Shown: positions 1 to 64,000 of the stretch, one piece after another | Layout of the letters: every line of letters starts with the position of its first letter | Numbering within the stretch: the first letter of the stretch is position 1 | Assembly: GCF_030684315.1 (NCBI RefSeq) | Contig: NC_081357.1 | Span: forward strand, 42,767,517 to 42,831,516 | Direction of reading: 5' to 3' | Source: Stegostoma tigrinum | Lineage: Eukaryota | Length of the DNA stretch: 64,000 nucleotides | Translations under genes and position numbers: made by a program | The notes under the pieces: model-generated | Seen by the model: the letters and a program-made list of their open reading frames with translations, nothing else | The model's database searches: none | Told to the model about the DNA's origin: nothing

Positions 1-690
1 AGTAAGTGGTTTGGAGGGGAACCTGAAGGTGATGGGTCTCCAATGTATCTGCTGTTGTTGTTCTTTCCAGATGGAAGTGGACATGGGTTTCGAAGGTGCT
101 GCCTAAGAATCTTTGGTGAGATTCTGCAGTGCATCTTGTAGGTGGTACAAACAGCTGCTACTTAGAATGGTGCAGGGAATGGATGCTTGTGAGTGTCGTA
201 CCAATCAACTGGGCTGCTTTGTCCTGAATGATGTCGAGCTTCTTGAGTGTTGTTTTGGGCTGCATCTGTCCAGGAAAGTGGTTAGTATTCCATCACACTC
301 CTGACTTATGCCTTGTAGATAATGAACAGGTTTGGTAAGTCAGGAGGTGAGTTACTCACCGCAGTATTCCTAGCCTCCAACCTGCTCTTGTAGTCAATGT
401 ACTTATATGGTGAGTCCAGTTGAGGCTCTAGTCAATTGTAACCCACAAAATGTCAATAGTGGGGGATTCAGTAATGGTAACACCATTTAATGTCAAGGGA
501 AATTGGTTACATTGTCTCTTATTAGAGATGGCCATTGCCTGGCATTGTATGGTGTGAAAGTCACTTATCATTTATCAGCCCAAGCCTGGATATTGTCCAT
601 GTCTTGCTGCATTTGGACACAGATTGTTTCATTATCTGAAGAGTTATGAGTTGTGCTGAACATTCTGTGATCATCAGTGAACATCTCCAC
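1..690 (-). mobile_element. Degenerate CR1/L2-superfamily LINE (second family), RT C-terminal fragment
   Basis: Homologous to 23400-25900(-) and 18200-18780(+) (shared gtcaggaggtgagttact, gagtccagttgag, tcagcccaagcctggatattgtcc). Confidence 0.65.
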
Positions 691-699
691 TTTAGAAAA

Positions 700-2200
700 C
701 AAGACTGTAGATACAGAATTCAGGAAGAGGGGCTGTAAGGTTTTTGGTGATTTAATAGAGGGAGTGTGGAGATATTGAAGGTTTCGGCAGGCTTAAAAGT
801 GGATAAATACCCAGGTCTAGATGAGTTGTATCCCAGGCTGCTATGGAAGATGAGGGAGGAAATTATAATGGCTCTGACCCAAATTTCCAAAATCTCTCAA
901 GCCCAGGGGAGGTACAAGAGGTCTGGAGGACAGCTAATGTGATTCCACTTTTCAAGAAGAGTAGTAGAGATAAGCCAAGGAATTACAAACCAGTGAGTCT
1001 TACATCAGTGATAGGGAAACTATTGGAGAAAATTCTGAAGGAGAGAATTAATCACCACTTGGAGATGCAACATTTGATCAGGTATAACCAGCAAATCTTT
1101 GCCAGAGGGAGGTCAATTCTAGCAAAATTGATCGAATTTTCTGAGGAGGTGACCAGGTGTGTCAATGAGGGTGGTGCAGTTGATGTAGTTTATATGGATT
1201 TCAGCAAAGTCTTTGACAAGGCCCCACATGGGAAACCGATAAAGAAGGTGACAACACATGGAATCCAGAGTTACTTGGCAAGAGGATCTAAAATTGGCTT
1301 AGCGGCAGGAGAAAGAGGGCAATGTTTGTGTGATTGGGGCCTAAAGTGCAGTGAAATAACACAGGGGTCAGGGCTGGGCCCCATTATTGTTTGTGATATA
1401 TCGAAAACAATGCAGATGAAAATGTTAGGGAGGGGAAATAATGAGAAGTAAGTTTTCAGAAGACATAAAGATTGGCTAGTTAGTTGACAGTGAGACAGGA
1501 AGATCTTAGGTTAGAGAAGGACATAGATGTATCTGTCAGATGGTTAAATGGAATTTAACCCTGATAGGTGTGAGGTGATGCACTTAGTAACAAGACATAA
1601 GACTTCTCAATGAATGACAGTGGGAAGCTTAGAAGAAGTGAGGAATCTTGGAGTCCTTTCCTGTAGATTCCTAAAGGTAGATGGACAAATTAGTAAGGTA
1701 GATAACAAGGCGTAGGGGAAACATAGCAGAGATTATAAGAACAGGGAAGTTTTGTTGGAGATGTACAAGACTTTGGTTAGACCACAGCTGGAGTTCTGAG
1801 TGTAGTTCTTGTTTCCCGCATTGGAGGAAACATTTGATTGCTCTGGAGAGGGTACAGAGGAAATTCACCAGGATATTGCTGGGATATACCATTTTAGCTA
1901 TGAAGAGAGGCTGAAGGATCAGTGACAAGGGGCCTAATGTTAAGGTGAAAGCCAGGAGTTTGAGGGAAAGGTTTTTGGCAGAGAGGATGGCAGGAGCCTG
2001 AAAGCACTGCCTCAGTGACCAGTAGAGGCAGGGAACATCACAATCTTTAAAAAGTACTTGGACGGGTGCTTGAAATGTCATAACATTCAAGATTATGAGC
2101 CTTGTGCTGGAAAGTGGGACTAGTGTAGATTTAGAGTTTTTTTTGTTGGCGTTGTCTCCATGGGCCGAAGGGCCTTTTCTGCGCTGTATGATTCAATGAT
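700..2200 (+). mobile_element. Degenerate CR1/HER1 LINE (RT to 3'UTR)
   Basis: WRTANVIPLFKK..NYKPVSLTSVIGKLLEKIL, VDVVYMDFSKVFDK; HER1-type 3' end gggccgaagggcc..tgctgtatgattc. Confidence 0.9.
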
Positions 2201-2315
2201 GCTGTGACCCATGTGCATAACTCTGAGATTAAACCATAATGCTGGATATTGGAAGAAATGCTTTAACCAATGCCCTATATAGTAAAGCAGCAAAGCAGTG
2301 ACCTTAAACTGTAAT

Positions 2316-2504
2316 AAGATAACAAAGTGTGGAGCTAGATGAACACAGCAGGCCAAGCAGCATCTCAGGAGCACAAAAGCTGACGTTTCGGGCCTAGACC
2401 CTTCATCAGAGAGGGTGCTCCTGAGATGCTGCTTGGCCTGCTGTGTTCATCTAGCTCCACACTTTGTTATCTTGGATTCTCTAGCATCTGCAGTTCCCAT
2501 TATC
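2316..2504. mobile_element. Palindromic non-autonomous PLE-end element (family A)
   Basis: Inverted PLE 3' ends; 15-bp TSD ACCTTAAACTGTAAT at 2301-2315 and 2505-2519. Confidence 0.9.
2382..2409 (-). ncRNA. Minimal type-I hammerhead ribozyme motif
   Basis: CTGATGA-AGGG-TCTAGG-CCC-GAAA-CGTC on the minus strand. Confidence 0.75.
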
Positions 2505-3344
2505 ACCTTAAACTGTAATGCTCGTTTTTCCCATGTTTAGCAATGAGGCCTCATTTTGATAAAGGGTTTGCAATAGGAATGACAGCCCAAAGGCCTGATT
2601 GACCTTTAAAATACCTGGTAGCACTCATTAAAAGAAGTGACACCATATAAGCCCCTCCTTCAGAACAGTGACCAATTGTTTAGGATTAAGTGTGGCTTTT
2701 ATGTCAATGTCAAGAGTTACTTCATACCACTAAAAGAGATAATCATTATTTCATATTCCTTTGCAACTGAAGCTATGAAGTTGACATTTAATACAACAGG
2801 GGACTTTCTGAGAGCTTGTGATATTACCAACACTCAAGCAACCATTAGACATTAATTATCTGAAGACCTCACCAAGCAATTACTAGGTCAACGGACCACT
2901 AACATCATAAGGGTTTCCTTTTGGGTTGATAAAGACCATTCATAAGACTAGGCAGAGTAGCACCAGAAACAGCAGGAGAGAGGAAAGCAAAGTGGTGGTA
3001 TCCTTCTCTACTGCGGGTGCAGGAGTAAACTCTGTTAGAAATTCTTGTGTCACATCAGAGAAACTATGTGCTTGTTCCCTCAGTTTCTGAACCATTCTGC
3101 CACGTACTTTTGTGTACCAGCCAGCATAGACCACTCCATCAGTGGAAGTGACTGGAAGCAACAAATCTATACTGCTGTACAAAAGTTGCACCTAATCATT
3201 GAAATGCTGAGCCTTTAGATGTCTGTTTAGCACCACCAACTAGTTCAAGTTATGCTAATCAGCACAACAAATAAGATTATGTACCACATTGAGGCTTTGA
3301 AACAAATGTATTCTATTAGCACTGTACCCATTTAGCACTTCACT

Positions 3345-3470
3345 AACAACTGAAGAAGGAGCAAGGCTCCAAAAGCTTGTGTTTTCAATTAAACCTGTTG
3401 GACTATGACCTGGTGTCATGTGATTTCTGACCTTGTCCACACTAGTCCAACACCGACATCTGCACATCAT
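3345..3470 (+). mobile_element. PLE 3' end (family D) with decayed hammerhead
   Basis: CTGAAGA-AGGAGC-AAG-GCTCC-(A)AAA-GCTT at 3350-3378, followed by aattaaacctgttggactat. Confidence 0.6.
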
Positions 3471-3595
3471 AGAACATAGAACATTACAGCGCAGTACAGG
3501 CCCTTTGGCCCTCAATGTTGCACCGATCTGTGAAACCAATCTGAAGCCCATTTCACCTACACTGTTCCATTATCATCCATATGTTTATCCATTCA
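3470..3595 (-). mobile_element. HER1/CR1 3' tail fragment
   Basis: (agaacat)n tail and cagtacaggccctttggccc, matching the 3' end of the CR1 at 33985. Confidence 0.75.
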
Positions 3596-4221
3596 CCATT
3601 CAGCCAAAATGGCTACTGAGTTACAAGAAACCCTTGCTGAATGAATTGGAATCATTATCCTGAAATACACTACTTGCTACCCACTGTAGACCAAAGTTAT
3701 AGAGCAAAGCATAATTAGAATTATTATCATTGTCAGAAAACTGTTTTGACTATTTTTCATGTAACTTCTGCCTTCTATTATATGACAGACCTTCCCATTT
3801 ATTCTTTACTGCCCTTCCCTTTTCTATGCTCGTTGAAGGCAGAGCAGCAAAGTAACTAAGTCTGAACTTTGTAAAGTTTTATGAATGGAGAACATCATTT
3901 CAAACGAATACATTTCACTGAGCACTGAAGCAAAAAACAGCCCTACTTTTAAAATAGTGTTTGTTCTTGGCTTATTCCTCATGTCCAGAACATGGTAAAC
4001 AACATTAGTGTAAGGCAAACTTTGTTTGAATCTTGACAGAAAACACAAGTCAATCAAGATTGGAACATCAACCAGCAACGCAAATGACGCATTTAACTTT
4101 CTACATAGATTGGTTAAATATGCATCCTGGTACATGATCATCTAAAACGCACTCTATAATGTGTTCCTTCAATACTGTGTTAAGTTCTAAATCAACAAGA
4201 AAAGCTGTGGGGATAATTCAG

Positions 4222-4410
4222 GGATAATGGGAACTGCAGATGCTGGAGAATCCAAGATAATAAAATGTGAGGCTGGATGACCACAGCAGGCCCAGCAGCA
4301 TCTCCCCATCCCCCTCTCTGATGAAGGGTCTAGGCCCGAAATGTCAGCTTTTGTGCTCCTGAGATGCTGCTGGGCCTGCTGTGTTCATCCAGTCTCACAT
4401 TTTATTATCT
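4222..4410. mobile_element. Palindromic PLE-end element (family A)
   Basis: Inverted arms; TSD GGGATAATTCAGGG at 4210-4223 and 4411-4424; hammerhead at 4318-4345(+). Confidence 0.9.
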
Positions 4411-4649
4411 GGGATAATTCAGGGGTCAGTTTTCAGAACTACAAGGAAAGACCAGAGAAACCGGTTTGTCAGTGGATTAGCAAGATCACAGAGAGCTGAA
4501 TTTATAAACTTATGTAAAGTTGGTAAGGGGAATCCAGAAGAAGGTGGGTTGGAGGAGGCCACAGAAGAGGTTATTAAAGTTTCCACAACAAGTAAGAGGA
4601 CCGAGTATTGAAACGGTCAAGAATATAAACTCAGGCAGAGCAGATAGGG

Positions 4650-7600
4650 AACAGGAATCAGAAGGAGGCTAGACACCGCAGGACTGAGGGTATGATACTT
4701 AAATTCATAAGTATACAAAACAAGGTAAAGATGGAAATTAGCAGGTATGTTGTTGTGGGTATCACAGATACGTGGCTGCAAGGGCTGGAAACCAAATATC
4801 CAAGGACTTGCATCCTATTGAAAGGATAGGCAGATGATCAGGAAGGGGGGACAGGGGTTGCCTTGTTAGTAAGAGAGGAAATTAAATCAATAGCAAGTGG
4901 TGAAATGGAGTCAGAAGGCATTGAATTTGTGGGATAATAAAGTGTGGAGCTATATGAACACAGCAGGCCAAGCAGCATCTTAGGAGCACGGAAGCTGACG
5001 TTTTGGGCCTAGACCCTTCATCAGAGAGGGGGATGGGGAGAGGGTACTGGGATAAATAGGGAGAGAGGGGGAGGCAGACCGACGATGGAGAGAAAAGAAG
5101 ATAGGTGGAGAGGAGAGTATAGGTGGGGAAGTAGGGAGGGGATAGGTCAGTCCAGGGAAGATGGACAGGTCAAGGAGGTGGGATGAGGTTAGTAGGTAGG
5201 AAATGGAGGTGCGGCTTGGGGTGGGAGGAAGGGATGGGTGAGATGAAGAACAGGTTAGGGAGGCAGAGACAGGCTGGGCTGGTTTTGGGATGCAGTGGGG
5301 GGAGGGGAAGAGCTGGGCTGGTTGTGTGGTGCAGTGGGGGGAGGGGATGAACTGGGCTGGTTTTGGGATGTGGTGGGGGAAGGGGAGATTGTGAAGTTGG
5401 TGAAGTCCACATTGATACCATTGGGCTGCAGGGTTCCCAAGCGGGAATATGAGTTGCTGTTCCTGCAACCTTCGGGTGGCATCATTGTGGCACTGCAGGA
5501 GGCCCATGATGGACATGTCATCTAAAGAATGGGAGGGGGATTGGAAATGGTTTGCGACTGGGAGGTGCAGTTGTTTATTGCAAACCGAGCGGAGGTGTTC
5601 TGCAAAGCAGTCCCCAAGCCTCCACTCGGTTTCCCCAATGTAGAGGAAGCCACACCGGGTACAAAGGATACAGTATACCACATTGGCAGATGTGCAGGTG
5701 AACCTCTGCTTAATATGGAAAGTCATCTTGGGGCCTGGGATAGGGGTGAGGGAGGAGGTGTGGGGGCAAGTGTAGCACTTCCTGCGGTTGCAGGGGAAGG
5801 TGCCGGGTGTGGTGGGGTTGGAGGGCAGTGTGGAGCGAACAAGGGAGTCACGGAGAGAGCGGTCTCTCCGGAAAGCAGACAAGGGTGGGGATGGAAAAAT
5901 GTCTTGGGTGGTGGGGTCGGATTGTAGATGGCGGAAGTGTCGGAGGATGATGCGTTGTATCCGGAGGTTGGTGGGGTGGTGTGTGAGAATGAGGGGGTTC
6001 CTCTTTGGGTGGTTGTGGCGGGGGTGGGGTGTGAGGGATGTGTTGCGGGAAATGCGGGAGACGCGGTCAAGGGCGTTCTCGATCACTGTGAGGGGAAAGT
6101 TGCGGTCCTTGAAGAACTTGGACATCTGGGATGTGCGGGAGTGGAATGTCTTATCGTGCGAGCAGATGCGGCGGAGGCGGAGGAATTGGGAATAGGGGAT
6201 GGAATTTATGCAGGAGGGTGGGTGGGAGGAGGTGTATTCTAAGTAGCTGTGGGAGTCGGTGGGCTTGAAATGGACATCAGTTACAAGCTGGTTGCCTGAG
6301 ATGGAGACTGAGGTCTAGGAAGGTGAGGGATGTGTTGGAGATGGCCCAGTTGAACTTGAGGTTGGGGTGGAAGGTGTTGGTGAAGTGGATGAACTGTTCG
6401 AGCTCCTCTGGGGAGCAAGAGGCGGCACCGATACAGTCATCAATGTAACGGAGGAAGAGGTGGGGTTTGGGACCCGTGTAGGTGCGGAAGAGGGACTGTT
6501 CCATGTAACCTACAAAGAGGCAGGCATAGCTGGGGCCCATGCGGGTGCCCATGGCCAACCACTTTGTCTGTAGGAAGTGGGAGGAATCGAAAGAGAAGTT
6601 GTTGAGGGTGAGGACGAGTTCGGCTAGGCGGATGAAGGAGTCAGTGGAGGGGGACTGGTCGGGCCTACAGGACAGGAAGAAGCGGAGGGCCTTGAGGCCA
6701 TCTGCATGCGGAATACAGGTGTATAGGGACTGGAAATGAGGTGTTGGGGGCCAGGGAGTTGGAAGTTCTGGAGGAGGTGGTGGGTGTGGGTGGTGTCACG
6801 GACGTAGGTAGGGAGTTCCTGGACCAAAGTGGAGAAAATGGAGTTCAGATAGGTGGAGATGAGTTCGGTGGGGCAGGAGCAGGCTGAGACAATGGGTCGA
6901 CCAGGGCAGGCAGGTTTGTGGATTTTGGGAAGGAGATAGAAATGGGCTGTGCGGGTTTGGGGAATAATAAGGTTGAAGGCTGTGGGTGGGAGGTCCGCTG
7001 AGGTGATGAGGTCATGAATGGTGTTGGAGATGATGGTTTGGTGCTCGGGGGTGGAGTCATGATCAAGGGGGCGGTAGGAGGAGGTGTTGGAGAGTTGGCG
7101 TTTGGCCTCGGCGATGTAGAGGTCAGTGCACCATACTACCACTGTGCCACCCTTGTCTGTGGGTTTGATGGTGAGGTTGGGGTTCCCCCACCGCATCCCA
7201 AAACCAGCCCAGTTCTTCCCCTCCACCCACTGCATCCCAAAACCAGCCCAGCCTGTCTCTGCCTCCCTAACCTGTTCTTCCTCTCACCCATCCCTTCCTC
7301 CCACCCCAAGCTGCACCTCCATTTCCTACCTACTAACCTCATCCCACCTCCTTGACCTGTCCATCTTCCCTGGACTGACCTATCCCCTCCCTACTTCCCC
7401 ACCTATACTCTCCTCTCCACCTATCTTCTTTTCTCTCCATCTTCGATCTGCCTCCCCCTCTCTCCCTATTTATTCCAGAACCCTCACTCCATCCCCCTCT
7501 CTGATGAAGGGTCTAGGCCCAAAACGTCAGCTTTTGTGCTCCTGAGATGCTGCTTGGCCTGCTGTATTCATCCAGCTTCACACTTTATTATCTTGGATTC

Positions 7601-8700
7601 TCCAGCATCTGCAGTTCCCATTATCTTTGATTGAATTTGTAGAGTAGAGTTGAAGAACTACAATGGAAAAAAGACTCTGATGGGAGTTATGTACGGACTT
7701 TCCAGCAGTAGTCAGGATGCGGTGCAGAAAATAAATGAGGAGATAAAAAGAAAGGCATATAGGAAAGACACTGTCACAATAATCATGGTGGGCTTCAATG
7801 GTGGACTGGGAAAATCAGGTTGGTAGCGGATCTCAAGAAAAGGAATTTGTTGAATGTTTACAAGATTATTTTTGGAACAGTTTGTGGTAGACCCCACTAG
7901 GAAAGCGGCAATTCTGGATTTGGTGATGTGTTATGAGACAGATTTGATTAAGGAGTTTAAAGTGAAAGAACCCCTCCCAGAGAGTGACCATAATATGATA
8001 AGAGTTCACCCTGCGGCTTGAGAGGGAGAAGCTGGAATCAGATGCAACAGTATGACAATTGAGTAAAGGTATCAACAAAGAAATGAGAAAGGAGCTGGCT
8101 AAAGTTGTTTGAAAGTAGACCCTAACATGGAAGAAGGTGGAGTGGCAATGGCAGGAATTTCTAGGGCAATTTAAGAGGCATAACAGAAATTCATCTGGAG
8201 GAAGAAGAAGCACACGAATGAATGAGGCAACCATGGTGGGCAGGGTAATTCAGAGCAGTATAAACGTGAAAGGAAGAGCAGGCAATGTAGTGAAGATTAG
8301 TGGGAAGTCAAAGGGCAGGGAAGCCTCTGAAAGCCTGCAGAGGGTAACTGAAAAAGCAATAAGATACAAGAAGATGAAATATGACAGCAAGCTAGCTAGG
8401 AATATAAAAGAAGATTGCAAGAGATTTTTTTAGATAACTGGTAAGGGAGAGGCAAGAATGGACATTGGACCACTGGAAAATGAGTCTGGTGAAGTAATAC
8501 TGGGAACAAAGAAATGACAGAGCAACTGAATAGGTACTTAGCATCAGTTTTCACAGTGGGAGACACCAGCAGCAAACCAGAATTTTATGTGAGCCAGGAT
8601 GAGGAGGTAAGTATAGTGGCCATCACGAAGGAGAAAGCATTCAGGAAGCTGAAAGGTCCGAAGGTGGATAAATTACCCAGACCAGATGGACTACCCCACC
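4650..8700 (+). mobile_element. Degenerate CR1 LINE (endonuclease/linker region) interrupted by the PLE at 4931-7629
   Basis: APE-like remnants (gcaattctggatttggtgatgtg, agtgaccataatatgat); the LKVDKSPGPDG-like segment resumes after the insertion. Confidence 0.8.
4931..7629 (-). mobile_element. Penelope-like retroelement (Neptune-like, family A): 5'-truncated RT plus GIY-YIG, with an inverted copy of its 3' end (7184-7629, +)
   Basis: IKPTDKGG, FYLLPKIHK..PGRPIVS, AMGTRMGPSYA, LRYIDD, Cys linker CNRRKCYTC, NVVYCI..LYIGET; 11-bp TSD ATTGAATTTGT at 4920-4930 and 7630-7640. Confidence 0.93.
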
Positions 8701-8719
8701 CGGTCCCCCCGGAGTTTGA

Positions 8720-8880
8720 GTCTGAGTTTGATTTATTGTTGTGACATGTACGGAGACACAGTGGTTTTGTGTGCTATATGGGCAGATTGTATGACACAAA
8801 ATGCATCAGGGTAGCAGAACAGAGTGCAGAATACAGTGTTGCAGCTGCAGAGAAGGTGCAGAGAGATTTGAGGCAAGGAG
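8720..8880 (-). mobile_element. Probable Rex1/Babar-type LINE 3' end
   Basis: cactgt..gtacatgtcacaacaataaatcaaactc tail, similar to 17760-17850(+). Confidence 0.4.
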
Positions 8881-10654
8881 TTTCACAGATCTGGGTCACT
8901 GATTAAAGACAGATGGTGAAAGATGGTAATTGCAGATAGCAAGATGAGATTGTCTACAGCATAGGACTGAGCAATGCGAACCAGGATTAGGGTATTATTA
9001 CAGTTTACAATTATCCTAGCCTCAATATGAGATGAATGAATGGCTAAATAAGTAGATGACAATTTGCAGAGTGTTGGGGTAAATGGGGAGCATTGACAGT
9101 TATGTAAGAAAAGGGGCTGAATGGAAATGGTTGATGCTGAACTGAAATGGGGTGGATGCAGAAAGGTAATTCGGGACCCAGTTAGAGTAACACAAAAAAA
9201 GGGAACATGAAGGATGAGGGAATCATTGTGCATCTCAGTCAGATCTTGAAAATTATTCACGAAGACGCTAAGATAAAACTTTGCCATCTTTGCTCCTGAC
9301 TCCCCCACACAAAAGAGACTGAAATTGCTGACAATGCATGTATTAGCAGGCAGGATAGATTAAAGTTTTTTTTACTTCCTGGGGGTGAAAACAAATGATC
9401 TGTGTATGAGACCCTATTTGGTCCAATTGTATTAATTGTACATCCACTAAATGTAAAATGGCAACAATTTGGACTCTGTTGTGAGGTCGTTCTTTTGGCA
9501 GACAGGAATAGTATGTGTTATGGCTCAAGCAATCATGACTTATATAGTACTTTTCAATAATTGGCTTCTTGTCACCTCGAATAGGTAAACACATGCTTGA
9601 AGTCTGACCTGGCTTGGCTACTTCTGCCTTGCTTTTAATTCTTTTGACATATTTCCATATCCATGCTTTTCATGGAAAACATCGGTTCACAAGTGCAACA
9701 TCCCACACCTAAGTAAGTGATTACAGTTCTGTGATGTTCAAGGTTTTGTTTTGGAACAGGGTGCTGTCAGTGGAGAAGTGACTGCATTGAAATCATCCAA
9801 TGTAGCTTTTGCAGTTTGGCTGTGCAGCAGGTATTTACATAAGGTTACAGAGCTGTTTATTGAGACAATGACAAGTGTCACTGAAGCTTTGCCTTCGCAA
9901 TGAGACCAATGTGTGAAGCCATAAAATACTGTTACATTGTGATTGATGGGAGGGATTTTCAACTGATCAAACAGTAAAGCATCTGCACTTTACAACTTTC
10001 CTTACCCTGCAGGAGTCAGCAGCAATCAAGGAAACACGGCAATTATATTGCGTGGCGCTGAGGATAGATGGTTCAGCCAAAATATGGAATCCGAACACTA
10101 TGCTTTTCAGTCAGTCATGATAGGCCACAGGATGTGAGCAACTGTGAGGCCCCTCCCTTACACCCTGCCATCATCCATTAGCAATCAACGTTGCCAAATC
10201 TGTGTGTAATGCTGAATTCTCCTGAAATGCTTGAATAACCTGTAAGACAACTTCTGAACTCTGAATGGCAGCATTTTTGTGCAGCTTCTCTTGGCAGATC
10301 ATTCAGCTATGAGGGTGAGTGGAGATGTGAACTTCCCATTGTACACTTTGCACGGCAGTGTAATCCCCTGTAAAGTTGTAAAATAGAATGCAATGTTACA
10401 TGCCTCCCATACACAGGGGTAAGTTGAGAAAATGGGCTAAAAGCTGTTTCAAGTTAAGAATGTGAGAGCAATGCAACACTACACAATACGGCTCACTTTG
10501 TGGTTGAACGTGGAATTCGTGGCATCTCCTAATGGTCAGTCCCTCACTTCCCTAGCCAGATTCATTTTCTCTTCCTTGCACAGAGTAAGGGCCTAATGCT
10601 CACTGCTCTGTTACCAATTTTAGCCCCTTAGTCCAGTTAGGGCTGGATTTTTTT

Positions 10655-13385
10655 TTATGAGGTGAGGTTGAGTAAATTGGTCTTGTACTCACTGGAATTT
10701 AGAATAATCAGGAGAGACCTTATTGAAAGAAAGGAATTCTTTGGGGGCTTGACTGGGTAATTTGAGGTGAGAGAGGCCAGGACCAGGGGTATGATCTCAG
10801 TGTAAAAGGTCATATATTTAAGGCAAAAAATGAAGGGAAATTTCTTCTCTCATCGAGTAGTTAATTTATGGGATTCTTTATCACAGGGAGCAGTGGAGGC
10901 TGGATCATTAGGATGGTATCAAATTGAGAGAAAAATCGTAAAAACACGTTAAAGATTAGTAGTAAACCAGAAGATTGGAGATATTTTAAAAGCCAAAAAG
11001 ATAATCAAAAATATAATGGAGGGAGAAGATAAACTTCATTGGTAAACTGGCGAGTAATATGAAATGGATAGTTGAGAGCTTCCTTAAATATATCTATAAA
11101 GGAAAATAGAATGATTCTTTTAAGTTGGTGAGGCAATCAGGGATTATGGGGAAATAACAGGAATGTAGAATTGAGGATTGTTTGATCAGCCATGATCTCA
11201 TTGATCTTCTGCTCCTATATCTTATGGATTTATGGTCTTATGGCAGCCTGTAGTCGCTGCACTTGGATTCCAGAAGGCAATTAACAGGATTACAAATCAA
11301 AAGTTATTGTACAAAGTGGGATTCCATGGTGCTGCGATGAACATATTACCAAGGATAGAAAAGTGGCTGTCTGTCAAGAAAAGAGTGGACATGAATGGGT
11401 CTTTTTCTGCTGTGATGTGTGGAGTTCCATGAGAGCCTGCTGTGGGTTCTTAGTGATTCTGGTAAAGGAAGCGATATTTACAGACAGATAGGTGGAAATT
11501 TAAATTGTGAAGTCATGAGGAAGTTGCAGACGGTGATAAATAGGTTAAGTGAGTGATCATGCTCCCATGAGAAGCTTGAACAGATCACCAACTTCGCTAA
11601 CACCTTTCACCCCAACTTCGAAATTCACCTGGACCAGCTCCGATATCTCCCTCCCCTTCCTGGACCTCTCCGTCTCTTTCTTTGGTAACCATCTCAGCAC
11701 TGAGATCTATTTCAAACCCACCGACTCCCACAGCTAACTTGACCACACCTCTTCTCACCCACCATCCTGCAAGAATGCAATCCCTCACTCCCAATTCCTC
11801 CGCCTCCACCACATCTGCTTCCAAAATGGAACATTCCATACCCGGACATCCTAGATGTCCTCCTACTTCAAGGACCTCAACATGCCCTTTCTGTTGATTG
11901 AAAATGCCCTTAACCACAACTCTTGCATTTCCCACACTTTTGCCCTCAAACCTCCTCCCACCAACAAAAGTAAGGACAGAGTCCCAATCGTCCTCATGTA
12001 GCACCCCACCCACCTCTGCATATCACTCTCTACCACTTTCACCATCTACAATCCAATTCCACCACCAAAGAGATATTTGTCTCACCACCCCTGTCTGCCT
12101 TTCATTGGGACCACTCACTCCACAATTCCCTCATCCGCTCCACACTCCCCACTACCCCCGGTACCAATCTCTGCAACCAGAGGAAGTGCTCTTACATATC
12201 TGACTGAGGTTCACCTGAACATCCTCCAACCTGGTCTATTCTATCTGTTGCTCCCAAAATGGCATCCCCCACATCCATGAGAGCAAGTGTAGATTTGGTG
12301 ACTGATTCGTGGAGCTCCTGCTCTCTGTATGCTGTAATCAGCAACGCTTTCCAGTTGTGAACCACTTTAACACCTGCACCCATTCTCTGGGTGACATGTC
12401 CATCCTGGGCCTCCTCCAGTGCTATATTGACTCCACTCGCAACTGGAGGAACAACACCACCTCAGTAGCCTACAGCCCTATGACGTGAACATAGAATTCA
12501 CCAGTTTCAAAATCACCCCACCTCCGGCCTCATCTTACATCCAACTGTCCCTCTCATCCTCGCCTCCTTGACCTGACATAATCCATCTATCTTCTTCCCC
12601 ACCTATCCGCCCACTCTTCTCACTGACCAATCCCCACTACCGCCTACCTGCATCCATCTATCACTATCCTACCTACCGTCCCTAAGCCCCACCCGTTCTC
12701 CCTCTATTTCCCAACCCAATATGTTGACTCTCCTGCTCCTCTGATGCTGCCTGACCTGCTGTGTTCCTCCAGCTCCACACTGTATCAGCTGAGTAAACAT
12801 CTGAGAGGGAGTACAAGGTGGGAATATTTGAAATAGGTTACCTTGACACGAAGAATGAAAGAGCAGAATTAGTTAAATTAAGAACAATTACAGGTGTTTT
12901 CCAACACACACACCACAAAATGTTAGCGGGGACGATACCTGGAATGAGCAAATTATTTTAAGAGGAAAAGATGGACAGACAAGGCTCATTTCTACTGGAA
13001 TTTAGTAGTGAAGGGTGACTTGATTAAAGCGTATAAGGTCCTAAGTGGTCTTGACAAGCTGTGGAAAGGAGGTTTCTTCTCATGGAGTGGCATTGTTTCA
13101 AAATTAGATGTCACCCTTTGAGGACAGGGATGAGGGCAATTTTTCCGAGTTTGCACCATTTTGGAAATCTGACTCAAAAGGCATTGAGGGTGGGGTCATT
13201 GAATATTTTTAAGACCACAATATATAGCTCCTTGTTAGGCAATGGGATCAAAAGGTTATGGGTCGGTGGTAGGTCCTGGGGGTTGGGCAGATGGGAATTT
13301 TGAATTCAGGACATAAACGGATCAGCCGTGATCATATTGAATGGCAAAGCAGGCCACTCCTGCATCTAATTGGTATATTTGTAGG
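10655..13385 (+). mobile_element. Cluster of old CR1 fragments interrupted by the PLE at 11552-12790
   Basis: CR1 3' motifs (ttgtactcactggaatttagaa, gaccttattgaaa, gatcagccatgatc); GFQKA..KLLYKV RT remnant. Confidence 0.7.
11552..12790 (+). mobile_element. Degenerate Penelope-like element (RT C-terminus, GIY-YIG, 3' end)
   Basis: KFTWTSSDISLPFLDLSV..YFKPTDSHS; homologous to 4931-7183; ends gatgctgcctgacctgctgtgttcctccagctccacac. Confidence 0.85.
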
Positions 13386-14446
13386 AATATGGTAGAGGTT
13401 ATGGCTTTGGAAGTTGATGATTCAGGAAACTTAGTGAAATTCAAGCGGATCTCCTGTTTATGTACAAAGATTAGATAAATTTTAGCCAAGGCATTTGAAG
13501 AATTTGGCTTCTATTTTTCAAACAGTACTGTCTTATCTTTTACAGCAGCTACACTTCAGCAACAGATGGATTGAAGCCAAGGAAGAGGTTGTGGCCAAGG
13601 CAGAGAAGGGTGATATTATGAAAATTAAAATCCACCTGGAATTCCCTCCCTAATGGCATGGTGGATATACCTACAGCACATGGACTGTAGCAGTTCAAGA
13701 TCAAGAAGGCAGCTCATCACTAACTTCTGAAGGGCAACTAGGGATGAGTAATAATGGTAGCCCAGCCAATGACACCCAAGTCCAACCAGTGAATTTGGAA
13801 AAGTAGGCAGCTTGCGTGATATTATAAGTTTCAGACTGTTTTTTTTTCAGGGAAACTGTGTTAATACTTACTCTCACCTAAAATCATGCAATCACACTTT
13901 CTAGTAATGGCTACCACAAAGGGCTCAGGATTAGAAATATTGTTTATTTCCCACTTGCCTGCCTCACAGTGTTAGGACAGTGAACCCTTCTGGTTTCGGG
14001 GGCATTTAGAAGCATATCAGCTTTTGTCACACGTTAGAACATTCCCTTTTAAGTATAATTCAAGCACCAAGTTGTAATCAAGTACCTAAATGCTTAGAAT
14101 TTAATGTTAGTTATTCAGCTGGAACCGTGGCATTGACTTTGTCGTACACTTAAGTCAAATGCACTTAATGTTATGGTGTAATCAATAAAACACGTGCAGA
14201 ATGAAACACGTCTGCATTTTGAATCAGGTGCGTGACCTTGGAACTGCACTTTCTCTTCAATGCAATTGTGTTAGAATATTTACTGCATGTTAATAGATAA
14301 TATGTGCATTTCCAAACCAAAGAAAGTAAGTGTTGAAAAAATTGCTGAGGAATCCAGGGAAGGAAAGCGGGAAAAAAAACTTATGGAATGAAAGCTTGTA
14401 TAGCATCAAGAGGAATCTTAAAAGACCTGAAGGACATACACAATGA

Positions 14447-15210
14447 GGTTCACCTGCACATCTGCCAATGTGGTATACTGCATCCGCTGTACCCGGTGTG
14501 GCTTCCTCTACATTGGGGAAACCAAGCGGAGGCTTGGGGACCGCTTTGCAGAACACCTCCGCTCAGTTCGCAACAAACAACTGCACCTCCCAGTCGCAAA
14601 CCATTTCCACTCCCCCTCCCATTCTCTTGATGACATGTCCATCATGGGCCTCCTGCACTGCCACAATGATGCCACCCGAAGGTTGCAGGAACAGCAACTC
14701 ATATTCCGCCTGGGAACCCTGCAGCCATATGGTATCAATGTGGACTTCACCAGTTTCAAAATCTCCCCTTCCCCCACTGCATCCCTAAACCAGCCCAGTT
14801 CATCCCCTCCCCCCACTGCACCACACAACCAGCCCAGCTCTTCCCCCCCACCCACTGCATCCCAAAACCAGTCCAACCTGTCTCTGCCTACCTAACCGGT
14901 TCTTCCTCTCACCCATCCCTTCCTCCCACCCCAAGCCGCACCCCCAGCTACCTACTAACCTCATCCCACCTCCTTGACCTGTCCGTCTTCCCTGGACTGA
15001 CCTATCCCCTCCCTACCTCCCCACCCACACCTTCTCCACCTATCTTCTTTACTCTCCATCTTCGGTCCGCCTCCCCCTCTCTCCCTATTTATTCCAGTTC
15101 CCTCCCCCCATCCCCCTCTCTGATGAAGGGTCTAGGCCCGAAACGTCAGCTTTTGTGCTCCTGAGATGCTGCTTGGCCTGCTGTGTTCATCCAGCCTCAC
15201 ATTTTATTAT
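14447..15210 (+). mobile_element. Young 5'-truncated PLE (family A): GIY-YIG, 3'UTR and hammerhead
   Basis: ORF 14443-14895 NVVYCIRCTRCGFLYIGETKRRLGDRFAEH; 12-bp TSD CATACACAATGA at 14435-14446 and 15211-15222. Confidence 0.93.
15120..15147 (+). ncRNA. Minimal hammerhead ribozyme motif (intact core)
   Basis: CTGATGA AGGG TCTAGG CCC GAAA CGTC; GUC cleavage triplet. Confidence 0.8.
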
Positions 15211-15429
15211 CATACACAATGATCACTGGTTCCCAGAACAGAAACACATAAGACACAGTTGCACTGTACAATTCACAATTAAGTGTTCAACAAACACATC
15301 TTAAAGACATTGGATGAAGGCTCATCAATCTAAAACGTTAATTCAGTTTCTCTTCTTGCAAGCTGGCTGAGAACTTTTAGCATTTTCTGTTTTTATTTTA
15401 GATCTCCACAAGCTTTTTTAAAAATTCAT

Positions 15430-15975
15430 TCATTAATGTGAGCATTAGTGAGCAGTAGGGCCAGCATTTATTGCCCAGAGTGTAGTTAAGAGTCAACGAC
15501 ATTGCTGTGGATCCGGAGTCACACGTAGACCAGGCCAGGTAAGGACAGCAGTTTCCTTCCTTAGAGAGCATTGGTGAGCCAGATGGGTTTTTACACCCAA
15601 ACATTGATAACAGTTTTACAGTCATCATTCGACTCTTAACTCCAGATTTCACAGAATTCAGTTTCCACTATCTGCTATTTCCATGGTGGAATTCAATCCC
15701 AGATACCCTGAACTATTAAAAACCAGAAGAACTGTAGAAGCTATAAATCAGGAACAAAAACAAAGTTGCCAGAAAAGCTCAGCAGGTCTGGCAGCATCTG
15801 TGAAGGGAAAAACAGAGTTAATGTTTTGGGTCTGGTTCTGAGGAAGGGTCATCGGACCCGAAACATTTAACTCTGTCTTTTTCCTTCACTGCTGCCAGAT
15901 CTGCTGAGCTTTTCCAGCAACTGGGTCTCTGTATTAATAGTTTCATGATAATATCACTAGGCCATCACCTCCTTA
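15430..15975 (-). mobile_element. tRNA-like SINE (second family) with a nested family-B PLE palindrome
   Basis: Homologous to 17850-18170, 56310-56640 and 63760-63945 (ccatctggttcactaatgtccttt..ggaaa domain). Confidence 0.6.
15720..15922. mobile_element. Palindromic PLE-end element (family B)
   Basis: Inverted arms aaaagctcagcaggtctggcagc / gctgccagatctgctgagctttt; CTGAGGAAGGGTCATCGGACCCGAAAC hammerhead-like core. Confidence 0.8.
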
Positions 15976-16112
15976 ATGCAATATTTTATTCTGTATCACA
16001 GCAAAAATGTCTTCAGCCAATTCTATCTACCCACATGATACACAGTATCAGCTGAGTGCACCAGGTCTTGTAAAGGCTATGGGCTGTGTTCATTGGGTGC
16101 CCATTCTTTTTG

Positions 16113-16950
16113 AATATGCTATTTCAACGAGCCACCACACACTGCAGCACAGAGGAACAACGAAGAGCAGAAGAAAATCACCTATACAGCGTATTCAAAA
16201 AGAACGGGTACCCAATGAACACAGTCCGCCGATTTCTCAGCAACAAACCCAAACAAACAGACAAAACGAGCTCAGAAACCATAACCACTCTCCCCTACAT
16301 CAAGGACATTTCCGAAATAACTGCCAGACTACTCAGACCTCTTGGCATCATTCTAGCCCACAAACCCACCAACACACTAAAACCGCAGCTAATGAACTTA
16401 AAAGACCCTATACAGACAACAAGCAAAACAAATGTCATTTACAAAATACCTTGCAAGAACTGTGACAAACACTACATTGGACAAGCAGGCAGAAAGCTAG
16501 CCACCAGGATACATGAACATCAACTAGCCACAAAACGACATGACCCACTATCACTAGTATCCTTACATACAGATGAGGAAGGACACCACTTTGATTGGGA
16601 CAACACATCCATCCTAGGACAAGCCAAACAGAGACATGCACGAGAATTCCTAGAAGCATGGCATTCCAACTGGAACTCCGTCAACAAACACATCGATTTG
16701 GAGCCCATCTACCATCCTCTGAGAAAAAGAACAGGAAATGACATCACCAATGCAGGAAATGACATTACCAACCTGAGGAAACCTAAACAGAAACAGAAAG
16801 CGGGACATAACACCAGCGCTTCACCGGAGGCTCACTGATGATGTTACCTAGAATGGTGATGAAACGTCTGAAAACTAACCTTCCAGCTCAGCGAGCAAAC
16901 TTACATCCAGAACCTCAACCTGAGCTACAAATCTTCTCAAAACTCACTGA
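16113..16950 (+). mobile_element. Penelope/Poseidon-type PLE (family C): RT thumb, GIY-YIG and 3' end
   Basis: ORF 16086-16838: VFKKNGYP, TLPYIKDISE, NVIYKIPCKNCDKHYIGQ..RIHEH, REFLEAWH; no Cys-rich linker. Confidence 0.92.
16835..16868 (+). ncRNA. Minimal hammerhead ribozyme motif (family C)
   Basis: tca-CTGATGA-T-GTTACC-TAGAAT-GGTGAT-GAAA-CGTC-tga. Confidence 0.75.
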
Positions 16951-17109
16951 TACCCTTGATGTTATGACTGCATTCCAATGTGATAATGAGGAGCACTTGT
17001 AAAATTGAAATCCATTGGAAATGGGAATGGGGAGGTGAATAACGACTCCTCAGTGGGTGGAGTTATGCCCCTTATGTGGACTTGTAATTCAGAAACTGAG
17101 GTTAACGTC

Positions 17110-17850
17110 ATCAAGATGGTAGCAGTGTAGGGCTCCTGTGCTGGGGCTCATCCACTCAGACCACTCTCCTCACATTTTCTCTTCATTTACTGGCTTGCTT
17201 ACTTCCCTTTACTACCATCGATGTGGCAAGGAACCCCAACGCAGGCTGGTGTGAGTCCAGCACAGGCCTCGTGTCGGCAGCGAGTCAGCCACCGATTACT
17301 TCTCTGGGGCAAGCATGGGGCCTGGAATCAAAAATGGCGGATGCTACATTGGTGGAGGGGACAGCGGCGAGGTAGCCCCAGCGGCGAAAGATTGTGCCAG
17401 AGGATCAGCACCTTCATCATCGGTTGGGTCCAGCACTGGCGGTGCCAAAGCGGTGTTGGAAGGGTGTTACAGCCACACCAAGGTGGGCCCAGCGACGAAA
17501 ATATGACCCTGGTTCTGGCAGGTCCAATGTAGGCAGCAGCAGAGGGGAGTCAGCTCAGCAGCAAAAGATGGCACCTGAATGGTGGTGACTTCAGTGTTGG
17601 TTGGGTCCAGTGTAGACGGTGGTGAGGCAGTGGAGGAGGGATGGTGGCACAGGTATTGTTGATGGTGAACTGGCTCAGAACTGATGGACTCTCTTCAAGC
17701 TATATCTGCTTTTTTCTTATTCTAAAGACTACACAAAATGGCGTCTGATCACTGTGAGAGTGAAAAAACCTTTCAATGTATTTTATTGTTTTCCTCACTG
17801 TAAAATACATGTGACAATTAAAACATTCATTCAAAAAATCATTCATTCAT
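17110..17850 (+). mobile_element. Unclassified GC-rich non-autonomous retroelement with Rex/Babar-like tail
   Basis: GC-rich body ending cactgtaaaatacatgtgacaattaaaacattcattc and (attc)n. Confidence 0.4.
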
Positions 17851-18170
17851 AATTCTCTGGGGACATGGTTTCAAATCTTACCAAAGTAAGTGGTGAAATG
17901 TAAACTTAATTAAAGATTCTGGATTTGAAAACTAGTCTCAGTAATAATGGCCATGAAGCCATTGTCTATTTGTCATAAAACCCCATCTGGTTCACTAATG
18001 TCCTTTAAGGAAGGGAATCTGTTAGTTCTTTTCAAGTCCGACGTGTATCTGATTCCAGGTCCATACTAATATGATTGAGTCTTAACTGCCTGGTGAGCCA
18101 TTCAGTTGAGGGTCAATTACCAGTGGGAAGGAATGCTGGCCTTTCCAGCAACACTCCATCCCACAAAAAA
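17850..18170 (+). mobile_element. SINE, second family
   Basis: B-box-like ggtttcaaatc; ccatctggttcactaatgtcctttaaggaaggg. Confidence 0.6.
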
Positions 18171-18199
18171 ATACATTAAGAACAAAACTAGTCATGACT

Positions 18200-18780
18200 G
18201 TTAGACACCAATCATGTCAGCCCCAGGATATTGCTGCAGAGTTGCTTAGGCAATGGATCCTAAGTCCAACCATCTTCTGCTGCTTTACCAATGACCTTCT
18301 CTCTATCATAAAGATCAGAAATGTAGAGTTTTCACTGATAATTGCACAATGTTCAGCATAATTCATAAGTCCTCAGATATAGATACAGTCCATGCTCACA
18401 TGCAGTAAGAACTCTATAATAGTCAGGCTTAGACTGATAAATAGCAAGTAATATTCATGCTGCACAACTGCCAGGCAATGACTGTTTCCATAATGAAGCT
18501 AATCATCACCCTCCAATGACATTCAAAAAGCATTACCATTATTAAATCTACAACTATTAAAATACTGAACATTGCCATTCACAGAAACCTAACTAGGCCA
18601 GTCCCATAAATTATGTAGCTATAAGAGTGGGTCAGAGGCTGGTTGCTCTTGGAGAGTATCTGACACAGACTTTCCAAGGTCTGTCTCCCATTTACAAGGG
18701 ACAATGCAATGGAACTCCTCGCAGCATCAACAACACTCAATATGCTCAAAACCTCCAAACACAACGTGAGAACATCCACT
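18200..18780 (+). mobile_element. CR1/L2-superfamily LINE (second family), RT fragment
   Basis: Reverse complement of the family at 1-690; GVPQGS and FADD-equivalent remnants. Confidence 0.6.
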
Positions 18781-19849
18781 CCAAATGCATTGCAGCAGAT
18801 CAGGAAAGCAGCTCAGCTCCGTCTGCTCAAGGTCAACAGAGGCCAACCTTGACAGAGATACCTGTATTTAAGAATAGTTTTTTTTTTAAGAAAAGCAGAA
18901 ACATTTCCTTCTGTGTGTTCAGTTTGTGCTGTCTTCCCACACAGAATACTCCAATCAGACAATAAAGCATCCTCATTTACTGACACAGCAAACAAATTAG
19001 ATACTTCTATTCAAGTAAATATTACAGTGGTCAGACGACATTTGAAATTTACTATCTCCAGCTTAACTATAAGTTGAAATCCCCAACAATAAGACTACAG
19101 TAGCCTGCCTTGTGATTCCTTTACATTTCCTTCTTGCTTTATCCTTCCAGCTGTCTCTTGTCCTATCTATTTTAATATTCTCAAAACTTGGTACAGTTCC
19201 TGAATCAGCAACTGACCCCAACTAGGATAAGTGCTGTTGTACATATTGCTGATTTGGCTCCTTACTCGTGCTGACACAATGCTTGCTTCACCCCAAGTAT
19301 CAGTCTTGCTGAGCACCTTCCTGCTATGCTGTTGGAATTACATTCTTCAAACCATTCAAGAGTCAGAAAAAAATACCTTCATGATGTGATTCTTTCAGGC
19401 TGGATGCCCTCTTCCCACATGTACACTTTTCAACTCCAACAGGCTCTGCTAATCTTTCAAATCATCCTTCAAGAAACCAAGGTGTGGCTACATGTAACTA
19501 TCAATTACTTCTGTAAAGAAAAATATTACAGCTAGTACCATGCACACAAGACCAGCTGACATTCAAAGTAAAGTTATTAAGTGCACTTAGTTTTGCAATC
19601 TAAACATTAAAGGCACTGATTCCACCTCAGATCAAGCAATGATTCTGGTCATTCACATTTGCTTCAAATGGGGAATATGCAGATCTTGATTTTACAGCCT
19701 CACTATAGAGTTATTTGATGGTGGGGGATGGGAAGCCTCATAAAATTAAATGAGTTCCACGTGCAAACTGATCAGCACTCTCCTCATTGGTTTTCCACTT
19801 GAAATTTAAGGAAATGTTCTGATGAGTACAAAACAGTCTCAACAAAGTG

Positions 19850-19946
19850 TTTTCTGAAAGAGGGTCCAGACCTGAAATGTCAGCTTTCCTGCTCCTTTGA
19901 TGCTGCTTGGCTGCTGTGCTCATCCAGCTCTACGCCTTGCTATCTC
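19850..19946 (+). mobile_element. Single-arm PLE 3'-end insertion (family A, older)
   Basis: ctgaaagagggtccagacctgaaatgtcagc...; TSD TCTCAACAAAG at 19837-19847 and 19943-19953. Confidence 0.75.
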
Positions 19947-21004
19947 AACAAAGGTGACTTTTTTCGGCACTATTCAAAATATAGTGGCTGGTCTTCCCAC
20001 AAACTTTTCACATTGTCTCAATCTGTGTCCTTTGTTACAATAGGCAAGCGAGATCAGCTAACTTACTGAAGCCCTTAAGCTCTTGGCCAATTCATTTCAA
20101 TTCTAAATGCAGCAGGGAAAAGCTGAAGCATGGGTCAGGGTAGCACAACTTTAACTGCGCAGAAAATAGGACTCCACTTCGAGAGACTCCATTGTGCCCT
20201 TTGGAGGTATGCCATCACCCAAGATCATAGCAACCTCACCCCCCTCCCAACCCACGCAGCACCCAAACCACCTCCAAACCCAGCACAGTTATTAGGGACT
20301 GCCAGCTATGTCTGTCCAAAATTTCAGACTTAGCGTTAAGTCTAGGGTCCTTCAGGGACTGCACGTGTTGTCGGCAGTGACCATTTTTCAAACCTGCCAC
20401 AGCTAGCATGGGTGTCCAACACACTTGGCCAATAGATTATGGAGCACGGTGACATCAGAGTGGGTTGACTTGAGGGAATATTTGCTGCTGAAACTTTAAG
20501 AGAAGGGGTATTTGGCTCTGCTCCTTTCAGAACAGCTGGCCAGGAAGAGTGCATAAAGAAATACTACACAATATAAGAATCAAAGCAAGAAATTATGGAG
20601 CAATGAGTGCCCCAGCAGGAGATGATGTGCAGTGTAACAGCTTGGTGTTGGAAAATCCAGGACAGTTGATACCTTGGCATTAGTATCAATATGATTCAAT
20701 TAAAGCTGCTCCTAGTATGATTTTGCTGTGTAACAGTTAAGGCTTGTGTGTCAGGGCAGCTGACAGGCTTTACGATTAGGGAGCAGGGAATATAACATCT
20801 CACAAAGTCCAGGCCATCGTTTGTGCAAATGTGGATCAAAGTAGACAGATGTACAGAAAAATTTAATGTAACTATTATAAAAGCACAAAGGCATTGCCTC
20901 AAAGATAAGTGCATAAAATTGAGGAAGGAAGGGCTGGAGGTAGAATGAGGCCAACTATTTGTAAAATTAGGATAGAAATGATGGAATGTGTGCTTTTATC
21001 GAGT

Positions 21005-21845
21005 CATAGTCATAGAGTTGTACAGCATGGAAATAGACCCTTCAGTCCAACTTGTCATTGCCAACTAGATAGCCGAAATATATCCAGTCCCATTTGCCAA
21101 CATTTGTCCCATATCACACATGCCTTTTAATTGTTGTAATTGTACTAGCCTGCACCACTTCCTCTGGCAGCTGATTCCATACACACACCACCTTCTGCGA
21201 GAAAATATTGCCCCTTAATTCCCTTTTAAATTTTTCCCCTCTCACCGTAAACCTATGCCCCCTAGTTTTGGCCTCCTCTACCCTGGGGAAAAGACCTTGG
21301 CTATTCACTCCATCCATGCACCCCATGATTTTATAAGTCCCTATAAGCTTACCTCTCAGCCTCGGATGCTCTAAGGAAAATAGTCCCAACATATTCAGCC
21401 TCTTCCTTTAGCTCAACTCATCCAACCATGTAAATCTTTCCTGAACCCTTCCAAGTTTCACAACATCCTTCCTAAATCAGAGAGACCAGAATTAAAAGCA
21501 ATATTCTAAAATTAGCCTAACCAATGTTCTGTAAAGCCAAAACATGATCTCTCAACTCCTTTTCTCAATGCACTGAACAATAAAAGCAAGCATACCAAAT
21601 GTCTTCTTCACTATCCTATCTATCTGTGACTCCACTTTCAAGGAATCATGAACCTGCACTCCAAGTTCTCTTTGGTCAGCATTGCTCCCCAGGACCTTGC
21701 CATTAAGCATACAAGTCCTGCCCTGATTTGCCTTCCTGAAATGCAACACCTCGCATTTATCTAAATTAAACTCCATCTGCCACTCCTTGGCCCACTGTCC
21801 ATCTGATCAAGATCCCATTGTATACTGAAGTAACTTTCTTGACCG
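21005..21845 (-). mobile_element. HER1/CR1 LINE 3' fragment
   Basis: MEFNLDKCEVLHF, LGLFSLE..RLRG.LI, TRGHRF; (ctatga)n tail. Confidence 0.9.
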
Positions 21846-22089
21846 TCCTATTTATTTACAATCATCACTAATTGCTTAACAACCCTGGAGAAGGTGGCGG
21901 TGCTTTCATGAACTGCTATAGCCCATGTGGTATAAGTATACCTACTGTGCTGTTAGAAAGGGAGTTCAGCGTTTTTCAATTCCCAACAGAGAAGGACCAA
22001 CAATGGCATTCCAAGTACAAGAAAATTTTCTGTTCAGTATGGGAATATACCTACTATTGAAGGTGCAAATTTTGCCCCACTCTTGGGAA

Positions 22090-22960
22090 ATAAGGCAGGC
22101 CAGGTGACTGAGATGTCAGTGGGAGAGTGACCATAATTCTGTTGGTTCCAAAATGGTGATGGAAAAAGATAGACCGGATCCAAAAGTCAAAGTTCTAAAC
22201 TGGAAGAAAGCCAATTTTGATGGTATTAGGCAAGAACTTTCAAAAGTTGACTGGAGATGGATGATTACAGTCAAAGGTACAGTTGGAAAATGGGAAGCCT
22301 TCAAAAATGAGATAACTAGAGTCCAGAGACAGCATGTTCCTGTTAGGGTGAAGGGCAGGGTTGGTAGGAGTAGAGAATGCTGGATGACTAGACAAATTGA
22401 GATTTAGGTCAAGAAAAAGAAGGAAGTGTATGTCAGGTGTCGACAACAGAGATTGAGTGAATCCCTAGAAGTGTATAAATGCAGTAGGAATATACTTGAG
22501 AGGGGAATCAGGAGGGCAAAAAGCGACATGAGATAGCTTTGCCAAATAGGGTTAAGGAGAATTCAAAGGCATTCTACAAATACGTTAAGGACAAAATGGT
22601 AACTAGGGAAAGAATACGGCCCTTTAGAGATCAACAATACCACCTATGTATGTATCTCCAGGAGATGGGGGAGATATTAAACAACTATTTTCCATCAGTA
22701 TTTATTGTGGAGAAGGATATGGAAGATAGAGATCATGGGGTAATAAATGGTGCGTGTACGGAAAGAGCTGCCATTTGAAGTGGTACAGCCTGGTACAATT
22801 ACAACTTTAAAAAGGAATCTGGATGGTTATATGAATAAGAAAGATTCAGAGGGATGTGGCCAAATGCTGGCAAATAAAACTAGATTTATTTAAAATGTCT
22901 GGTCAGCATGGATAAGTTACATCAAAGAGTCTGTTTCTGTGCTGTATACTTCTAAGACTA
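22090..22960 (+). mobile_element. HER1/CR1 LINE fragment, internally deleted
   Basis: SDHN, LNWKKANFDGIRQELSKVDW, KENSKAFYKY, joined to the 3'UTR. Confidence 0.85.
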
Positions 22961-23772
22961 ATTCTGGATGATGTTTGACTGGGAGGGATCTTAAAGGTTG
23001 TGATATTCCCATGCATCTGCTGCCATTGTCCATCCAGATCGTAGAGGTCATTGGATTAGAAGGTGCTTTGGAAGGAAACTTGTTGAATTATTCCAGTAAA
23101 TCTTGATTACAGTACATGCTAATACAACTGTGTATTGATGTTGGAGACTGTGAATATTGAAGGTGTTAGATAGAAGGAAAATCAAGCAGACTGCTTTGTA
23201 TTTAATGCTGCTAAATGTCTTAAGTATTACTCTAGCTGCACTACTCCAAGTGTGTGTCCTTTTCACATTTATTCATTCGTGTGACAGTCATGGCTGGCTG
23301 CGCAGCATATATTGCCTACACCTAGTTGCCCTTGAGAAGTGGGTGGGGAGGTGCCTTCTTGACCTGCTACATTCCATATGCAGTAGGTTGACAGATAATG
23401 CCATTAGGGAGGGAATTCCAGGGTTTTGACGCAGCTAAAGTGAAGGAACAGCGATATATTTCAAAGTCGCGATGGTGAGTGACTTGGAGGGGAACTTGTA
23501 GTTGTGGTGTTCCCTTGTATATGTTGTCCTTTCCATCAACATGTATATGGTCATGGGCTTGGAAGGCGCTGGGAAAGTCTAAGGATTTTTGGTGAATTTC
23601 TGCAATGCATCTTTTGATAGTATGTGCTGCTGCTATTCAGCATCCTTGGTGGAGGCAGTGCTTATTTGTGGATAGAGTGCCAATTAAGTGGGCTGCTTTG
23701 CTGTGGATGGTGTCAAGCTTTATGAGTGTTGTTGGATCTGCACCTATCTCGGCAAGTGGGGAGTATTCCATT

Positions 23773-23864
23773 ACAGGGTCACCGGGCCCAAAATGTTAAT
23801 TCTGTTTTCTCCTTCATAGATGCTGCTAGACCTGCTGAGCTTTTCCAGCAAATTTGTTTTTGTT
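23773..23864 (+). mobile_element. Single-arm PLE 3'-end insertion (family B)
   Basis: 11-bp TSD AGTATTCCATT at 23762-23772 and 23865-23875. Confidence 0.8.
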
Positions 23865-23994
23865 AGTATTCCATTGCACCCCAACTTGTGCCTGTAAATG
23901 ACAGTCGGGCTTTTGAGGAGTCAGGAAGTGAATTAATCACTGCAGTTTTTCTAGCCTCTTACCTGCTCTTGTAGCCAAAGTGTTTAAACGGTGA

Positions 23995-25090
23995 ATAAAA
24001 ACCGAAATAACTTTTTCCTCAACCAAGGAATCCCCAGCTCCATTGTCGACAGGGCCCTCACTCGGGTCTGACCCATCTCCTGCACTTCTGCCCTCACCCC
24101 TTCTCTTCCCTCCCACAAAAGTGATAAGGTTCCCCTTGTCCTCACCTACCATCCCACCAGCATCCACATCCAGAAGATCATCAGACGCCACTTCCACCCC
24201 TCTAGCAAGATGCCACCACCAGACACATATTCCCCTCCCCTCCCTTGTCCGCCTTCCACAGGGACCATTCCCTCCGAGGCATCCTGGTCCACACTTCCTT
24301 CACCCCCAACACCTCCCCACAGCCCTGTAACCGGTGAAGGTGCACAACCTACCCATTTACCTCCTCCCTCCGCACTATCCAAGGACCCAAATATACCTTC
24401 CAGGTGAAGCAACACTTCACCTGTATTTCCCAGAATCTAGTCGACTGCATTCGCTGCTCACAATGTGGTCTCCTCTTCACTGGGGGAAAAGAAGTGTAGA
24501 CTTGGCGACTGCTTTGCAGAGCATTTGTGCTCTGCTCACAAAAAAGACACTGAAATACGTGTTGCCTGCCACTTCAACTCACAACCCTGCTCTCTGATCA
24601 ACATCTCTGTCTCTGCCTTGCTGCAGTGTTTCATTGAAGCCCACCACAAGCTGGAGGAACAACACCTCATTTTCCACTTGGGGACCCTACAGCCCTCTGG
24701 ACTCAATATTGAGTTCAATAATTTTAGGGCCTAAACTCTCCCATGTCCCAGCCCCCCACCACACACACTAAACCTTGTTACCGCATGGCCTGCCACTGCA
24801 CACTCCCTGTTGTTAGTCACTAACATCCCCATTAACAACTATTCACCCTCCCAGCCTGATTATTAGCAACTCCTTTGTCTGTCCAACTGACTTTCTCTCT
24901 CTTTGGGCTCTATCCTATCGTTTACTCCCTACTCCACCCACCTCCCTACTTTCTGCATATAAACAGATGTTTTCCCAGCCACCATCAGTTCTGAGGAAGG
25001 GTCACTGGACCCAAAACGTTACCTCTGTTTTCTCCTCCACAGATACTGCCAGACTTGCTGAACTTTTCCAGCAACTTTGTTTTTGTTCCA
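23995..25090 (+). mobile_element. 5'-truncated PLE (family B): GIY-YIG, 3'UTR and decayed hammerhead
   Basis: RLGDCFAEHL..VACHFN..KLEEQHLIFHLGTLQPSGLNIEF; CTGAGGAAGGGTCACTGGACCCAAAACGTT at 24991; TSD TGTTTAAAYGGTGA at 23981 and 25091. Confidence 0.88.
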
Positions 25091-25989
25091 TGTTTAAATG
25101 GTGAGTCCAGTTAAGTTACTAGTTAATGGTAACCCCAAGGATTATGATAATGGGGGGTTTGGTGATGATAACACTATTGAAAGTCAAGGAGACAATGGTA
25201 AGATTATCCCTTATTGGAGATGGTCATTGTCTGGTATTTGTGTGGCGTGAATGTCATTTGCCACTTGTCAGCCCAAGCCTGGACATTGTCCAGACCTTGT
25301 TGCATTTGAGCTTCTTCCATTGTTATAAGTATGACACCCACCAATGGACAGTTTTCCCCCAATTCCCACTGACTTCAGTTTCGCTCGGGTTCCTTGGTGT
25401 CACCCTCGGTCGTAAGCTACCTTGATGTCTTGGGCAGTCTGTCTTAATCATCTCTGGAATTCAATTCCTTTGTCCGTGTTTGAACCAAGGCCAGAATGAA
25501 GTCTGGAGCTGAATGGGCTTTGGTGAAACTCAAACTCCGAGTGCCAGTGAGAAAGTCACTGCTGAGCAAGTGAAACTTGACAACACTGTCATTCATCCCT
25601 TCGATCACTTTGCTGAGAATCTTATGTCTAATATTTTAGAACAGGGCAAACCTGGGCAATTTTTTGCACTATTGGATATGTACTGCTTGGCCAGAGGTAT
25701 GGCCAGTTCTGAAACATTAATCTTCAATGCTAGCACCAGAATGTTTTAGGTCCCATTGTCTTGGTTGTTTCCTATGCCTTTAGCTATTTCTTGCTTTCAT
25801 GTGGGTAAATTGAAGACTGGCATCTGTAATGTTGAGGACCTCACAAAGAGGCCAAGATGAATTATCCACGACCTGAGCATTGAGGATTGATATATTTGTG
25901 GATCATTTTGCATTTGTTAATTGTTTAATTGTCCTCCACCATTCATAGGTATCTATGAAAGAATGACAGAACTTAGATCTGATCGATCT

Positions 25990-26420
25990 TTTGAGGAAGT
26001 AATGAGCAAGTACAGGGAAAGGAGAGCTGTCGATGTGATCTATTTGGATTTCCAAGCCTTTCACAAAATGCTGCACAGGAAGCTGCGAAATAATATAAGA
26101 GCCCATGGTGTTAGAGGCAAGTTACTGGCACAGAGAGAAGATTGGCTGATTGGCAGAAGATCAAAATTGGGGATAAAGGGGTCTTTTTCAGGATGGCAGC
26201 TGATAACTAGTAGAGTTCCGCAAGGGTCAGTGTTGGGACCACAACTATTCAAGTTATACATTAACGTTCTAGATGAAGGAACTAAGTGCATAGTCATTAA
26301 GTTCACAGATGACACAACGATAAGTGGAAGGACAGATAATGTTGTGGAACTGGGGAGGCTGCAGAAAGACTTCAACATGCTAGGAGAGTGGGTGAAGAAG
26401 TAGCAGATGGAATACAATGA
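25990..26420 (+). mobile_element. CR1 RT fragment
   Basis: VDVIYLDFQAF, VPQGSVLGPQLFKLYIN, KFTDDT. Confidence 0.9.
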
Positions 26421-27934
26421 GAGCCTGACAGATTTAGAGAAAGACTTCAATCCTCACTAAAGGTCCATGAAGAAGAAGTACAACAACTTCAATCAGCTAA
26501 CAAAATGCTACCAAAGGGGAAAGAGATTTTTAAGTCCAAGATGGGTCATTTTGCAATTCAATGTTTTGAAACTGTTCATGAGCAAAGCTGGCAGCAAGAC
26601 AGGTCAATCAGCAAGTCATGGAAACCTGAAAGAGGTTTACACAAGATCACTCGACTGAGCTCGTGGAGACATAGATTGCCTTCACTAAAATTAAAACTGA
26701 ATGTCAGAACCTTCAGTAACTCAAAATAAATTGGCAGCCTAACTAGGTCAGAGAAACTACCAAACTAAAATTCCAGTTGTTTACACTGAGTCCAATCTCG
26801 TAGGCTGACAAGAAAAGCTTGTAGAACATTTCCAAAAATCTGGCTCTCAGACTCCCAATTCACACAACAGAGAGGTAATTTGATGGTCCAAAATGGTTCT
26901 TTATTCCAGAGATATTCAGCACTCCAAGTAGGAAAAATTCCTTTCCTCGAAGTAACGAAGAAATCTTTCACTCTTGCCTGTTGCATAATCATCAAATGCT
27001 TATTGTTGTTTGTCTCACATATTACAATTATTCCTACATCAGCAAACAAAACAGGTTGAAAGGAGTGTTAGAACTTCACTTCCTTATCTTCCTTTCCAAG
27101 AGGCTACGATCGCATAAATCCTGGTGTCTTCCCCTGTGGATCAGTTTTTCCATGATCGGCCTTCAGTTGCTACATTTAAGGCTTCATTCAATCACAACTC
27201 AAAGACAAAACGTCGCCAGAAACTGTCATTCCACTTCATTAAAGTGTTAGCCCTTCCAGAAAACAAGAGGAGAGCACATACATCCCACACATCTTCTGGG
27301 ACAGCAGGGAATGCTATTGGAGATTTGTCCCTCAAACATAAAACGCGTGTGGGAGTTTGGGAAGAGAAGTAAAAGTGTTGATTGTTCCTGGTTAATTGTC
27401 AGTGCAAAAAGTGATAATATGAAAGAATCTGGTTGCAGATGTCCCGTAAAGAAAACAGTATTTGTATTCTAGGTATAGCTACTGATCAAGTGTAAAAGGA
27501 GCTCTGCCATGATGACATTAGAAGTGAAACTAGACCCAACTGTAAAGGACTCCAGATAATATGTTCTCTGTGCATTGTTATACTCAATAAAGCCTGTGGC
27601 TGTCCACTTACAAGAGTAGAGATCTCACATTACTAATTCGTTGCTTGCAGGGCAAATTTACTCATCGATAAAGTAAATTAGCCTGCGAGGAGAGTCCAGG
27701 AACCTTAGGTCACTAAATTGATTACGAATTATTGAGTGATTGTAGAAAAGGTGAAATCAAACTTCCAATCCAATCCAAAACCTTTACTTTCTTTCCTTGT
27801 TCATTCATTCACAATGTGCAAGCCTGCTACTGGGCTGAATTAGGCAGGGCACCATAATTCGACAACCCAGACTAACCCAGTTAAAAGCAAGGTGATGGAC
27901 GCCTTGTGTTTTAAGGGGTTGTCTCCTATTTTAA

Positions 27935-28118
27935 ATAACAAGGTGTAGAGCTGGATGAACACAGCAGGCCAAGCAGCATCAGAGGAGCAGGAAGGCTGAC
28001 GTTTCGGGCCTAGACCCTAGCCTTCCTGCTCCTCTGATGCTGCTTGGCCTGCTGTGTTCATCCAGCGCTGCACCTTGTTATCTCAGATTTTCCAGCATCT
28101 GCAGTTCCTACTATCTCT
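27935..28118. mobile_element. Palindromic PLE-end element (family A variant)
   Basis: Inverted arms; imperfect TSD TGTCTCYTATT at 27920 and 28118. Confidence 0.85.
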
Positions 28119-29881
28119 GTCTCTTATTATGATTGTTTATCCTGCATTCATTACAACTCTCCTTTCGTCCGCAAGTTCAAGGTCAGCCTGTCAGTGACTA
28201 ATAGTGGATGCCCCAGCTGAATGAGTTGAACGAGACTGAAGTTTGTGGGTCAGCCAGCAGAGATGTGATGGGCTGAACATTACATGCCCCCAACTGTGTG
28301 TGAGGAGTATGTAATGGGTGGATGGGTCACTAACCCATGGCCACCCCATCAGCCCTAAACAAAGCTCAGCAGCATAATGCAGTGTGTGGGAGGCGCTGAA
28401 ACTGGCAGCCCATAAACCGTATGGAAATCAATAGTTAAGGGTCAATTCAGCTAGTCTAGACCATAAAATAGATGAGAACGGCGGGGGTGTAAGATTGGGA
28501 TCCTGGTTTTAAAATGCGGAAAAAGCAACAGGTACAAAAGAGGCTACTATCTTGAGGCAATAGGTGCCACCAGTCCGTCTATGGCTGGCATTGGGACTAC
28601 GAGAAGTGCCCGGGTCAGTGAGGGTTCTGTATCTCACAGAAGCAAAGGTAGTGAGGTCTGGTGGGAAAGAGTAGGGAGGGATGGGTGTGGAGTATTACCG
28701 AGAGATACGTAAGATGTAGTAGAGAGCAGCCAGGGGGAATAGACTTTGGTTGGGGTTTGGGGGTTTGGGTTGTGCATCTGATGTGGAATGGTAGATATCA
28801 TGAGAAGTTGTCCAAGCCACTCCCTCCTTCCCAGCTGAGGTCTGAGCTATCTGACCTTTGAGGCATTCACCCCTGCCCCTGAAATCCTACTTGGTGTGAG
28901 GCTCTGTTTTCTTAACGGAATGATACCAATTACACAGCAGCGCACTGGTAAACCAAATCTAGGTTCAGTTTTTTTGAGGACTTCAAGCTGATATACTATA
29001 AAAGGGCACTTGTGACTGTCACACCAAAGCATGCCTGCAACTGCCGCAAACTATGTGATGCAAGCTGGACTGTGCAACGGTGGCAGATCATATGCTCTAG
29101 GCTGTCATTATATGCTCATTAGCATGGTGCCTCTTAATCACATCACCCTCCAGCCACAAAACCAAGGCAAGGTGACCCTTAAGTGGCTAACGATTAGTCC
29201 TTGCCCAAAAAGGTGGCCACTTATGGGCTTCAATCGTGAACAGGTTGCGTGCAGTGGAAGGGAAGCAGGAATGCCACCCAGGAACCTTATGGGCCACCCC
29301 ATCTGCAAACCCACCAACATGGTGTTGTGAAATTCTTCCCAAGGATAGTTACAGTGATTTTCTGCTTCCAGAAAGAAAGGTTCACATTTTGGGAGTAAAA
29401 CTGGAGCCCCAAACCATGTTCTCTGAGCAGCTTATTATTGGATGCACTGGAAATTGGATTTACTCCTTAATGTATTGAAATGTAGGCTTGGTTTGAATCA
29501 ATGCACTTTAATTTGTGCAGACAACTCACAAACCCCTGACAAAAGTCAGTCTAATACAAAAGGATTAATCAGCTCACAGTCTTTCATGTCACATAACAGC
29601 CATTTAACAATTACTAAAGGTGTTAAGCAGTGCCTATTTCATTTCAACCACTTAATAGTATATTTTAAAGCTGGAATTGAATCTTAATATAATTCTGGTT
29701 TCTTTTTTTTATTTTGCCATAGTTCATCTTGAAGCTGCTTCAGGATCTGAAGGTAATTATTTTTTATAAATATTTCAGAATGTCTCACTCCTAAGAGAAT
29801 GGAGATTTCACAGTTATACTCGTGCATGAGATATCTAACTCCTCCAAGCTAATCCTTCAATCTAATCTTCCAAATTCACTA

Positions 29882-30109
29882 GAGATAATGGGAGCTGCAG
29901 ATGCTGGAGAATTCCAAGATAATAAAATGTGAGGCTGGATGAACACAGCAGGCCAAGCAGCATCTCAGGAGCACAAAAGCTGACGTTTCGGGCCTAGACC
30001 CTTCATCAGAGAGGGTCTCTCTGATGAAGGGTCTAGGCCTGAAACGTCAGCTTTTGTGCTCCTGAGATGCTGCTTGGCCTGCTGTGTTCATCCAGCCTCA
30101 CATTTTATT
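29882..30109. mobile_element. Near-perfect palindromic PLE-end element with a hammerhead motif on each strand
   Basis: 17-bp TSD ATCTTCCAAATTCACTA at 29865-29881 and 30110-30126; hammerheads at 29982-30009(-) and 30021-30048(+). Confidence 0.93.
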
Positions 30110-30197
30110 ATCTTCCAAATTCACTATTTTGTTTTCCATGCTCACCATATTTTATCTAAATGCATGCATTGTTAACTAAATAACATACAGCAGCTAT

Positions 30198-30370
30198 CAG
30201 AGATAATGGGAACTGCAGATGCTGGAGAATCCAAGATAATAAAGTGTGAAGCTGGATGAACACAGCAGGCCAAGCAGCATCTCAGGAGCACAAAAGCTTG
30301 AAGCTGGATGTTGTGCTCCTGAGATGCTGCTTGGCCTGCTGTGTTCATCCAGCTTCAGATTTTGTTATCT
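30198..30370. mobile_element. Palindromic PLE-end element lacking the hammerhead
   Basis: 12-bp TSD TACAGCAGCTAT at 30186-30197 and 30371-30382. Confidence 0.9.
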
Positions 30371-31989
30371 TACAGCAGCTATTCCTGCCTCTTTGAAATG
30401 CAGAAAATGTCATTGATCAGCTAATGGGAAAAAATAGTTGGAGGAAAGGACTTTTATGTCGCACCATTTTTTGGGGCATCAGAAAATCATATAAGTCTGA
30501 AAACCATTTCGTCCTTTTGCTTATGTTGGCTCTTTGTAAAAAGTGATCTTGCACTCCTCTGCATACTTATTTCCCCAGTGATCTATGTAAGGAGACTAAC
30601 TACAACATTATCTTCGTGAAGCCACATTGACATTGCTTGATCAAATTTAGGTTTTCTTAATGCTTTGCTAAAAATCTCTTCTTATCTCAATAGGCTAAAG
30701 GTCCTTTTTCCGTATTATAGACCTCTATGCCTCTATGATAGCCTCTAGTATTTTCCAATTGACAGATGTTTAACTAACTAGCCTATTTTCTTGTCACCTT
30801 TCCTTTTTGAATGAAGGTGTTTCATAGAAAAACATTAAATTAAATGGCACCAATACAGACATTTAGCTAATAATTGAGATAAGTGCACTTAGTTTATCCT
30901 TGTAAAGACAGCAGGCCCAGGCACCGCCAGGCAGCTCAGTGCACCTAAAGATTGATTTCAGAAATCTATCGTATCCTTAATGAGTAATCATACAATTCCC
31001 TAATAGCCTGAACAAACACTGTGCATTGTCAGCATTTATCAGAATTTTAATAAGTATGATGCAGTGAGGTAGCAAGTCTGTAATGAGATGATAAGGTGCT
31101 GCCGTTGCCATATTACTGAAGAACTATAGAACATACCCACACCCATGCGCACAACAACATACAACGTGCCAGAAGGTTTTTTAAAAGGTACTTTTCTATC
31201 CTTGATGTGGGAATTTCTGGCGTCCCTAATTGCCCTTGAGGCTTTGGTGAGTTTCCTTGGAAATCCACGTAGTTTAGGGACACCCATTGTGCTCTTAGGA
31301 AAGGCATGTTCCAGGGTTTGGACGCAGCAGCAATGAAACAATGGAGATGTACTCCCCAGTCAGGATGGACTGTAGCCTTGAGGGGAACTAGCAACTGCTT
31401 TCTTTCTTGTGTTCATCCATTCCCAGTCTACTTGTCCTCTTTTCCAAATCATCTTTGTTATTTAATTTCTCCCACCCTTGATCTTCTCCCAAACTTCCAT
31501 TTTGTTCTTCCTCGTCCCCTTCCATAAACTGTAACTTCTACTTTCTTTCGATTCTGAAGAGTCATAACCAACATAAAACCTGATCACAGTTCCATTATTT
31601 TCAGACGTTGCCAGACCTGTTCGGGATTTTCAGAACTTTCTGGATTTTTTTTTTCCTATTTTATGCTCCCAGCATCCACAGAATTTTGTTTTAACATAAA
31701 TGCCTCAGCCAGAAAATAGGAGCAGAATCTTACAGAAGACCGATTAAATGTGGGCTATTGTGAAAACATGTGGCAGAATCAAATGAGATGTCTGGCGAGG
31801 CCCAGATAAATGATGGGAGCATTTCACTGTGTCTTTTATGTTGCTGTTTTAGTGGTGTAGTGAGCTTTTTATTAGTTGTGCCTTGGTAATTAAGGGGAAT
31901 TATTACTTGTTACACATCTTGTTGGCAGCTCAATTCACCCTATTAATGTTCAGATTCCTATTTTTCTGAACGCACAAAGCAAGCTAGAA

Positions 31990-32298
31990 ATCACGGAATC
32001 TCTACAGTGTGGAAGCAGACCATTCAGCCCACCAAGTCTTCCAAACAACATTCCACACAGAACCACTCCATTCCTGTAAGCCTGCAATTCCCATGGCCAA
32101 TCCACCTAATCTGGACGCTATGGATAATTTAGGATGGCCAATCCAACTAATCCGCACGTCTTTAGATTGCGGGAGGAAACTGGAGCAGAAAGACATTCAG
32201 ACACGGGGAGAATGTACAAACTCCACATAGACAGCTGCCGGAGGGTGGAATCGATCCCGGGACCCTGTTGCTATGAGGTGGCAGTGCTATCCACTGTG
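31990..32298 (-). mobile_element. HE1-type V-SINE
   Basis: tRNA-like head, V-domain (gtggagtttgtacattctccccgtgtctg), HER1 tail. Confidence 0.8.
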
Positions 32299-32339
32299 AC
32301 ATGGAAATCAGAGCATGTGTCTGGTGACTTCAGAGGACT

Positions 32340-32945
32340 TCCATGTTTCTTAGGACCAAATTGGGCCTCAGAATACAATACATGGGGACCAGCCCCTCAT
32401 CCATGGACACTGGCATTCAGCATTTGCCAGCTCCTCATGATCATCCTGACATCTCTCCAATATATTAGAAGACTGCTCAGGAAGCGCAGACTTGCATTGC
32501 AGATACACCAGCTACCAATGTTCCCTCCAGTGTGCCCAGCTACTACGAGGGCGTGTGCACAGCCGAAGCTTTTTTCCACATTGACTTCTGGGTCTGTAAA
32601 TATGTATTGCAGAGGTACATCTGGTGAGATGAGTGAATGGTAGGAATGAGGAGTTGTTAAGGACTCTTGGTCTGTACATGACGAAGTTTACAAAGATGAG
32701 GGGGTGTCTGGTGGTAACTGTAAGCTATGAGAGAGAAGTTGTCATGGCCAATGGATAGAAGAGATGTGCAATGAATGACACTGATGGCAGGGTTACTATG
32801 AGAGTTACAGCAGAATGAAGAGAGATGCATTTACCGATTTGATGGAATGTGGATCTGCAGGAATAGCCCCTATCTTCTCCTGCGAGGGCTAGGATTCTCT
32901 CCTCCAAGGGGCTAGGGAGCCTAATGTCACACACCCCTCCACTCA
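32340..32945. mobile_element. Probable degenerate PIF/Harbinger DNA-transposon relic
   Basis: Minus-strand SGG..DIRLPSPLEERILALAGED resembles the C-terminal part of the Harbinger Myb/SANT-like protein. Confidence 0.35.
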
Positions 32946-33821
32946 TAAATGCTCTGTCTGCAATGTTTTTGGCTGTTTTCTCCCCTAATTAGAGAAAAAG
33001 AGGGGCTGAGTGAGGTGAAATTGGGTGACACAGTACAGCGATGAAATTTCTGAGGGAATGAGGAGACATCCCAGAGAGAAAGTGGGGTAAGTGATGTCAT
33101 CTTTCCCTTATCAGATATCTTCAGAAAATGTCCTTGACCAAGCAGGGGAGCTTCAAAATGCCAGTGCAACTTTTGATATACAGTGGTCTTAAAGAAGATA
33201 TGGGTGCAGACTTTCTGGGGATTTTTTTGGGAGATATTGACTAAGTGGTCAGTTGTTCTGGGAATGGCGTTGAATAAAATGAGAATAGAATTGGGTAAGA
33301 TGGATGCCACAGAAGTGGGGTATGTAGATAATGAGGAACATTTGGTAAGACATAACAAGACCTCTTCCAAAAACTCAACACAAACAGTACTTAGGCAAAC
33401 AAACGTAAGATTCAATCTAGGATATTTGAGGCAAGTGAATCAATTGTTGACTCTTCGAATGCCCTCACTCTGTACATGGTCGTGGGTGTACTGCAACACC
33501 AGTCAAGATCCAGGACACCACCCTAGACAGAAAATATCACATGTGATCGGCTAATCCCTTCCAACAATGTACTTTGGATGCAGTGTTTAATTACAGGATG
33601 CAATGTAGCAATTCCCAAAGGCTTCTTCTGTAACACCTTTATAACTGGTGACATTCTCCACTTCGGATACAAGGGGAGCAATTGCTTGAGAACATCATCA
33701 GTTCCAAATCCACGCACCACTGAGGCCTGTAAACATATTGATAGTTGGCTAAGACTGTGAACCCAAGCAATTTAAATGCTGGAATAATTGTTCAATCTCA
33801 TATGTGTTCTTACTTTCTAAC

Positions 33822-36534
33822 TGTAATGATTGGAACAAGGTTAGCCTGGTGGATCTCATTGAGTATGAGTTCCTTGATTGGGGCTGGTAACCTGGGCCAA
33901 TCAGGGAGCCCTGGCTGACAGATAAGAATGGGCATCTCAGAGATTCCACTGACTCTAGGGACTGGCTCATCAGAGGCATGTGTAGAACATAGAACATAGA
34001 AAAGTACAGCACAGTACAGACCCTTTGGCCCACAATGTTGTGCCGTGGAATAATCCTAATCCAAAAATAAAATAATCTAACCTACATTCCCCTCAATTCA
34101 CTGCTGTCCATGTGCATGTCCAGCAGTCGCTTAAATGTCATTAATGAGTCCGCTTCCACGACTACCACGGGTAAACTATTCCATGCGCTCACAACTCTCT
34201 GGGTGAAGAACCTCCCTCTGACGTCTCCTCTATACCTTCCTCCTAACACCTTAAAACTATGACCCCTCGTGGCAGTCAATCCAGCCCTGGGGAAAAGTCT
34301 TTGGCTATCGACTCTATCCGTGCCTCTCATTACCTTGTACACCTCGATAAGGTCACCTATCTTCCTCCTTCTCTCCAGAGAGAAAAGTCCGAGCTCAGTC
34401 AACCTCTGCTCGTAAGACAAGCCCTCCAGTCCAGGCAACATCCTGGTAAACCTCCTTTGCACCCTCTCCAAAGCCTCCACATCTTTCCTATAATAAGGCG
34501 ACCAGAACTGGGCACAATATTCCAAGTGTGGCCTCGCCAGGGTTTTGTAAAGCTGCAGCATAACCTCGCGGCTCTTAAACTTGATCCCCCTCTTAATAAA
34601 AGCCAAAAAACCATATGCTTTCTTAACAACCTTATCCACCTGGGTGGCAACTTTGAGGGAGCTATGCACTTGCATACCAAAATCCCGCTGTTCCTCCACA
34701 CTGCCGAGAATCCTGCCTTTAATCCTATATTCAGCATTTAAGTTTGACCTTCCAAAATGCATCACTTCACATTTATCCAGGTTGAACTCCATCTGCCATT
34801 TCTCAGCCCAGCTTTGCATTCTGTCAATGTCTCGCTGAAGCCTGCAATAGTCCTCGATACTATCAACAGCACCTCCAACTTTTGTGTCATCAGCAAACAT
34901 ACTAACCCACCCCTCAACCTCCTTATCCAAGTCATTTATAAAAGCTACAAGGAGAAAAGGCCCAAGAACAGAGCCCTGCAGGACACCACTCAGCACTGAC
35001 CTCCAGGCAGAATACTTACCATCTACAACCACTCTCTGCCTCCTGTCAGCCAACCAATTCTGAATCCAGGCAGCCAAATCACCTTGTATCCCGTACCTCC
35101 TGACTTTATGAATGAGTCTGCCGTGGGGAACCTTATCAAATGCCTTGCTGAAGTCCATGTACACCACATCCAATGCTCCACCCTCGTCAACCTGTCTCAT
35201 GACTTCCTCAAAGAACTCAATAAGATTTGTAAGGCATGACCTGCCCCTCGCAAAGCCATGCTGACTCCCTTTAATCACGCTATACTTTTCCAAATAGTCA
35301 TAAATCCTATTCATCAGAATTCTTTCCAAAACCTTGTTGACTACAGACGTAAGACTGACTGGTCTGTAATTTCCAGGGATTTCCCTATTCCCTTTCTTGA
35401 AAAGAGGAACAACATTTGCCTCCCTCCAATCCTCCAGTACGACTCCCGTGGAGAGTGAGGAAGCAAAGATCTTCGCCAGCGGCTTAGCAACCTCCTTTCT
35501 CGCTTCCCGGAGCAATCTGGTCTAGCCCTGGGGACTAATCAATCTTAATGTTTTCCAAAATTTCCAGCACATCAACTTCCTCAATCTTGATCTGTTCAAG
35601 CCTGTTTCCCTGCTCCTCAAAGCTCTCATTCACAACAAGGTCCCTTTCCTTCGTGAAAACCGAAGGAAAAAACTCATTTAGGGCTTCCCCTATCTGCTCA
35701 GACTTCACGCACAAGTTCCCTACGCTATCCCTGATCGGCCCTACCTTCTCCCTGATCATTCTCTTATTCCTCGCGTATGAGTAAAATGCCTTCAGGTTCT
35801 CCCTAATCCTTCCTGCCAACCCTTTATCGTGCCCCGTCCTGGCCCTCCTCAGTCCACTTTTGAGCTCCTTCTGAGCAAGCCTGTAATCCTCTAAAGCTGT
35901 GCTAGACCCTTGCTTCCTCCACCTTACGTACGCTGCCTTTTTCTTTTTGACAAGCAGAACCTCAGTACCCGTCATCTAAGGTTCTTTAATCTTACCCCTT
36001 CTTACCTGTCTCAGAGGAACAAATTTATACATCACTCGCAACAACTGCTCCCTAAACAGCCTCCACATGCCTGCTGTGCCCTTTCTGTGGAACAATTGCT
36101 CCCAACCTGTACTTCCCAACTCCTGCCTGATAGCGTCATAGTTTCCTTTTCCCCAGTTAAATATCTTCCCCTGGTAACTGCTCCTTTCCCTTTTCATGGC
36201 TATGGTAAATGTGAGGCTGTTGTGGTCACTGTCGCCAAAGTGTTCTCCCACCACGAGATCTGACGCCTGTCCTGGCTCATTGCCGAGCACCAAATCCAAA
36301 ATGGCCTCTCCCCTCGTCGGCCTGTCCACATACTGAGTAAGGAAACCGTCCTGAACACACCTGACAAAAACGCCTCCATCCAAACCATCTGCACTAAGTA
36401 GGTTCCAATCAATATTGGGAAAGTTGAAGTCACCCATAACAACAGCCCCGCTACGTTTGAACTTTTCGACAATGTGTACATGTAAATAAATGGTGACTTG
36501 GTGATGGGATATCAGCCTCTGTGGAGTTATTTCA
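33822..36534 (+). mobile_element. Possible solo LTR (33822-33984 plus 36479-36534) split by the CR1 insertion
   Basis: TG...CA ends; CCAAT, TATA-like GATAAGAA and AATAAA in LTR order once the CR1 is removed. Confidence 0.4.
33985..36471 (-). mobile_element. Young 5'-truncated HER1/CR1 LINE with an intact 477-aa RT ORF (34082-35515)
   Basis: GDFNFPNIDW, SDHN, NYRPVSLTS, SQHGF, DFSKAFDKVPH, QGSVLGP, FADD; (ttctatg)n tail; TSD ATGTGTA at 33978-33984 and 36472-36478. Confidence 0.95.
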
Positions 36535-36626
36535 CTTCTAGCTTCCTCAAAATCAAGAAATTTAAGTGACTTTCAAATCTTAGTTCTTTCATAGTGGAGA
36601 ACAGAACACATGCTTTATCCAGGACA

Positions 36627-36804
36627 GAGATAATGGGAACTGCAGATGCTGGAGATTCCAAGATAATAAAATGTGAGGCTGGATGAACACAGCAGGCCAA
36701 GCAGCATCTCAGGAGCACAAAAGCTGACGTTTCGGGCCTAGACCCTTCATGAAGGGTCTAGGCCCGAAATGTCAGCTTTTGTGCTCCTGAGATGCTGCTT
36801 GGCC
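36627..36804. mobile_element. Palindromic PLE-end element (family A)
   Basis: Centre CCCTTCATGAAGGG; 16-bp TSD TGCTTTATCCAGGACA at 36611-36626 and 36805-36820. Confidence 0.92.
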
Positions 36805-37974
36805 TGCTTTATCCAGGACACCCTATGCATTGATTGAAATGATATAATACTATTGCATTCAGCTTTACTTTTAAACAGAAATTTCAGATTTACAGAAGCC
36901 ATGAATACAGTTATTACTTATAAACATCCAACAGTTGAGTAACTGTTGAAAGAGATCTTTCCCTGTGAACTAGTAGCATTCATGCTGATACTTGTAAGTG
37001 CATTTTTAACTATGCCCAGCCCTGCTATAAAATCACAATGTCAGAACAATGCTTCTGCTGTCAATTTAATGAAAGGAATTAAATAATGAAAACTCAGATG
37101 ATGACATGAATTCCAATGTCTGCTTGGTTCCTGACAAACTCAAGTTCCGTGCCATACATTTTAAGAAACTGTGGTCCAATAATTCAAGTCAGCAAATTGA
37201 AAGGACAATTAGAATCAGTGCAGAAATAGACAGTTCTAGGATATCAGTAGACATTCAGCTGGAACTGCCTCCAGCGCCAGCAAAGGTATAATGGCCTTCA
37301 TCACCCTGGCAAGGAGAATGCAAGGCCAGATCCCGGTGATAGGACTCTGGGTATTCAACCTCCAGCAAACACACCAGCCAAGGAGCCTGAGCACTGGTCA
37401 TATTTCAAAAGAGGGGAGCAATGTATGCCCCAGGTAATTACTGAACTCTTTGCAAGTTTCAGAGTCCGGATGCAGCTAAGGACCTGGTGGAAGTGATTCA
37501 TGCAATGCTCTAAGACAACAAGCCTATGGAATTGGCCCTACAGACCAGCTATGCCTTATCTCCCATTTGTCTTTTCAGACAAGAGGACCAATAACTCCCA
37601 AGAATTGGCACTTCCTGCTATGGAGATTGTAGCCATGGAGATTGCCAGAGTAACACCTAGAAGCCACTCAGTTAATGTGAGATGGACATCCCCCGTGGAG
37701 AGGGTGAAAATATATTACAATCTGAAAAAATAATCCACAAGGGACTGCAGTATTCTCCTCCCACAAGTGCACCAACAGCTGACCTGCATTGTGAAGCCTC
37801 TGCATTACCAAAGCCTCTGCTCAAAATCTGCGACTTTGCCTTTCCCACAAGTTTGGATGAGGATTGAGAAGACTGTGTCTGATTCTACCACTGTTTTCCA
37901 AGTGCTCTGTTATACAATCCCTGATAAAGGACTCTGGCATCCATCCAACCCCTGGTGTAAACTTCCCTGTTTTC

Positions 37975-38700
37975 TCTCTATCTTCCTTTTCTTTTAAATA
38001 GTGGGGTTACATTAGCTACCCTGAAATCTATAGGAACTGTTCTAGACTCTAAGGAATCTTGAAAAGTGACCGCCAATGCATCCATTATTTCTAGGGCTAT
38101 TTCTTTAAGTACTCCGGCATGTAAATTATCAGGCCCTGGATAGTTAACAGCCTTCAATCTCATCAATTTCCCCAATACCATTTTCCTACTAATACAGATA
38201 TGCGTCAGTTCCTCCCTCTCACTAAACCCTGCGTTTCCCATCATTTCTGCTGTGTTATTTGTGTCCTTCTTTGTGAAGACAGAAGCAGGGTGTGAATTTA
38301 GTTCATCAGCTATGACTTGCCTCCCTATTATGAATTCCCCCATTTCTGATTGTAACGCACCTGCATTAATTTTCACCAGCATTTTTCTCTTTGTATACCG
38401 GTAGAAGCCTTTCAGTTCTTATATTCCCTGTAAGCTTACCCTCAAATTTCTTCCCCCTTCATAACTAATCTCTTGGTCCTCCTTTACTGACTTTGAGACA
38501 GTTCCCTACTGTCAGGTCTATTGTTTTATCCTACCGATTTGTTTGCCCCTTTTTCTAACTTCCCTCATACATCAGGGCTTGTCCACTGTTCCCTTTATGC
38601 TCTTGCACCAGACAGATGTAAAAATAAATGTAGTTCATCCATTTGTTCTTTAAATGTTTGCCATTGCCTATCCACTGTCATACCTTTCAGTAACATTTCC
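37975..38700 (-). mobile_element. CR1 fragment
   Basis: PGPDNLHAGVLKEIA..VPIDFRVANVTPLFKR. Confidence 0.88.
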
Positions 38701-39929
38701 CATTTTTGTGAAGTCCCCCCCATTCTACAAATAACTACCTTATACAGTCCCCTCACTGTTCACTGTCTAAACCCAACAACCTAGTTAAATCTATGAAATT
38801 CTGTGCATTTTCAGATATTTACCAATATGTTTATCATATCACATCAACTTTAAAGCAGTGCAGGATAGAAGCACATTCAGAACATGTTAATGCTGAAATA
38901 GTTTTCAACCAGCAGAGGGATCTGCTGACCTTACACAAACCATTCATTGCATCCCCTAGTGGAGGGATCCAGAAGCTCAATTTAAAGAGCAAAAAGCCTT
39001 AGAAGCTCATGGTTTGCCAAACATTAGACGAGATAATGGATATTAGGCATCATCAAGACTACTATTTTGTTGCACTGCACACATCTGACAAATTGACACC
39101 CAGAGGCAACCTCAGTGTGCTGAAGGTGAAACCCTTCATCTGTAAGAGAGCCAGCTAAGAGAGCTGCTAACATTGAAATACTCACTCTAAAGGGAATTGA
39201 TACATATCACTTGACTTGAAAGTTGCACTTAGTCATTGTTTGTCAACAATACAGCAGGGACCAGCTTAAGATGGCAATAGATGATTCTTCAACAACTGAG
39301 CCTGTAAGGTTGGGCCAAGTTAATTTTGAAACATTGTGATGAGTTGTCATTTTGCAGTCTGTGCCAATTGTTCTACACTGTCCACATTGAGATAAAAATA
39401 CAATCATAAACAAATGATATCAAGCGCCAAAGTGAAGTTCTGGACTCAGAGACAGCAATTTAACAGTGTTCTGTCACTATCTCATGTAATTGTTATTGAT
39501 AAGCGACAAGAGATTGACCCTACTAAATAATGCATCCATGACCTTCTGGATAAACCTATCGGCAGCAAGCAAGCTGGCATTACAAAATTCCTCAATGCTA
39601 ATGTATAAGGAGCCTGATTAAAATAATTAGGATCATTGACTTTGATGCCAGTCCTCTTGAGATATTTTTATTCTTTCAGAGAATGAGGTCATTGCTGGCT
39701 TGGCTAGCATTTGCTGCAGATCCTCTGCGTAATCTGTGACCTTCCTGAAAATGATGGCATGCCTTTCTACAGTCATCACCCAGGTATCTTTACTACTACA
39801 GTAGTTTTGATCTGTAGTAGGCTTCAGGATTTGACAATATAACCGATTAAACAGTCAGCTCTTTCCTGTTCTGCCACTTTTGGAGCTAGTAAGTCACCAA
39901 TTGCACAAAAAATATGAGATCTGATAAGA

Positions 39930-40210
39930 ATCATAGAATCACTACAGTGTGGAAGCAGGCTATACAGCCCATTGAGTCCATACCAACCCTCCCACCCAGA
40001 CCTACACCATCCCCACATTTTCCATGGCCAATCCACCTAGCCTGCAAATCTTTGGACTACAGGAGGAAACCAGAGCATCTGGAGGAAACCCACGCAGATA
40101 CAGGGACAATATACAAACTCCACAGGGACAGTCACTCAATGGTGAAATCAAACCCAAGTCCCTGGTGCTGTGAGACAACAGTGCTAACCACTGAGCCACT
40201 TGCCGTCCCA
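39930..40210 (-). mobile_element. HE1-type V-SINE
   Basis: A box TGGCTCAGTGG, V-domain, HER1 tail. Confidence 0.82.
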
Positions 40211-40459
40211 CGAAAATTTGTAGCAATTCACCTTTAAATGAAAAAAACCACTATCCTCACTTTGGTCTCTCTGTTAATGAGCAACTAAGAGAAATAATTG
40301 CATTACACATGATTTTTATTATTCCAGGGCACAAGATTATTAAATGCCTCATATGCCAATTAATTGTTTTACTGCACATATCAACGTTCAAAAATAAAAA
40401 TATTCATCTTATGTTGGTGCTTATCAAGTGTGATAGTTGACTTTTGTAATTTCAAAAGT

Positions 40460-43400
40460 ATGCTTTATTCATTAAAACATCCTTATATGCACACATAGAG
40501 TGGTTTGATTCTATACGCAGTCTTAATATGCAGAACAAGCAGACCCAAGGCACTTCTTACCTATATGATATTGTATTTACATACATTTGAGGTGTTGGGA
40601 GGGTTGGATAACTGAATGGATCCCACTGTACTTTAGCAGAAAGACCTTAGAAAATTGTCTTTCGCCACAGCGCTTTGGCAACGCTCAGTCGAAGTCAACT
40701 CCTTGCTCTGGAAGGCCAACAAGTTACAAGCATATCAAAGAGCATCTTCAACAAGTTGATAGTCCTCCAGCTATTGTCTTGTTGTGAGTCCCAGGGAACT
40801 GCCCAGAAAGCACAGAGCCCTGTGTCATGGAGCTGCTCGACAAAAACCAGTGCACCTCTCTCCAGGCGTCCTTTGCAAGGCACATTCCGGAAGGAGATGT
40901 GTGACAGTCTCTGCACCCCACTGCCAACAGCCACTTCAAAGGCAATGTGCCATGGCATAGAGCATCTGGGCATATATGAACGATCTCACAAGTATTGCCC
41001 TTCTCACCACCAGCCAAAATAATGTCTGGTGCATGTTGGAAAGTTCCAGTGATGAAAGTTCTGGTCATTTCTGCTAAATGACTTTGACAGTCTGCAGAGG
41101 GAACCACCTGACAAGATCTACCCTCTCCTTTTCCCTCAGGGCCTCAAGGACACGACATGCTGACCACTTCCGGATGGGCTTGTGGTCAAAATTGTTTTTC
41201 TTTGCAAATTTCTGTACGATGGACAGGTGTTACAGAGCAGCCCGACTACTCAGAGCCTTCTGCAGTGCCGAAGCTAGTCCCATCCTTTACGAAACCTGGG
41301 ATAGGTAGAAACTCAGTACCTAGTGACTCTTAGCCTTTGTGTACTGAGGGTCTATGCACACCTTGATGCTGCCATGTACAAAGGTGGCGTCAGGATAAGG
41401 TTCAGTACATTCTTCATCCCCTTACTTAGTCTTTGTGTGCCGTTGCAGATATAGTCCATCTTAGACCTCCAGGTGAAGTGGAATATGGCCCGGATGACTA
41501 CAACGGTGCAGGTTCTGGGAATGGGCCAGATCTGCTCCACAGGCAATAAGAGAGAGAGTACCTCACACCTGATGATCAGGTTTTTAGTTGTAACAGGGAG
41601 GGAGCAGTGCTCCTAAAAGGCCACTTGCTGCCTCACCTTGGTGAAGCACTTGTCCCAACTTTGCTCGCATGCCCCAACCCTTCTGAACCGTATTCCCAGC
41701 ATCTCCAAGTAACTTGTCCTGGTGGTGAAGGGGGTAAACAATAAGTTGGCCAAGTTCCCAAAAACCATGGCCTTGCTCTTGCCTTGATTTACTTTGGCTC
41801 TCTGGGCCAAACTAGTCACAGAGATCATGAATCTGCATACTGACAGTGGATCTGAACAGAAAATGGTGATGACATCCATCCACGAGAAGACTTTGACCTG
41901 CATGCCTCCACTGCCAGGAATAGACACCCCTCTCAGGCTCACATCCTTCTTGGTGGACTCAGCACAAGGCCCTGTACAACAGACAAACAAGGCAGGAGAG
42001 AGTGGACAGCCCTGCCTGACTTTGGATCTGATCCAGAAGCTTTCTGATTCCCTCCCATTGATTAAGACTGCACTAATGATGTTGGTGTAGAGCAGTTGGA
42101 TCCTATTACAGAGTCGCTTCCCAAAGCCCATTTTGGACAGCAGGCCGCACATGTAAGTGTGCTATATTGTGTCAAAGGCCTCCTCCTGGTCCAGGCTGAT
42201 GAGGTCAGTGTCCAGCCATCTGTCCTGCGCATAGACGATCATATCCCTGAGGAACGCAATGTTCTCAGAGATCATCCTGCCTGGTATGGCACAGGTTTGG
42301 TTGGGATAAATCAACAATGCTAGAGCAGACTTGACTCGGTTAGCAATGACCATAGAGAGGCTTTTGTAATGTACATTCGGCAGTGAAATTGGTCGCCAAA
42401 TTCTAGCATCCTCCCTCTCTCCCTTCTGCTTGTGATGGTGCCTTTCCTCATGGATTTGCACATGTTACTTGCAAGAAACATACTTTTGCACGCCTCCAGC
42501 AGTCCTGGCCAACAAGTTCCACAGAACATAACACAATTTGGCCAGTACGCCATCACTCCAGGAGTTTTCAGAGATAATGGGAACTGCAGATGCTGGAGAA
42601 TCCAAGATAACAAAGATAAAAAGACCCAAGGGTCTAGGCCTGAAATGTCAGCTTTTGTGCTCCTAAGATGCTGCTTGGCATGCTGTGTTCATCCAGCTCC
42701 ACACTTTGTTATTTCAGGAGTTTTATTCTTTTCTAAGGACTTAAGGGCCGTGTTCAGCTCATCTAGAGATACAGCAGGTTCAGCCTCTCAGCTTGTCTAA
42801 GCCCTACATGATAGAGGGCAGGAACGATTGGGAGGCCATACTGGCTTCATGTCATATGGTCTGGCATAAAAGGATTTGCTGATCCCCAGGGTGTCAGACT
42901 GGGATGACAGTACTGAGCCAGCTTCTTCCTCTAGGCTGCTGATCATAGAGCTCTCCCTGTGCACCTTTTGGAAGAAGAAATGTAAGCATGTCGCATCCTG
43001 CTCTACGGTGCAGACCCTGGACTGGAAAATTATCTTGGGGGCCTCCGAGGTGAGGAACGAGGCTTGTTGCATGTTCAGCTCATGGGGATCCTCCGTGACA
43101 TCAAATGCCATCATCTGCAGCAGGAATAGGTTCTGCATTCTTTTCTTCCATTTGGACAGATGTCACCATCTCTCTCACTTGCTTCTGCACACCTTTGGAG
43201 ATGAAGAACCTGTTGATGTTGGCTTGACTGTTTCCCACCAGTCTGCTGGACATCCAAAGAGGAGCTTATGGTTCTCCAACCTGTGTAATTCCTTTTGAGT
43301 TCCTCAATGTTTTCTGGGGTTAACAGTTTCACATGCAGCTTCCACATCTCCTTGCTGGCCCACTGGTCATCCTGCATGTGACAGTTGGCCAGCAGGAGGC

Positions 43401-43520
43401 AGTGGCCAGAGAAAAACATTGGCTTGATGTTGGTGGTTCTGACTGAAAATGTTCAGAACACACAGGAAGTCTATCCTTGAGTGGATAGACATACCTGCCT
43501 GTGACCAGGTATATCTATGC
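40460..43520 (-). mobile_element. Degenerate Tx1/L1-clade LINE ORF2
   Basis: WRPISL, IYPNQTCAIPGRMISENI, LISLDQEEAFD, VRQGCPLSPALF; AATAAA near 40465; many frameshifts. Confidence 0.85.
42569..42714. mobile_element. Inverted PLE-end element nested in the Tx1 LINE
   Basis: TSD CAGGAGTTTT at 42559-42568 and 42715-42724; the left arm is reduced to the tail. Confidence 0.85.
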
Positions 43521-43699
43521 TACATTCTGACTGCAAGGGTGCTAAGAATGCCATGCAGCTTGGTGACTTTAACTATTTTCAGGTAGCTGGCATTGCTAGT
43601 CACTGCCACAATCTTACTACTGGTGTTCAACTTAATAACATCAGTGAAGCTCTAAATCAGCTTTTCAAGTCCACTGCAAACTACATAGGGCTACTTTTG

Positions 43700-43880
43700 G
43701 TTAATTCAGTTGGCTGGATTGCTAGTTTGAAATGTAGAATAATACCACAGCACAGGTTCGCTTCCCACAAAGGCTGGGTTTACCAGGAAGACGTCTCCTT
43801 CTCAACCTCTCTCCTTACCTGAGGCGTGGTCTCTCTCTCTAATGAGAGCATGGGACTATGGTGGCTTTACCTTACTTACT
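43700..43880 (+). mobile_element. tRNA-derived SINE (third family); second copy at 44830-45000
   Basis: Both copies share ttggct.gat.gct.gttt, ggttacc and cctc.c...acctga.gc.tggt. Confidence 0.5.
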
Positions 43881-44149
43881 TTGATTGATGTTTTATGGTA
43901 CAAAAACAGTTAGCCACAGGGTGGCACCAATACCACAGCAAACGTACTATTTGTTACTAACTAACACGCAATCTGCCTTTACCCAGTTTATAATTACAAA
44001 GGGAAAATGCTTATCGAACATTTGTACACTTTTAATTTTAAGAATTATTTCCAGGACCTTATAATTAGTTTAAAGTTATAATAAGTTCGTAATGATAATA
44101 TTTACAGTGGAGTTTATGAACTCTAATCAAAGGACAACCTTCAAATCCC

Positions 44150-44460
44150 TAATCATATATGTGAATACGTCTGAATCAGAGAACTCAGGGCCATTGTCCA
44201 AAGATAAGAGGTCAGCCATTTAGGACTGAACTGGAAAGAAATGTCTTTACTCAGACATGTGAATCTTTGGCATTCTCTAAGGGGCTGTAAGTGCTCAGGC
44301 TCTGAGATTATGCAAGTATGATTGATAAAATTTGTGGACAATATGGAAATCAAGGGCTATTGAGATAGAAAAGTGCAGCTGAGTGGAATATCAGCCTTTG
44401 TGAAGAAGGGAGCAGGTTCAGCATTGAACTACTCCTGCTTTCTTTTCTTCTGTTCCTGTT
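44150..44460 (+). mobile_element. Old CR1 3' fragment
   Basis: agataagaggtcagccatttaggactga..aatctttggcattct. Confidence 0.65.
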
Positions 44461-44738
44461 ATAATGTCAATGATTAGCTCAGCAGTCCAACCTTGCATTC
44501 TTACATCTCCACACTAATTGCAAAGGAAAGAGACTATCTGTTGCCTGATTGGCTGACTGAATGACTGCCAGTCTGGTCTTCATTACTATTATCAATGTAT
44601 TGTTAATACCTTAATAATTTTTACTCAGACTTGTGTCTAAGTCATTAATTCTTTTATTTCTGAAGGATCCAGGACAGCCCTGGAGTGGAGGCAACCCATC
44701 TGCTGTGGGAGGTAAGTTTCTTGGAATCTGGTCTTTCC

Positions 44739-44804
44739 TCTGCCTCACACGTCCTCATTCTGCCTCACATGTCCTCATTCTGCCTCACACAGCCTCACTC
44801 TGCC
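44739..44804. repeat. 20-bp tandem repeat, ~3.3 copies (TCTGCCTCACAYGTCCTCAT)
   Basis: Directly visible. Confidence 0.85.
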
Positions 44805-45569
44805 TTTTGTCATCAATGGTTGGGGTACTTTTCCCATTGCGTGTTCAGTCACTTGGCTCGATGGCTGGTTTATGATGGACGGTGACATCAGCAAAGGTCA
44901 ATTGCTACCCTGGTTGAGGTTACCGTGAGACACCCATGGTCTCCTCCTTAACCTTGCCCCTCACCTGAAGCATGGTAACTCTCAGGTTAACCAGCAATCT
45001 CTTGCATGTGTTCATATGCTACTTGTATTTTTAGTTGATACTTTTTATTTAATGTGTTTGTTAAAATGTATTATTAAAATATACAAACGAATCATTATAC
45101 TAAATATCTATATAAAAATTAATATAATCAAATGCATATTTTAGAGGCATCCATATACATGTTCCCAGAATTACATTATATAACAGTCCATTCGGGCCAA
45201 CAGTGATTATGCTCCACATGAGACTCATCTCACCTTATTTTCTCTCACCCTATTAGCATATCCTTCTATTTCTTTCTCATTCACACATTTACTCGATTCC
45301 CCTTAAACGTAACCACACTGTTCGCCTCAAGCTCTCAACTGGACAATGATATATATGTTGCACATTTGTAGCTTTCAGTGTGCACATGTATTCACTGAGC
45401 ATGCATGTGTTGTAGATTTGAATACTTAATTATATAGCAGCAAATGCAGCTATTTTATCCTTTTTAAAAACTGGGTACCAGTCATTATATGGACATTTAT
45501 GAGTATGATTAGCTATTCCAATGAACTAGACAATATACTTGAGTGGAGAACCCATAATAGATGTTATAA

Positions 45570-46560
45570 GAGGTTTTGCATAAGCCAGTTCAATAATTTA
45601 AGTGAGGCTATATTAGTAGAAGTAAAAAAGAAAAATGGGCAACACACCATTCAGTACATACAATGGGCTGCCAAAAAGTCAGGGAGAGATGGTGGATCAA
45701 ATTTCAGAGAAATGTTAAAATAATAAAGCACTAATCATAATTTTACCTACTCAAATATCACTTGGGATAATTTTAATCTGCAAAATAGGTAAAGTTCTTT
45801 AACTGCATCCAAAAGAACTTATGTTGAGCCAGTCACTAGAAAACCCAATGAAGAATAGGGCAGTTTTGCACCTTACATTCAGAAATGAAACTGGGCAGCT
45901 GGAAGACATAACAGTAGGGCAGCATTTTGGAGATAGTGACCATAACTCAATTAGATTTAATTTTTTAATGGAAAAGGTTAAGGATGGTCTGGAAACAATA
46001 AGTGTAAACTGGGCAAAGGCTAATTTTATTAAGAGATGATTTGGCCCAAGTGAGTTGGGTGAAGCTTTTTCTTGAGTCAGAGGAATGGGAGGCATCTAAA
46101 CAGGAGCTAGCAGAAGTACATGACAAATACTTTCCCATAAATGATGGGGCGAAGACTGAAAAACCCTGAATGTTAAGTGACATAAATATTAGGATTAAGA
46201 TAATATCAGGATTAAGACCCTCATGACAGACATCAAGGAGCAGAGTCTCTAGAGGAATATAAAAAGTGCAGGGGAGATCGTTAAAAAAAGTTAAGAAAGC
46301 AAGCAAGCACTTTCTGTTAGAAAAAAATCCAAAGAGTTTTTAAAATATAAATATATGAAGAGCAAGAGAATAACTACAGAAAGAGTAAAGCCCATTAGAG
46401 ATCATTCTATGTGTGGATCCAGAAGACATGGGCACAGTCCTTAATGAATAGTTTTGTGTTGGTCTTCGCAACTTAAGTGGACAACGCAGGTGTAGGCTTC
46501 AGGATGATGAACGGTGAAATATTGGATTTCAAGAGCAGGGAGAGAGAAATGGTATTTACT
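45570..46560 (+). mobile_element. Old CR1 endonuclease/linker fragment
   Basis: VGQHFGDSDHNSIRF..NWAKANF. Confidence 0.8.
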
Positions 46561-46874
46561 TCTCACTGGAAGCCACAGAGCCTATAAGCACTAGTAGTTC
46601 ATTAAGAGACGTGAAAAAAAAGGGAGGAAAAGTGACACTCAGAAATCATGGGACTCTATTTTCTAGAAATTCAAGGAAAATTGAGAAGTACCTTTGAAAG
46701 GTTTGGTGTTTAACAGCCTCTTCTGTTGACCCAGGAGCAAATGTAAATTTATTGTTTGAGAGCATGTCCAATGAATGTGCTATTGATGACGTGTTTAATG
46801 CAAGATTGCTTCCTCAATGAAATTTGAAACTGTGGTGGATCAGTTTAACTTAGTACGAAATTGTGTAAAATGTA

Positions 46875-47893
46875 TTTTTAAAATAGTTTCACATTTATTG
46901 CAAACTCAACTTTAGTTCAGGAATGTGTACATTTCAAAACAAATTAAAAGTACAATCTATTTTACAGAAAAATCATTTACATTACTGGTAATGTCTTAAA
47001 TATACACATTAAAACTAGTGCAGCAACAAATCACAATGTATAGATTTCCTTACATATGCACAGTTGAAATTGAATAACCACTAAAATCTGGAATGTTAGA
47101 GACAAAAATGAAGTTACTTTGCACATACAGGATTACTAGCACATAGAAGCCAGTTGGAAGTTTTAAGACAGACAACACAATGGGGCATTTTGGTCCTAGA
47201 AACAAATTATAGTTCTACCTATAGCAGCAATGCTTCAAGCATATTTTAGTAAACTATTTTAGAGATTAATTGTTTGTATTTGTGTGGGAGGAGAAGTGTT
47301 AAATTATATAGAGACAGCATTGTGATACATCATTTCATCTTCCGGGTTTGGATGTGATGAATATACACCAATGTTCAGGATTTGCTGCAATGATGAAAAT
47401 ATCTCAAGTCAATGTTTAAACCATAGAAATCATTAGGGCCATGGCCCAGACTGAACTACACTTGCACCATTGTTCACATTTCTATATACTGTGACACAAC
47501 CCTTGAACATGACCACTCCAATGCCTTCAAACTTGCTGAGCTCTAAAGGCACATGTACTGAAACAGTCTTCAGGCAATCATTGTTTTCAAGTCAGGTTTA
47601 AATAAAAAGATCTTGAAATGATAGATGGGTGACAAAGTTCTTTCTCTATCCCATTGATTAATGGACTTTTTTCCAGTGTGTAGCCACGCAGCATGTTGCA
47701 GCCATCTTCCAAGACCCACACGGCAACAAGTGCTCGTTGAACATTTCAGAATCATCTCAGAAATGGAATAAAAGGCCAGGCAGCTGCCAATGAGATGCAT
47801 AACTTTCCTTCCAAGCTAAGTCCCATTTCTTGGTAACTGAACTTAGAGCTCAGTTAAGGTGAACCCCATCAGACAATTCAGTGTGATGATTCA
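46875..47893 (-). other. SGK1: SGK1 3'UTR (~1 kb)
   Basis: Repeat-free AT-rich DNA from the stop codon to AATAAA; contains miR-15/16 and miR-133 seed matches. Confidence 0.75.
46894..46899 (-). terminator. SGK1 polyadenylation signal AATAAA
   Basis: tttgcAATAAA on the minus strand ~1 kb after the stop; same context as I recall for mammalian SGK1. Confidence 0.7.
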
Positions 47894-52419
<4,526 letters not shown>

Positions 52420-52535
52420 GGTTACAAGCTGATGGCCTTATTGGGGAAGTTTGTGCCTGATAGTATTCCCAGTACGATCCGTGCCCAGGAAGAGTTAGCA
52501 GATTGTGAGAAGTGGCGAGCGCGTTCTGGGTTTGG

Positions 52536-52610
52536 ATATATATACACGGTGCACACAGGAGACGAGCGTGGGGGCGGTGGTATGTGAGCAATGTAGCGGA
52601 GCCGGGCGGT
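52536..52610 (-). promoter_or_regulatory. SGK1 proximal promoter: TATA box plus GC boxes
   Basis: TATATATAT at 52544-52536, ~120 nt upstream of the ATG; GGGGCGG at ~52571 and GGGCGG at ~52604. Confidence 0.7.
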
Positions 52611-52615
52611 CCTGA

Positions 52616-52634
52616 CCTCTCTCTCTCTCTCTCT
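52616..52634. repeat. (CT)n microsatellite in the SGK1 promoter
   Basis: ctctctctctctctctct. Confidence 0.8.
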
Positions 52635-53785
52635 GAGTCAGCCTGTCACTATCACTCCTACTACGCTTCCTCCCGGAACGCGAGCGTCACACACCAGCCA
52701 GCAAAAAAATTCGCAATTTTTCCAGAACTGTCACTAACGGCCGTGAACATTCCCCTCTGCTCCATCGCCACCTGCTTTCTATCAGCTCAGCTCTCACCAC
52801 CCAAATAACAGCGCAAACTTTCACTTGCTTGAGGAGAACAGCCCCGCGGGTCATGTTTGTGGGAAATTTGTAGAGTGTACGTGCACACGCGCGAACTGTA
52901 CAACAGCATTAGCCGTAGAATCAAAGTTTGCTGGGTCATTTTTCTCTCTCTGCGCTTTCAGAGATTAGTTCAATCTTCTTAACGTCGACAGAATGAAGCA
53001 GAACTTGGCGGGGGGGGGGGGGTGTTGGTGGGAGGTGTGAATTTGTCATCATATGGCCAGTAATGATGGAGGAATGCTCAATTTCACAAGAGGAAACAAT
53101 TCTGCCTTTCAACCAACTTGTAACGTTACAATTGCTGGCTAATTCGGGTCCTCCCAGAATCTGTGAGGGACGCTTCACAAGCTGGAATTGCAGTTTGGAC
53201 TGAACAGCATCATACAAAACCACTGGCCTCAGAAATTAATTCACAAGGCAGGCAGATTGGCAGATACAGCAGTCTTTTTTATAATGGGTGTACACTTCAG
53301 AGGCAGAGAGAACCTCTGCATGGAATCTGTCTCGTAAAACAGGTAAAGGCCGGGTTATGTTTGCAGTTCAGATCAAATTGAAAAAAGATCAATTCGGCCT
53401 GTCAAACATTTACAAATCACAGATTCCAAGCAGGCGTTTCCTTCCACAACGTTTAGATTTCGCCCCAGCTGACTTTCGACGTGGCAAATCTGGAAGCTTT
53501 ACTATCCATCCCTCTCTCGCAGCCTCTTCCCCCCGCCCCCCCGCGGAACCACCACTAGCGGCTCGACAGCACTGGGCCGGGTTTGTGGTGGGGGATCGGG
53601 ATCGCATCCAGCTAGGGGAGAGAGTTTACGGGCGGCCGGGGTGGGGGCGGTGGCAAACAACTGGAAAAATGGGTCAGGATGTACAACGCGAGACTTTCTC
53701 CCCTTTCCTATCGACCGTCGGCACCACGCCTGGGCACCGTTAACTACAGTCAAACTCACCCCCAGCTGGGAAAGAAACATCTAAC

Positions 53786-53819
53786 CTGCGAAAGAAATCT
53801 TCTCTGTTAAAGTTTTCAT
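53786..53819 (-). CDS. SGK1: Probable alternative first coding exon of SGK1 (MKTLTEKISFA/A, spliced to exon 2)
   Basis: AGC-ATG start, 34 nt, phase-1 donor G|GTTAGA compatible with exon 2; TATATTAAA ~75 nt upstream; inside the CpG island. Confidence 0.6.
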
Positions 53820-53892
53820 GCTTGTCCCGGCTGCTTAAGGCTCCCCACACAATCCAATGGTAATTGAAGGCAAGCTGGCTGGCAGAGGGCGG

Positions 53893-53901
53893 TTTAATAT
53901 A
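53893..53901 (-). promoter_or_regulatory. TATA-like box of the putative upstream SGK1 promoter
   Basis: TATATTAAA upstream of the candidate alternative ATG at 53819. Confidence 0.5.
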
Positions 53902-55039
53902 GAGGCGAGGTGCCTACAATTAAATTTTCATTTACATAGATAACTTATCACGGTGCTTGGCTTTTAAATTCCACAACGTGAGGCTTGATTGCTTTGCAAA
54001 TGATTAAGTATGACAAGCACTGGACTTTTGGCGATTTTTGGAACACTGCATTTGGGTAGCTTCAGCGCTGTTCGCAGACCGTGTTTTCACTCCGATTCGG
54101 TTTTACATTGAAGCGGGGAGGGTGGCTGGCATATGAACTAAATTCTGATTGAGGTGTATTTGCGGCACTGGGGTGTCACCAGCAGTCAGTACAGACAGGG
54201 GGCCGTGGTGGCGCCAATGCTCTCTCCACTCCCAGGACATTGGGCACCGTGGCAGTTGTGTGGAAGGGACTTGTTGAGACTGCTTCCTATGGACCGGATA
54301 CCTTTAGGGTGGAGGAGGCGCCCCCTGCTAATTCCTGGCATCCACCGCAGGTTTCCTTCAAGGAAAACCGTGGGACAGAGCGACCGTTTTGTGATTTGCA
54401 GTAATCTTGTCTCTGGTGCCCCTTCTTAGGGCTAAGGGTCCTTTTGATTTAAACGAACGCAGTCTTTTCCTGTAATTAATTGCCCTGTGCAAAAGAACGT
54501 GAATTATACATGCGGGTTCTTCATTGTGCCACAGCAGTTAATCACAGGAAATACTTTAACTCTGCATGACAGTATAACATGTATTAGTCAACCGGTTCGT
54601 CAGTAATAACGTGGAAATAATTTCTTGATCACTTTGCAGCAGAAAGATCACCTCTCCTGTAAACATCAGCACTTACAGTTGACCTTACTCCTAACATGAA
54701 ATAAAATCTTCATACAAAATTAAATATACTTATAAAATAAAGAGATGATAACTTTAGAGATAGCAATCTGTCCTCCAGCAAACAAACAAAATTAAAATAT
54801 AAATTATCTGGGTTAGAGTTCAGGATTTGTTAAAATCATGTGAGTCCATGGGGCAATTACCTTGTAATTACTTGTGGATTTCTGCCTTCTGCACTTTTGT
54901 GGAAAACCTCCACTAATACATTTCCTGAACAACATTTCATTCAAATAGTTAAATGTGGAAATGAACAGTAAAATTTGAGGGTGAAGGATCCTAATGCCTT
55001 TAAGTTTTTCTTTCAGTGCTCATGTAGAATCCATCCTTT

Positions 55040-55760
55040 GAGGATTAACATGTGGGAACTTTGGAATAGACCATTTAGCCTCTTGGAAATTGCTACATTA
55101 TTAAATGAGGTTGGTATTGCCAGCCAATCTGACTCAAATTTATATGCCTGCCTTTGCCTCGTTTCACGTAACATATTTGGTTAACAAATATCTATCAAGC
55201 TCAGTTTTAAGATTAACAATTCAGCATCAGCCTTTGCCTGAAGAAGCTTTCAAATTTCTATGACCATTCGTATCAAGTTGTTCACTGACTTCACGCCTGA
55301 AAGGCATGATACTCATTTTTAGTCAATGCCCTACGGCCCCTACACCTCCCAACCACTGTAAATTGTTACTATCTATCTTACTTATTCCCAAATCTGTTCA
55401 AAATTTCAATCAAATCATCCCTTAAACTTCTAAATTCCAGTGAAGCCCTTATTTAATATTCTCTCCTTGTAATTCAAATCCTGGAGTCCAAGTGTCATTC
55501 TGGTAACTCCATGCTCCTGTGCCTCCAAGGCCAATTCATGATTCCTAAACAGTGAGATGCAGAACGGTTCACAATATTCCAGGTGTTTTCTAACCAGGGC
55601 TTTGTGGAACTGATACATGACTTCCACTGACTTGTATTTTAATTCCTTAAATACAATGGCCAGTGTTCCCTGAATCTTTTTGATTAATGTTTGCACCTGT
55701 TCAAGAAATTTTAATAATCTAAGTACTTAGCTCTTCAATTGTCTTTAAACTTCTACAGTT
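55040..55760 (-). mobile_element. Old CR1 3' fragment
   Basis: YKSVEVMYQFHKALVRKHLEYC. Confidence 0.8.
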
Positions 55761-56401
55761 TTAGCCTTTCACTCTATTGTATTCTGCACGTTTGTACAAA
55801 TGTTTGATTGATTTTAGTCACACCACAGAAACTGAATCTCCTCAATAGAATGTTTTGTATTTTTGCATGCAAGATATTTTGGACAGTGTTCTCTTGCTAC
55901 ATACATGCACAGTTTCATTTTGATACTGGAATTGGTTGGAAATATAAAAGATGTTACATTGCTGTAATGTATCACAGGGTGGTGATGTTCTTATAACCAG
56001 GAAACATTTGAGTAATTCATTTACCCAGTGATGTGTTGCAACATTGAAAGACATTCTCTTCTGCATTACTTGTTGTGATTCTATAGAAGGAGTGAGTAGG
56101 AAGGGGAAGTTATTCACAGCAATGCATTTCTTCCATTTTCAGCAGATCATATTGTCAGCAACCGATGTCCTTCAGTGATTTCACAATGAAGTAATGTGAA
56201 TTTTGCATTGTCACTTGAATTGATATGTTTTATTTTGCTGTGTTTCACAACGAAATTATAGACCTTGGTTCCATTGTTGTCATAACAAGAATAAGGCTGC
56301 CTAAAATTGGGGAGGCAATGGCCTAGTGGTGTTATTGCTGGACTGTTAATCCAGAAACCAAGATAACATTATGCGTTTGAATCCTGCCAGGGCAGATGGT
56401 G

Positions 56402-56609
56402 CAGAGATAATGAGAACTGCAGATGCTGGAGAATCCAAGATAACAAGGTGTAGAGCTGGATGAACACAGCAGGCCAAGCAGCATCTTAGAAGGAGGAAAG
56501 CTGACATTTTGGGCCTAGACCCTTCATCTATACCCGAAATGTCAGCTTTCCTGCTCCTAAGATGCTGCTTAGTCTGCTATGTTCATCCAGCTCCACACCT
56601 TGTTATCTT
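56402..56609. mobile_element. Palindromic PLE-end element (older family A variant) inside a SINE head (56310-56640)
   Basis: Inverted arms gataacaaggtgtagagctgg / ccagctccacaccttgttatc. Confidence 0.82.
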
Positions 56610-56639
56610 TTTTAGTGGTGTTGAGTCGAGGAAACCATT

Positions 56640-56885
56640 GGTTTTCACCAGGGAGAACTTGTTTTTGCTCTCCTTCAATAGTGCTATGGGATCTTTTACC
56701 TTGTCCACCTGAGCTGGCAGAAAAGATTTTAGATTCATGTTTTTGATCTGAAAGGCAGCATGCTCCACAATGTCATGCTTATCATGGGAGTGTCAAATTG
56801 GATCATGTAGTTCAGTCCATAATACATTTAAACCAACACCTCTGGGTCAGAAGTAAGACTGTGCTAACTGAGTCAAACTGAGACT
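56640..56885 (-). mobile_element. DeuSINE (SacSINE1-like), partial
   Basis: tgctgcctttcagat..caggtggac..aaaagatcccatagcactatt Deu-domain motif plus tRNA-like head. Confidence 0.6.
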
Positions 56886-56982
56886 CCATGACTTAAACCA
56901 TTTAGATTGAAAAGGTTGATTTGTGCTGAGTTAGCTAACTTCAGCTGGACCTGTAGGGTGGGCACTACAATTGGCTGGAGCA

Positions 56983-57325
56983 GGGCAGCATTGTGGCTCA
57001 GTGGTTAGCACTGCTGCCTCACAGCGCTAGGGACCTGGGTTCGATTCCACCCTCGGGCAACTGTCTATGTGGAGTTTGCACATTCTCCCTGTGTCTGTAT
57101 GCATTTCCTCCCATAGTGCAAAATGGCACATGTTAGGTGGATTGGCCACGCTAAATTGCCCATAGTGTCCAGGGATATGAAGGCTAGATGGGTTAGCCAT
57201 GGGATATGTGGCGTTAGAGGGATAAAGTATGGGGTTGGGTCTGGATGACATACTCTTTGGAGGGTCAGTGTGGACTAGATGGGCTGAATGGTCTGTTTCC
57301 ACTCTGTAGGGATTGTATGATTCTG
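56983..57325 (+). mobile_element. HE1-type V-SINE
   Basis: TGGCTCAGTGG A box, GGTTCGATTCC B box, V-domain gtggagtttgcacattctccc, HER1 tail. Confidence 0.88.
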
Positions 57326-57349
57326 GGCATGGGCAGAGAAAATAATCCA

Positions 57350-58720
57350 GATATTGGTGATGGGGAATAATGTTCAAGTCCATTATACAAGATGCGATAG
57401 GAGAACACTTGGAAAATAGTGACAGGATTATACAGAGCCAGCAAAGATTTATAAAAGGGACGTGGTACTTAACAAATCTGTGACAATTTTTTGGCAATAG
57501 ACTAATAGAATAGATAAGAGGAAACCAATAGCTGTGGTTTAATTGGATTTTACCAGGCTTTTGCTAAGGTTCCACGTAAGAGATTAGCATGTAAAGTTCA
57601 AGTGCATGGGCTTGGAGGCCAAATACTGAAATGGACTGAGAATTGGTTGGCGGAGAGGATGCAAAGATTATGAATAAACAAGTATTTTTTCTGAGTAGCA
57701 GGCCATGATTAGTGGGGTACTGCAAGGATCAGTGCTTGAACCCCAGCTATTCTCAATATGTATTAATGGTTTAGATGAGGCAATCAGGGCTATATCTCCA
57801 AGGCTGCAGAAGAAACAAAGCTGGGTGAAGTTATGCTGTGAGGAGGATGCAGAGAAGCTTCTCTGTGATTTGGACAAGTTAAGTAAGTGGGCAAATAGGT
57901 GGCAGGTGCAGCATAATGTGGACAGATGTGAGATTATCTATATTGGTAGCAAATACAGGCAAGCAGATTATTATCTGAGCGGTGACAAACTGGGGAAGGG
58001 GAAGGTGCAAAGAGACTGAGGCATCTTTGTGCTCCACTCATCGAAAATAAGCAGGCAGGTGCAGCAGGCAGTGAGAAAGGCAAGTGAGAAAGCCAAATGA
58101 TATGTTGGCCTTCATAGCAAGAGGCTTCAAGTACAGGGATAGCGATGTCTTGCTGCAACTGGCAGGGCATTGCTTAGACCACACCTGAATTATAGTATCC
58201 AGCTTTGGCCTCTTTGTCTGATGAATGATGTTCTGGCTATTGAGTGAGAGCAAAGTGGGTTTACCAGACTGATTCCTGGGATGGTAGCACTGCCAAGTGG
58301 GGAGGACTGGATCACTATAGTTTAGACGTCTGAGGAGCAATCTCTTAGAAACCCTGTAAAATTGTAGAAAGACTGGACAGGGTAGATGTAAGAATGATGT
58401 TCTCGGTGACTGGGAAGTCTGGAACCAGGGGTCACAGTCAAAGGATAAGGGGTAGGCTTTTTAGGTCAGAGATGAGGAGAAATTTCTTTACCCAGCAAGT
58501 GGGGAGCCTGTGGAAATCTCTGCTACAGAAAACTGTTGAGGCCAAAACATGGAAGATTTTCAAGACATTCTTAGGATTGAAGGGTTCAGAAGATGTGGGG
58601 AGATAACATGAACAGGATATTGAATTAAATGATCAGATATGATCATATTGAATGGTGATCTGGCTCTAAGTGCCAAATAGCCTACTCCTGTTCCTATATT
58701 CTGTGTCTTTATATCTTTGT
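57350..58720 (+). mobile_element. Degenerate CR1 LINE, RT to 3'UTR
   Basis: SGVLQGSVL, TRGHSQRIRGRLFRSEMRRNFFTQ. Confidence 0.88.
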
Positions 58721-60589
58721 TCTTGATCATGATCCTGCGGTTTGGTGTTGGAACTAAAGGCACGTAGATTTAGAGTGGGAACAAGATCGAACCTGTTTTT
58801 GACAACTGACAATGTTCATTTTCCACACTGTAAAAAGAAGGGCCATTTAATGAAGCTGTGGCATGGGTTTTGCTTTACCAAAACTTTACCCGAAGGTGAA
58901 CTATCATTTTCAGGAGAAAAAGCAAGAGGAGAAAAGATACCGAGAAATTTGAAGAAAAGAAAGATAATCTCTGAAACCCAAAATGAAATTACAACTTTGT
59001 AACATCTCATTTAGTAGTTAATCTTTTTACAATATATGCCATGGCATGTTTGATTTATTTACACTAGCATTGGGTGCCATGGGTACAGACTGTCATACTA
59101 TTCCATGTAATTGATGTGTGCTGACATTGACTATCCCCCGAAGGTTCATTGTCTACTCTTCACTAAATTGTGATGCACGCAAAGAAAATACAGAGCAGAA
59201 ACTTTTATTATGAAATGCTATTTCATTCAAGAAACTCTTTTGAATTTCTCTATATGATGGAGATGTCTATCTGCTAGTAAATCAAGATTAATTTCCAGAA
59301 AATAGCTCAGTACTAATCTTTCTAGTAACATTTTGTGGATTTTTCATTATCATCGTTAAGATCTCGACTACTGAGTTTTTGTTTCAAACTTGTTTTGTCC
59401 TCATTTTGATTTTAGCTTTTCACCAATTATTCTGTGCAAAATCTTTTGCTCCAATTTCAATTTTCTTGCATCAGATTCCAGCAACAGAAATCTCTTTGGA
59501 TGACTATTGATAATTCTTTATAATAATTCTTTACCTGTTCTGACATGTTTCCTTTAAAACAACTTTTATTAGGGAATGACAATAAATGCCAATGATGCTC
59601 ACATCCCCAGAGCATTTATATATTATATATAGTTTTTTTTTAAATGTCACATAATAAGCACATTAGAGAAAAGTAGTCATTAAAAATGAAACAAACTGCC
59701 CCTGATAAACTTCTCGGTTTTCCCTATGCACTAAAAGTATAATGCACCTACAACTGCTCCCTTTATTTTATTGTGTAACAGTCCAAACTGAAACAAGCTA
59801 ATACAGTAATGAATTAAAATAATTTTCTTTGAGAATTATCAAATTATACAGCATAGACTGACACCATAAATAGCCAACATATGTTTAACTGCTAAATACT
59901 GTTTTTATTGTCCATCATCACTGAGTGGAATCCAAACTCACCTGTATTTATCATACAGTGCTCACCTGCCTAGTTGCAATTCTACATTCAACAGTTTTCT
60001 GTGAAGTGTCCTTCATATAATACAGATTCTGCAACGTTTATATAGTTTCTTACTCTACATGCCAGATGTCCCTAGTAAGGATGCAACAAAATGACTCTGG
60101 GGTACTTGCTGTGTTTTATTAACAGTTCAGGATAAATTGAACTTTTTTAAAAAATGAACTAAACCCAGGAGAGGCTGTGGGCACAATTCTCTGGTCTACA
60201 ACAAAAAAAAAGTGTATTTAGATAGCACCTTTTGCATTAAAAAATTCCTGGCATGCTGCAGGGTTATAATTTTAAAAAGGTGCTATTCTGCCAATGTGTC
60301 ATACCATCAGAAAATATTTCTGGAATAGCCTTGAAGGACGACCCCTGTTGACCCCCTGTAAACCCAGTTCATATAGGTGAACTCAGGGTGAACTAATCCA
60401 TCAGTGAGGGCCTTAAACCATAGTTAGGTTCCTATTTGTGAGAGTATAGAGTGTGTTACTTATTTTGGGCATAGGCACTGGATACCAGTCTTCTTGCTTT
60501 CTTTAACGTGGTGGAGGGAGGACCTCTGGCATATCCACTAATGTGGAAACTTAGAGTGTGATCCAGAAATGGACATTATAAGAGAGGAT

Positions 60590-60851
60590 GAGAGATAATG
60601 GGAACTGCAGATGCTGGAGAATTCCAAGATAATAAAATGTGAGGCTGGATGAACACAGCAGGCCAAGCAGCATCTCAGGAGCACAAAAGCTGACGTTTCG
60701 GGCCTAGACCCTTCATCAGAGAGGGGGATGGGGAGAACCCTCACCCCATCCCCCTCTCTGATGAAGGGTCTAGGCCTGAAACGTCGGCTTTTGTGCTCCT
60801 GAGATGCTGCTTGGCCTGCTGTGTTCATCCAGCTCCACACTTTGTTATCTT
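60590..60851. mobile_element. Palindromic PLE-end element with hammerheads on both strands and non-identical arms
   Basis: 17-bp TSD ACATTATAAGAGAGGAT at 60573-60589 and 60852-60868; hammerheads at 60692-60719(-) and 60758-60785(+). Confidence 0.93.
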
Positions 60852-61189
60852 ACATTATAAGAGAGGATTACTGGATGCAAAAGTTTGGGGTTTTTTTTGG
60901 TAGAAACTTATCTTCCAGTCCACTTCTGCATCTTATGACCAGCTGCTATAATTCCTGACATTTTTAATTAACCCCTACTGGCAGGAAGTTAAACATGAGA
61001 ACTCAAACTGTAAACTAACTCCTTGGTCTACCTACCTTATCCTCCAGTTGTAATTTGGAATTACTATATTTGTATCCAGATAACAGGGAAGATGTGACTT
61101 GGCCACAAATAGTAATGGCTTAGCTGATGTACTTGCCTTGTTTTGTGCATAATAACGTCCATTCTTTTAGGGCACCTGATTTAGTACAT

Positions 61190-61600
61190 AACCTACATTG
61201 ACCCTTCAGTGCAGTTCTGAGAGAGTGCTGCTTAATTGAAGGTGCTGACTTTTGAATGAGATGTAAAACTGAGACCCCTGTCCATCCTTTCAGAGGTTCT
61301 AAATCCCAGGGCTTGATCACAGCAGAGTTAAGAGTTCTCCATGGTGGCCAGGATAACATTCTTCCCCCAACTAACACTGAAAAAGAGTAATTAAAAGAGA
61401 TTTTGGGTCATTGACTTCATTGTTATTTGTGGGAGCTTGCCGTGCACAATGTAAGCTGCCATGTTTCCAAAATTACAGCTTGTACGGAAGTACAAAATTA
61501 CAGAACCTCTTCAAAAACTACTCCATTGTCTGCAAAGATCTTGGACATATCCTGCAATTCTGAAAAACACTCTGTAAATAACTTTTTCTCTCTCTAATTC
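61190..61600 (+). mobile_element. DeuSINE (SacSINE1-like)
   Basis: ggtgctgacttttgaatgagatgtaaaactgagaccc Deu domain; ttgtgggagcttgccgtgcaca; L2-like tail. Confidence 0.65.
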
Positions 61601-63944
61601 AGTAAACAGAGGAGAACATCAGGAAATTTATACAGGAGGGAGAAGGAAATAGATAATGTTTATTGACTGCAAATTTATTTTCGTTTTGAACTTAGATATG
61701 CAACGAAATATATCCCTGGCTCAGAGGGAATTCCATTATCTTGGCTGAGTCCATGTGGAGAAGGGATACTGGGATTTGCTTCCAGTGGGGAATGTTACTT
61801 AGGGGGACACCCCAATCCACTTAGCTGCTGCTTTCATAACTTGCCCCAAATATTGAGTTCTGTGGATGAACACATCTTTATACATGCCTCTGGAACTTTG
61901 AAAACCAACATTGGGCCAGGGTTGTTAATGTGGCATTTCTGGGCTGATTTAGCAACTGTGAGATGCCTGAATAACTTGCTTGGGGCTAAAACACATGTGA
62001 GCTCTGTTGTAAGTCTAGTTAAAATTCAAAAAACTAATAAACTGATCTTCAATCCTCTGATAAATTCCTTTATTGCCTTGAAGTGGTATCATAACTGACA
62101 AGGGCGTCTTTTTCTTCAACACTATCTGGGTGTCCATTGCCTTTCAGGAGGTTCAGGAGTGGCTAAACTATCCACCTCCTCAGTTAAAGTAATCAGCCCT
62201 GTTACGCGGTTACAAGGACCAAGATTTAAATCTAATATTCTGATAACCCTATCCCTAGGGTTTGAGATGACCAGCTGTAAGTCAAAGCTACAGATGGAAG
62301 TCATGCCCACGGCTTCTCTTCAACCCTTTCAAGAGAGACAAAATTTTACCCTGAAGTATTTAAGTGACCAATATGTCGGCATGATCCAATTTCTTCAGCA
62401 ATCTTATATGAGCTTATGATATAATGAGAACAATTTTATCAGGCGCATATCCATTTGATATGGGAAAGTTTTAATGTGTCCATCAGACGTGAGAAAGTTT
62501 CTGACCTGTCCAGAAAGTGTGGGAAAGTGACGTATTGGTGAAGTGTGAGAAACTGTCCAACAAAACTAGGAGGTGTGGGAAAGTAATTGTGTGACGTCTG
62601 TGTTGACTACAAAGCATGCTGGCTGATTCAAATTTCACATTCTCAATAAGACAACTAGCCAAGCTCACCAACTGGAAACAAAAAGCTATCATCTCCTAAT
62701 TTGCGAAAACAAGAAAACAAGGCCTAGCATTAAGACCACCAATCAGATATCTAAAAAGAAATTCAAATTCCTTTGAACAGGAACGCTGTTTTACCATTCT
62801 TCACGCTAAAGTTTGCAATGATATCAATATATTTAATACATAAAATATTCAGCAGGTAAATGTAATCATTTAAAGCATTTGCAAAATGAGCCTCTAAATT
62901 ACCTGGTTCTTTTTTTTCAATATGTCCCGTGTCTTCCTCTGAGGTATGCCTCCCTTTTCTGAATGGATCAGTTTTAGCTGAAGCACTGATTCTGGAACTG
63001 GGCTTTTGTTCCCAATGTTCTTTGTGTTTCAATCTCAGTGTCACATTTGTTCAAACTTTTCGAGGTGAACCCTAGCTCTCCTGGGCATCCTGTCATCATT
63101 TTCATACACATTCTCTCCATTACCAGAATGACCACCATCACCCTGTGGAATGGCTCATTCTCCTGTTTGTTTAACAACCTTCTCTCATGTCAGAGTAGCT
63201 ACATAATCCATTGTCCTGAAAAGATGCTAATAGTAAAGGAGCTATAATATCCATGTAAAATGTTGATTTCTAGCCAGTCTGTCTCTATATTGCTCACTCT
63301 AGCTAAATGTTCTCTTTCCCTACACCAATGCTCATGCACTCCAATAACCTCTGTTCCCAATTTCAGCTCCCCTAGTTATCCCATTGCGCCAAATGTTTAT
63401 AGATTCCAGTCACCCACATATTTGTAAGCAGCAGTTCCCTCCATTTCACAGACTCTGACCTTGTTTATGCAAAATAACCCAAGCCATTTCTTCAGTCTAC
63501 CAAATCACAAATAACAACAAAAGGTGCTTGAGAAGTGCTCGTTCTGGCAGCACATGTGGAGGGAGAAGGAGAATTAATGTTTTGAGTCCATATATAATTT
63601 TTCTTGGGGCTTTAAAAAGGGGCTTGAAAAGCAATGGTTGTTATGCTGTTGATAATGGGACAGATCTGGACAGATCCTAAGCTATGGAATTTTCATATCC
63701 AACATCAACGTTCTCAACCCTTCCCCTGAATAATTAGTGATTTCACATTCCAAAAACTCAGTCTAGCGATTTAGGGATATGGGTTCAAATCCCAGCACAA
63801 CAGCCAGTAGAATTTACTTTCTGGTTTACTAATCTGCAATATAAAGCTAGTCTCAGTAACTGTCATCGTGACAACTATCATCAATTGCCAAAAAGAAAAC
63901 ATTTGGCTCATTAATATCTTTTAAAAAATGACATCTACTGTCCT

Positions 63945-64000
63945 TGGAGATAGTGAGAACTGCCGATGCTAGAGTCAGAGATAACCCAGTGTGGAGCTGG
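63945..64000 (-). mobile_element. Start of another PLE-end element (tail arm), cut by the window edge, inside a family-2 SINE
   Basis: gagatagtgagaactgccgatgctagagtcagagataac..gtgtggagctgg. Confidence 0.65.

Follow-up and report, generated by a model that had tools for sequence, protein, structure and literature searches.

Short palindromes in a window of the Stegostoma tigrinum genome as the shortest products of Penelope-like element (PLE) insertion

Inserts in the window

The question raised by this locus is whether the short palindromes scattered over 64,000 nucleotides of the Stegostoma tigrinum genome (the whole stretch analysed, here called the window) form a non-autonomous element family copied as a unit, or are left behind by the insertion of a larger element. 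The nine family A palindromes and the family B palindrome of the original prediction were all found where it had placed them. They measure 145-262 bp each (the predicted 150-260 bp is roughly right) and 1,971 bp in total, or one per 6.4 kb of the window, close to the predicted one per 6 kb. The prediction had, however, missed a 2.7-kb insert (4933-7627) and five one-armed copies.

The arms end outwardly in one of two fixed ways, at about +90 to +93 (short end) or about +124 to +128 (tail end), with a spacing of about 34 nt. In element positions, 0 is the C in the ribozyme core CTGATGA.

2316..2504: two-armed A insert; short-end arm 2316-2415 (- strand; -6..+93), tail arm 2415-2504 (+ strand; +35..+124), 1-nt junction overlap; target-site duplication (TSD) 15 bp (2301-2315 / 2505-2519)
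4222..4410: two-armed A insert; left, tail arm (+43..); right, short-end arm (-17..+92); junction microhomology 4 nt; TSD 12-14 bp
4933..7627, - strand: long two-armed A insert, 2.7 kb; short-end arm 4933-7187 (-), about 2.25 kb, carrying the remnant of an ORF (broken RT, CX4CX2C linker, GIY-YIG); tail arm 7188-7627 (+), 440 bp; TSD 11 bp, exact (4920-4930 / 7630-7640)
11557..12787, + strand: older one-armed A-related PLE fragment, tail-less; TSD weak, 11 bp with 2 mismatches
14447..15211, + strand: one-armed A insert, tail-less, with GIY-YIG remnant and intact minimal hammerhead motif (15120-15147); TSD 12 bp, exact (14435-14446 / 15211-15222)
15720..15925: two-armed B insert; left, tail arm; right, tail-less arm; duplication of only 6 bp
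19853..19946, + strand: short one-armed A insert (-1..+93), tail-less; TSD 11 bp, exact
23776..23864, + strand: short one-armed B insert, tail-less; TSD 14 bp, 1 mismatch
23995..25090, + strand: one-armed B insert, 1.1 kb, with PLE ORF remnant, tail-less; TSD 14 bp, 1 mismatch
27935..28117: two-armed A insert, older subfamily; short-end arm +7..+90, tail arm beginning at +28 (predicted ribozyme cut); junction blunt; TSD 11 bp, 1 mismatch
29882..30114: two-armed A insert; tail arm -6..+126, short-end arm -4..+93, centre insert 1 nt; TSD 17 bp, 5 of them overlapping the element end
30198..30371: two-armed A insert; tail arm ending at +28, short-end arm +33..+93, centre with 12-nt filler templated by the arm (+80..+69); TSD 12 bp
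36627..36808: two-armed A insert with loop-free centre; both arms end at +3 and overlap by 2 nt; TSD 16 bp with 4-nt overlap
42569..42713: two-armed A insert; tail arm +82..+127, 12-nt centre insert, short-end arm +6..+90; TSD 10 bp
56402..56609: two-armed A insert, older subfamily; tail arm +2..+127, short-end arm about +17..+93
60590..60851: two-armed A insert; tail arm -17..+127, short-end arm -24..+93, 3-nt junction overlap; TSD 17 bp
63502: old B-like arm, possibly with a tail but no partner
63947..64000, - strand: older A arm with tail end, truncated by the window edge and excluded from the counts

That most copies carry TSDs of 10-17 bp was borne out, since these are exact in seven of the nine A palindromes; with 27935 and its mismatch the figure is eight of ten, no TSD being found at either flank of 56402. 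Some of these lengths include 1-5 nt common to the element end. The same search on 300 random position pairs gave a score of at least 9 three times and of at least 10 once, whereas the seven exact A cases scored 10-17 and 27935 scored 8. The AT fraction of the TSDs was 0.66 versus 0.57. The B insert at 23776 lies inside an older repeat whose other copy (198-413) lacks it; this is the one empty paralogous site obtained within the window for the 14 inserts tested, with none for a palindrome.

No two of the ten centres are alike, as had been predicted, and an identical centre, looked for as the mark of amplification as a unit, is shared by none of the nine A copies (0/9). A translated palindrome had no match in the protein set, and a 24-nt arm pattern had none in bacterial and archaeal genomes or in plasmids. 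The 16 Rfam matches in the window were all under the gathering score and mostly miRNA models on the hairpins. Folding of a single arm was no more stable than that of shuffled sequences (z 0.24). The whole data set is this one window with its 11 two-armed inserts.

Parent element

The arms are outward-facing PLE 3' ends, as originally proposed and now supported. In the remnants we identified the order typical of EN+ PLEs, namely an RT and, C-terminal to it, a GIY-YIG endonuclease in which two cysteines stand between GIY and YIG. In Pfam the RT remained under its cut-off (E 0.0014) and the GIY-YIG domain exceeded it; 48 RT/GIY-YIG homologues were found, and tblastn was colinear across 4933-7187. 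A CX2-5CxxC linker between RT and endonuclease is present in the 4980-6314 frame and in 42 of the 48 homologues. This linker is described as a Neptune trait that is common to Nematis too (PMC8557442). The family A parent thus appears to be a Neptune/Nematis-type PLE, an assignment based on the linker, which both clades have in common. Further EN+ PLE traits were a hammerhead motif in the pLTR, a tail of 30-40 nt, an inverted 5'-truncated copy and TSDs of variable length. There is no full-length PLE copy in the window. When the arm was considered as an ORF N-terminus, a profile built from 12 of the 48 homologue N-termini gave no significant match, and the blastx hints were weak (E 2 or worse).

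Since the 2.7-kb insert with its RT/GIY-YIG remnants has the same layout and a TSD, and one-armed copies exist as well, the palindromes are the shortest products of insertion of this Neptune/Nematis-type PLE. Each is an independent event, which agrees with the unique centres and with the original reading of one insertion mechanism. The term non-autonomous element family does not fit: no sign of palindromes copied as units was seen within the window, and their sizes run on into the 2.7-kb two-armed and the one-armed inserts. They are by-products of insertion, without self-propagation as a unit; the short copies may nevertheless serve as RNA sources for new arms.

Outer ends and the one-tail rule

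The outer ends had been predicted to be fixed; fixed they are, but of two kinds, one of each per insert, with the tail-less arm of 36627 as an exception at +62 instead of +93. Exactly one tail end occurs in 11 of 11 two-armed inserts, the 2.7-kb insert included, and in 0 of 5 one-armed inserts. Were the ends independent, the one-tail rule would have a probability of at most 0.5^11 = 5e-4; for tail against arm number Fisher P is 2e-4, or 1e-3 with the 63502 copy counted against the rule. One-armed inserts end at the same position as the short end of two-armed inserts. In six of ten A inserts the tail-less arm extends further upstream, the difference ranging from 7 to about 1,850 nt, so that in these neither arm lies wholly within its partner. 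The tail arm extends further in three, and there is one tie.

Centres and upstream stops

Microhomology or overlap at the junctions of the window ranges from 0 to 4 nt. At the five short filler-free A junctions it is 1, 4, 0, 2 and 3 nt, and the chance of a sum of at least 10 is 0.005; this test excluded four filler-bearing junctions together with the long insert and B. The junctions of 56402, 60590, 15720 and the long insert were read by eye.

In most two-armed inserts both arms are of one haplotype, and in 4222 a variant at +54 is present in both arms and absent from every other arm. Fold-back or later arm-to-arm conversion also predicts such sharing. The insert at 60590 joins arms of two haplotypes, which differ at 4/4 linked sites: its tail arm has 0/93-95 non-CpG differences to the 29882 arms and 6/106 to its own partner, while the short-end arm has 2/95 differences to 2316. 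Ectopic gene conversion could also account for this one clear chimera.

Thirteen of 22 arms stop within a 42-nt zone at a minimal hammerhead ribozyme. There were 3.3 stops per 100 nt at risk in +17..-24 and 0 in -25..-312, and a constant stop hazard was rejected (0/10,000 simulations). Two of the 19 short arms end exactly at the predicted hammerhead cut (+28; P ~0.01), a coincidence noticed after looking, for which P = 0.10 with 1-nt tolerance. The 5' ends of the two arms lie within 7 nt of each other in 4/9 inserts, and the correlation is not significant (P = 0.052). The minimal motif occurs 10 times, nine of them in PLE ends, against 0.02 in shuffles. The predicted family A hammerhead has the core, the bulge, stem II and the palindromic 15.2-16.2 pair, with a helix I of only 2 bp; the Rfam scan of the window gave no hammerhead model match.

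Proposed mechanism

Taken together, the tail rule, the reach of the arms, the loop-free centre, the chimera, the microhomology and the clustering of stops favour a model in which two cDNAs are primed separately and then joined by their ends, rather than the self-priming proposed in the literature. The joining of two such cDNAs at the centre, as originally suggested, thus stays the best fit, but priming simply near the RNA 3' end is probably too simple, since there are two fixed internal start sites 34 nt apart, one per arm.

We consider it probable that each palindrome records a single aborted insertion by an autonomous PLE that encodes an endonuclease. The RT-GIY-YIG protein would nick the two target strands about 10-17 nt apart; the TSDs are observed, and the ORF remnant points to the enzyme. 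Each nick would then prime reverse transcription at one of two fixed sites of the pLTR RNA, at about +93 or about 34 nt further 3'. The two ends are observed, and the 11-of-11 rule suggests one site per strand. In vitro, the PAc element of the anole likewise has two RT start sites, and both target strands are extended (PMC11167929). Most cDNAs would stop after 45-150 nt, mainly from +17 to -24 and sometimes at the ribozyme cut (+28). For the stop clustering, which is observed, the most likely cause would be a template RNA starting there from an internal pLTR promoter, or RT stalling at the hammerhead. Run-off at the RNA 5' end is a tentative explanation, judged slightly less likely than not. 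In Drosophila virilis Penelope the promoter lies inside the pLTR (PMC2377424), and PMC11167929 found no RNA reads ending at the PAc hammerhead cut site. Finally, the cDNA 3' ends would be joined through 0-4 nt of microhomology or short templated filler and host repair would complete the second strands, a pathway suggested by the observed junctions. If only the short-end primer were used, the outcome would be a one-armed copy. We regard nicking, two-site priming and end joining as likely. Further points against the model are that 56402 and 15720 have no convincing TSD and that the 63502 tail is possibly partnerless.

A bolder version, in which PLE integration is handed (the short site giving the first or only cDNA and the tail site the second strand), the cDNAs possibly come from different RNAs, and most of them run off at the nearby RNA 5' end within the pLTR while some stop at the hammerhead cut, is as a whole rather doubtful. 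If handedness is true, the unexplained PLE tail and the inverted pLTR would be two marks of one event. The arms ending at the hammerhead cut would, if this reading holds, be genomic evidence for in vivo reverse transcription of ribozyme-cut PLE RNA, and cartilaginous-fish genomes would keep a very large natural record of this step, with perfect hairpin loci every few kb.

Alternative explanations

Self-priming from an antisense template has been proposed for PLE inverted repeats (PMC3846280), and the tail has been ascribed to endonuclease resolution (PMC8557442); a single strand would fold back and be copied, and the hairpin would be resolved and inserted by the endonuclease. Its publication for other PLEs speaks for it, as do the single haplotype of most arm pairs and the private variant of 4222, and short junction microhomologies fit fold-back priming equally well. 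With a fixed resolution, however, the tail should sit consistently on the longer arm or else consistently on the shorter one, which is not the case. Moreover, fold-back cannot prime the loop-free centre of 36627, and the two haplotypes within 60590 and the coincidence of the short end with the end used by one-armed inserts also tell against it, so we judge it unlikely. We find it equally improbable that long two-armed inserts of the 4933-7627 type later lost their middles by hairpin- or microhomology-driven deletion. Such a long insert does exist, junction microhomology and filler fit repair, and microhomology-mediated deletions in PLE copies have been reported (PMC3846280). But deletion predicts neither the clustering of ends at +17..-24, beyond which the following 290 nt contain none, nor the presence in this zone of the starts of short one-armed copies (-1 in 19853; stem II in B 23776), and the near-perfect palindromes left at 29882 and 36627 would not relieve instability.

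Amplification of a whole MITE-like or retrozyme-like unit, whether driven by a DNA transposase or starting from the RNA of the unit, would suit short, non-coding inserts with inverted arms, TSDs, a hammerhead motif and a high density, and PLE-derived non-autonomous retrozymes have been described (10.64898/2026.07.22.740005). We consider it very unlikely: the copies do not have a common whole-unit sequence that includes the centre, the ends are asymmetric by about 34 nt instead of being symmetric TIRs, and TSDs of 10-17 bp are not of fixed length. No head-to-tail array of hammerhead-bearing units exists in the window, where the eight rows of Tandem Repeats Finder held no such tandem of the arm, and the long and one-armed relatives make up a size range. 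Perfect short palindromes are also a known type of assembly or library fold-back artefact. This explanation is scarcely credible here, given that the TSDs lie outside both arms, the tail is one-sided, the same two outer ends recur at all loci and the arms differ by point changes, including CpG decay and haplotype.

Comparison with known systems

In L1 twin priming, too, the second target nick serves as primer for a further cDNA, microhomology links it to the first, and the inversion lies within one TSD. The internal site to which that primer anneals varies, however, and there is no overlap between the two pieces. In the window, by contrast, the second start site does not vary, and each arm covers the same stretch of the element.

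The same head-to-head inverted 5'-truncated copies are found in EN+ PLE inserts with inverted pLTRs of Adineta vaga (Pen2a_Av and Pen2_Av, PMC3846280), and the inverted layout appears in D. virilis Penelope (PMC2377424) and in the general PLE scheme of PMC8557442. As here, Adineta PLEs have a single TSD around the unit, of 9-10 bp there (PMC3846280), and canonical PLEs have a tail of 30-40 nt at one end only (PMC3846280, PMC8557442). Here, though, most inserts are shorter than 270 bp, with nothing between the inverted arms. In the available portions of the canonical accounts the tail is optional, no rule linking tail and second arm is stated and the inversion is put down to self-priming.

In vitro, Poseidon PAc of Anolis carolinensis has two RT start sites that lie one tail length apart, as here; both target strands are nicked and a dimer is predicted (PMC11167929). 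Its hammerhead, about 90-125 nt upstream of these sites, and its AT-rich targets are further similarities. PAc belongs to the Penelope/Poseidon clade, whereas family A has the Neptune/Nematis linker; moreover no difference in start site between its two target strands was seen, and inverted inserts are not discussed in the available text. Metazoan PLE minimal hammerheads contain the core, bulge, stem II and palindromic pair described above (PMC4209133). Schistosoma min-HHR pairs on opposite strands, 100-700 bp apart (PMC4209133), are probably the same type of insert, although the available text does not describe their TSDs, tails and junctions and helix I of family A has just 2 bp. Non-LTR retrozymes, known also from cartilaginous fish, are likewise short, non-coding and pLTR-derived with a type I hammerhead (10.64898/2026.07.22.740005); they are, however, head-to-tail tandems amplified as units, while the inserts of the window are head-to-head with unique centres.

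Significance of the inserts

Inverted pLTRs with a one-sided tail of 30-40 nt and a TSD, and the in vitro extension of both strands, are already published. The window adds the one-tail rule, the arm reach, the loop-free centre, the two-haplotype insert, the microhomology and the stops at the hammerhead. We found no literature in which short two-armed PLE inserts are presented as the principal product, nor any that states a one-tail rule, although subscription reviews of 2005-2006 may describe this. The origin of tandem and inverted PLE structures and of the one-sided tail is called an open question in PMC8557442, and PMC11167929 answers it only in part. Short two-armed inserts give simple countable predictions, namely the tail per arm number, cross-haplotype pairs and end positions. 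In annotation such palindromes should be filed as truncated PLE inserts and not as MITEs or microRNA loci. The folding energies of the inserts range from -35 to -226 kcal/mol and, making up about 3% of the window, they could give rise to a notable amount of long hairpin RNA.

Palindromes and the long element

All ten palindromes, nine of family A (2316, 4222, 27935, 29882, 30198, 36627, 42569, 56402 and 60590) and one of family B (15720), were found where they had been noted. Their lengths of 145-262 bp agree in outline with the 150-260 bp first given, and with 1,971 bp summed over the ten there is one per 6.4 kb, in line with a proposed density of about 1 per 6 kb. A shared centre was sought among them and no two were alike, as the original prediction had it. 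Target-site duplications (TSDs) of 10-17 bp, the length first given, are exact in seven of the nine family A copies; 27935 has one of 11 bp in which a single base differs, none was found at 56402, and the family B copy has 6 bp only. As a control of the TSD search, a score of at least 9 was reached in three of 300 random position pairs. The palindromes are real and far above chance. All counts refer to one window, because searches of a protein set, bacterial and archaeal genomes and plasmids found no copies beyond it.

The arm of these palindromes is the 3' end of a longer Penelope-like element (PLE) within the window, which includes:

4933-7187, minus strand: broken ORF with reverse transcriptase (RT), CX4CX2C linker and GIY-YIG domain, from protein matches

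This ORF remnant is matched by 48 RT/GIY-YIG proteins, 42 of which have the linker motif; a CX2-5CxxC-type linker is a mark of Neptune or Nematis PLEs (PMC8557442; here and below, papers are cited from excerpts). Its closest named homologue is from Chiloscyllium punctatum (66-77% identity in three blocks), which, judged from sequence, would agree with a cartilaginous-fish host. A putative minimal hammerhead motif, as described in PMC4209133, lies inside the arm; across the window it was counted 10 times, with 9 of these copies at the ends of PLEs from three families, whereas shuffled sequence (n=100) gave a mean of 0.02. Arm positions take the C of the CTGATGA core as 0, with the predicted ribozyme cut between +27 and +28. 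The family A 3' region contains a 39-bp tandem repeat of 2.9 copies (5273-5386 and 14764-14875), inside which the inverted arm of the long insert (4933-7627) starts.

The long element is itself two-armed: its tail-less arm measures 2.25 kb and its inverted tail arm (outer end about 34 nt further 3') 440 bp, and an 11-bp TSD encloses both. Five one-armed inserts were also identified, four with clear TSDs of 11-14 bp:

14447, plus strand: family A
19853, plus strand: family A
11557, plus strand: family A, older
23776, plus strand: family B, with an empty paralogous site at 198-413
23995, plus strand: family B

It follows from the long two-armed element and the one-armed inserts that the palindromes stand at the small end of what ordinary PLE insertion produces. 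The term "non-autonomous family" was wrong, since the long insert shares the two-armed layout and the TSD and one-armed inserts are present as well. The structure is the minimal form of an already known PLE insertion type: inverted pLTRs flanked by a 9-10 bp TSD, one arm bearing a 31-bp tail, occur in Adineta (PMC3846280), large inverted terminal repeats in the D. virilis PLE (PMC2377424) and opposite-strand hammerhead pairs spaced 100-700 bp in Schistosoma (PMC4209133), and a general scheme of such layouts is given in PMC8557442 and PMC8969392. Nothing on palindromic PLE copies was found in the excerpts of PMC5753468 and PMC6431247.

Copies 29882 and 30198 lie only 83 bp apart and, with the pair 23776 and 23995 (130 bp apart, within one older repeat at 23475-25308; other copy 2-615), hint at local clustering.

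Origin of the two arms

The joining of two cDNAs, as originally proposed, is probably right in outline and is favoured over self-priming by fold-back. Among the ten family A inserts the arm reaching further upstream is the tail-less one in six, the tail arm in three, with one tie, and in those six both arms hold sequence absent from the partner, which argues against self-priming. So does the loop-free centre of 36627, where both arms stop at +3 and overlap by 2 self-complementary nt. The tail arm of 60590 equals the arms of 29882 at all 93-95 non-CpG sites compared and differs from its own partner at 6 of 106, including all four linked sites, at which the partner instead shares its haplotype with 2316 and 42569; two haplotypes within one insert, a single clear case, again speak against self-priming. 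The five filler-free short family A junctions show microhomology of 1, 4, 0, 2 and 3 nt (P = 0.005), in keeping with two joined cDNAs but also with fold-back priming. On the other side, the arms match in most inserts, those of 4222 even having a private variant in common, as would follow from a single source RNA or locus, and also from fold-back or conversion. We consider self-priming unlikely. Later deletion of the insert middle is likewise improbable, amplification as a unit, whether as a MITE or a retrozyme, is very unlikely (retrozymes are tandem; 10.64898/2026.07.22.740005), and an artefact is less probable still.

Filler of 1-12 nt is present at four other junctions, that of 30198 being copied from its own arm. 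In the centre filler of 42569 (42616-42633), +13..+8 recurs as a 6-nt antisense stretch adjoining the other arm's start, as if the tail-arm cDNA had switched template from +82 into the ribozyme stem and was then joined.

One tail per two-armed insert

Outer ends lie at about +90..+93 or about +124..+128, both preceded by a TTATC-like motif. Every two-armed insert, 10 of family A and 1 of family B, has exactly one tail (11 of 11), and none of the five one-armed ones has any (P at most 5e-4 if ends are independent; Fisher 2e-4), a count that omits 63947, cut by the window edge, the old B-like arm 63502 and the family C element; with 63502 as a contrary case Fisher gives 1e-3. This arm (63502-63588, minus strand) has a possible partial tail and is the sole possible exception to the rule; its partner arm and TSD were sought and neither was found. 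The tail-less arm of 36627 stops at +62, within a 4-nt overlap with the TSD, through either internal priming or later deletion.

The protein of PAc, the Poseidon PLE of Anolis carolinensis, nicks and extends both strands in vitro, its RT starts at two sites separated by the length of the tail, and it is predicted to be a dimer (PMC11167929). The two PAc target strands were not seen to differ in start site, and the excerpt of that paper does not discuss inverted inserts.

Short inserts

The 5' ends were mapped for 22 family A arms, 20 from two-armed and 2 from one-armed inserts (11557 omitted). Thirteen lie within +17..-24, none in the following 290 nt and three far upstream, and a constant truncation rate is rejected. 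Two arms end exactly at +28 (post hoc P ~0.01, but 0.10 with 1-nt tolerance). The D. virilis PLE has its promoter inside the pLTR, with the start 46 nt before an intron (PMC2377424) whose 3' end adjoins the hammerhead (PMC4209133); PAc activity requires RNA well past the tail (PMC11167929). We infer that run-off at the transcript 5' end may explain the short inserts: if transcripts started just upstream of the ribozyme and the protein loaded mainly at their 5' pLTR-ORF junction, most cDNAs would run off within ~150 nt. An alternative that looks as good as run-off is that RT stalls at the ribozyme or at a C-rich tract.

No statement of the one-tail rule, of arms of different haplotypes or of the 5'-end pile-up was found in the literature searched, older key reviews and Repbase/Dfam lying outside the search. 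The two-armed inserts offer a modest lead, and one that can be tested directly, on an unsettled step in how PLEs transpose.

Family C and other repeats

16081-16950: third PLE family (C), with its own minimal hammerhead at 16835-16868
34082-36572 and 825-1451: RT-bearing LINE remnants (Pfam RVT_1)
25921-26403, 37978-38418 and 41613-42464: similar-looking frames
31989-32296, 40017-40199, 49556-49764 and 56983-57322: another dispersed repeat, possibly a SINE, in four diverged copies (70-76% identity)
21117-21190 and 22748-22821: inverted repeat of 74 bp whose two halves share 80% identity and lie 1.6 kb from each other; not related to the PLE arms

No CX2-5CxxC linker was seen in the family C remnant and no TSD was found around the element. 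At its 5' end, 40 bp of internal ORF sequence recur in inverted orientation (16081-16120 versus 16188-16227), which resembles an internally primed inversion.

Follow-up and report, generated by a model that had tools for sequence, protein, structure and literature searches.

The window analyzed here, a stretch of 64,000 nucleotides from Stegostoma tigrinum, carries the pLTR minimal type-I hammerheads of four Penelope-like element (PLE) families (A to D) as 5'-truncated, decaying copies; in family A, a capped transcript likely has the hammerhead as its opening ~32 nt and is probably reverse-transcribed uncut. The motif itself is already known; what is added here is a pile-up of family A 5' ends 4 nt before CUGA.

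Results

Hammerhead motifs in the window

An earlier sequence-only reading had listed 11 coordinates in the window as PLE-end minimal type-I hammerheads, and all 11 hold the motif or a decayed form of it. Under a strict test (CUGANGA, a stem II of at least 3 bp, GAAA, a palindromic helix III and NUH), seven passed (2409-, 15120+, 16835+, 30009-, 30021+, 60719- and 60758+; signs give the strand), while those at 3350, 24991, 4318 and 15838 proved to be decayed. Three listed positions, 2382, 29982 and 60692, each mark the far end of a copy on the minus strand, with C3 at 2409, 30009 and 60719, respectively. CUGANGA with GAAA-NUH, present at seven of the 11 sites, is also the modal form in the A, B and C clusters. 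The G10.1-C11.1 pair is Watson-Crick in only four of the seven strict sites and G.U in 16835, 30021 and 60758. G12 is lost (AAAA instead of GAAA) at 3350, the sole D copy of the window, and at 24991 in family B; the palindrome is lost at 4318 (ATGT) and 15838 (ACAT), and the window has no intact B or D copy. The claim of a minimal helix III held: it is ACGT in A, B and C and AGCT in D, and the palindrome is retained in all four family masters. Two sites had been overlooked, 5024- and 7501+ (both with G12 lost), together with more truncated copies, and a profile search found 29 footprints in the window, 27 of A/B type, one of C and one of D.

A chance origin was rejected, since 60 Markov resamples of the window gave a mean of 0.1 strict sites and a maximum of one. 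The hammerhead-model search that the sequence-only reading had proposed brought no confirmation: Rfam covariance models returned 25 matches in the window at E ≤ 10, none from a hammerhead family, as would be expected since this form lacks helix III and its short helix I is open. Rfam matches to miRNA families correspond to the fold-back pairs and all fall under the gathering score. None of the eight tandem repeats in the window contains a hammerhead. The window motifs are real and of a known kind, minimal type-I hammerheads at PLE ends, and the genomic copies themselves appear to be passive relics.

The best family A hammerhead lies with its tail at 15116..15211 (+), flanked by a 12-bp TSD (14435/15211). 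It comprises stem I (15118-19/15148-49), core (15120-26), stem II (15128-39), GAAA (15140-43) and palindrome (15143-46); the transcript would start at 15116, and the cut predicted earlier after C15147 is correctly positioned. At least 40 identical 125-nt copies of this region occur across the genome. The GIY-YIG end of a family A ORF occupies 14446..14895 (+; stop codon at 14893-14895; Pfam PF01541, E = 5.4e-05) and matches locus L254 at 96.6% aa. A 5'-truncated, frameshifted family A element at 4933..7187 (-) encodes RT, thumb, Zn linker and GIY-YIG (C3 5024, G12 lost), matches the 1,132-aa ORF of L254 at 87-92% aa and has an inverted, 5'-truncated partner at 7185..7626 (+; C3 7501, G12 lost). 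Among the short copies, 2316..2413 (-) has an intact core (C3 2409) and stands back to back with a tail-only copy at 2415-2504 (+; 15-bp TSD, 2301/2505); 4306..4415 (+; C3 4318), with its palindrome broken by a CpG transition, adjoins an inverted tail copy at 4219-4304. Two head-to-head fold-back insertions, each with a 17-bp TSD, lie at 29881..30114 (C3 30009- and 30021+; TSD 29865/30110) and 60591..60854 (C3 60719- and 60758+; TSD 60573/60852), and are predicted to fold as a single ~100-bp hairpin and a single long hairpin, respectively. TSDs of 12-17 bp flank five of the nine window insertions examined.

Family B is represented by a 5'-truncated PLE at 24132..25090 (+), with thumb, Zn linker and GIY-YIG to ~24730 (C3 24991, G12 lost), and by a fold-back pair at 15753..15930 (+; C3 15838, palindrome broken). 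The 5'-truncated family C PLE at 16074..16950 (+) carries GIY-YIG, at a match below the cutoff (E = 0.013), without a Zn linker; its hammerhead (C3 16835) has a 3-bp stem I, a 6-bp stem II and a predicted cut after 16868. The short family D copy at 3341..3470 (+; C3 3350) has lost G12 and has a broken stem I; the family is tied to an RT/GIY-YIG ORF through loci L202 and L225-L227.

Kinship and architecture of the four families

The four families had been described as unrelated, but they reduce to three lineages at most, in two clades. Sequence comparison places A and B as sister families, D as a distant relative and C in a separate clade. A and B can be aligned over core and tail and over the ORF (66.9% DNA, 49-58% aa), and the core differs among A, A2 and B only at the tolerant positions N7 and H17. 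A Zn linker (CX2-5CxxC) between RT and endonuclease is present in A, B and D and absent in C; by this linker the former three are classed as Neptune/Nematis-type and only C as Poseidon-type.

Each family sits downstream of an RT/GIY-YIG ORF. All 29 other family A loci match the window element, most of them extending into its ORF, and an in-line ORF was found at 12 or more of 30 loci for B, 30 of 30 for C and four of 30 for D. The single ORF at L254 (1,132 aa) has the EN+ PLE architecture of RT plus C-terminal GIY-YIG, with RVT_1 (E = 1.2e-06) and GIY-YIG (E = 0.003) both just short of the Pfam cutoffs, which the window GIY-YIG passes. In full-length family A, one motif lies at each end, with 3,691 nt between the two, and tandem pLTRs are present in L254, L262 and L267 among 20 long-ORF loci, with both cores intact in L262 only; a pLTR at both ORF ends is demonstrated for A, and the 3' copy only for B, C and D. 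In family A, two short upstream ORFs precede the main ATG, which is located 166 nt downstream of C3. At 4% divergence, A is the youngest and most numerous family. A family C stop codon formed by the UGA of the core was dismissed as a general feature; it holds for the window copy, and most relatives are 2 nt longer there.

Pile-up of family A 5' ends just upstream of CUGA

Genome-wide, 9,498 family A junctions lie 4 nt before CUGA, compared with 50 at an upstream control at about -29, a drop of ~190-fold over a short distance. Short copies start 0-7 nt before CUGA. Among 82 truncated A copies, 53 break 0-7 nt before C3 (23 of these score at 1 nt because of upstream differences between sister subfamilies) and four break at 8-95 nt. 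Family B has 1,791 junctions at -4 (the upstream control covers family A only), and family C has no 5'-end pile-up at its core. Breakpoints within core and tail are also common, at ~2,000 per site.

The -4 start of family A is preceded by G in 82 of the first 100 junctions listed, a tally drawn from the start of one contig and counted by eye, as is that for family B; 56 of these 82 are AG, which an inverted partner could template. Among the matches listed, GG:GA is 14:2 at -4 compared with 2:13 at the control site (p = 5e-05), and TG:TA is 12:1 (null 1.40; p = 0.009). At -2, KG outnumbers WA by 1,184 to 381, against a null ratio of 0.91-0.98. Family B has no G excess at -4 (G 36, A 50 and T 14 of its first 100 listed). 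The flank at the start resembles an initiator, of TCT type in A and TCAGTT in B. A splice acceptor at this site was discarded because the element has no AG there. In full-length L1 insertions, an extra G marks cap copying, according to the accessible text of PMC11702581. Pile-up and G, with no clear spike of 5' ends at the cut site, suggest a capped transcript that would start at the hammerhead and be copied uncut, and the extra G before the motif in short copies likely marks the start of the element RNA.

The predicted cut site has no clear spike of 5' ends genome-wide. It has 3,622 matches (~2,800 loci) compared with 2,012 at +7, a 1.4-fold excess over a single control site with palindromes included; without the AGCT-centred palindromes, the count comes near that at +7. 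On this count, 5' ends were rejected as a fossil of cleavage in vivo. Some cleaved templates may contribute there. Copies stop either 64-67 or 97-105 nt downstream of this site. One window copy, 30298-, does start at the cut site.

Stems, predicted folds and partners

Stem-II covariation, offered earlier as a structural signal, turned out to be weak: the A and B stems are homologous and differ by a single one-sided change, from U.G to U-A; those of C and D cannot be aligned to them. The paired change lies instead in stem I, between subfamilies. Its positions 2.2 and 1.2 pair with each other in 93 of 106 A/B copies sampled without bias (C-G 49, U.G 24, U-A 20), representing about three subfamily events, and the first two pairs are kept in 98 and 93 of the 106. 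Stem I measures 2 bp in A, 4 bp in B and 3 bp in both C and D. Published examples of PLE minimal hammerheads have a helix I of 2-5 bp, which puts the A stem at the lower limit, and it is not predicted to form alone. In prediction, stem II forms in short folds, but the active A fold (-3.6 kcal/mol) competes with an inactive one (-11.4 kcal/mol) in which CUGAUG pairs with CGUCAG, and the probability of stem I is ~0; a dimer fold reaches -5.5 compared with -38 kcal/mol for the best co-fold. For the RNA 15090-15210, which had been suggested for a cleavage assay, the hammerhead fold is not predicted.

The proposed dimer partnership did not survive at these loci: in each close pair the two copies have opposite orientations and fold together as a ~100-bp hairpin, and therefore cannot be dimer partners. 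No two intact same-family cores share a strand within 10 kb in the window.

Genome-wide density and decay

A genome-wide search that accepts a 2-bp stem I, and differs in this from the method of Cervera 2014, found 111,803 exact A/B-type cores. The reversed core pattern gave 0 matches. The set of Lunse, Weinberg and Breaker reportedly totals ~150,000. Stem I reaches at least 3 bp in 12 of 48 sampled cores, corresponding to ~44,000 genome-wide. That sample came from 88 stretches (48 hand-picked blind, 40 random; 12 more draws fell off short contigs) and holds 48 strict cores in 880 kb, compared with 0-1 in ten resamples, which excludes chance. The special local cluster claimed for the window dissolves into this background: its seven cores per 64 kb (109/Mb) are about twice the genome average (54.5/Mb). 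Of the 12 adjacent strict-core pairs in the 880 kb, two are on the same strand, both more than 5 kb apart. G10.1-C11.1 is retained as G-C in 40 of the 48.

Copies decay through two CpGs inside the core, and this decay destroys it; of 82 A copies, 43 are no longer intact. In family D, the three commonest forms of 70 copies include GAAA 20 times and AAAA 35 times, consistent with CpG decay. Evidence for selection on single copies (16/820 variable in the non-CpG core vs 132/3,444 in the tail, p = 0.008) was set aside, as the comparison is confounded by the way the profile ascertains copies, by base composition and by variants among the masters.

Discussion

The pile-up could instead record reverse transcriptase stalling or falling off on a longer RNA, at a structure, a bound protein or the upstream C-rich tract, with the G coming from snap-back templating or untemplated addition. 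Many junctions are indeed inverted and AG-led, family B lacks the G excess, and breakpoints inside core and tail are common; moreover, snap-back is known for R2 proteins (PMC11371274) and has been inferred for PLEs (PMC3846280). R2 snap-backs, however, come after full-length cDNA (PMC11371274). The TG:TA ratio at -4 is not readily templated by an inverted partner, and the steep drop in rate just upstream also argues against stalling, which we regard as improbable. So does the flank, presumably initiator-like.

It is somewhat less doubtful, yet still unlikely, that the family A hammerhead is vestigial as a catalyst, its sequence being kept as a promoter or RT-binding signal with no useful cleavage. 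The 2-bp stem I, the favored inactive fold and the poor dimer energy point that way, as does the success of A despite them; PAc still inserts in vitro when its hammerhead is mutated (PMC11167929), and Naiads thrive without hammerheads, as far as the accessible part of PMC8557442 goes. Against this, A, A2, B and C all preserve the core and two hypermutable CpGs, stem I pairs are retained through changes, and a 2-bp helix I also occurs in PLEs of D. virilis, Culex and Oikopleura. Cleavage of PAc needs protein (PMC11167929), so that weak folding alone is expected. The strong form of the sequence-only reading, four independently acquired ribozymes forming a locally dense, active set that cleaves here via palindromic dimers, is very improbable and for these loci largely refuted. 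The excess of intact cores over chance and the palindrome in all four masters speak for it, but A and B are homologous, the density is genome-wide, the close pairs are inverted hairpins, the window offers no intact same-family partners on one strand within 10 kb, the stem-I strands of A and C mismatch for a mixed dimer, and about half of the A copies are broken.

The motifs agree with the PLE hammerheads of Cervera 2014 in CUGANGA plus one extra base, G10.1-C11.1, GAAA, palindromic 15-16 positions, short helix I, pLTR location, mostly single truncated copies and opposite-strand pairs 100-700 bp apart. Counts there were ~4,000 for coelacanth and 9,000 for Xenopus (the highest named), against 111,803 here by a different search; its accessible Table S1 and Fig. 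S3 name no cartilaginous fish. That paper describes no transcript start at stem I, although it places the end of the D. virilis intron at helix I, and none was found in the accessible literature on Penelope pLTR promoters and introns. A search of that literature for Penelope hammerheads in sharks or cartilaginous fish gave no relevant report. The Poseidon element PAc of Anolis, for which uncut RNA is the main template (Frangieh et al. 2024, PMC11167929), likewise has a pLTR hammerhead and two internal RT start sites that set a 30-40-nt tail. Its ORF, however, begins inside stem II, whereas the main family A ATG lies far downstream, and A, B and D differ from it by their Zn linker. According to the accessible text of Craig et al. 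2021 (PMC8557442), Neptune/Nematis and Penelope/Poseidon EN+ PLEs share the C-terminal GIY-YIG, tandem and inverted pLTR insertions and the tail, and the linker CX2-5CxxC described there is shared by A, B and D and lacking in C. Small hammerhead variants cleaving as dimers (Lunse, Weinberg, Breaker 2016/17), as summarized in the accessible part of a review (PMC6765202), share the short stem III, PLE association and dimer model. Non-LTR retrozymes also carry type-I hammerheads and are short, non-coding derivatives of PLEs; one chondrichthyan genome has been reported to contain them (bioRxiv 10.64898/2026.07.22.740005; PMC7229834). They form head-to-tail tandem arrays. The copies here, by contrast, lie scattered as stubs or as head-to-head fold-backs, and head-to-tail units each with a hammerhead were found neither among window tandem repeats nor among core pairs in the 880 kb.

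In the mechanism we favor, transcription would start ~4 nt before CUGA, which would limit stem I to 2-4 bp. The PLE protein would prime internally, at two sites, and, on the repeat nearest the 5' end, run to the cap, add G and often snap back, thereby producing 95-135-nt stubs and fold-backs. Cleavage would be slow, needing a second hammerhead of the tandem transcript and/or the PLE protein (PMC4209133, PMC11167929), and would strip the capped leader and release unit-length RNA. Tentatively, and as a possibility rather than an expectation, this shark Neptune-type hammerhead could act as a cap-proximal switch, with transcription starting on its own stem I: cleavage would clip a 32-nt capped leader, ending translation and freeing 5'-OH unit RNA, and insertion would proceed via uncut capped RNA. 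Thousands of G-led stubs would record this, alongside >110,000 intact cores, an order of magnitude over the published single-genome counts consulted.

On their own, PLE hammerheads are poor at cleavage, and insertion in vitro can do without them (PMC4209133, PMC11167929 and the accessible text of PMC8557442). For the question of their role, a direct test bed is offered by a young family whose 1,132-aa ORF is open and which has tandem pLTRs and >100,000 insertion records. If transcription does start on stem I, the very short stem would be explained, and decapping or regulation would be suggested over template making.

Minimal hammerheads in the window and across the genome

The sequence-only reading placed hammerhead ends of Penelope-like elements (PLEs) at 11 coordinates, all of which carry the motif or a decayed form. 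A strict scan (CUGANGA, stem II of at least 3 bp, GAAA, palindromic helix III, NUH) found seven intact cores, numbered by their C3: 2409 (-), 15120 (+), 16835 (+), 30009 (-), 30021 (+), 60719 (-) and 60758 (+); three of the seven have G.U at 10.1-11.1. The palindromic helix III claimed for these ends is kept in all seven but lost at 4318 and 15838. The family D copy (3350) and the family B copy at 24991 have AAAA instead of GAAA and lack G12, the hammerhead's general base according to an excerpt of PMC6155905. A profile search gave 29 hammerhead-end footprints in total. An Rfam search of the window came out negative: 25 matches at E≤10, none to a hammerhead. We have very little doubt that the window motifs are minimal PLE hammerheads (min-HHRs).

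The local density on which that reading relied holds against chance (seven cores, whereas 60 resamples of the window averaged 0.1), but the window has only about twice the genome average. An unbiased sample of 88 stretches of 10 kb (880 kb) contained 48 strict cores (ten resamples gave 0-1 each), corresponding to ~174,000 in the genome (bootstrap 127,000-222,000). Stem I reaches at least 3 bp in 12 of these 48 (~44,000 genome-wide); with decayed copies included, 232 footprints cover the core in the 880 kb. One exact A/B-type pattern matched the genome 111,803 times, the reversed pattern 0 times. Cervera and De la Pena reported ~4,000 in coelacanth and 9,000 in Xenopus with a descriptor that differs from the present search.

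Carrier elements and family relationships

The four families had been called unrelated; A and B are instead sisters (66.9% at the DNA and 49-58% at the amino-acid level, with alignable tails). Their stems II are homologous with a single one-sided change, and the stem-II covariation once emphasized is therefore weak. In the window, a GIY-YIG ORF (14431-14895) precedes a family A hammerhead, and an RT-bearing family A copy (4933-7187) ends in one. Among 20 long-ORF loci, L254 encodes RT and GIY-YIG in one 1,132-aa ORF; L254, L262 and L267 have direct-orientation hammerhead ends on both sides, with both cores intact in L262 only (3,691 nt between them). In-line ORFs were present at at least 12 of 30 family B loci and 30 of 30 family C loci. 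Family D had no ORF within 1.5 kb at the first 30 loci; one step further upstream, RT/thumb/GIY-YIG appeared at 4 of 30 (27-33% identity to A), separated from the hammerhead by a long 3' UTR bearing a microsatellite. The CX2-5CxxC linker is carried by A, B and D, as in Neptune/Nematis, and missing from C, as in Penelope/Poseidon, following a portion of PMC8557442. The closest named homolog by identity was a Chiloscyllium protein (76%), which makes a shark genome likely.

We also noted that, between the 5' terminal repeat (pLTR) and ORF of L262, the main ATG is preceded by two small upstream ORFs, 13 and 27 codons long; the first begins within the hammerhead core, and the main ATG lies 166 nt past C3. 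Between N-terminus and RT (~aa 240-345), the L254 ORF contains low-complexity T-P-P-T-A-D-G-like units, variable in number in family A, and the family A C-terminus has a 39-nt tandem repeat (2.9 copies; window 5273-5386 and 14764-14875). In the family C copy, the core's own UGA (16836-16838, +) serves as the ORF stop codon. Just ahead of it most relatives carry 2 additional nt, so the reading frame of the master may be different. An older Neptune-type fragment (11557-12532, +; 46-64% aa to family A) has a truncated hammerhead end at 12714-12785. Family A RT copies of equal score recur on many small contigs, at least ten, which suggests a large repeated unit.

Elsewhere in the window, 47894-52437 (-) holds an SGK1-type kinase gene of 10 or more exons, whose best match in the PDB is Sgk1 (E 2.7e-23). 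None of the hammerhead footprints falls between these exons; two fold-backs, at 56.4 and 60.6 kb, are 4 and 8 kb upstream of the gene. Non-LTR retrotransposon RT fragments occupy 825-1451 (+), 25921-26403 (+), 34082-36572 (-) and 41613-42161 (-), the copy at 34-36.5 kb additionally having an APE-type endonuclease. A dispersed repeat family, probably a SINE (200-340 nt, 70-80% alike), occurs at 31989-32296, 39929-40199, 49556-49764 and 56983-57322.

Decay and predicted folding

In an unbiased set of 82 family A copies, 39 retain an intact core, and in 26 the only lesions are transitions at two core CpGs overlapping G12 and the palindrome. Differences amount to 48/328 at CpG sites versus 16/820 at other core sites, and the copies thus look like relics. 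Core variation between subfamilies is confined to two positions, N7 (U, A or G) and H17 (C or U), and stem I pair 2.2-1.2 is paired in 93 of 106 copies (C-G, U.G or U-A). Only a handful of events underlie this, but such a pattern is what one expects where replicating masters retain the ribozyme.

Folds were scored by nearest-neighbour energies, which ignore tertiary contacts. Family A stem I is 2 bp. In a short family A fragment, CUGAUG is predicted to pair with CGUCAG (-11.4 kcal/mol versus -3.6 for the hammerhead), and in a dimer the predicted hammerhead fold scores -5.5 versus -38 for the best co-fold. The best predicted fold of 15090-15210, the fragment earlier proposed for cleavage, lacks even stem II. 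The close pairs 30009/30021 and 60719/60758 are head-to-head, and their hairpins (-200 and -213 kcal/mol) would leave the sense copy buried. According to published work, min-HHRs are inactive as monomers and of low activity as dimers, and the hammerhead of PAc, the Poseidon element of Anolis, cleaves only when its protein is present (PMC11167929). We consider useful catalysis by the family A hammerhead somewhat more likely than not.

Element ends and the extra G

Of 146 A-type copies, 64 run on upstream and 82 are truncated; 53 breakpoints fall 0-7 nt before C3, four at 8-95 nt, and the remaining 25 either within the opening bases of the core or where the match is imperfect. Genome-wide, 9,498 family A junctions lie 4 nt before C3 (-4) versus 50 at about -29. 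These junctions make a family A transcription start at stem I probable. At the predicted cut site, after NUH, there are 3,622 junctions versus 2,012 at a control position (+7); 44 of the first 100 cut-site matches listed represent 22 palindromic loci, each counted on both strands, with the AGCT that begins at the cut site as their centre. Perfect palindromic family A insertions of this kind number perhaps 800 genome-wide; they may stem from snap-back of cleaved RNA or from microhomology alone.

An extra G at 5' junctions of full-length L1 has been read as cap copying (a section of PMC11702581). At -4, 82 of 100 matches listed have a G directly before the element (AG 56, GG 14, TG 12). With A-led junctions excluded, G:A is 26:3 (p 2e-05) and TG:TA 12:1 in the first 100 listed, and the control at +7 gives GG:GA 2:13 among matches listed; at -2, KG counts 1,184 versus 381 for WA (null ratio about 0.9-1.0). 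Against the cap reading, an inverted partner can provide the template for AG-led junctions, and the 1,791 family B junctions at -4 are led by G in 36, A in 50 and T in 14 of the first 100 listed. Family C showed no 5'-end pile-up at the core.

The 3' ends of copies form clusters at 64-67 and at 97-105 nt beyond the cut site, resembling PAc's two internal RT starts and 30-40-nt tail (PMC11167929); a further cluster at 47-48 probably represents sister subfamilies losing alignment. Target-site duplications of 12-17 bp surround five of nine insertions tested.

Proposed mechanism

Most likely, the pLTR promoter would fire ~4 nt ahead of CUGA; an internal pLTR promoter is likewise described for D. 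virilis Penelope in PMC2377424. With such a start the hammerhead would be the 5'-most structure of the transcript, with space for a stem I of only 2-4 bp. RT, templating mostly uncut RNA, would reach the cap from either of the two internal priming sites in the 5' repeat, yielding stubs, often after snap-back; priming at the 3' repeat would yield long, variably truncated copies. Cleavage, likely slow and aided by the 3' hammerhead or protein, would remove a capped 32-nt leader. A decapping role is less likely than not. The motif, its location and the dimer model were already published; the literature searched, a scope outside which Lunse et al. and bioRxiv supplements fall, held no publication on shark PLE hammerheads or a stem-I start. 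What we add are controlled whole-genome junction counts and a G test, which family B did not pass.

Follow-up and report, generated by a model that had tools for sequence, protein, structure and literature searches.

Pairing of short and tailed arms in palindromic insertions of a Penelope-like element of Stegostoma tigrinum

It is still an open question how the tandem and inverted insertions of Penelope-like elements (PLEs) arise (PMC8557442). The locus studied here, positions 14447-15211 (+) of a window of 64,000 nucleotides from the 3.2-Gb genome of Stegostoma tigrinum (contig NC_081357.1, positions 42,767,517 to 42,831,516), raises this question in a specific form. It is a 5'-truncated, single-arm PLE copy of family A that comprises the GIY-YIG end and the pLTR, is bounded by a 12-bp TSD (14435-14446 and 15211-15222) and stops at a short end. 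An initial annotation had proposed that single-arm insertions generally stop in this manner and that an extra tail of ~35 nt appears only on the second, inverted arm of palindromic insertions. Does the end of an insertion indeed depend on whether it is solitary or paired, and what do the two types of end imply for the integration process?

A Pfam search detected a GIY-YIG domain above the cut-off at window positions 14431-14892 (E 5e-05), and the reading frames of a long palindrome in the window, referred to below as the 4931 element, contain a CxxC that is flanked by the VY and YIG motifs and followed by two His residues, pointing to the C-terminal GIY-YIG endonuclease with a CCHH motif that characterizes EN+ PLEs. 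In both the 4931 element and locus L189, the motifs DKG and YIDD (recognized by eye) occur in frameshifted RT frames, accompanied by the CCHH residues and a C-X4-C-X2-C linker, the latter located in window frame 4980-6314 and in L189. The Pfam match of the RT to RVT_1 was weak (E 0.022, below the cut-off), and all copies examined were frameshifted. A CX2-5CxxC linker between RT and EN defines the Neptune and Nematis clades (PMC8557442), whose described layout of RT, Cys linker and CCHH residues is that of the 4931 element and L189, so that the linker seen here would place the element with them. Our label 'Neptune-type' is a putative assignment based on this linker and on the report of Neptune from fishes (PMC4209133). 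In addition, the insertions display the hallmarks of EN+ PLEs, namely pLTR partial tandems (L189 and L202), inverted 5'-truncated copies, TSDs of variable length (10-17 bp) and a tail of ~36 nt, in the range of the 30-40 bp expected. The GIY-YIG match, linker, TSDs and tail thus bear out the original identification as a Penelope-like element.

Self-comparison and curation of the window, with the C of the short-end TTATC (window 7592 and 15211) as position 0, confirmed most of the local pattern initially described. Apart from the copy at 14447-15211, the single-arm insertions comprise a family-A copy (19853-19947, +; 11-bp TSD with a 5-nt overlap) and two copies of family B (23775-23864, +; 11-bp TSD; and a longer one at 23995-25089, +; 14-bp TSD with one mismatch), and all four stop short and are bounded by a TSD. 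Similarly, the 4931 element has the predicted arrangement, with an ORF-bearing arm (4933-7150, -; frameshifted RT and GIY-YIG with the motifs DKG, YIDD, CX4CxxC and CxxC-YIG) that ends short at 4933 and an inverted arm (7183-7626, +) whose tail spans 7593-7626, flanked by an 11-bp TSD (4920-4930 and 7630-7640). Among the mini palindromes, those at 2316-2506 (15-bp TSD) and 27935-28119 (11-bp TSD candidate with one mismatch) have a short left and a tailed right arm, whereas the left arm is tailed and the right arm short at 4219-4410 (14-bp TSD), 29882-30114 (17-bp TSD), 30195-30372 (12-bp TSD), 56402-56609 (no TSD found) and 60592-60851 (17-bp TSD). In the palindrome at 42569-42712 (10-bp TSD), the tailed arm consists of only the tail and 10 nt. 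Exactly one tail was present in all nine family-A palindromes of the window with both ends scoreable. The palindrome at 36625-36808 (16-bp TSD) combines a tailed left arm with a right arm that stops at -22, which corresponds to neither standard end, and in a family-B palindrome (15722-15922; no TSD found), the left arm is tailed and the right end decayed. Of the two overlaps between short ends and TSDs that had been noted, ATCTT near 30110 is real and comprises 5 nt; the overlap of TGCT near 36805 is also real but lies at -25..-22, reflecting a deeper truncation rather than a short end.

The window contains several other retroelement remnants. An open frame of 254 aa at 16074-16838 (+) resembles, by eye, a GIY-YIG terminus from another PLE, one of the Poseidon type that lacks the Cys linker, and had no Pfam match at 0.001. 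An older copy related to family A, with an ORF that is ~67% identical, is found at 11557-12785 (+), and fragments resembling ORF2 of CR1-type LINEs by eye, including one open RT frame of 479 aa, are located at 34082-36572 (-), 825-1451 and 25921-26403.

We then turned to 104 evenly spread 10-kb stretches of the genome (1.04 Mb, including 15,625 N) and a replicate set of 10 further 10-kb stretches, giving a total of 114. The ends of family-A arms were bimodally distributed, with a short class at -3..+5 and a tailed class at +33..+38. Among 123 family-A events away from the locus edges in the first set, there were 41 palindromes with one tail, two more that proved to be one-tailed on the basis of their TSD, one short/short and no tail/tail palindrome, as well as 34 short and 30 tailed solos; six complex events, four with one unscoreable arm and five solos with intermediate ends were excluded from these counts. 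Chance TSDs were absent from a swapped-flank control (0/348). Exactly one tail was thus found in 43/44 palindromes of the first set and in all four clear ones of the replicate set, in which one more with a damaged tail was left uncounted. The pooled value of 47/48, with no case of two tails (P = 1.7e-13 against an expectation of 0.5), upholds the claim of one tailed arm per palindrome and shows that this pairing occurs far beyond chance. When a TSD was required, 24/25 palindromes of the first set were one-tailed, the sole TSD-bounded palindrome with two short ends being L132:1395-1565 (16-bp TSD). Moreover, a set of 30 loci chosen for their short end included 12 with a TSD-bounded inverted arm, which was tailed in every case, and all eight long ORF palindromes with a TSD combined one short with one tailed arm. 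Two long loci that look short/short (L166 and L189) lack a TSD. A seemingly tail/tail pair at L183, whose members are 614 bp apart and share no TSD, was treated as two insertions. Family-B copies in the random loci are old (70-91% identity) and comprise ten one-tail palindromes, no two-tailed one and one apparently short/short case with, by eye, a decayed tail, next to 11 tailed (one TSD-bounded) and 34 short solos, a ratio that is unusable because several of the short solos have decayed tails.

The part of the proposed rule that concerns solos did not hold. Among all pooled family-A solos, 30/72 appeared to be tailed (95% interval 30-54%), as were 11/29 of those with at least 90% identity, 6/14 of the TSD-bounded ones in the first set and 10/22 of the long ORF solos, with tailed fractions of 38-45% across groupings. 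Tailed solos with clean TSDs include L049, L060, L067, L072:3787, L099:7517 and L117:307 as well as the long copies L171, L187, L193 and L194. Many tailed solos are exactly what the initial annotation had named as an observation incompatible with its rule. When the upstream 400 bp of each apparent solo were searched for hidden inverted arms, a single split palindrome emerged, L082, composed of a short and a tailed arm within a 10-bp TSD, which shifts the count from 30/72 to 29/70. The pattern in the window is within small-sample chance because, with 55-60% of solos being short, four out of four would be short with a probability of 0.09-0.13. Nor is the tail confined to the inverted arm, as had been claimed: among 39 loci with the RT region, 17 had a tailed and 18 a short ORF arm, with four being unscorable (17/35 tailed), and the TSD-bounded palindromes include five with a tailed ORF arm and a short inverted arm (L170, L185, L186, L196 and L198) and three with the reverse arrangement (L165, L174 and L191).

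It is extremely unlikely on this evidence that, as initially suggested, the first strand starts internally by pairing with the target and the second arm at the true 3' end of the RNA. The short ends of the four window solos and of the ORF-bearing arm in the 4931 element are in line with that model, and so are the replicate set, in which all eight solos were short and none tailed, and the lengths of the arms, since the short-ended arm extends further upstream in 25 out of 52 palindromes and the tailed one in 14, with 13 being equal (P = 0.11). Against it stand the TSD-bounded tailed solos, both the 6/14 at random loci and the four long ones, the tailed ORF arms, and the junctions described below, where the tail runs into the body and microhomology is equal at both ends. 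These counts leave room for a mild bias towards longer short-ended arms or short solos; cases in which the tailed arm trails by ~35 nt did not significantly outnumber their counterparts (12 vs. 5, P = 0.14). As a whole, one half of the proposed rule is refuted, and the other describes a feature already known.

The position of the tail within the element bears on where synthesis starts. In L189 and L202, which are tandem copies, the tail is followed without a break by 117 nt, the same in both, that lead into the ORF region. A search with this 117-nt body returned 30 loci (two of them representing one insertion and one being L189), and in 29 of them, the body is immediately preceded by the tail or by its 3' portion. 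This set includes many short tandem units, 11 of which form one-tail palindromes as judged by BLAST ends. The tail is thus internal, and its end is not the end of the RNA in tandem copies, contrary to the idea that it marks the true 3' end, whereas an internal start ~35 nt inside the tail end is supported. Both end classes lie just past a TTATCT-like motif, and their overlap with the target is similar, with means of 2.21 nt for short (n=29) and 2.59 nt for tail ends (n=27; difference P = 0.65), compared with 0.87 and 0.77 nt, respectively, in simulations. Overlaps of at least 3 nt were seen at 11/29 short and 11/27 tail ends, as opposed to 8.5% and 6.7% in the simulations, which are approximate; an endonuclease preference for sites resembling the ends would yield the same signal. 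Extra bases instead of an overlap occurred at 21/77 ends. Short microhomology with the target was therefore correctly recognized at the outset, in that it exceeds simulation at both ends, but it is not special to the short start.

The same data argue against a single start at the tail end followed by endonuclease trimming during resolution of the intermediate, a scenario put forward for canonical EN+ PLEs of the Neptune/Nematis type, whose tail is ascribed to endonuclease resolution in PMC8557442. A requirement of the fly endonuclease for the tail in recognition (as cited in PMC11167929) would fit with it. However, microhomology is alike at both ends, and two RT starts bracketing the tail have been mapped directly in vitro (PMC11167929), so that we consider trimming highly unlikely.

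Two further aspects of the junctions and tandem copies deserve mention. The right ends of L189 and L199 carry a similar non-tail stretch of 11-13 nt after the short end. L206-L231 (e.g. L212:1408-1832, in element orientation) contain tandem units of ~330 nt with the order pLTR, tail, ~117 nt of body and pLTR, which look like non-autonomous, retrozyme-like derivatives (cf. bioRxiv 10.64898/2026.07.22.740005).

Are the two arms of a palindrome copied from one template or from two? In 19 young palindromes, the arms differed at 5/138 non-CpG diagnostic comparisons (3.6%), as opposed to 650/2457 between elements (26.5%), at sites picked by eye. In addition, among the 12 youngest palindromes, seven have arms whose stops are no more than 25 nt apart on the template (permutation mean 1.2, P = 1.5e-05); older long palindromes showed no matched arm stops. 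The arms of the otherwise young palindrome at window 60592-60851 are discordant at 4/14 subfamily-diagnostic sites, which suggests two templates, with two pLTRs of a chimeric tandem as another possible source. Such discordance would be accounted for if a dimer primed at both nicks with each subunit using its own RNA and an asymmetry of the complex assigned one start to each, which would also yield one end of each type. The sharing of alleles could then stem from one dominant master locus, but together with the matched truncations at 250-700 nt, it fits one template better, making separate RNAs quite unlikely.

Allele sharing and matched lengths are predicted equally by fold-back copying or gene conversion. 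In the fold-back scenario, a cDNA initiated at the tail end folds onto itself and serves as its own template, and the copy stops ~35 nt early to join the second nick, in keeping with the self-priming proposed for such palindromes (PMC3846280). A copy of this kind cannot extend beyond its template upstream, yet it is the short-ended arm that extends further in 25/52 palindromes and in 9/12 of the youngest, short-selected ones, and short-ended solos share the same end site and microhomology. Later deletions at palindrome centers could rescue the model; even so, we regard it as unlikely.

Our data establish two classes of ends that occur once each per palindrome, are associated neither with arm length nor with solitary or paired status, show equal microhomology with the target and flank a tail that is internal. 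The reading that we consider probable is that a staggered cut provides two nicks that both serve as primers for reverse transcription of the same RNA, each at one of two internal starts ~35 nt apart. A protein dimer would cut both strands 10-17 bp apart, and each 3'-OH would pair by 1-5 nt with a tandem or circular RNA, immediately beyond one of its two TTATCT motifs. The two cDNAs may often halt at the same point of the template and then join head to head, whereas abortion of one cDNA would leave the other as a solo, short or tailed at near-equal odds. Against this reading stand the short/short palindrome L132, the short/short-looking loci L166 and L189, the discordant arms at 60592 and the lack of tailed solos among the eight of the replicate set; moreover, the trailing polymerase would need to displace the leading cDNA. 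In twin priming of L1, both target strands likewise prime on one RNA to generate an inverted junction, with the second primer annealing at variable sites and the two parts lacking overlap. Unlike in L1, both starts are fixed here, and the arms copy the same region. It is an evenly balanced proposition whether PLE integration is more generally an obligate twin priming on one RNA in which each of two fixed internal starts ~35 nt apart is served by one subunit of a dimer, regardless of which arm is long. If so, a single mechanism would account for the tail being one-sided, for the mirror arm and for solos being divided almost 50:50.

The gain over previous work is a modest quantitative refinement, not a new system, because a tail at one end and two internal starts have already been published (PMC8557442, PMC3846280, PMC11167929). 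The relevant parts of PMC8557442 give no counts and do not state which arm is tailed or how solos end, and those of the study on Adineta vaga Penelope elements (PMC3846280) deal with few copies, whose palindromes are explained by self-priming on an antisense template. Our literature search found no paper that counts one-short/one-tailed pairing or the end types of solos. The closest parallel is PAc, the Poseidon PLE of the lizard Anolis carolinensis, which belongs to a clade other than that of the Neptune-type element; its protein, a predicted dimer, cuts and extends both strands, two internal RT starts bracket its tail as they would here, and this tail lies at the pLTR-to-body junction, matching the internal tail of our copies (PMC11167929). 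Its predicted dimer, its action on both strands and its two starts speak for the priming at both nicks proposed here. Against this stands that, as described there, PAc shows no difference in start sites between the strands and that no homology between start and target is reported, whereas the ends analyzed here overlap the target by 2-3 nt on average; the main text does not mention that the two starts are coupled in individual insertions (PMC11167929). A strict pairing of one short with one tailed arm, combined with free arm assignment, represents a sharp constraint that is testable in the existing lizard in vitro system.

A separate feature concerns the 5' ends of the copies. Core boxes resembling a hammerhead were recognized by eye in the pLTR at -91..-64; an Rfam search of the window matched no family, hammerhead ribozyme included, and the predicted fold of the end region as a monomer was no better than that of shuffled sequences (z 0.29). 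A 5'-truncation peak at the predicted ribozyme cut (-63) was not seen (2/146). Instead, 48/146 short arms of family A, TSD-bounded solos included, stop at a hot spot at -92..-97 just upstream of the hammerhead-like core (e.g. window 2415 and 30017; L072:3787 and L080:9012). Candidate explanations for this hot spot are the 5' end of the RNA or an RT stop, and in the fly element, an intron is described to end at the matching place (PMC4209133).
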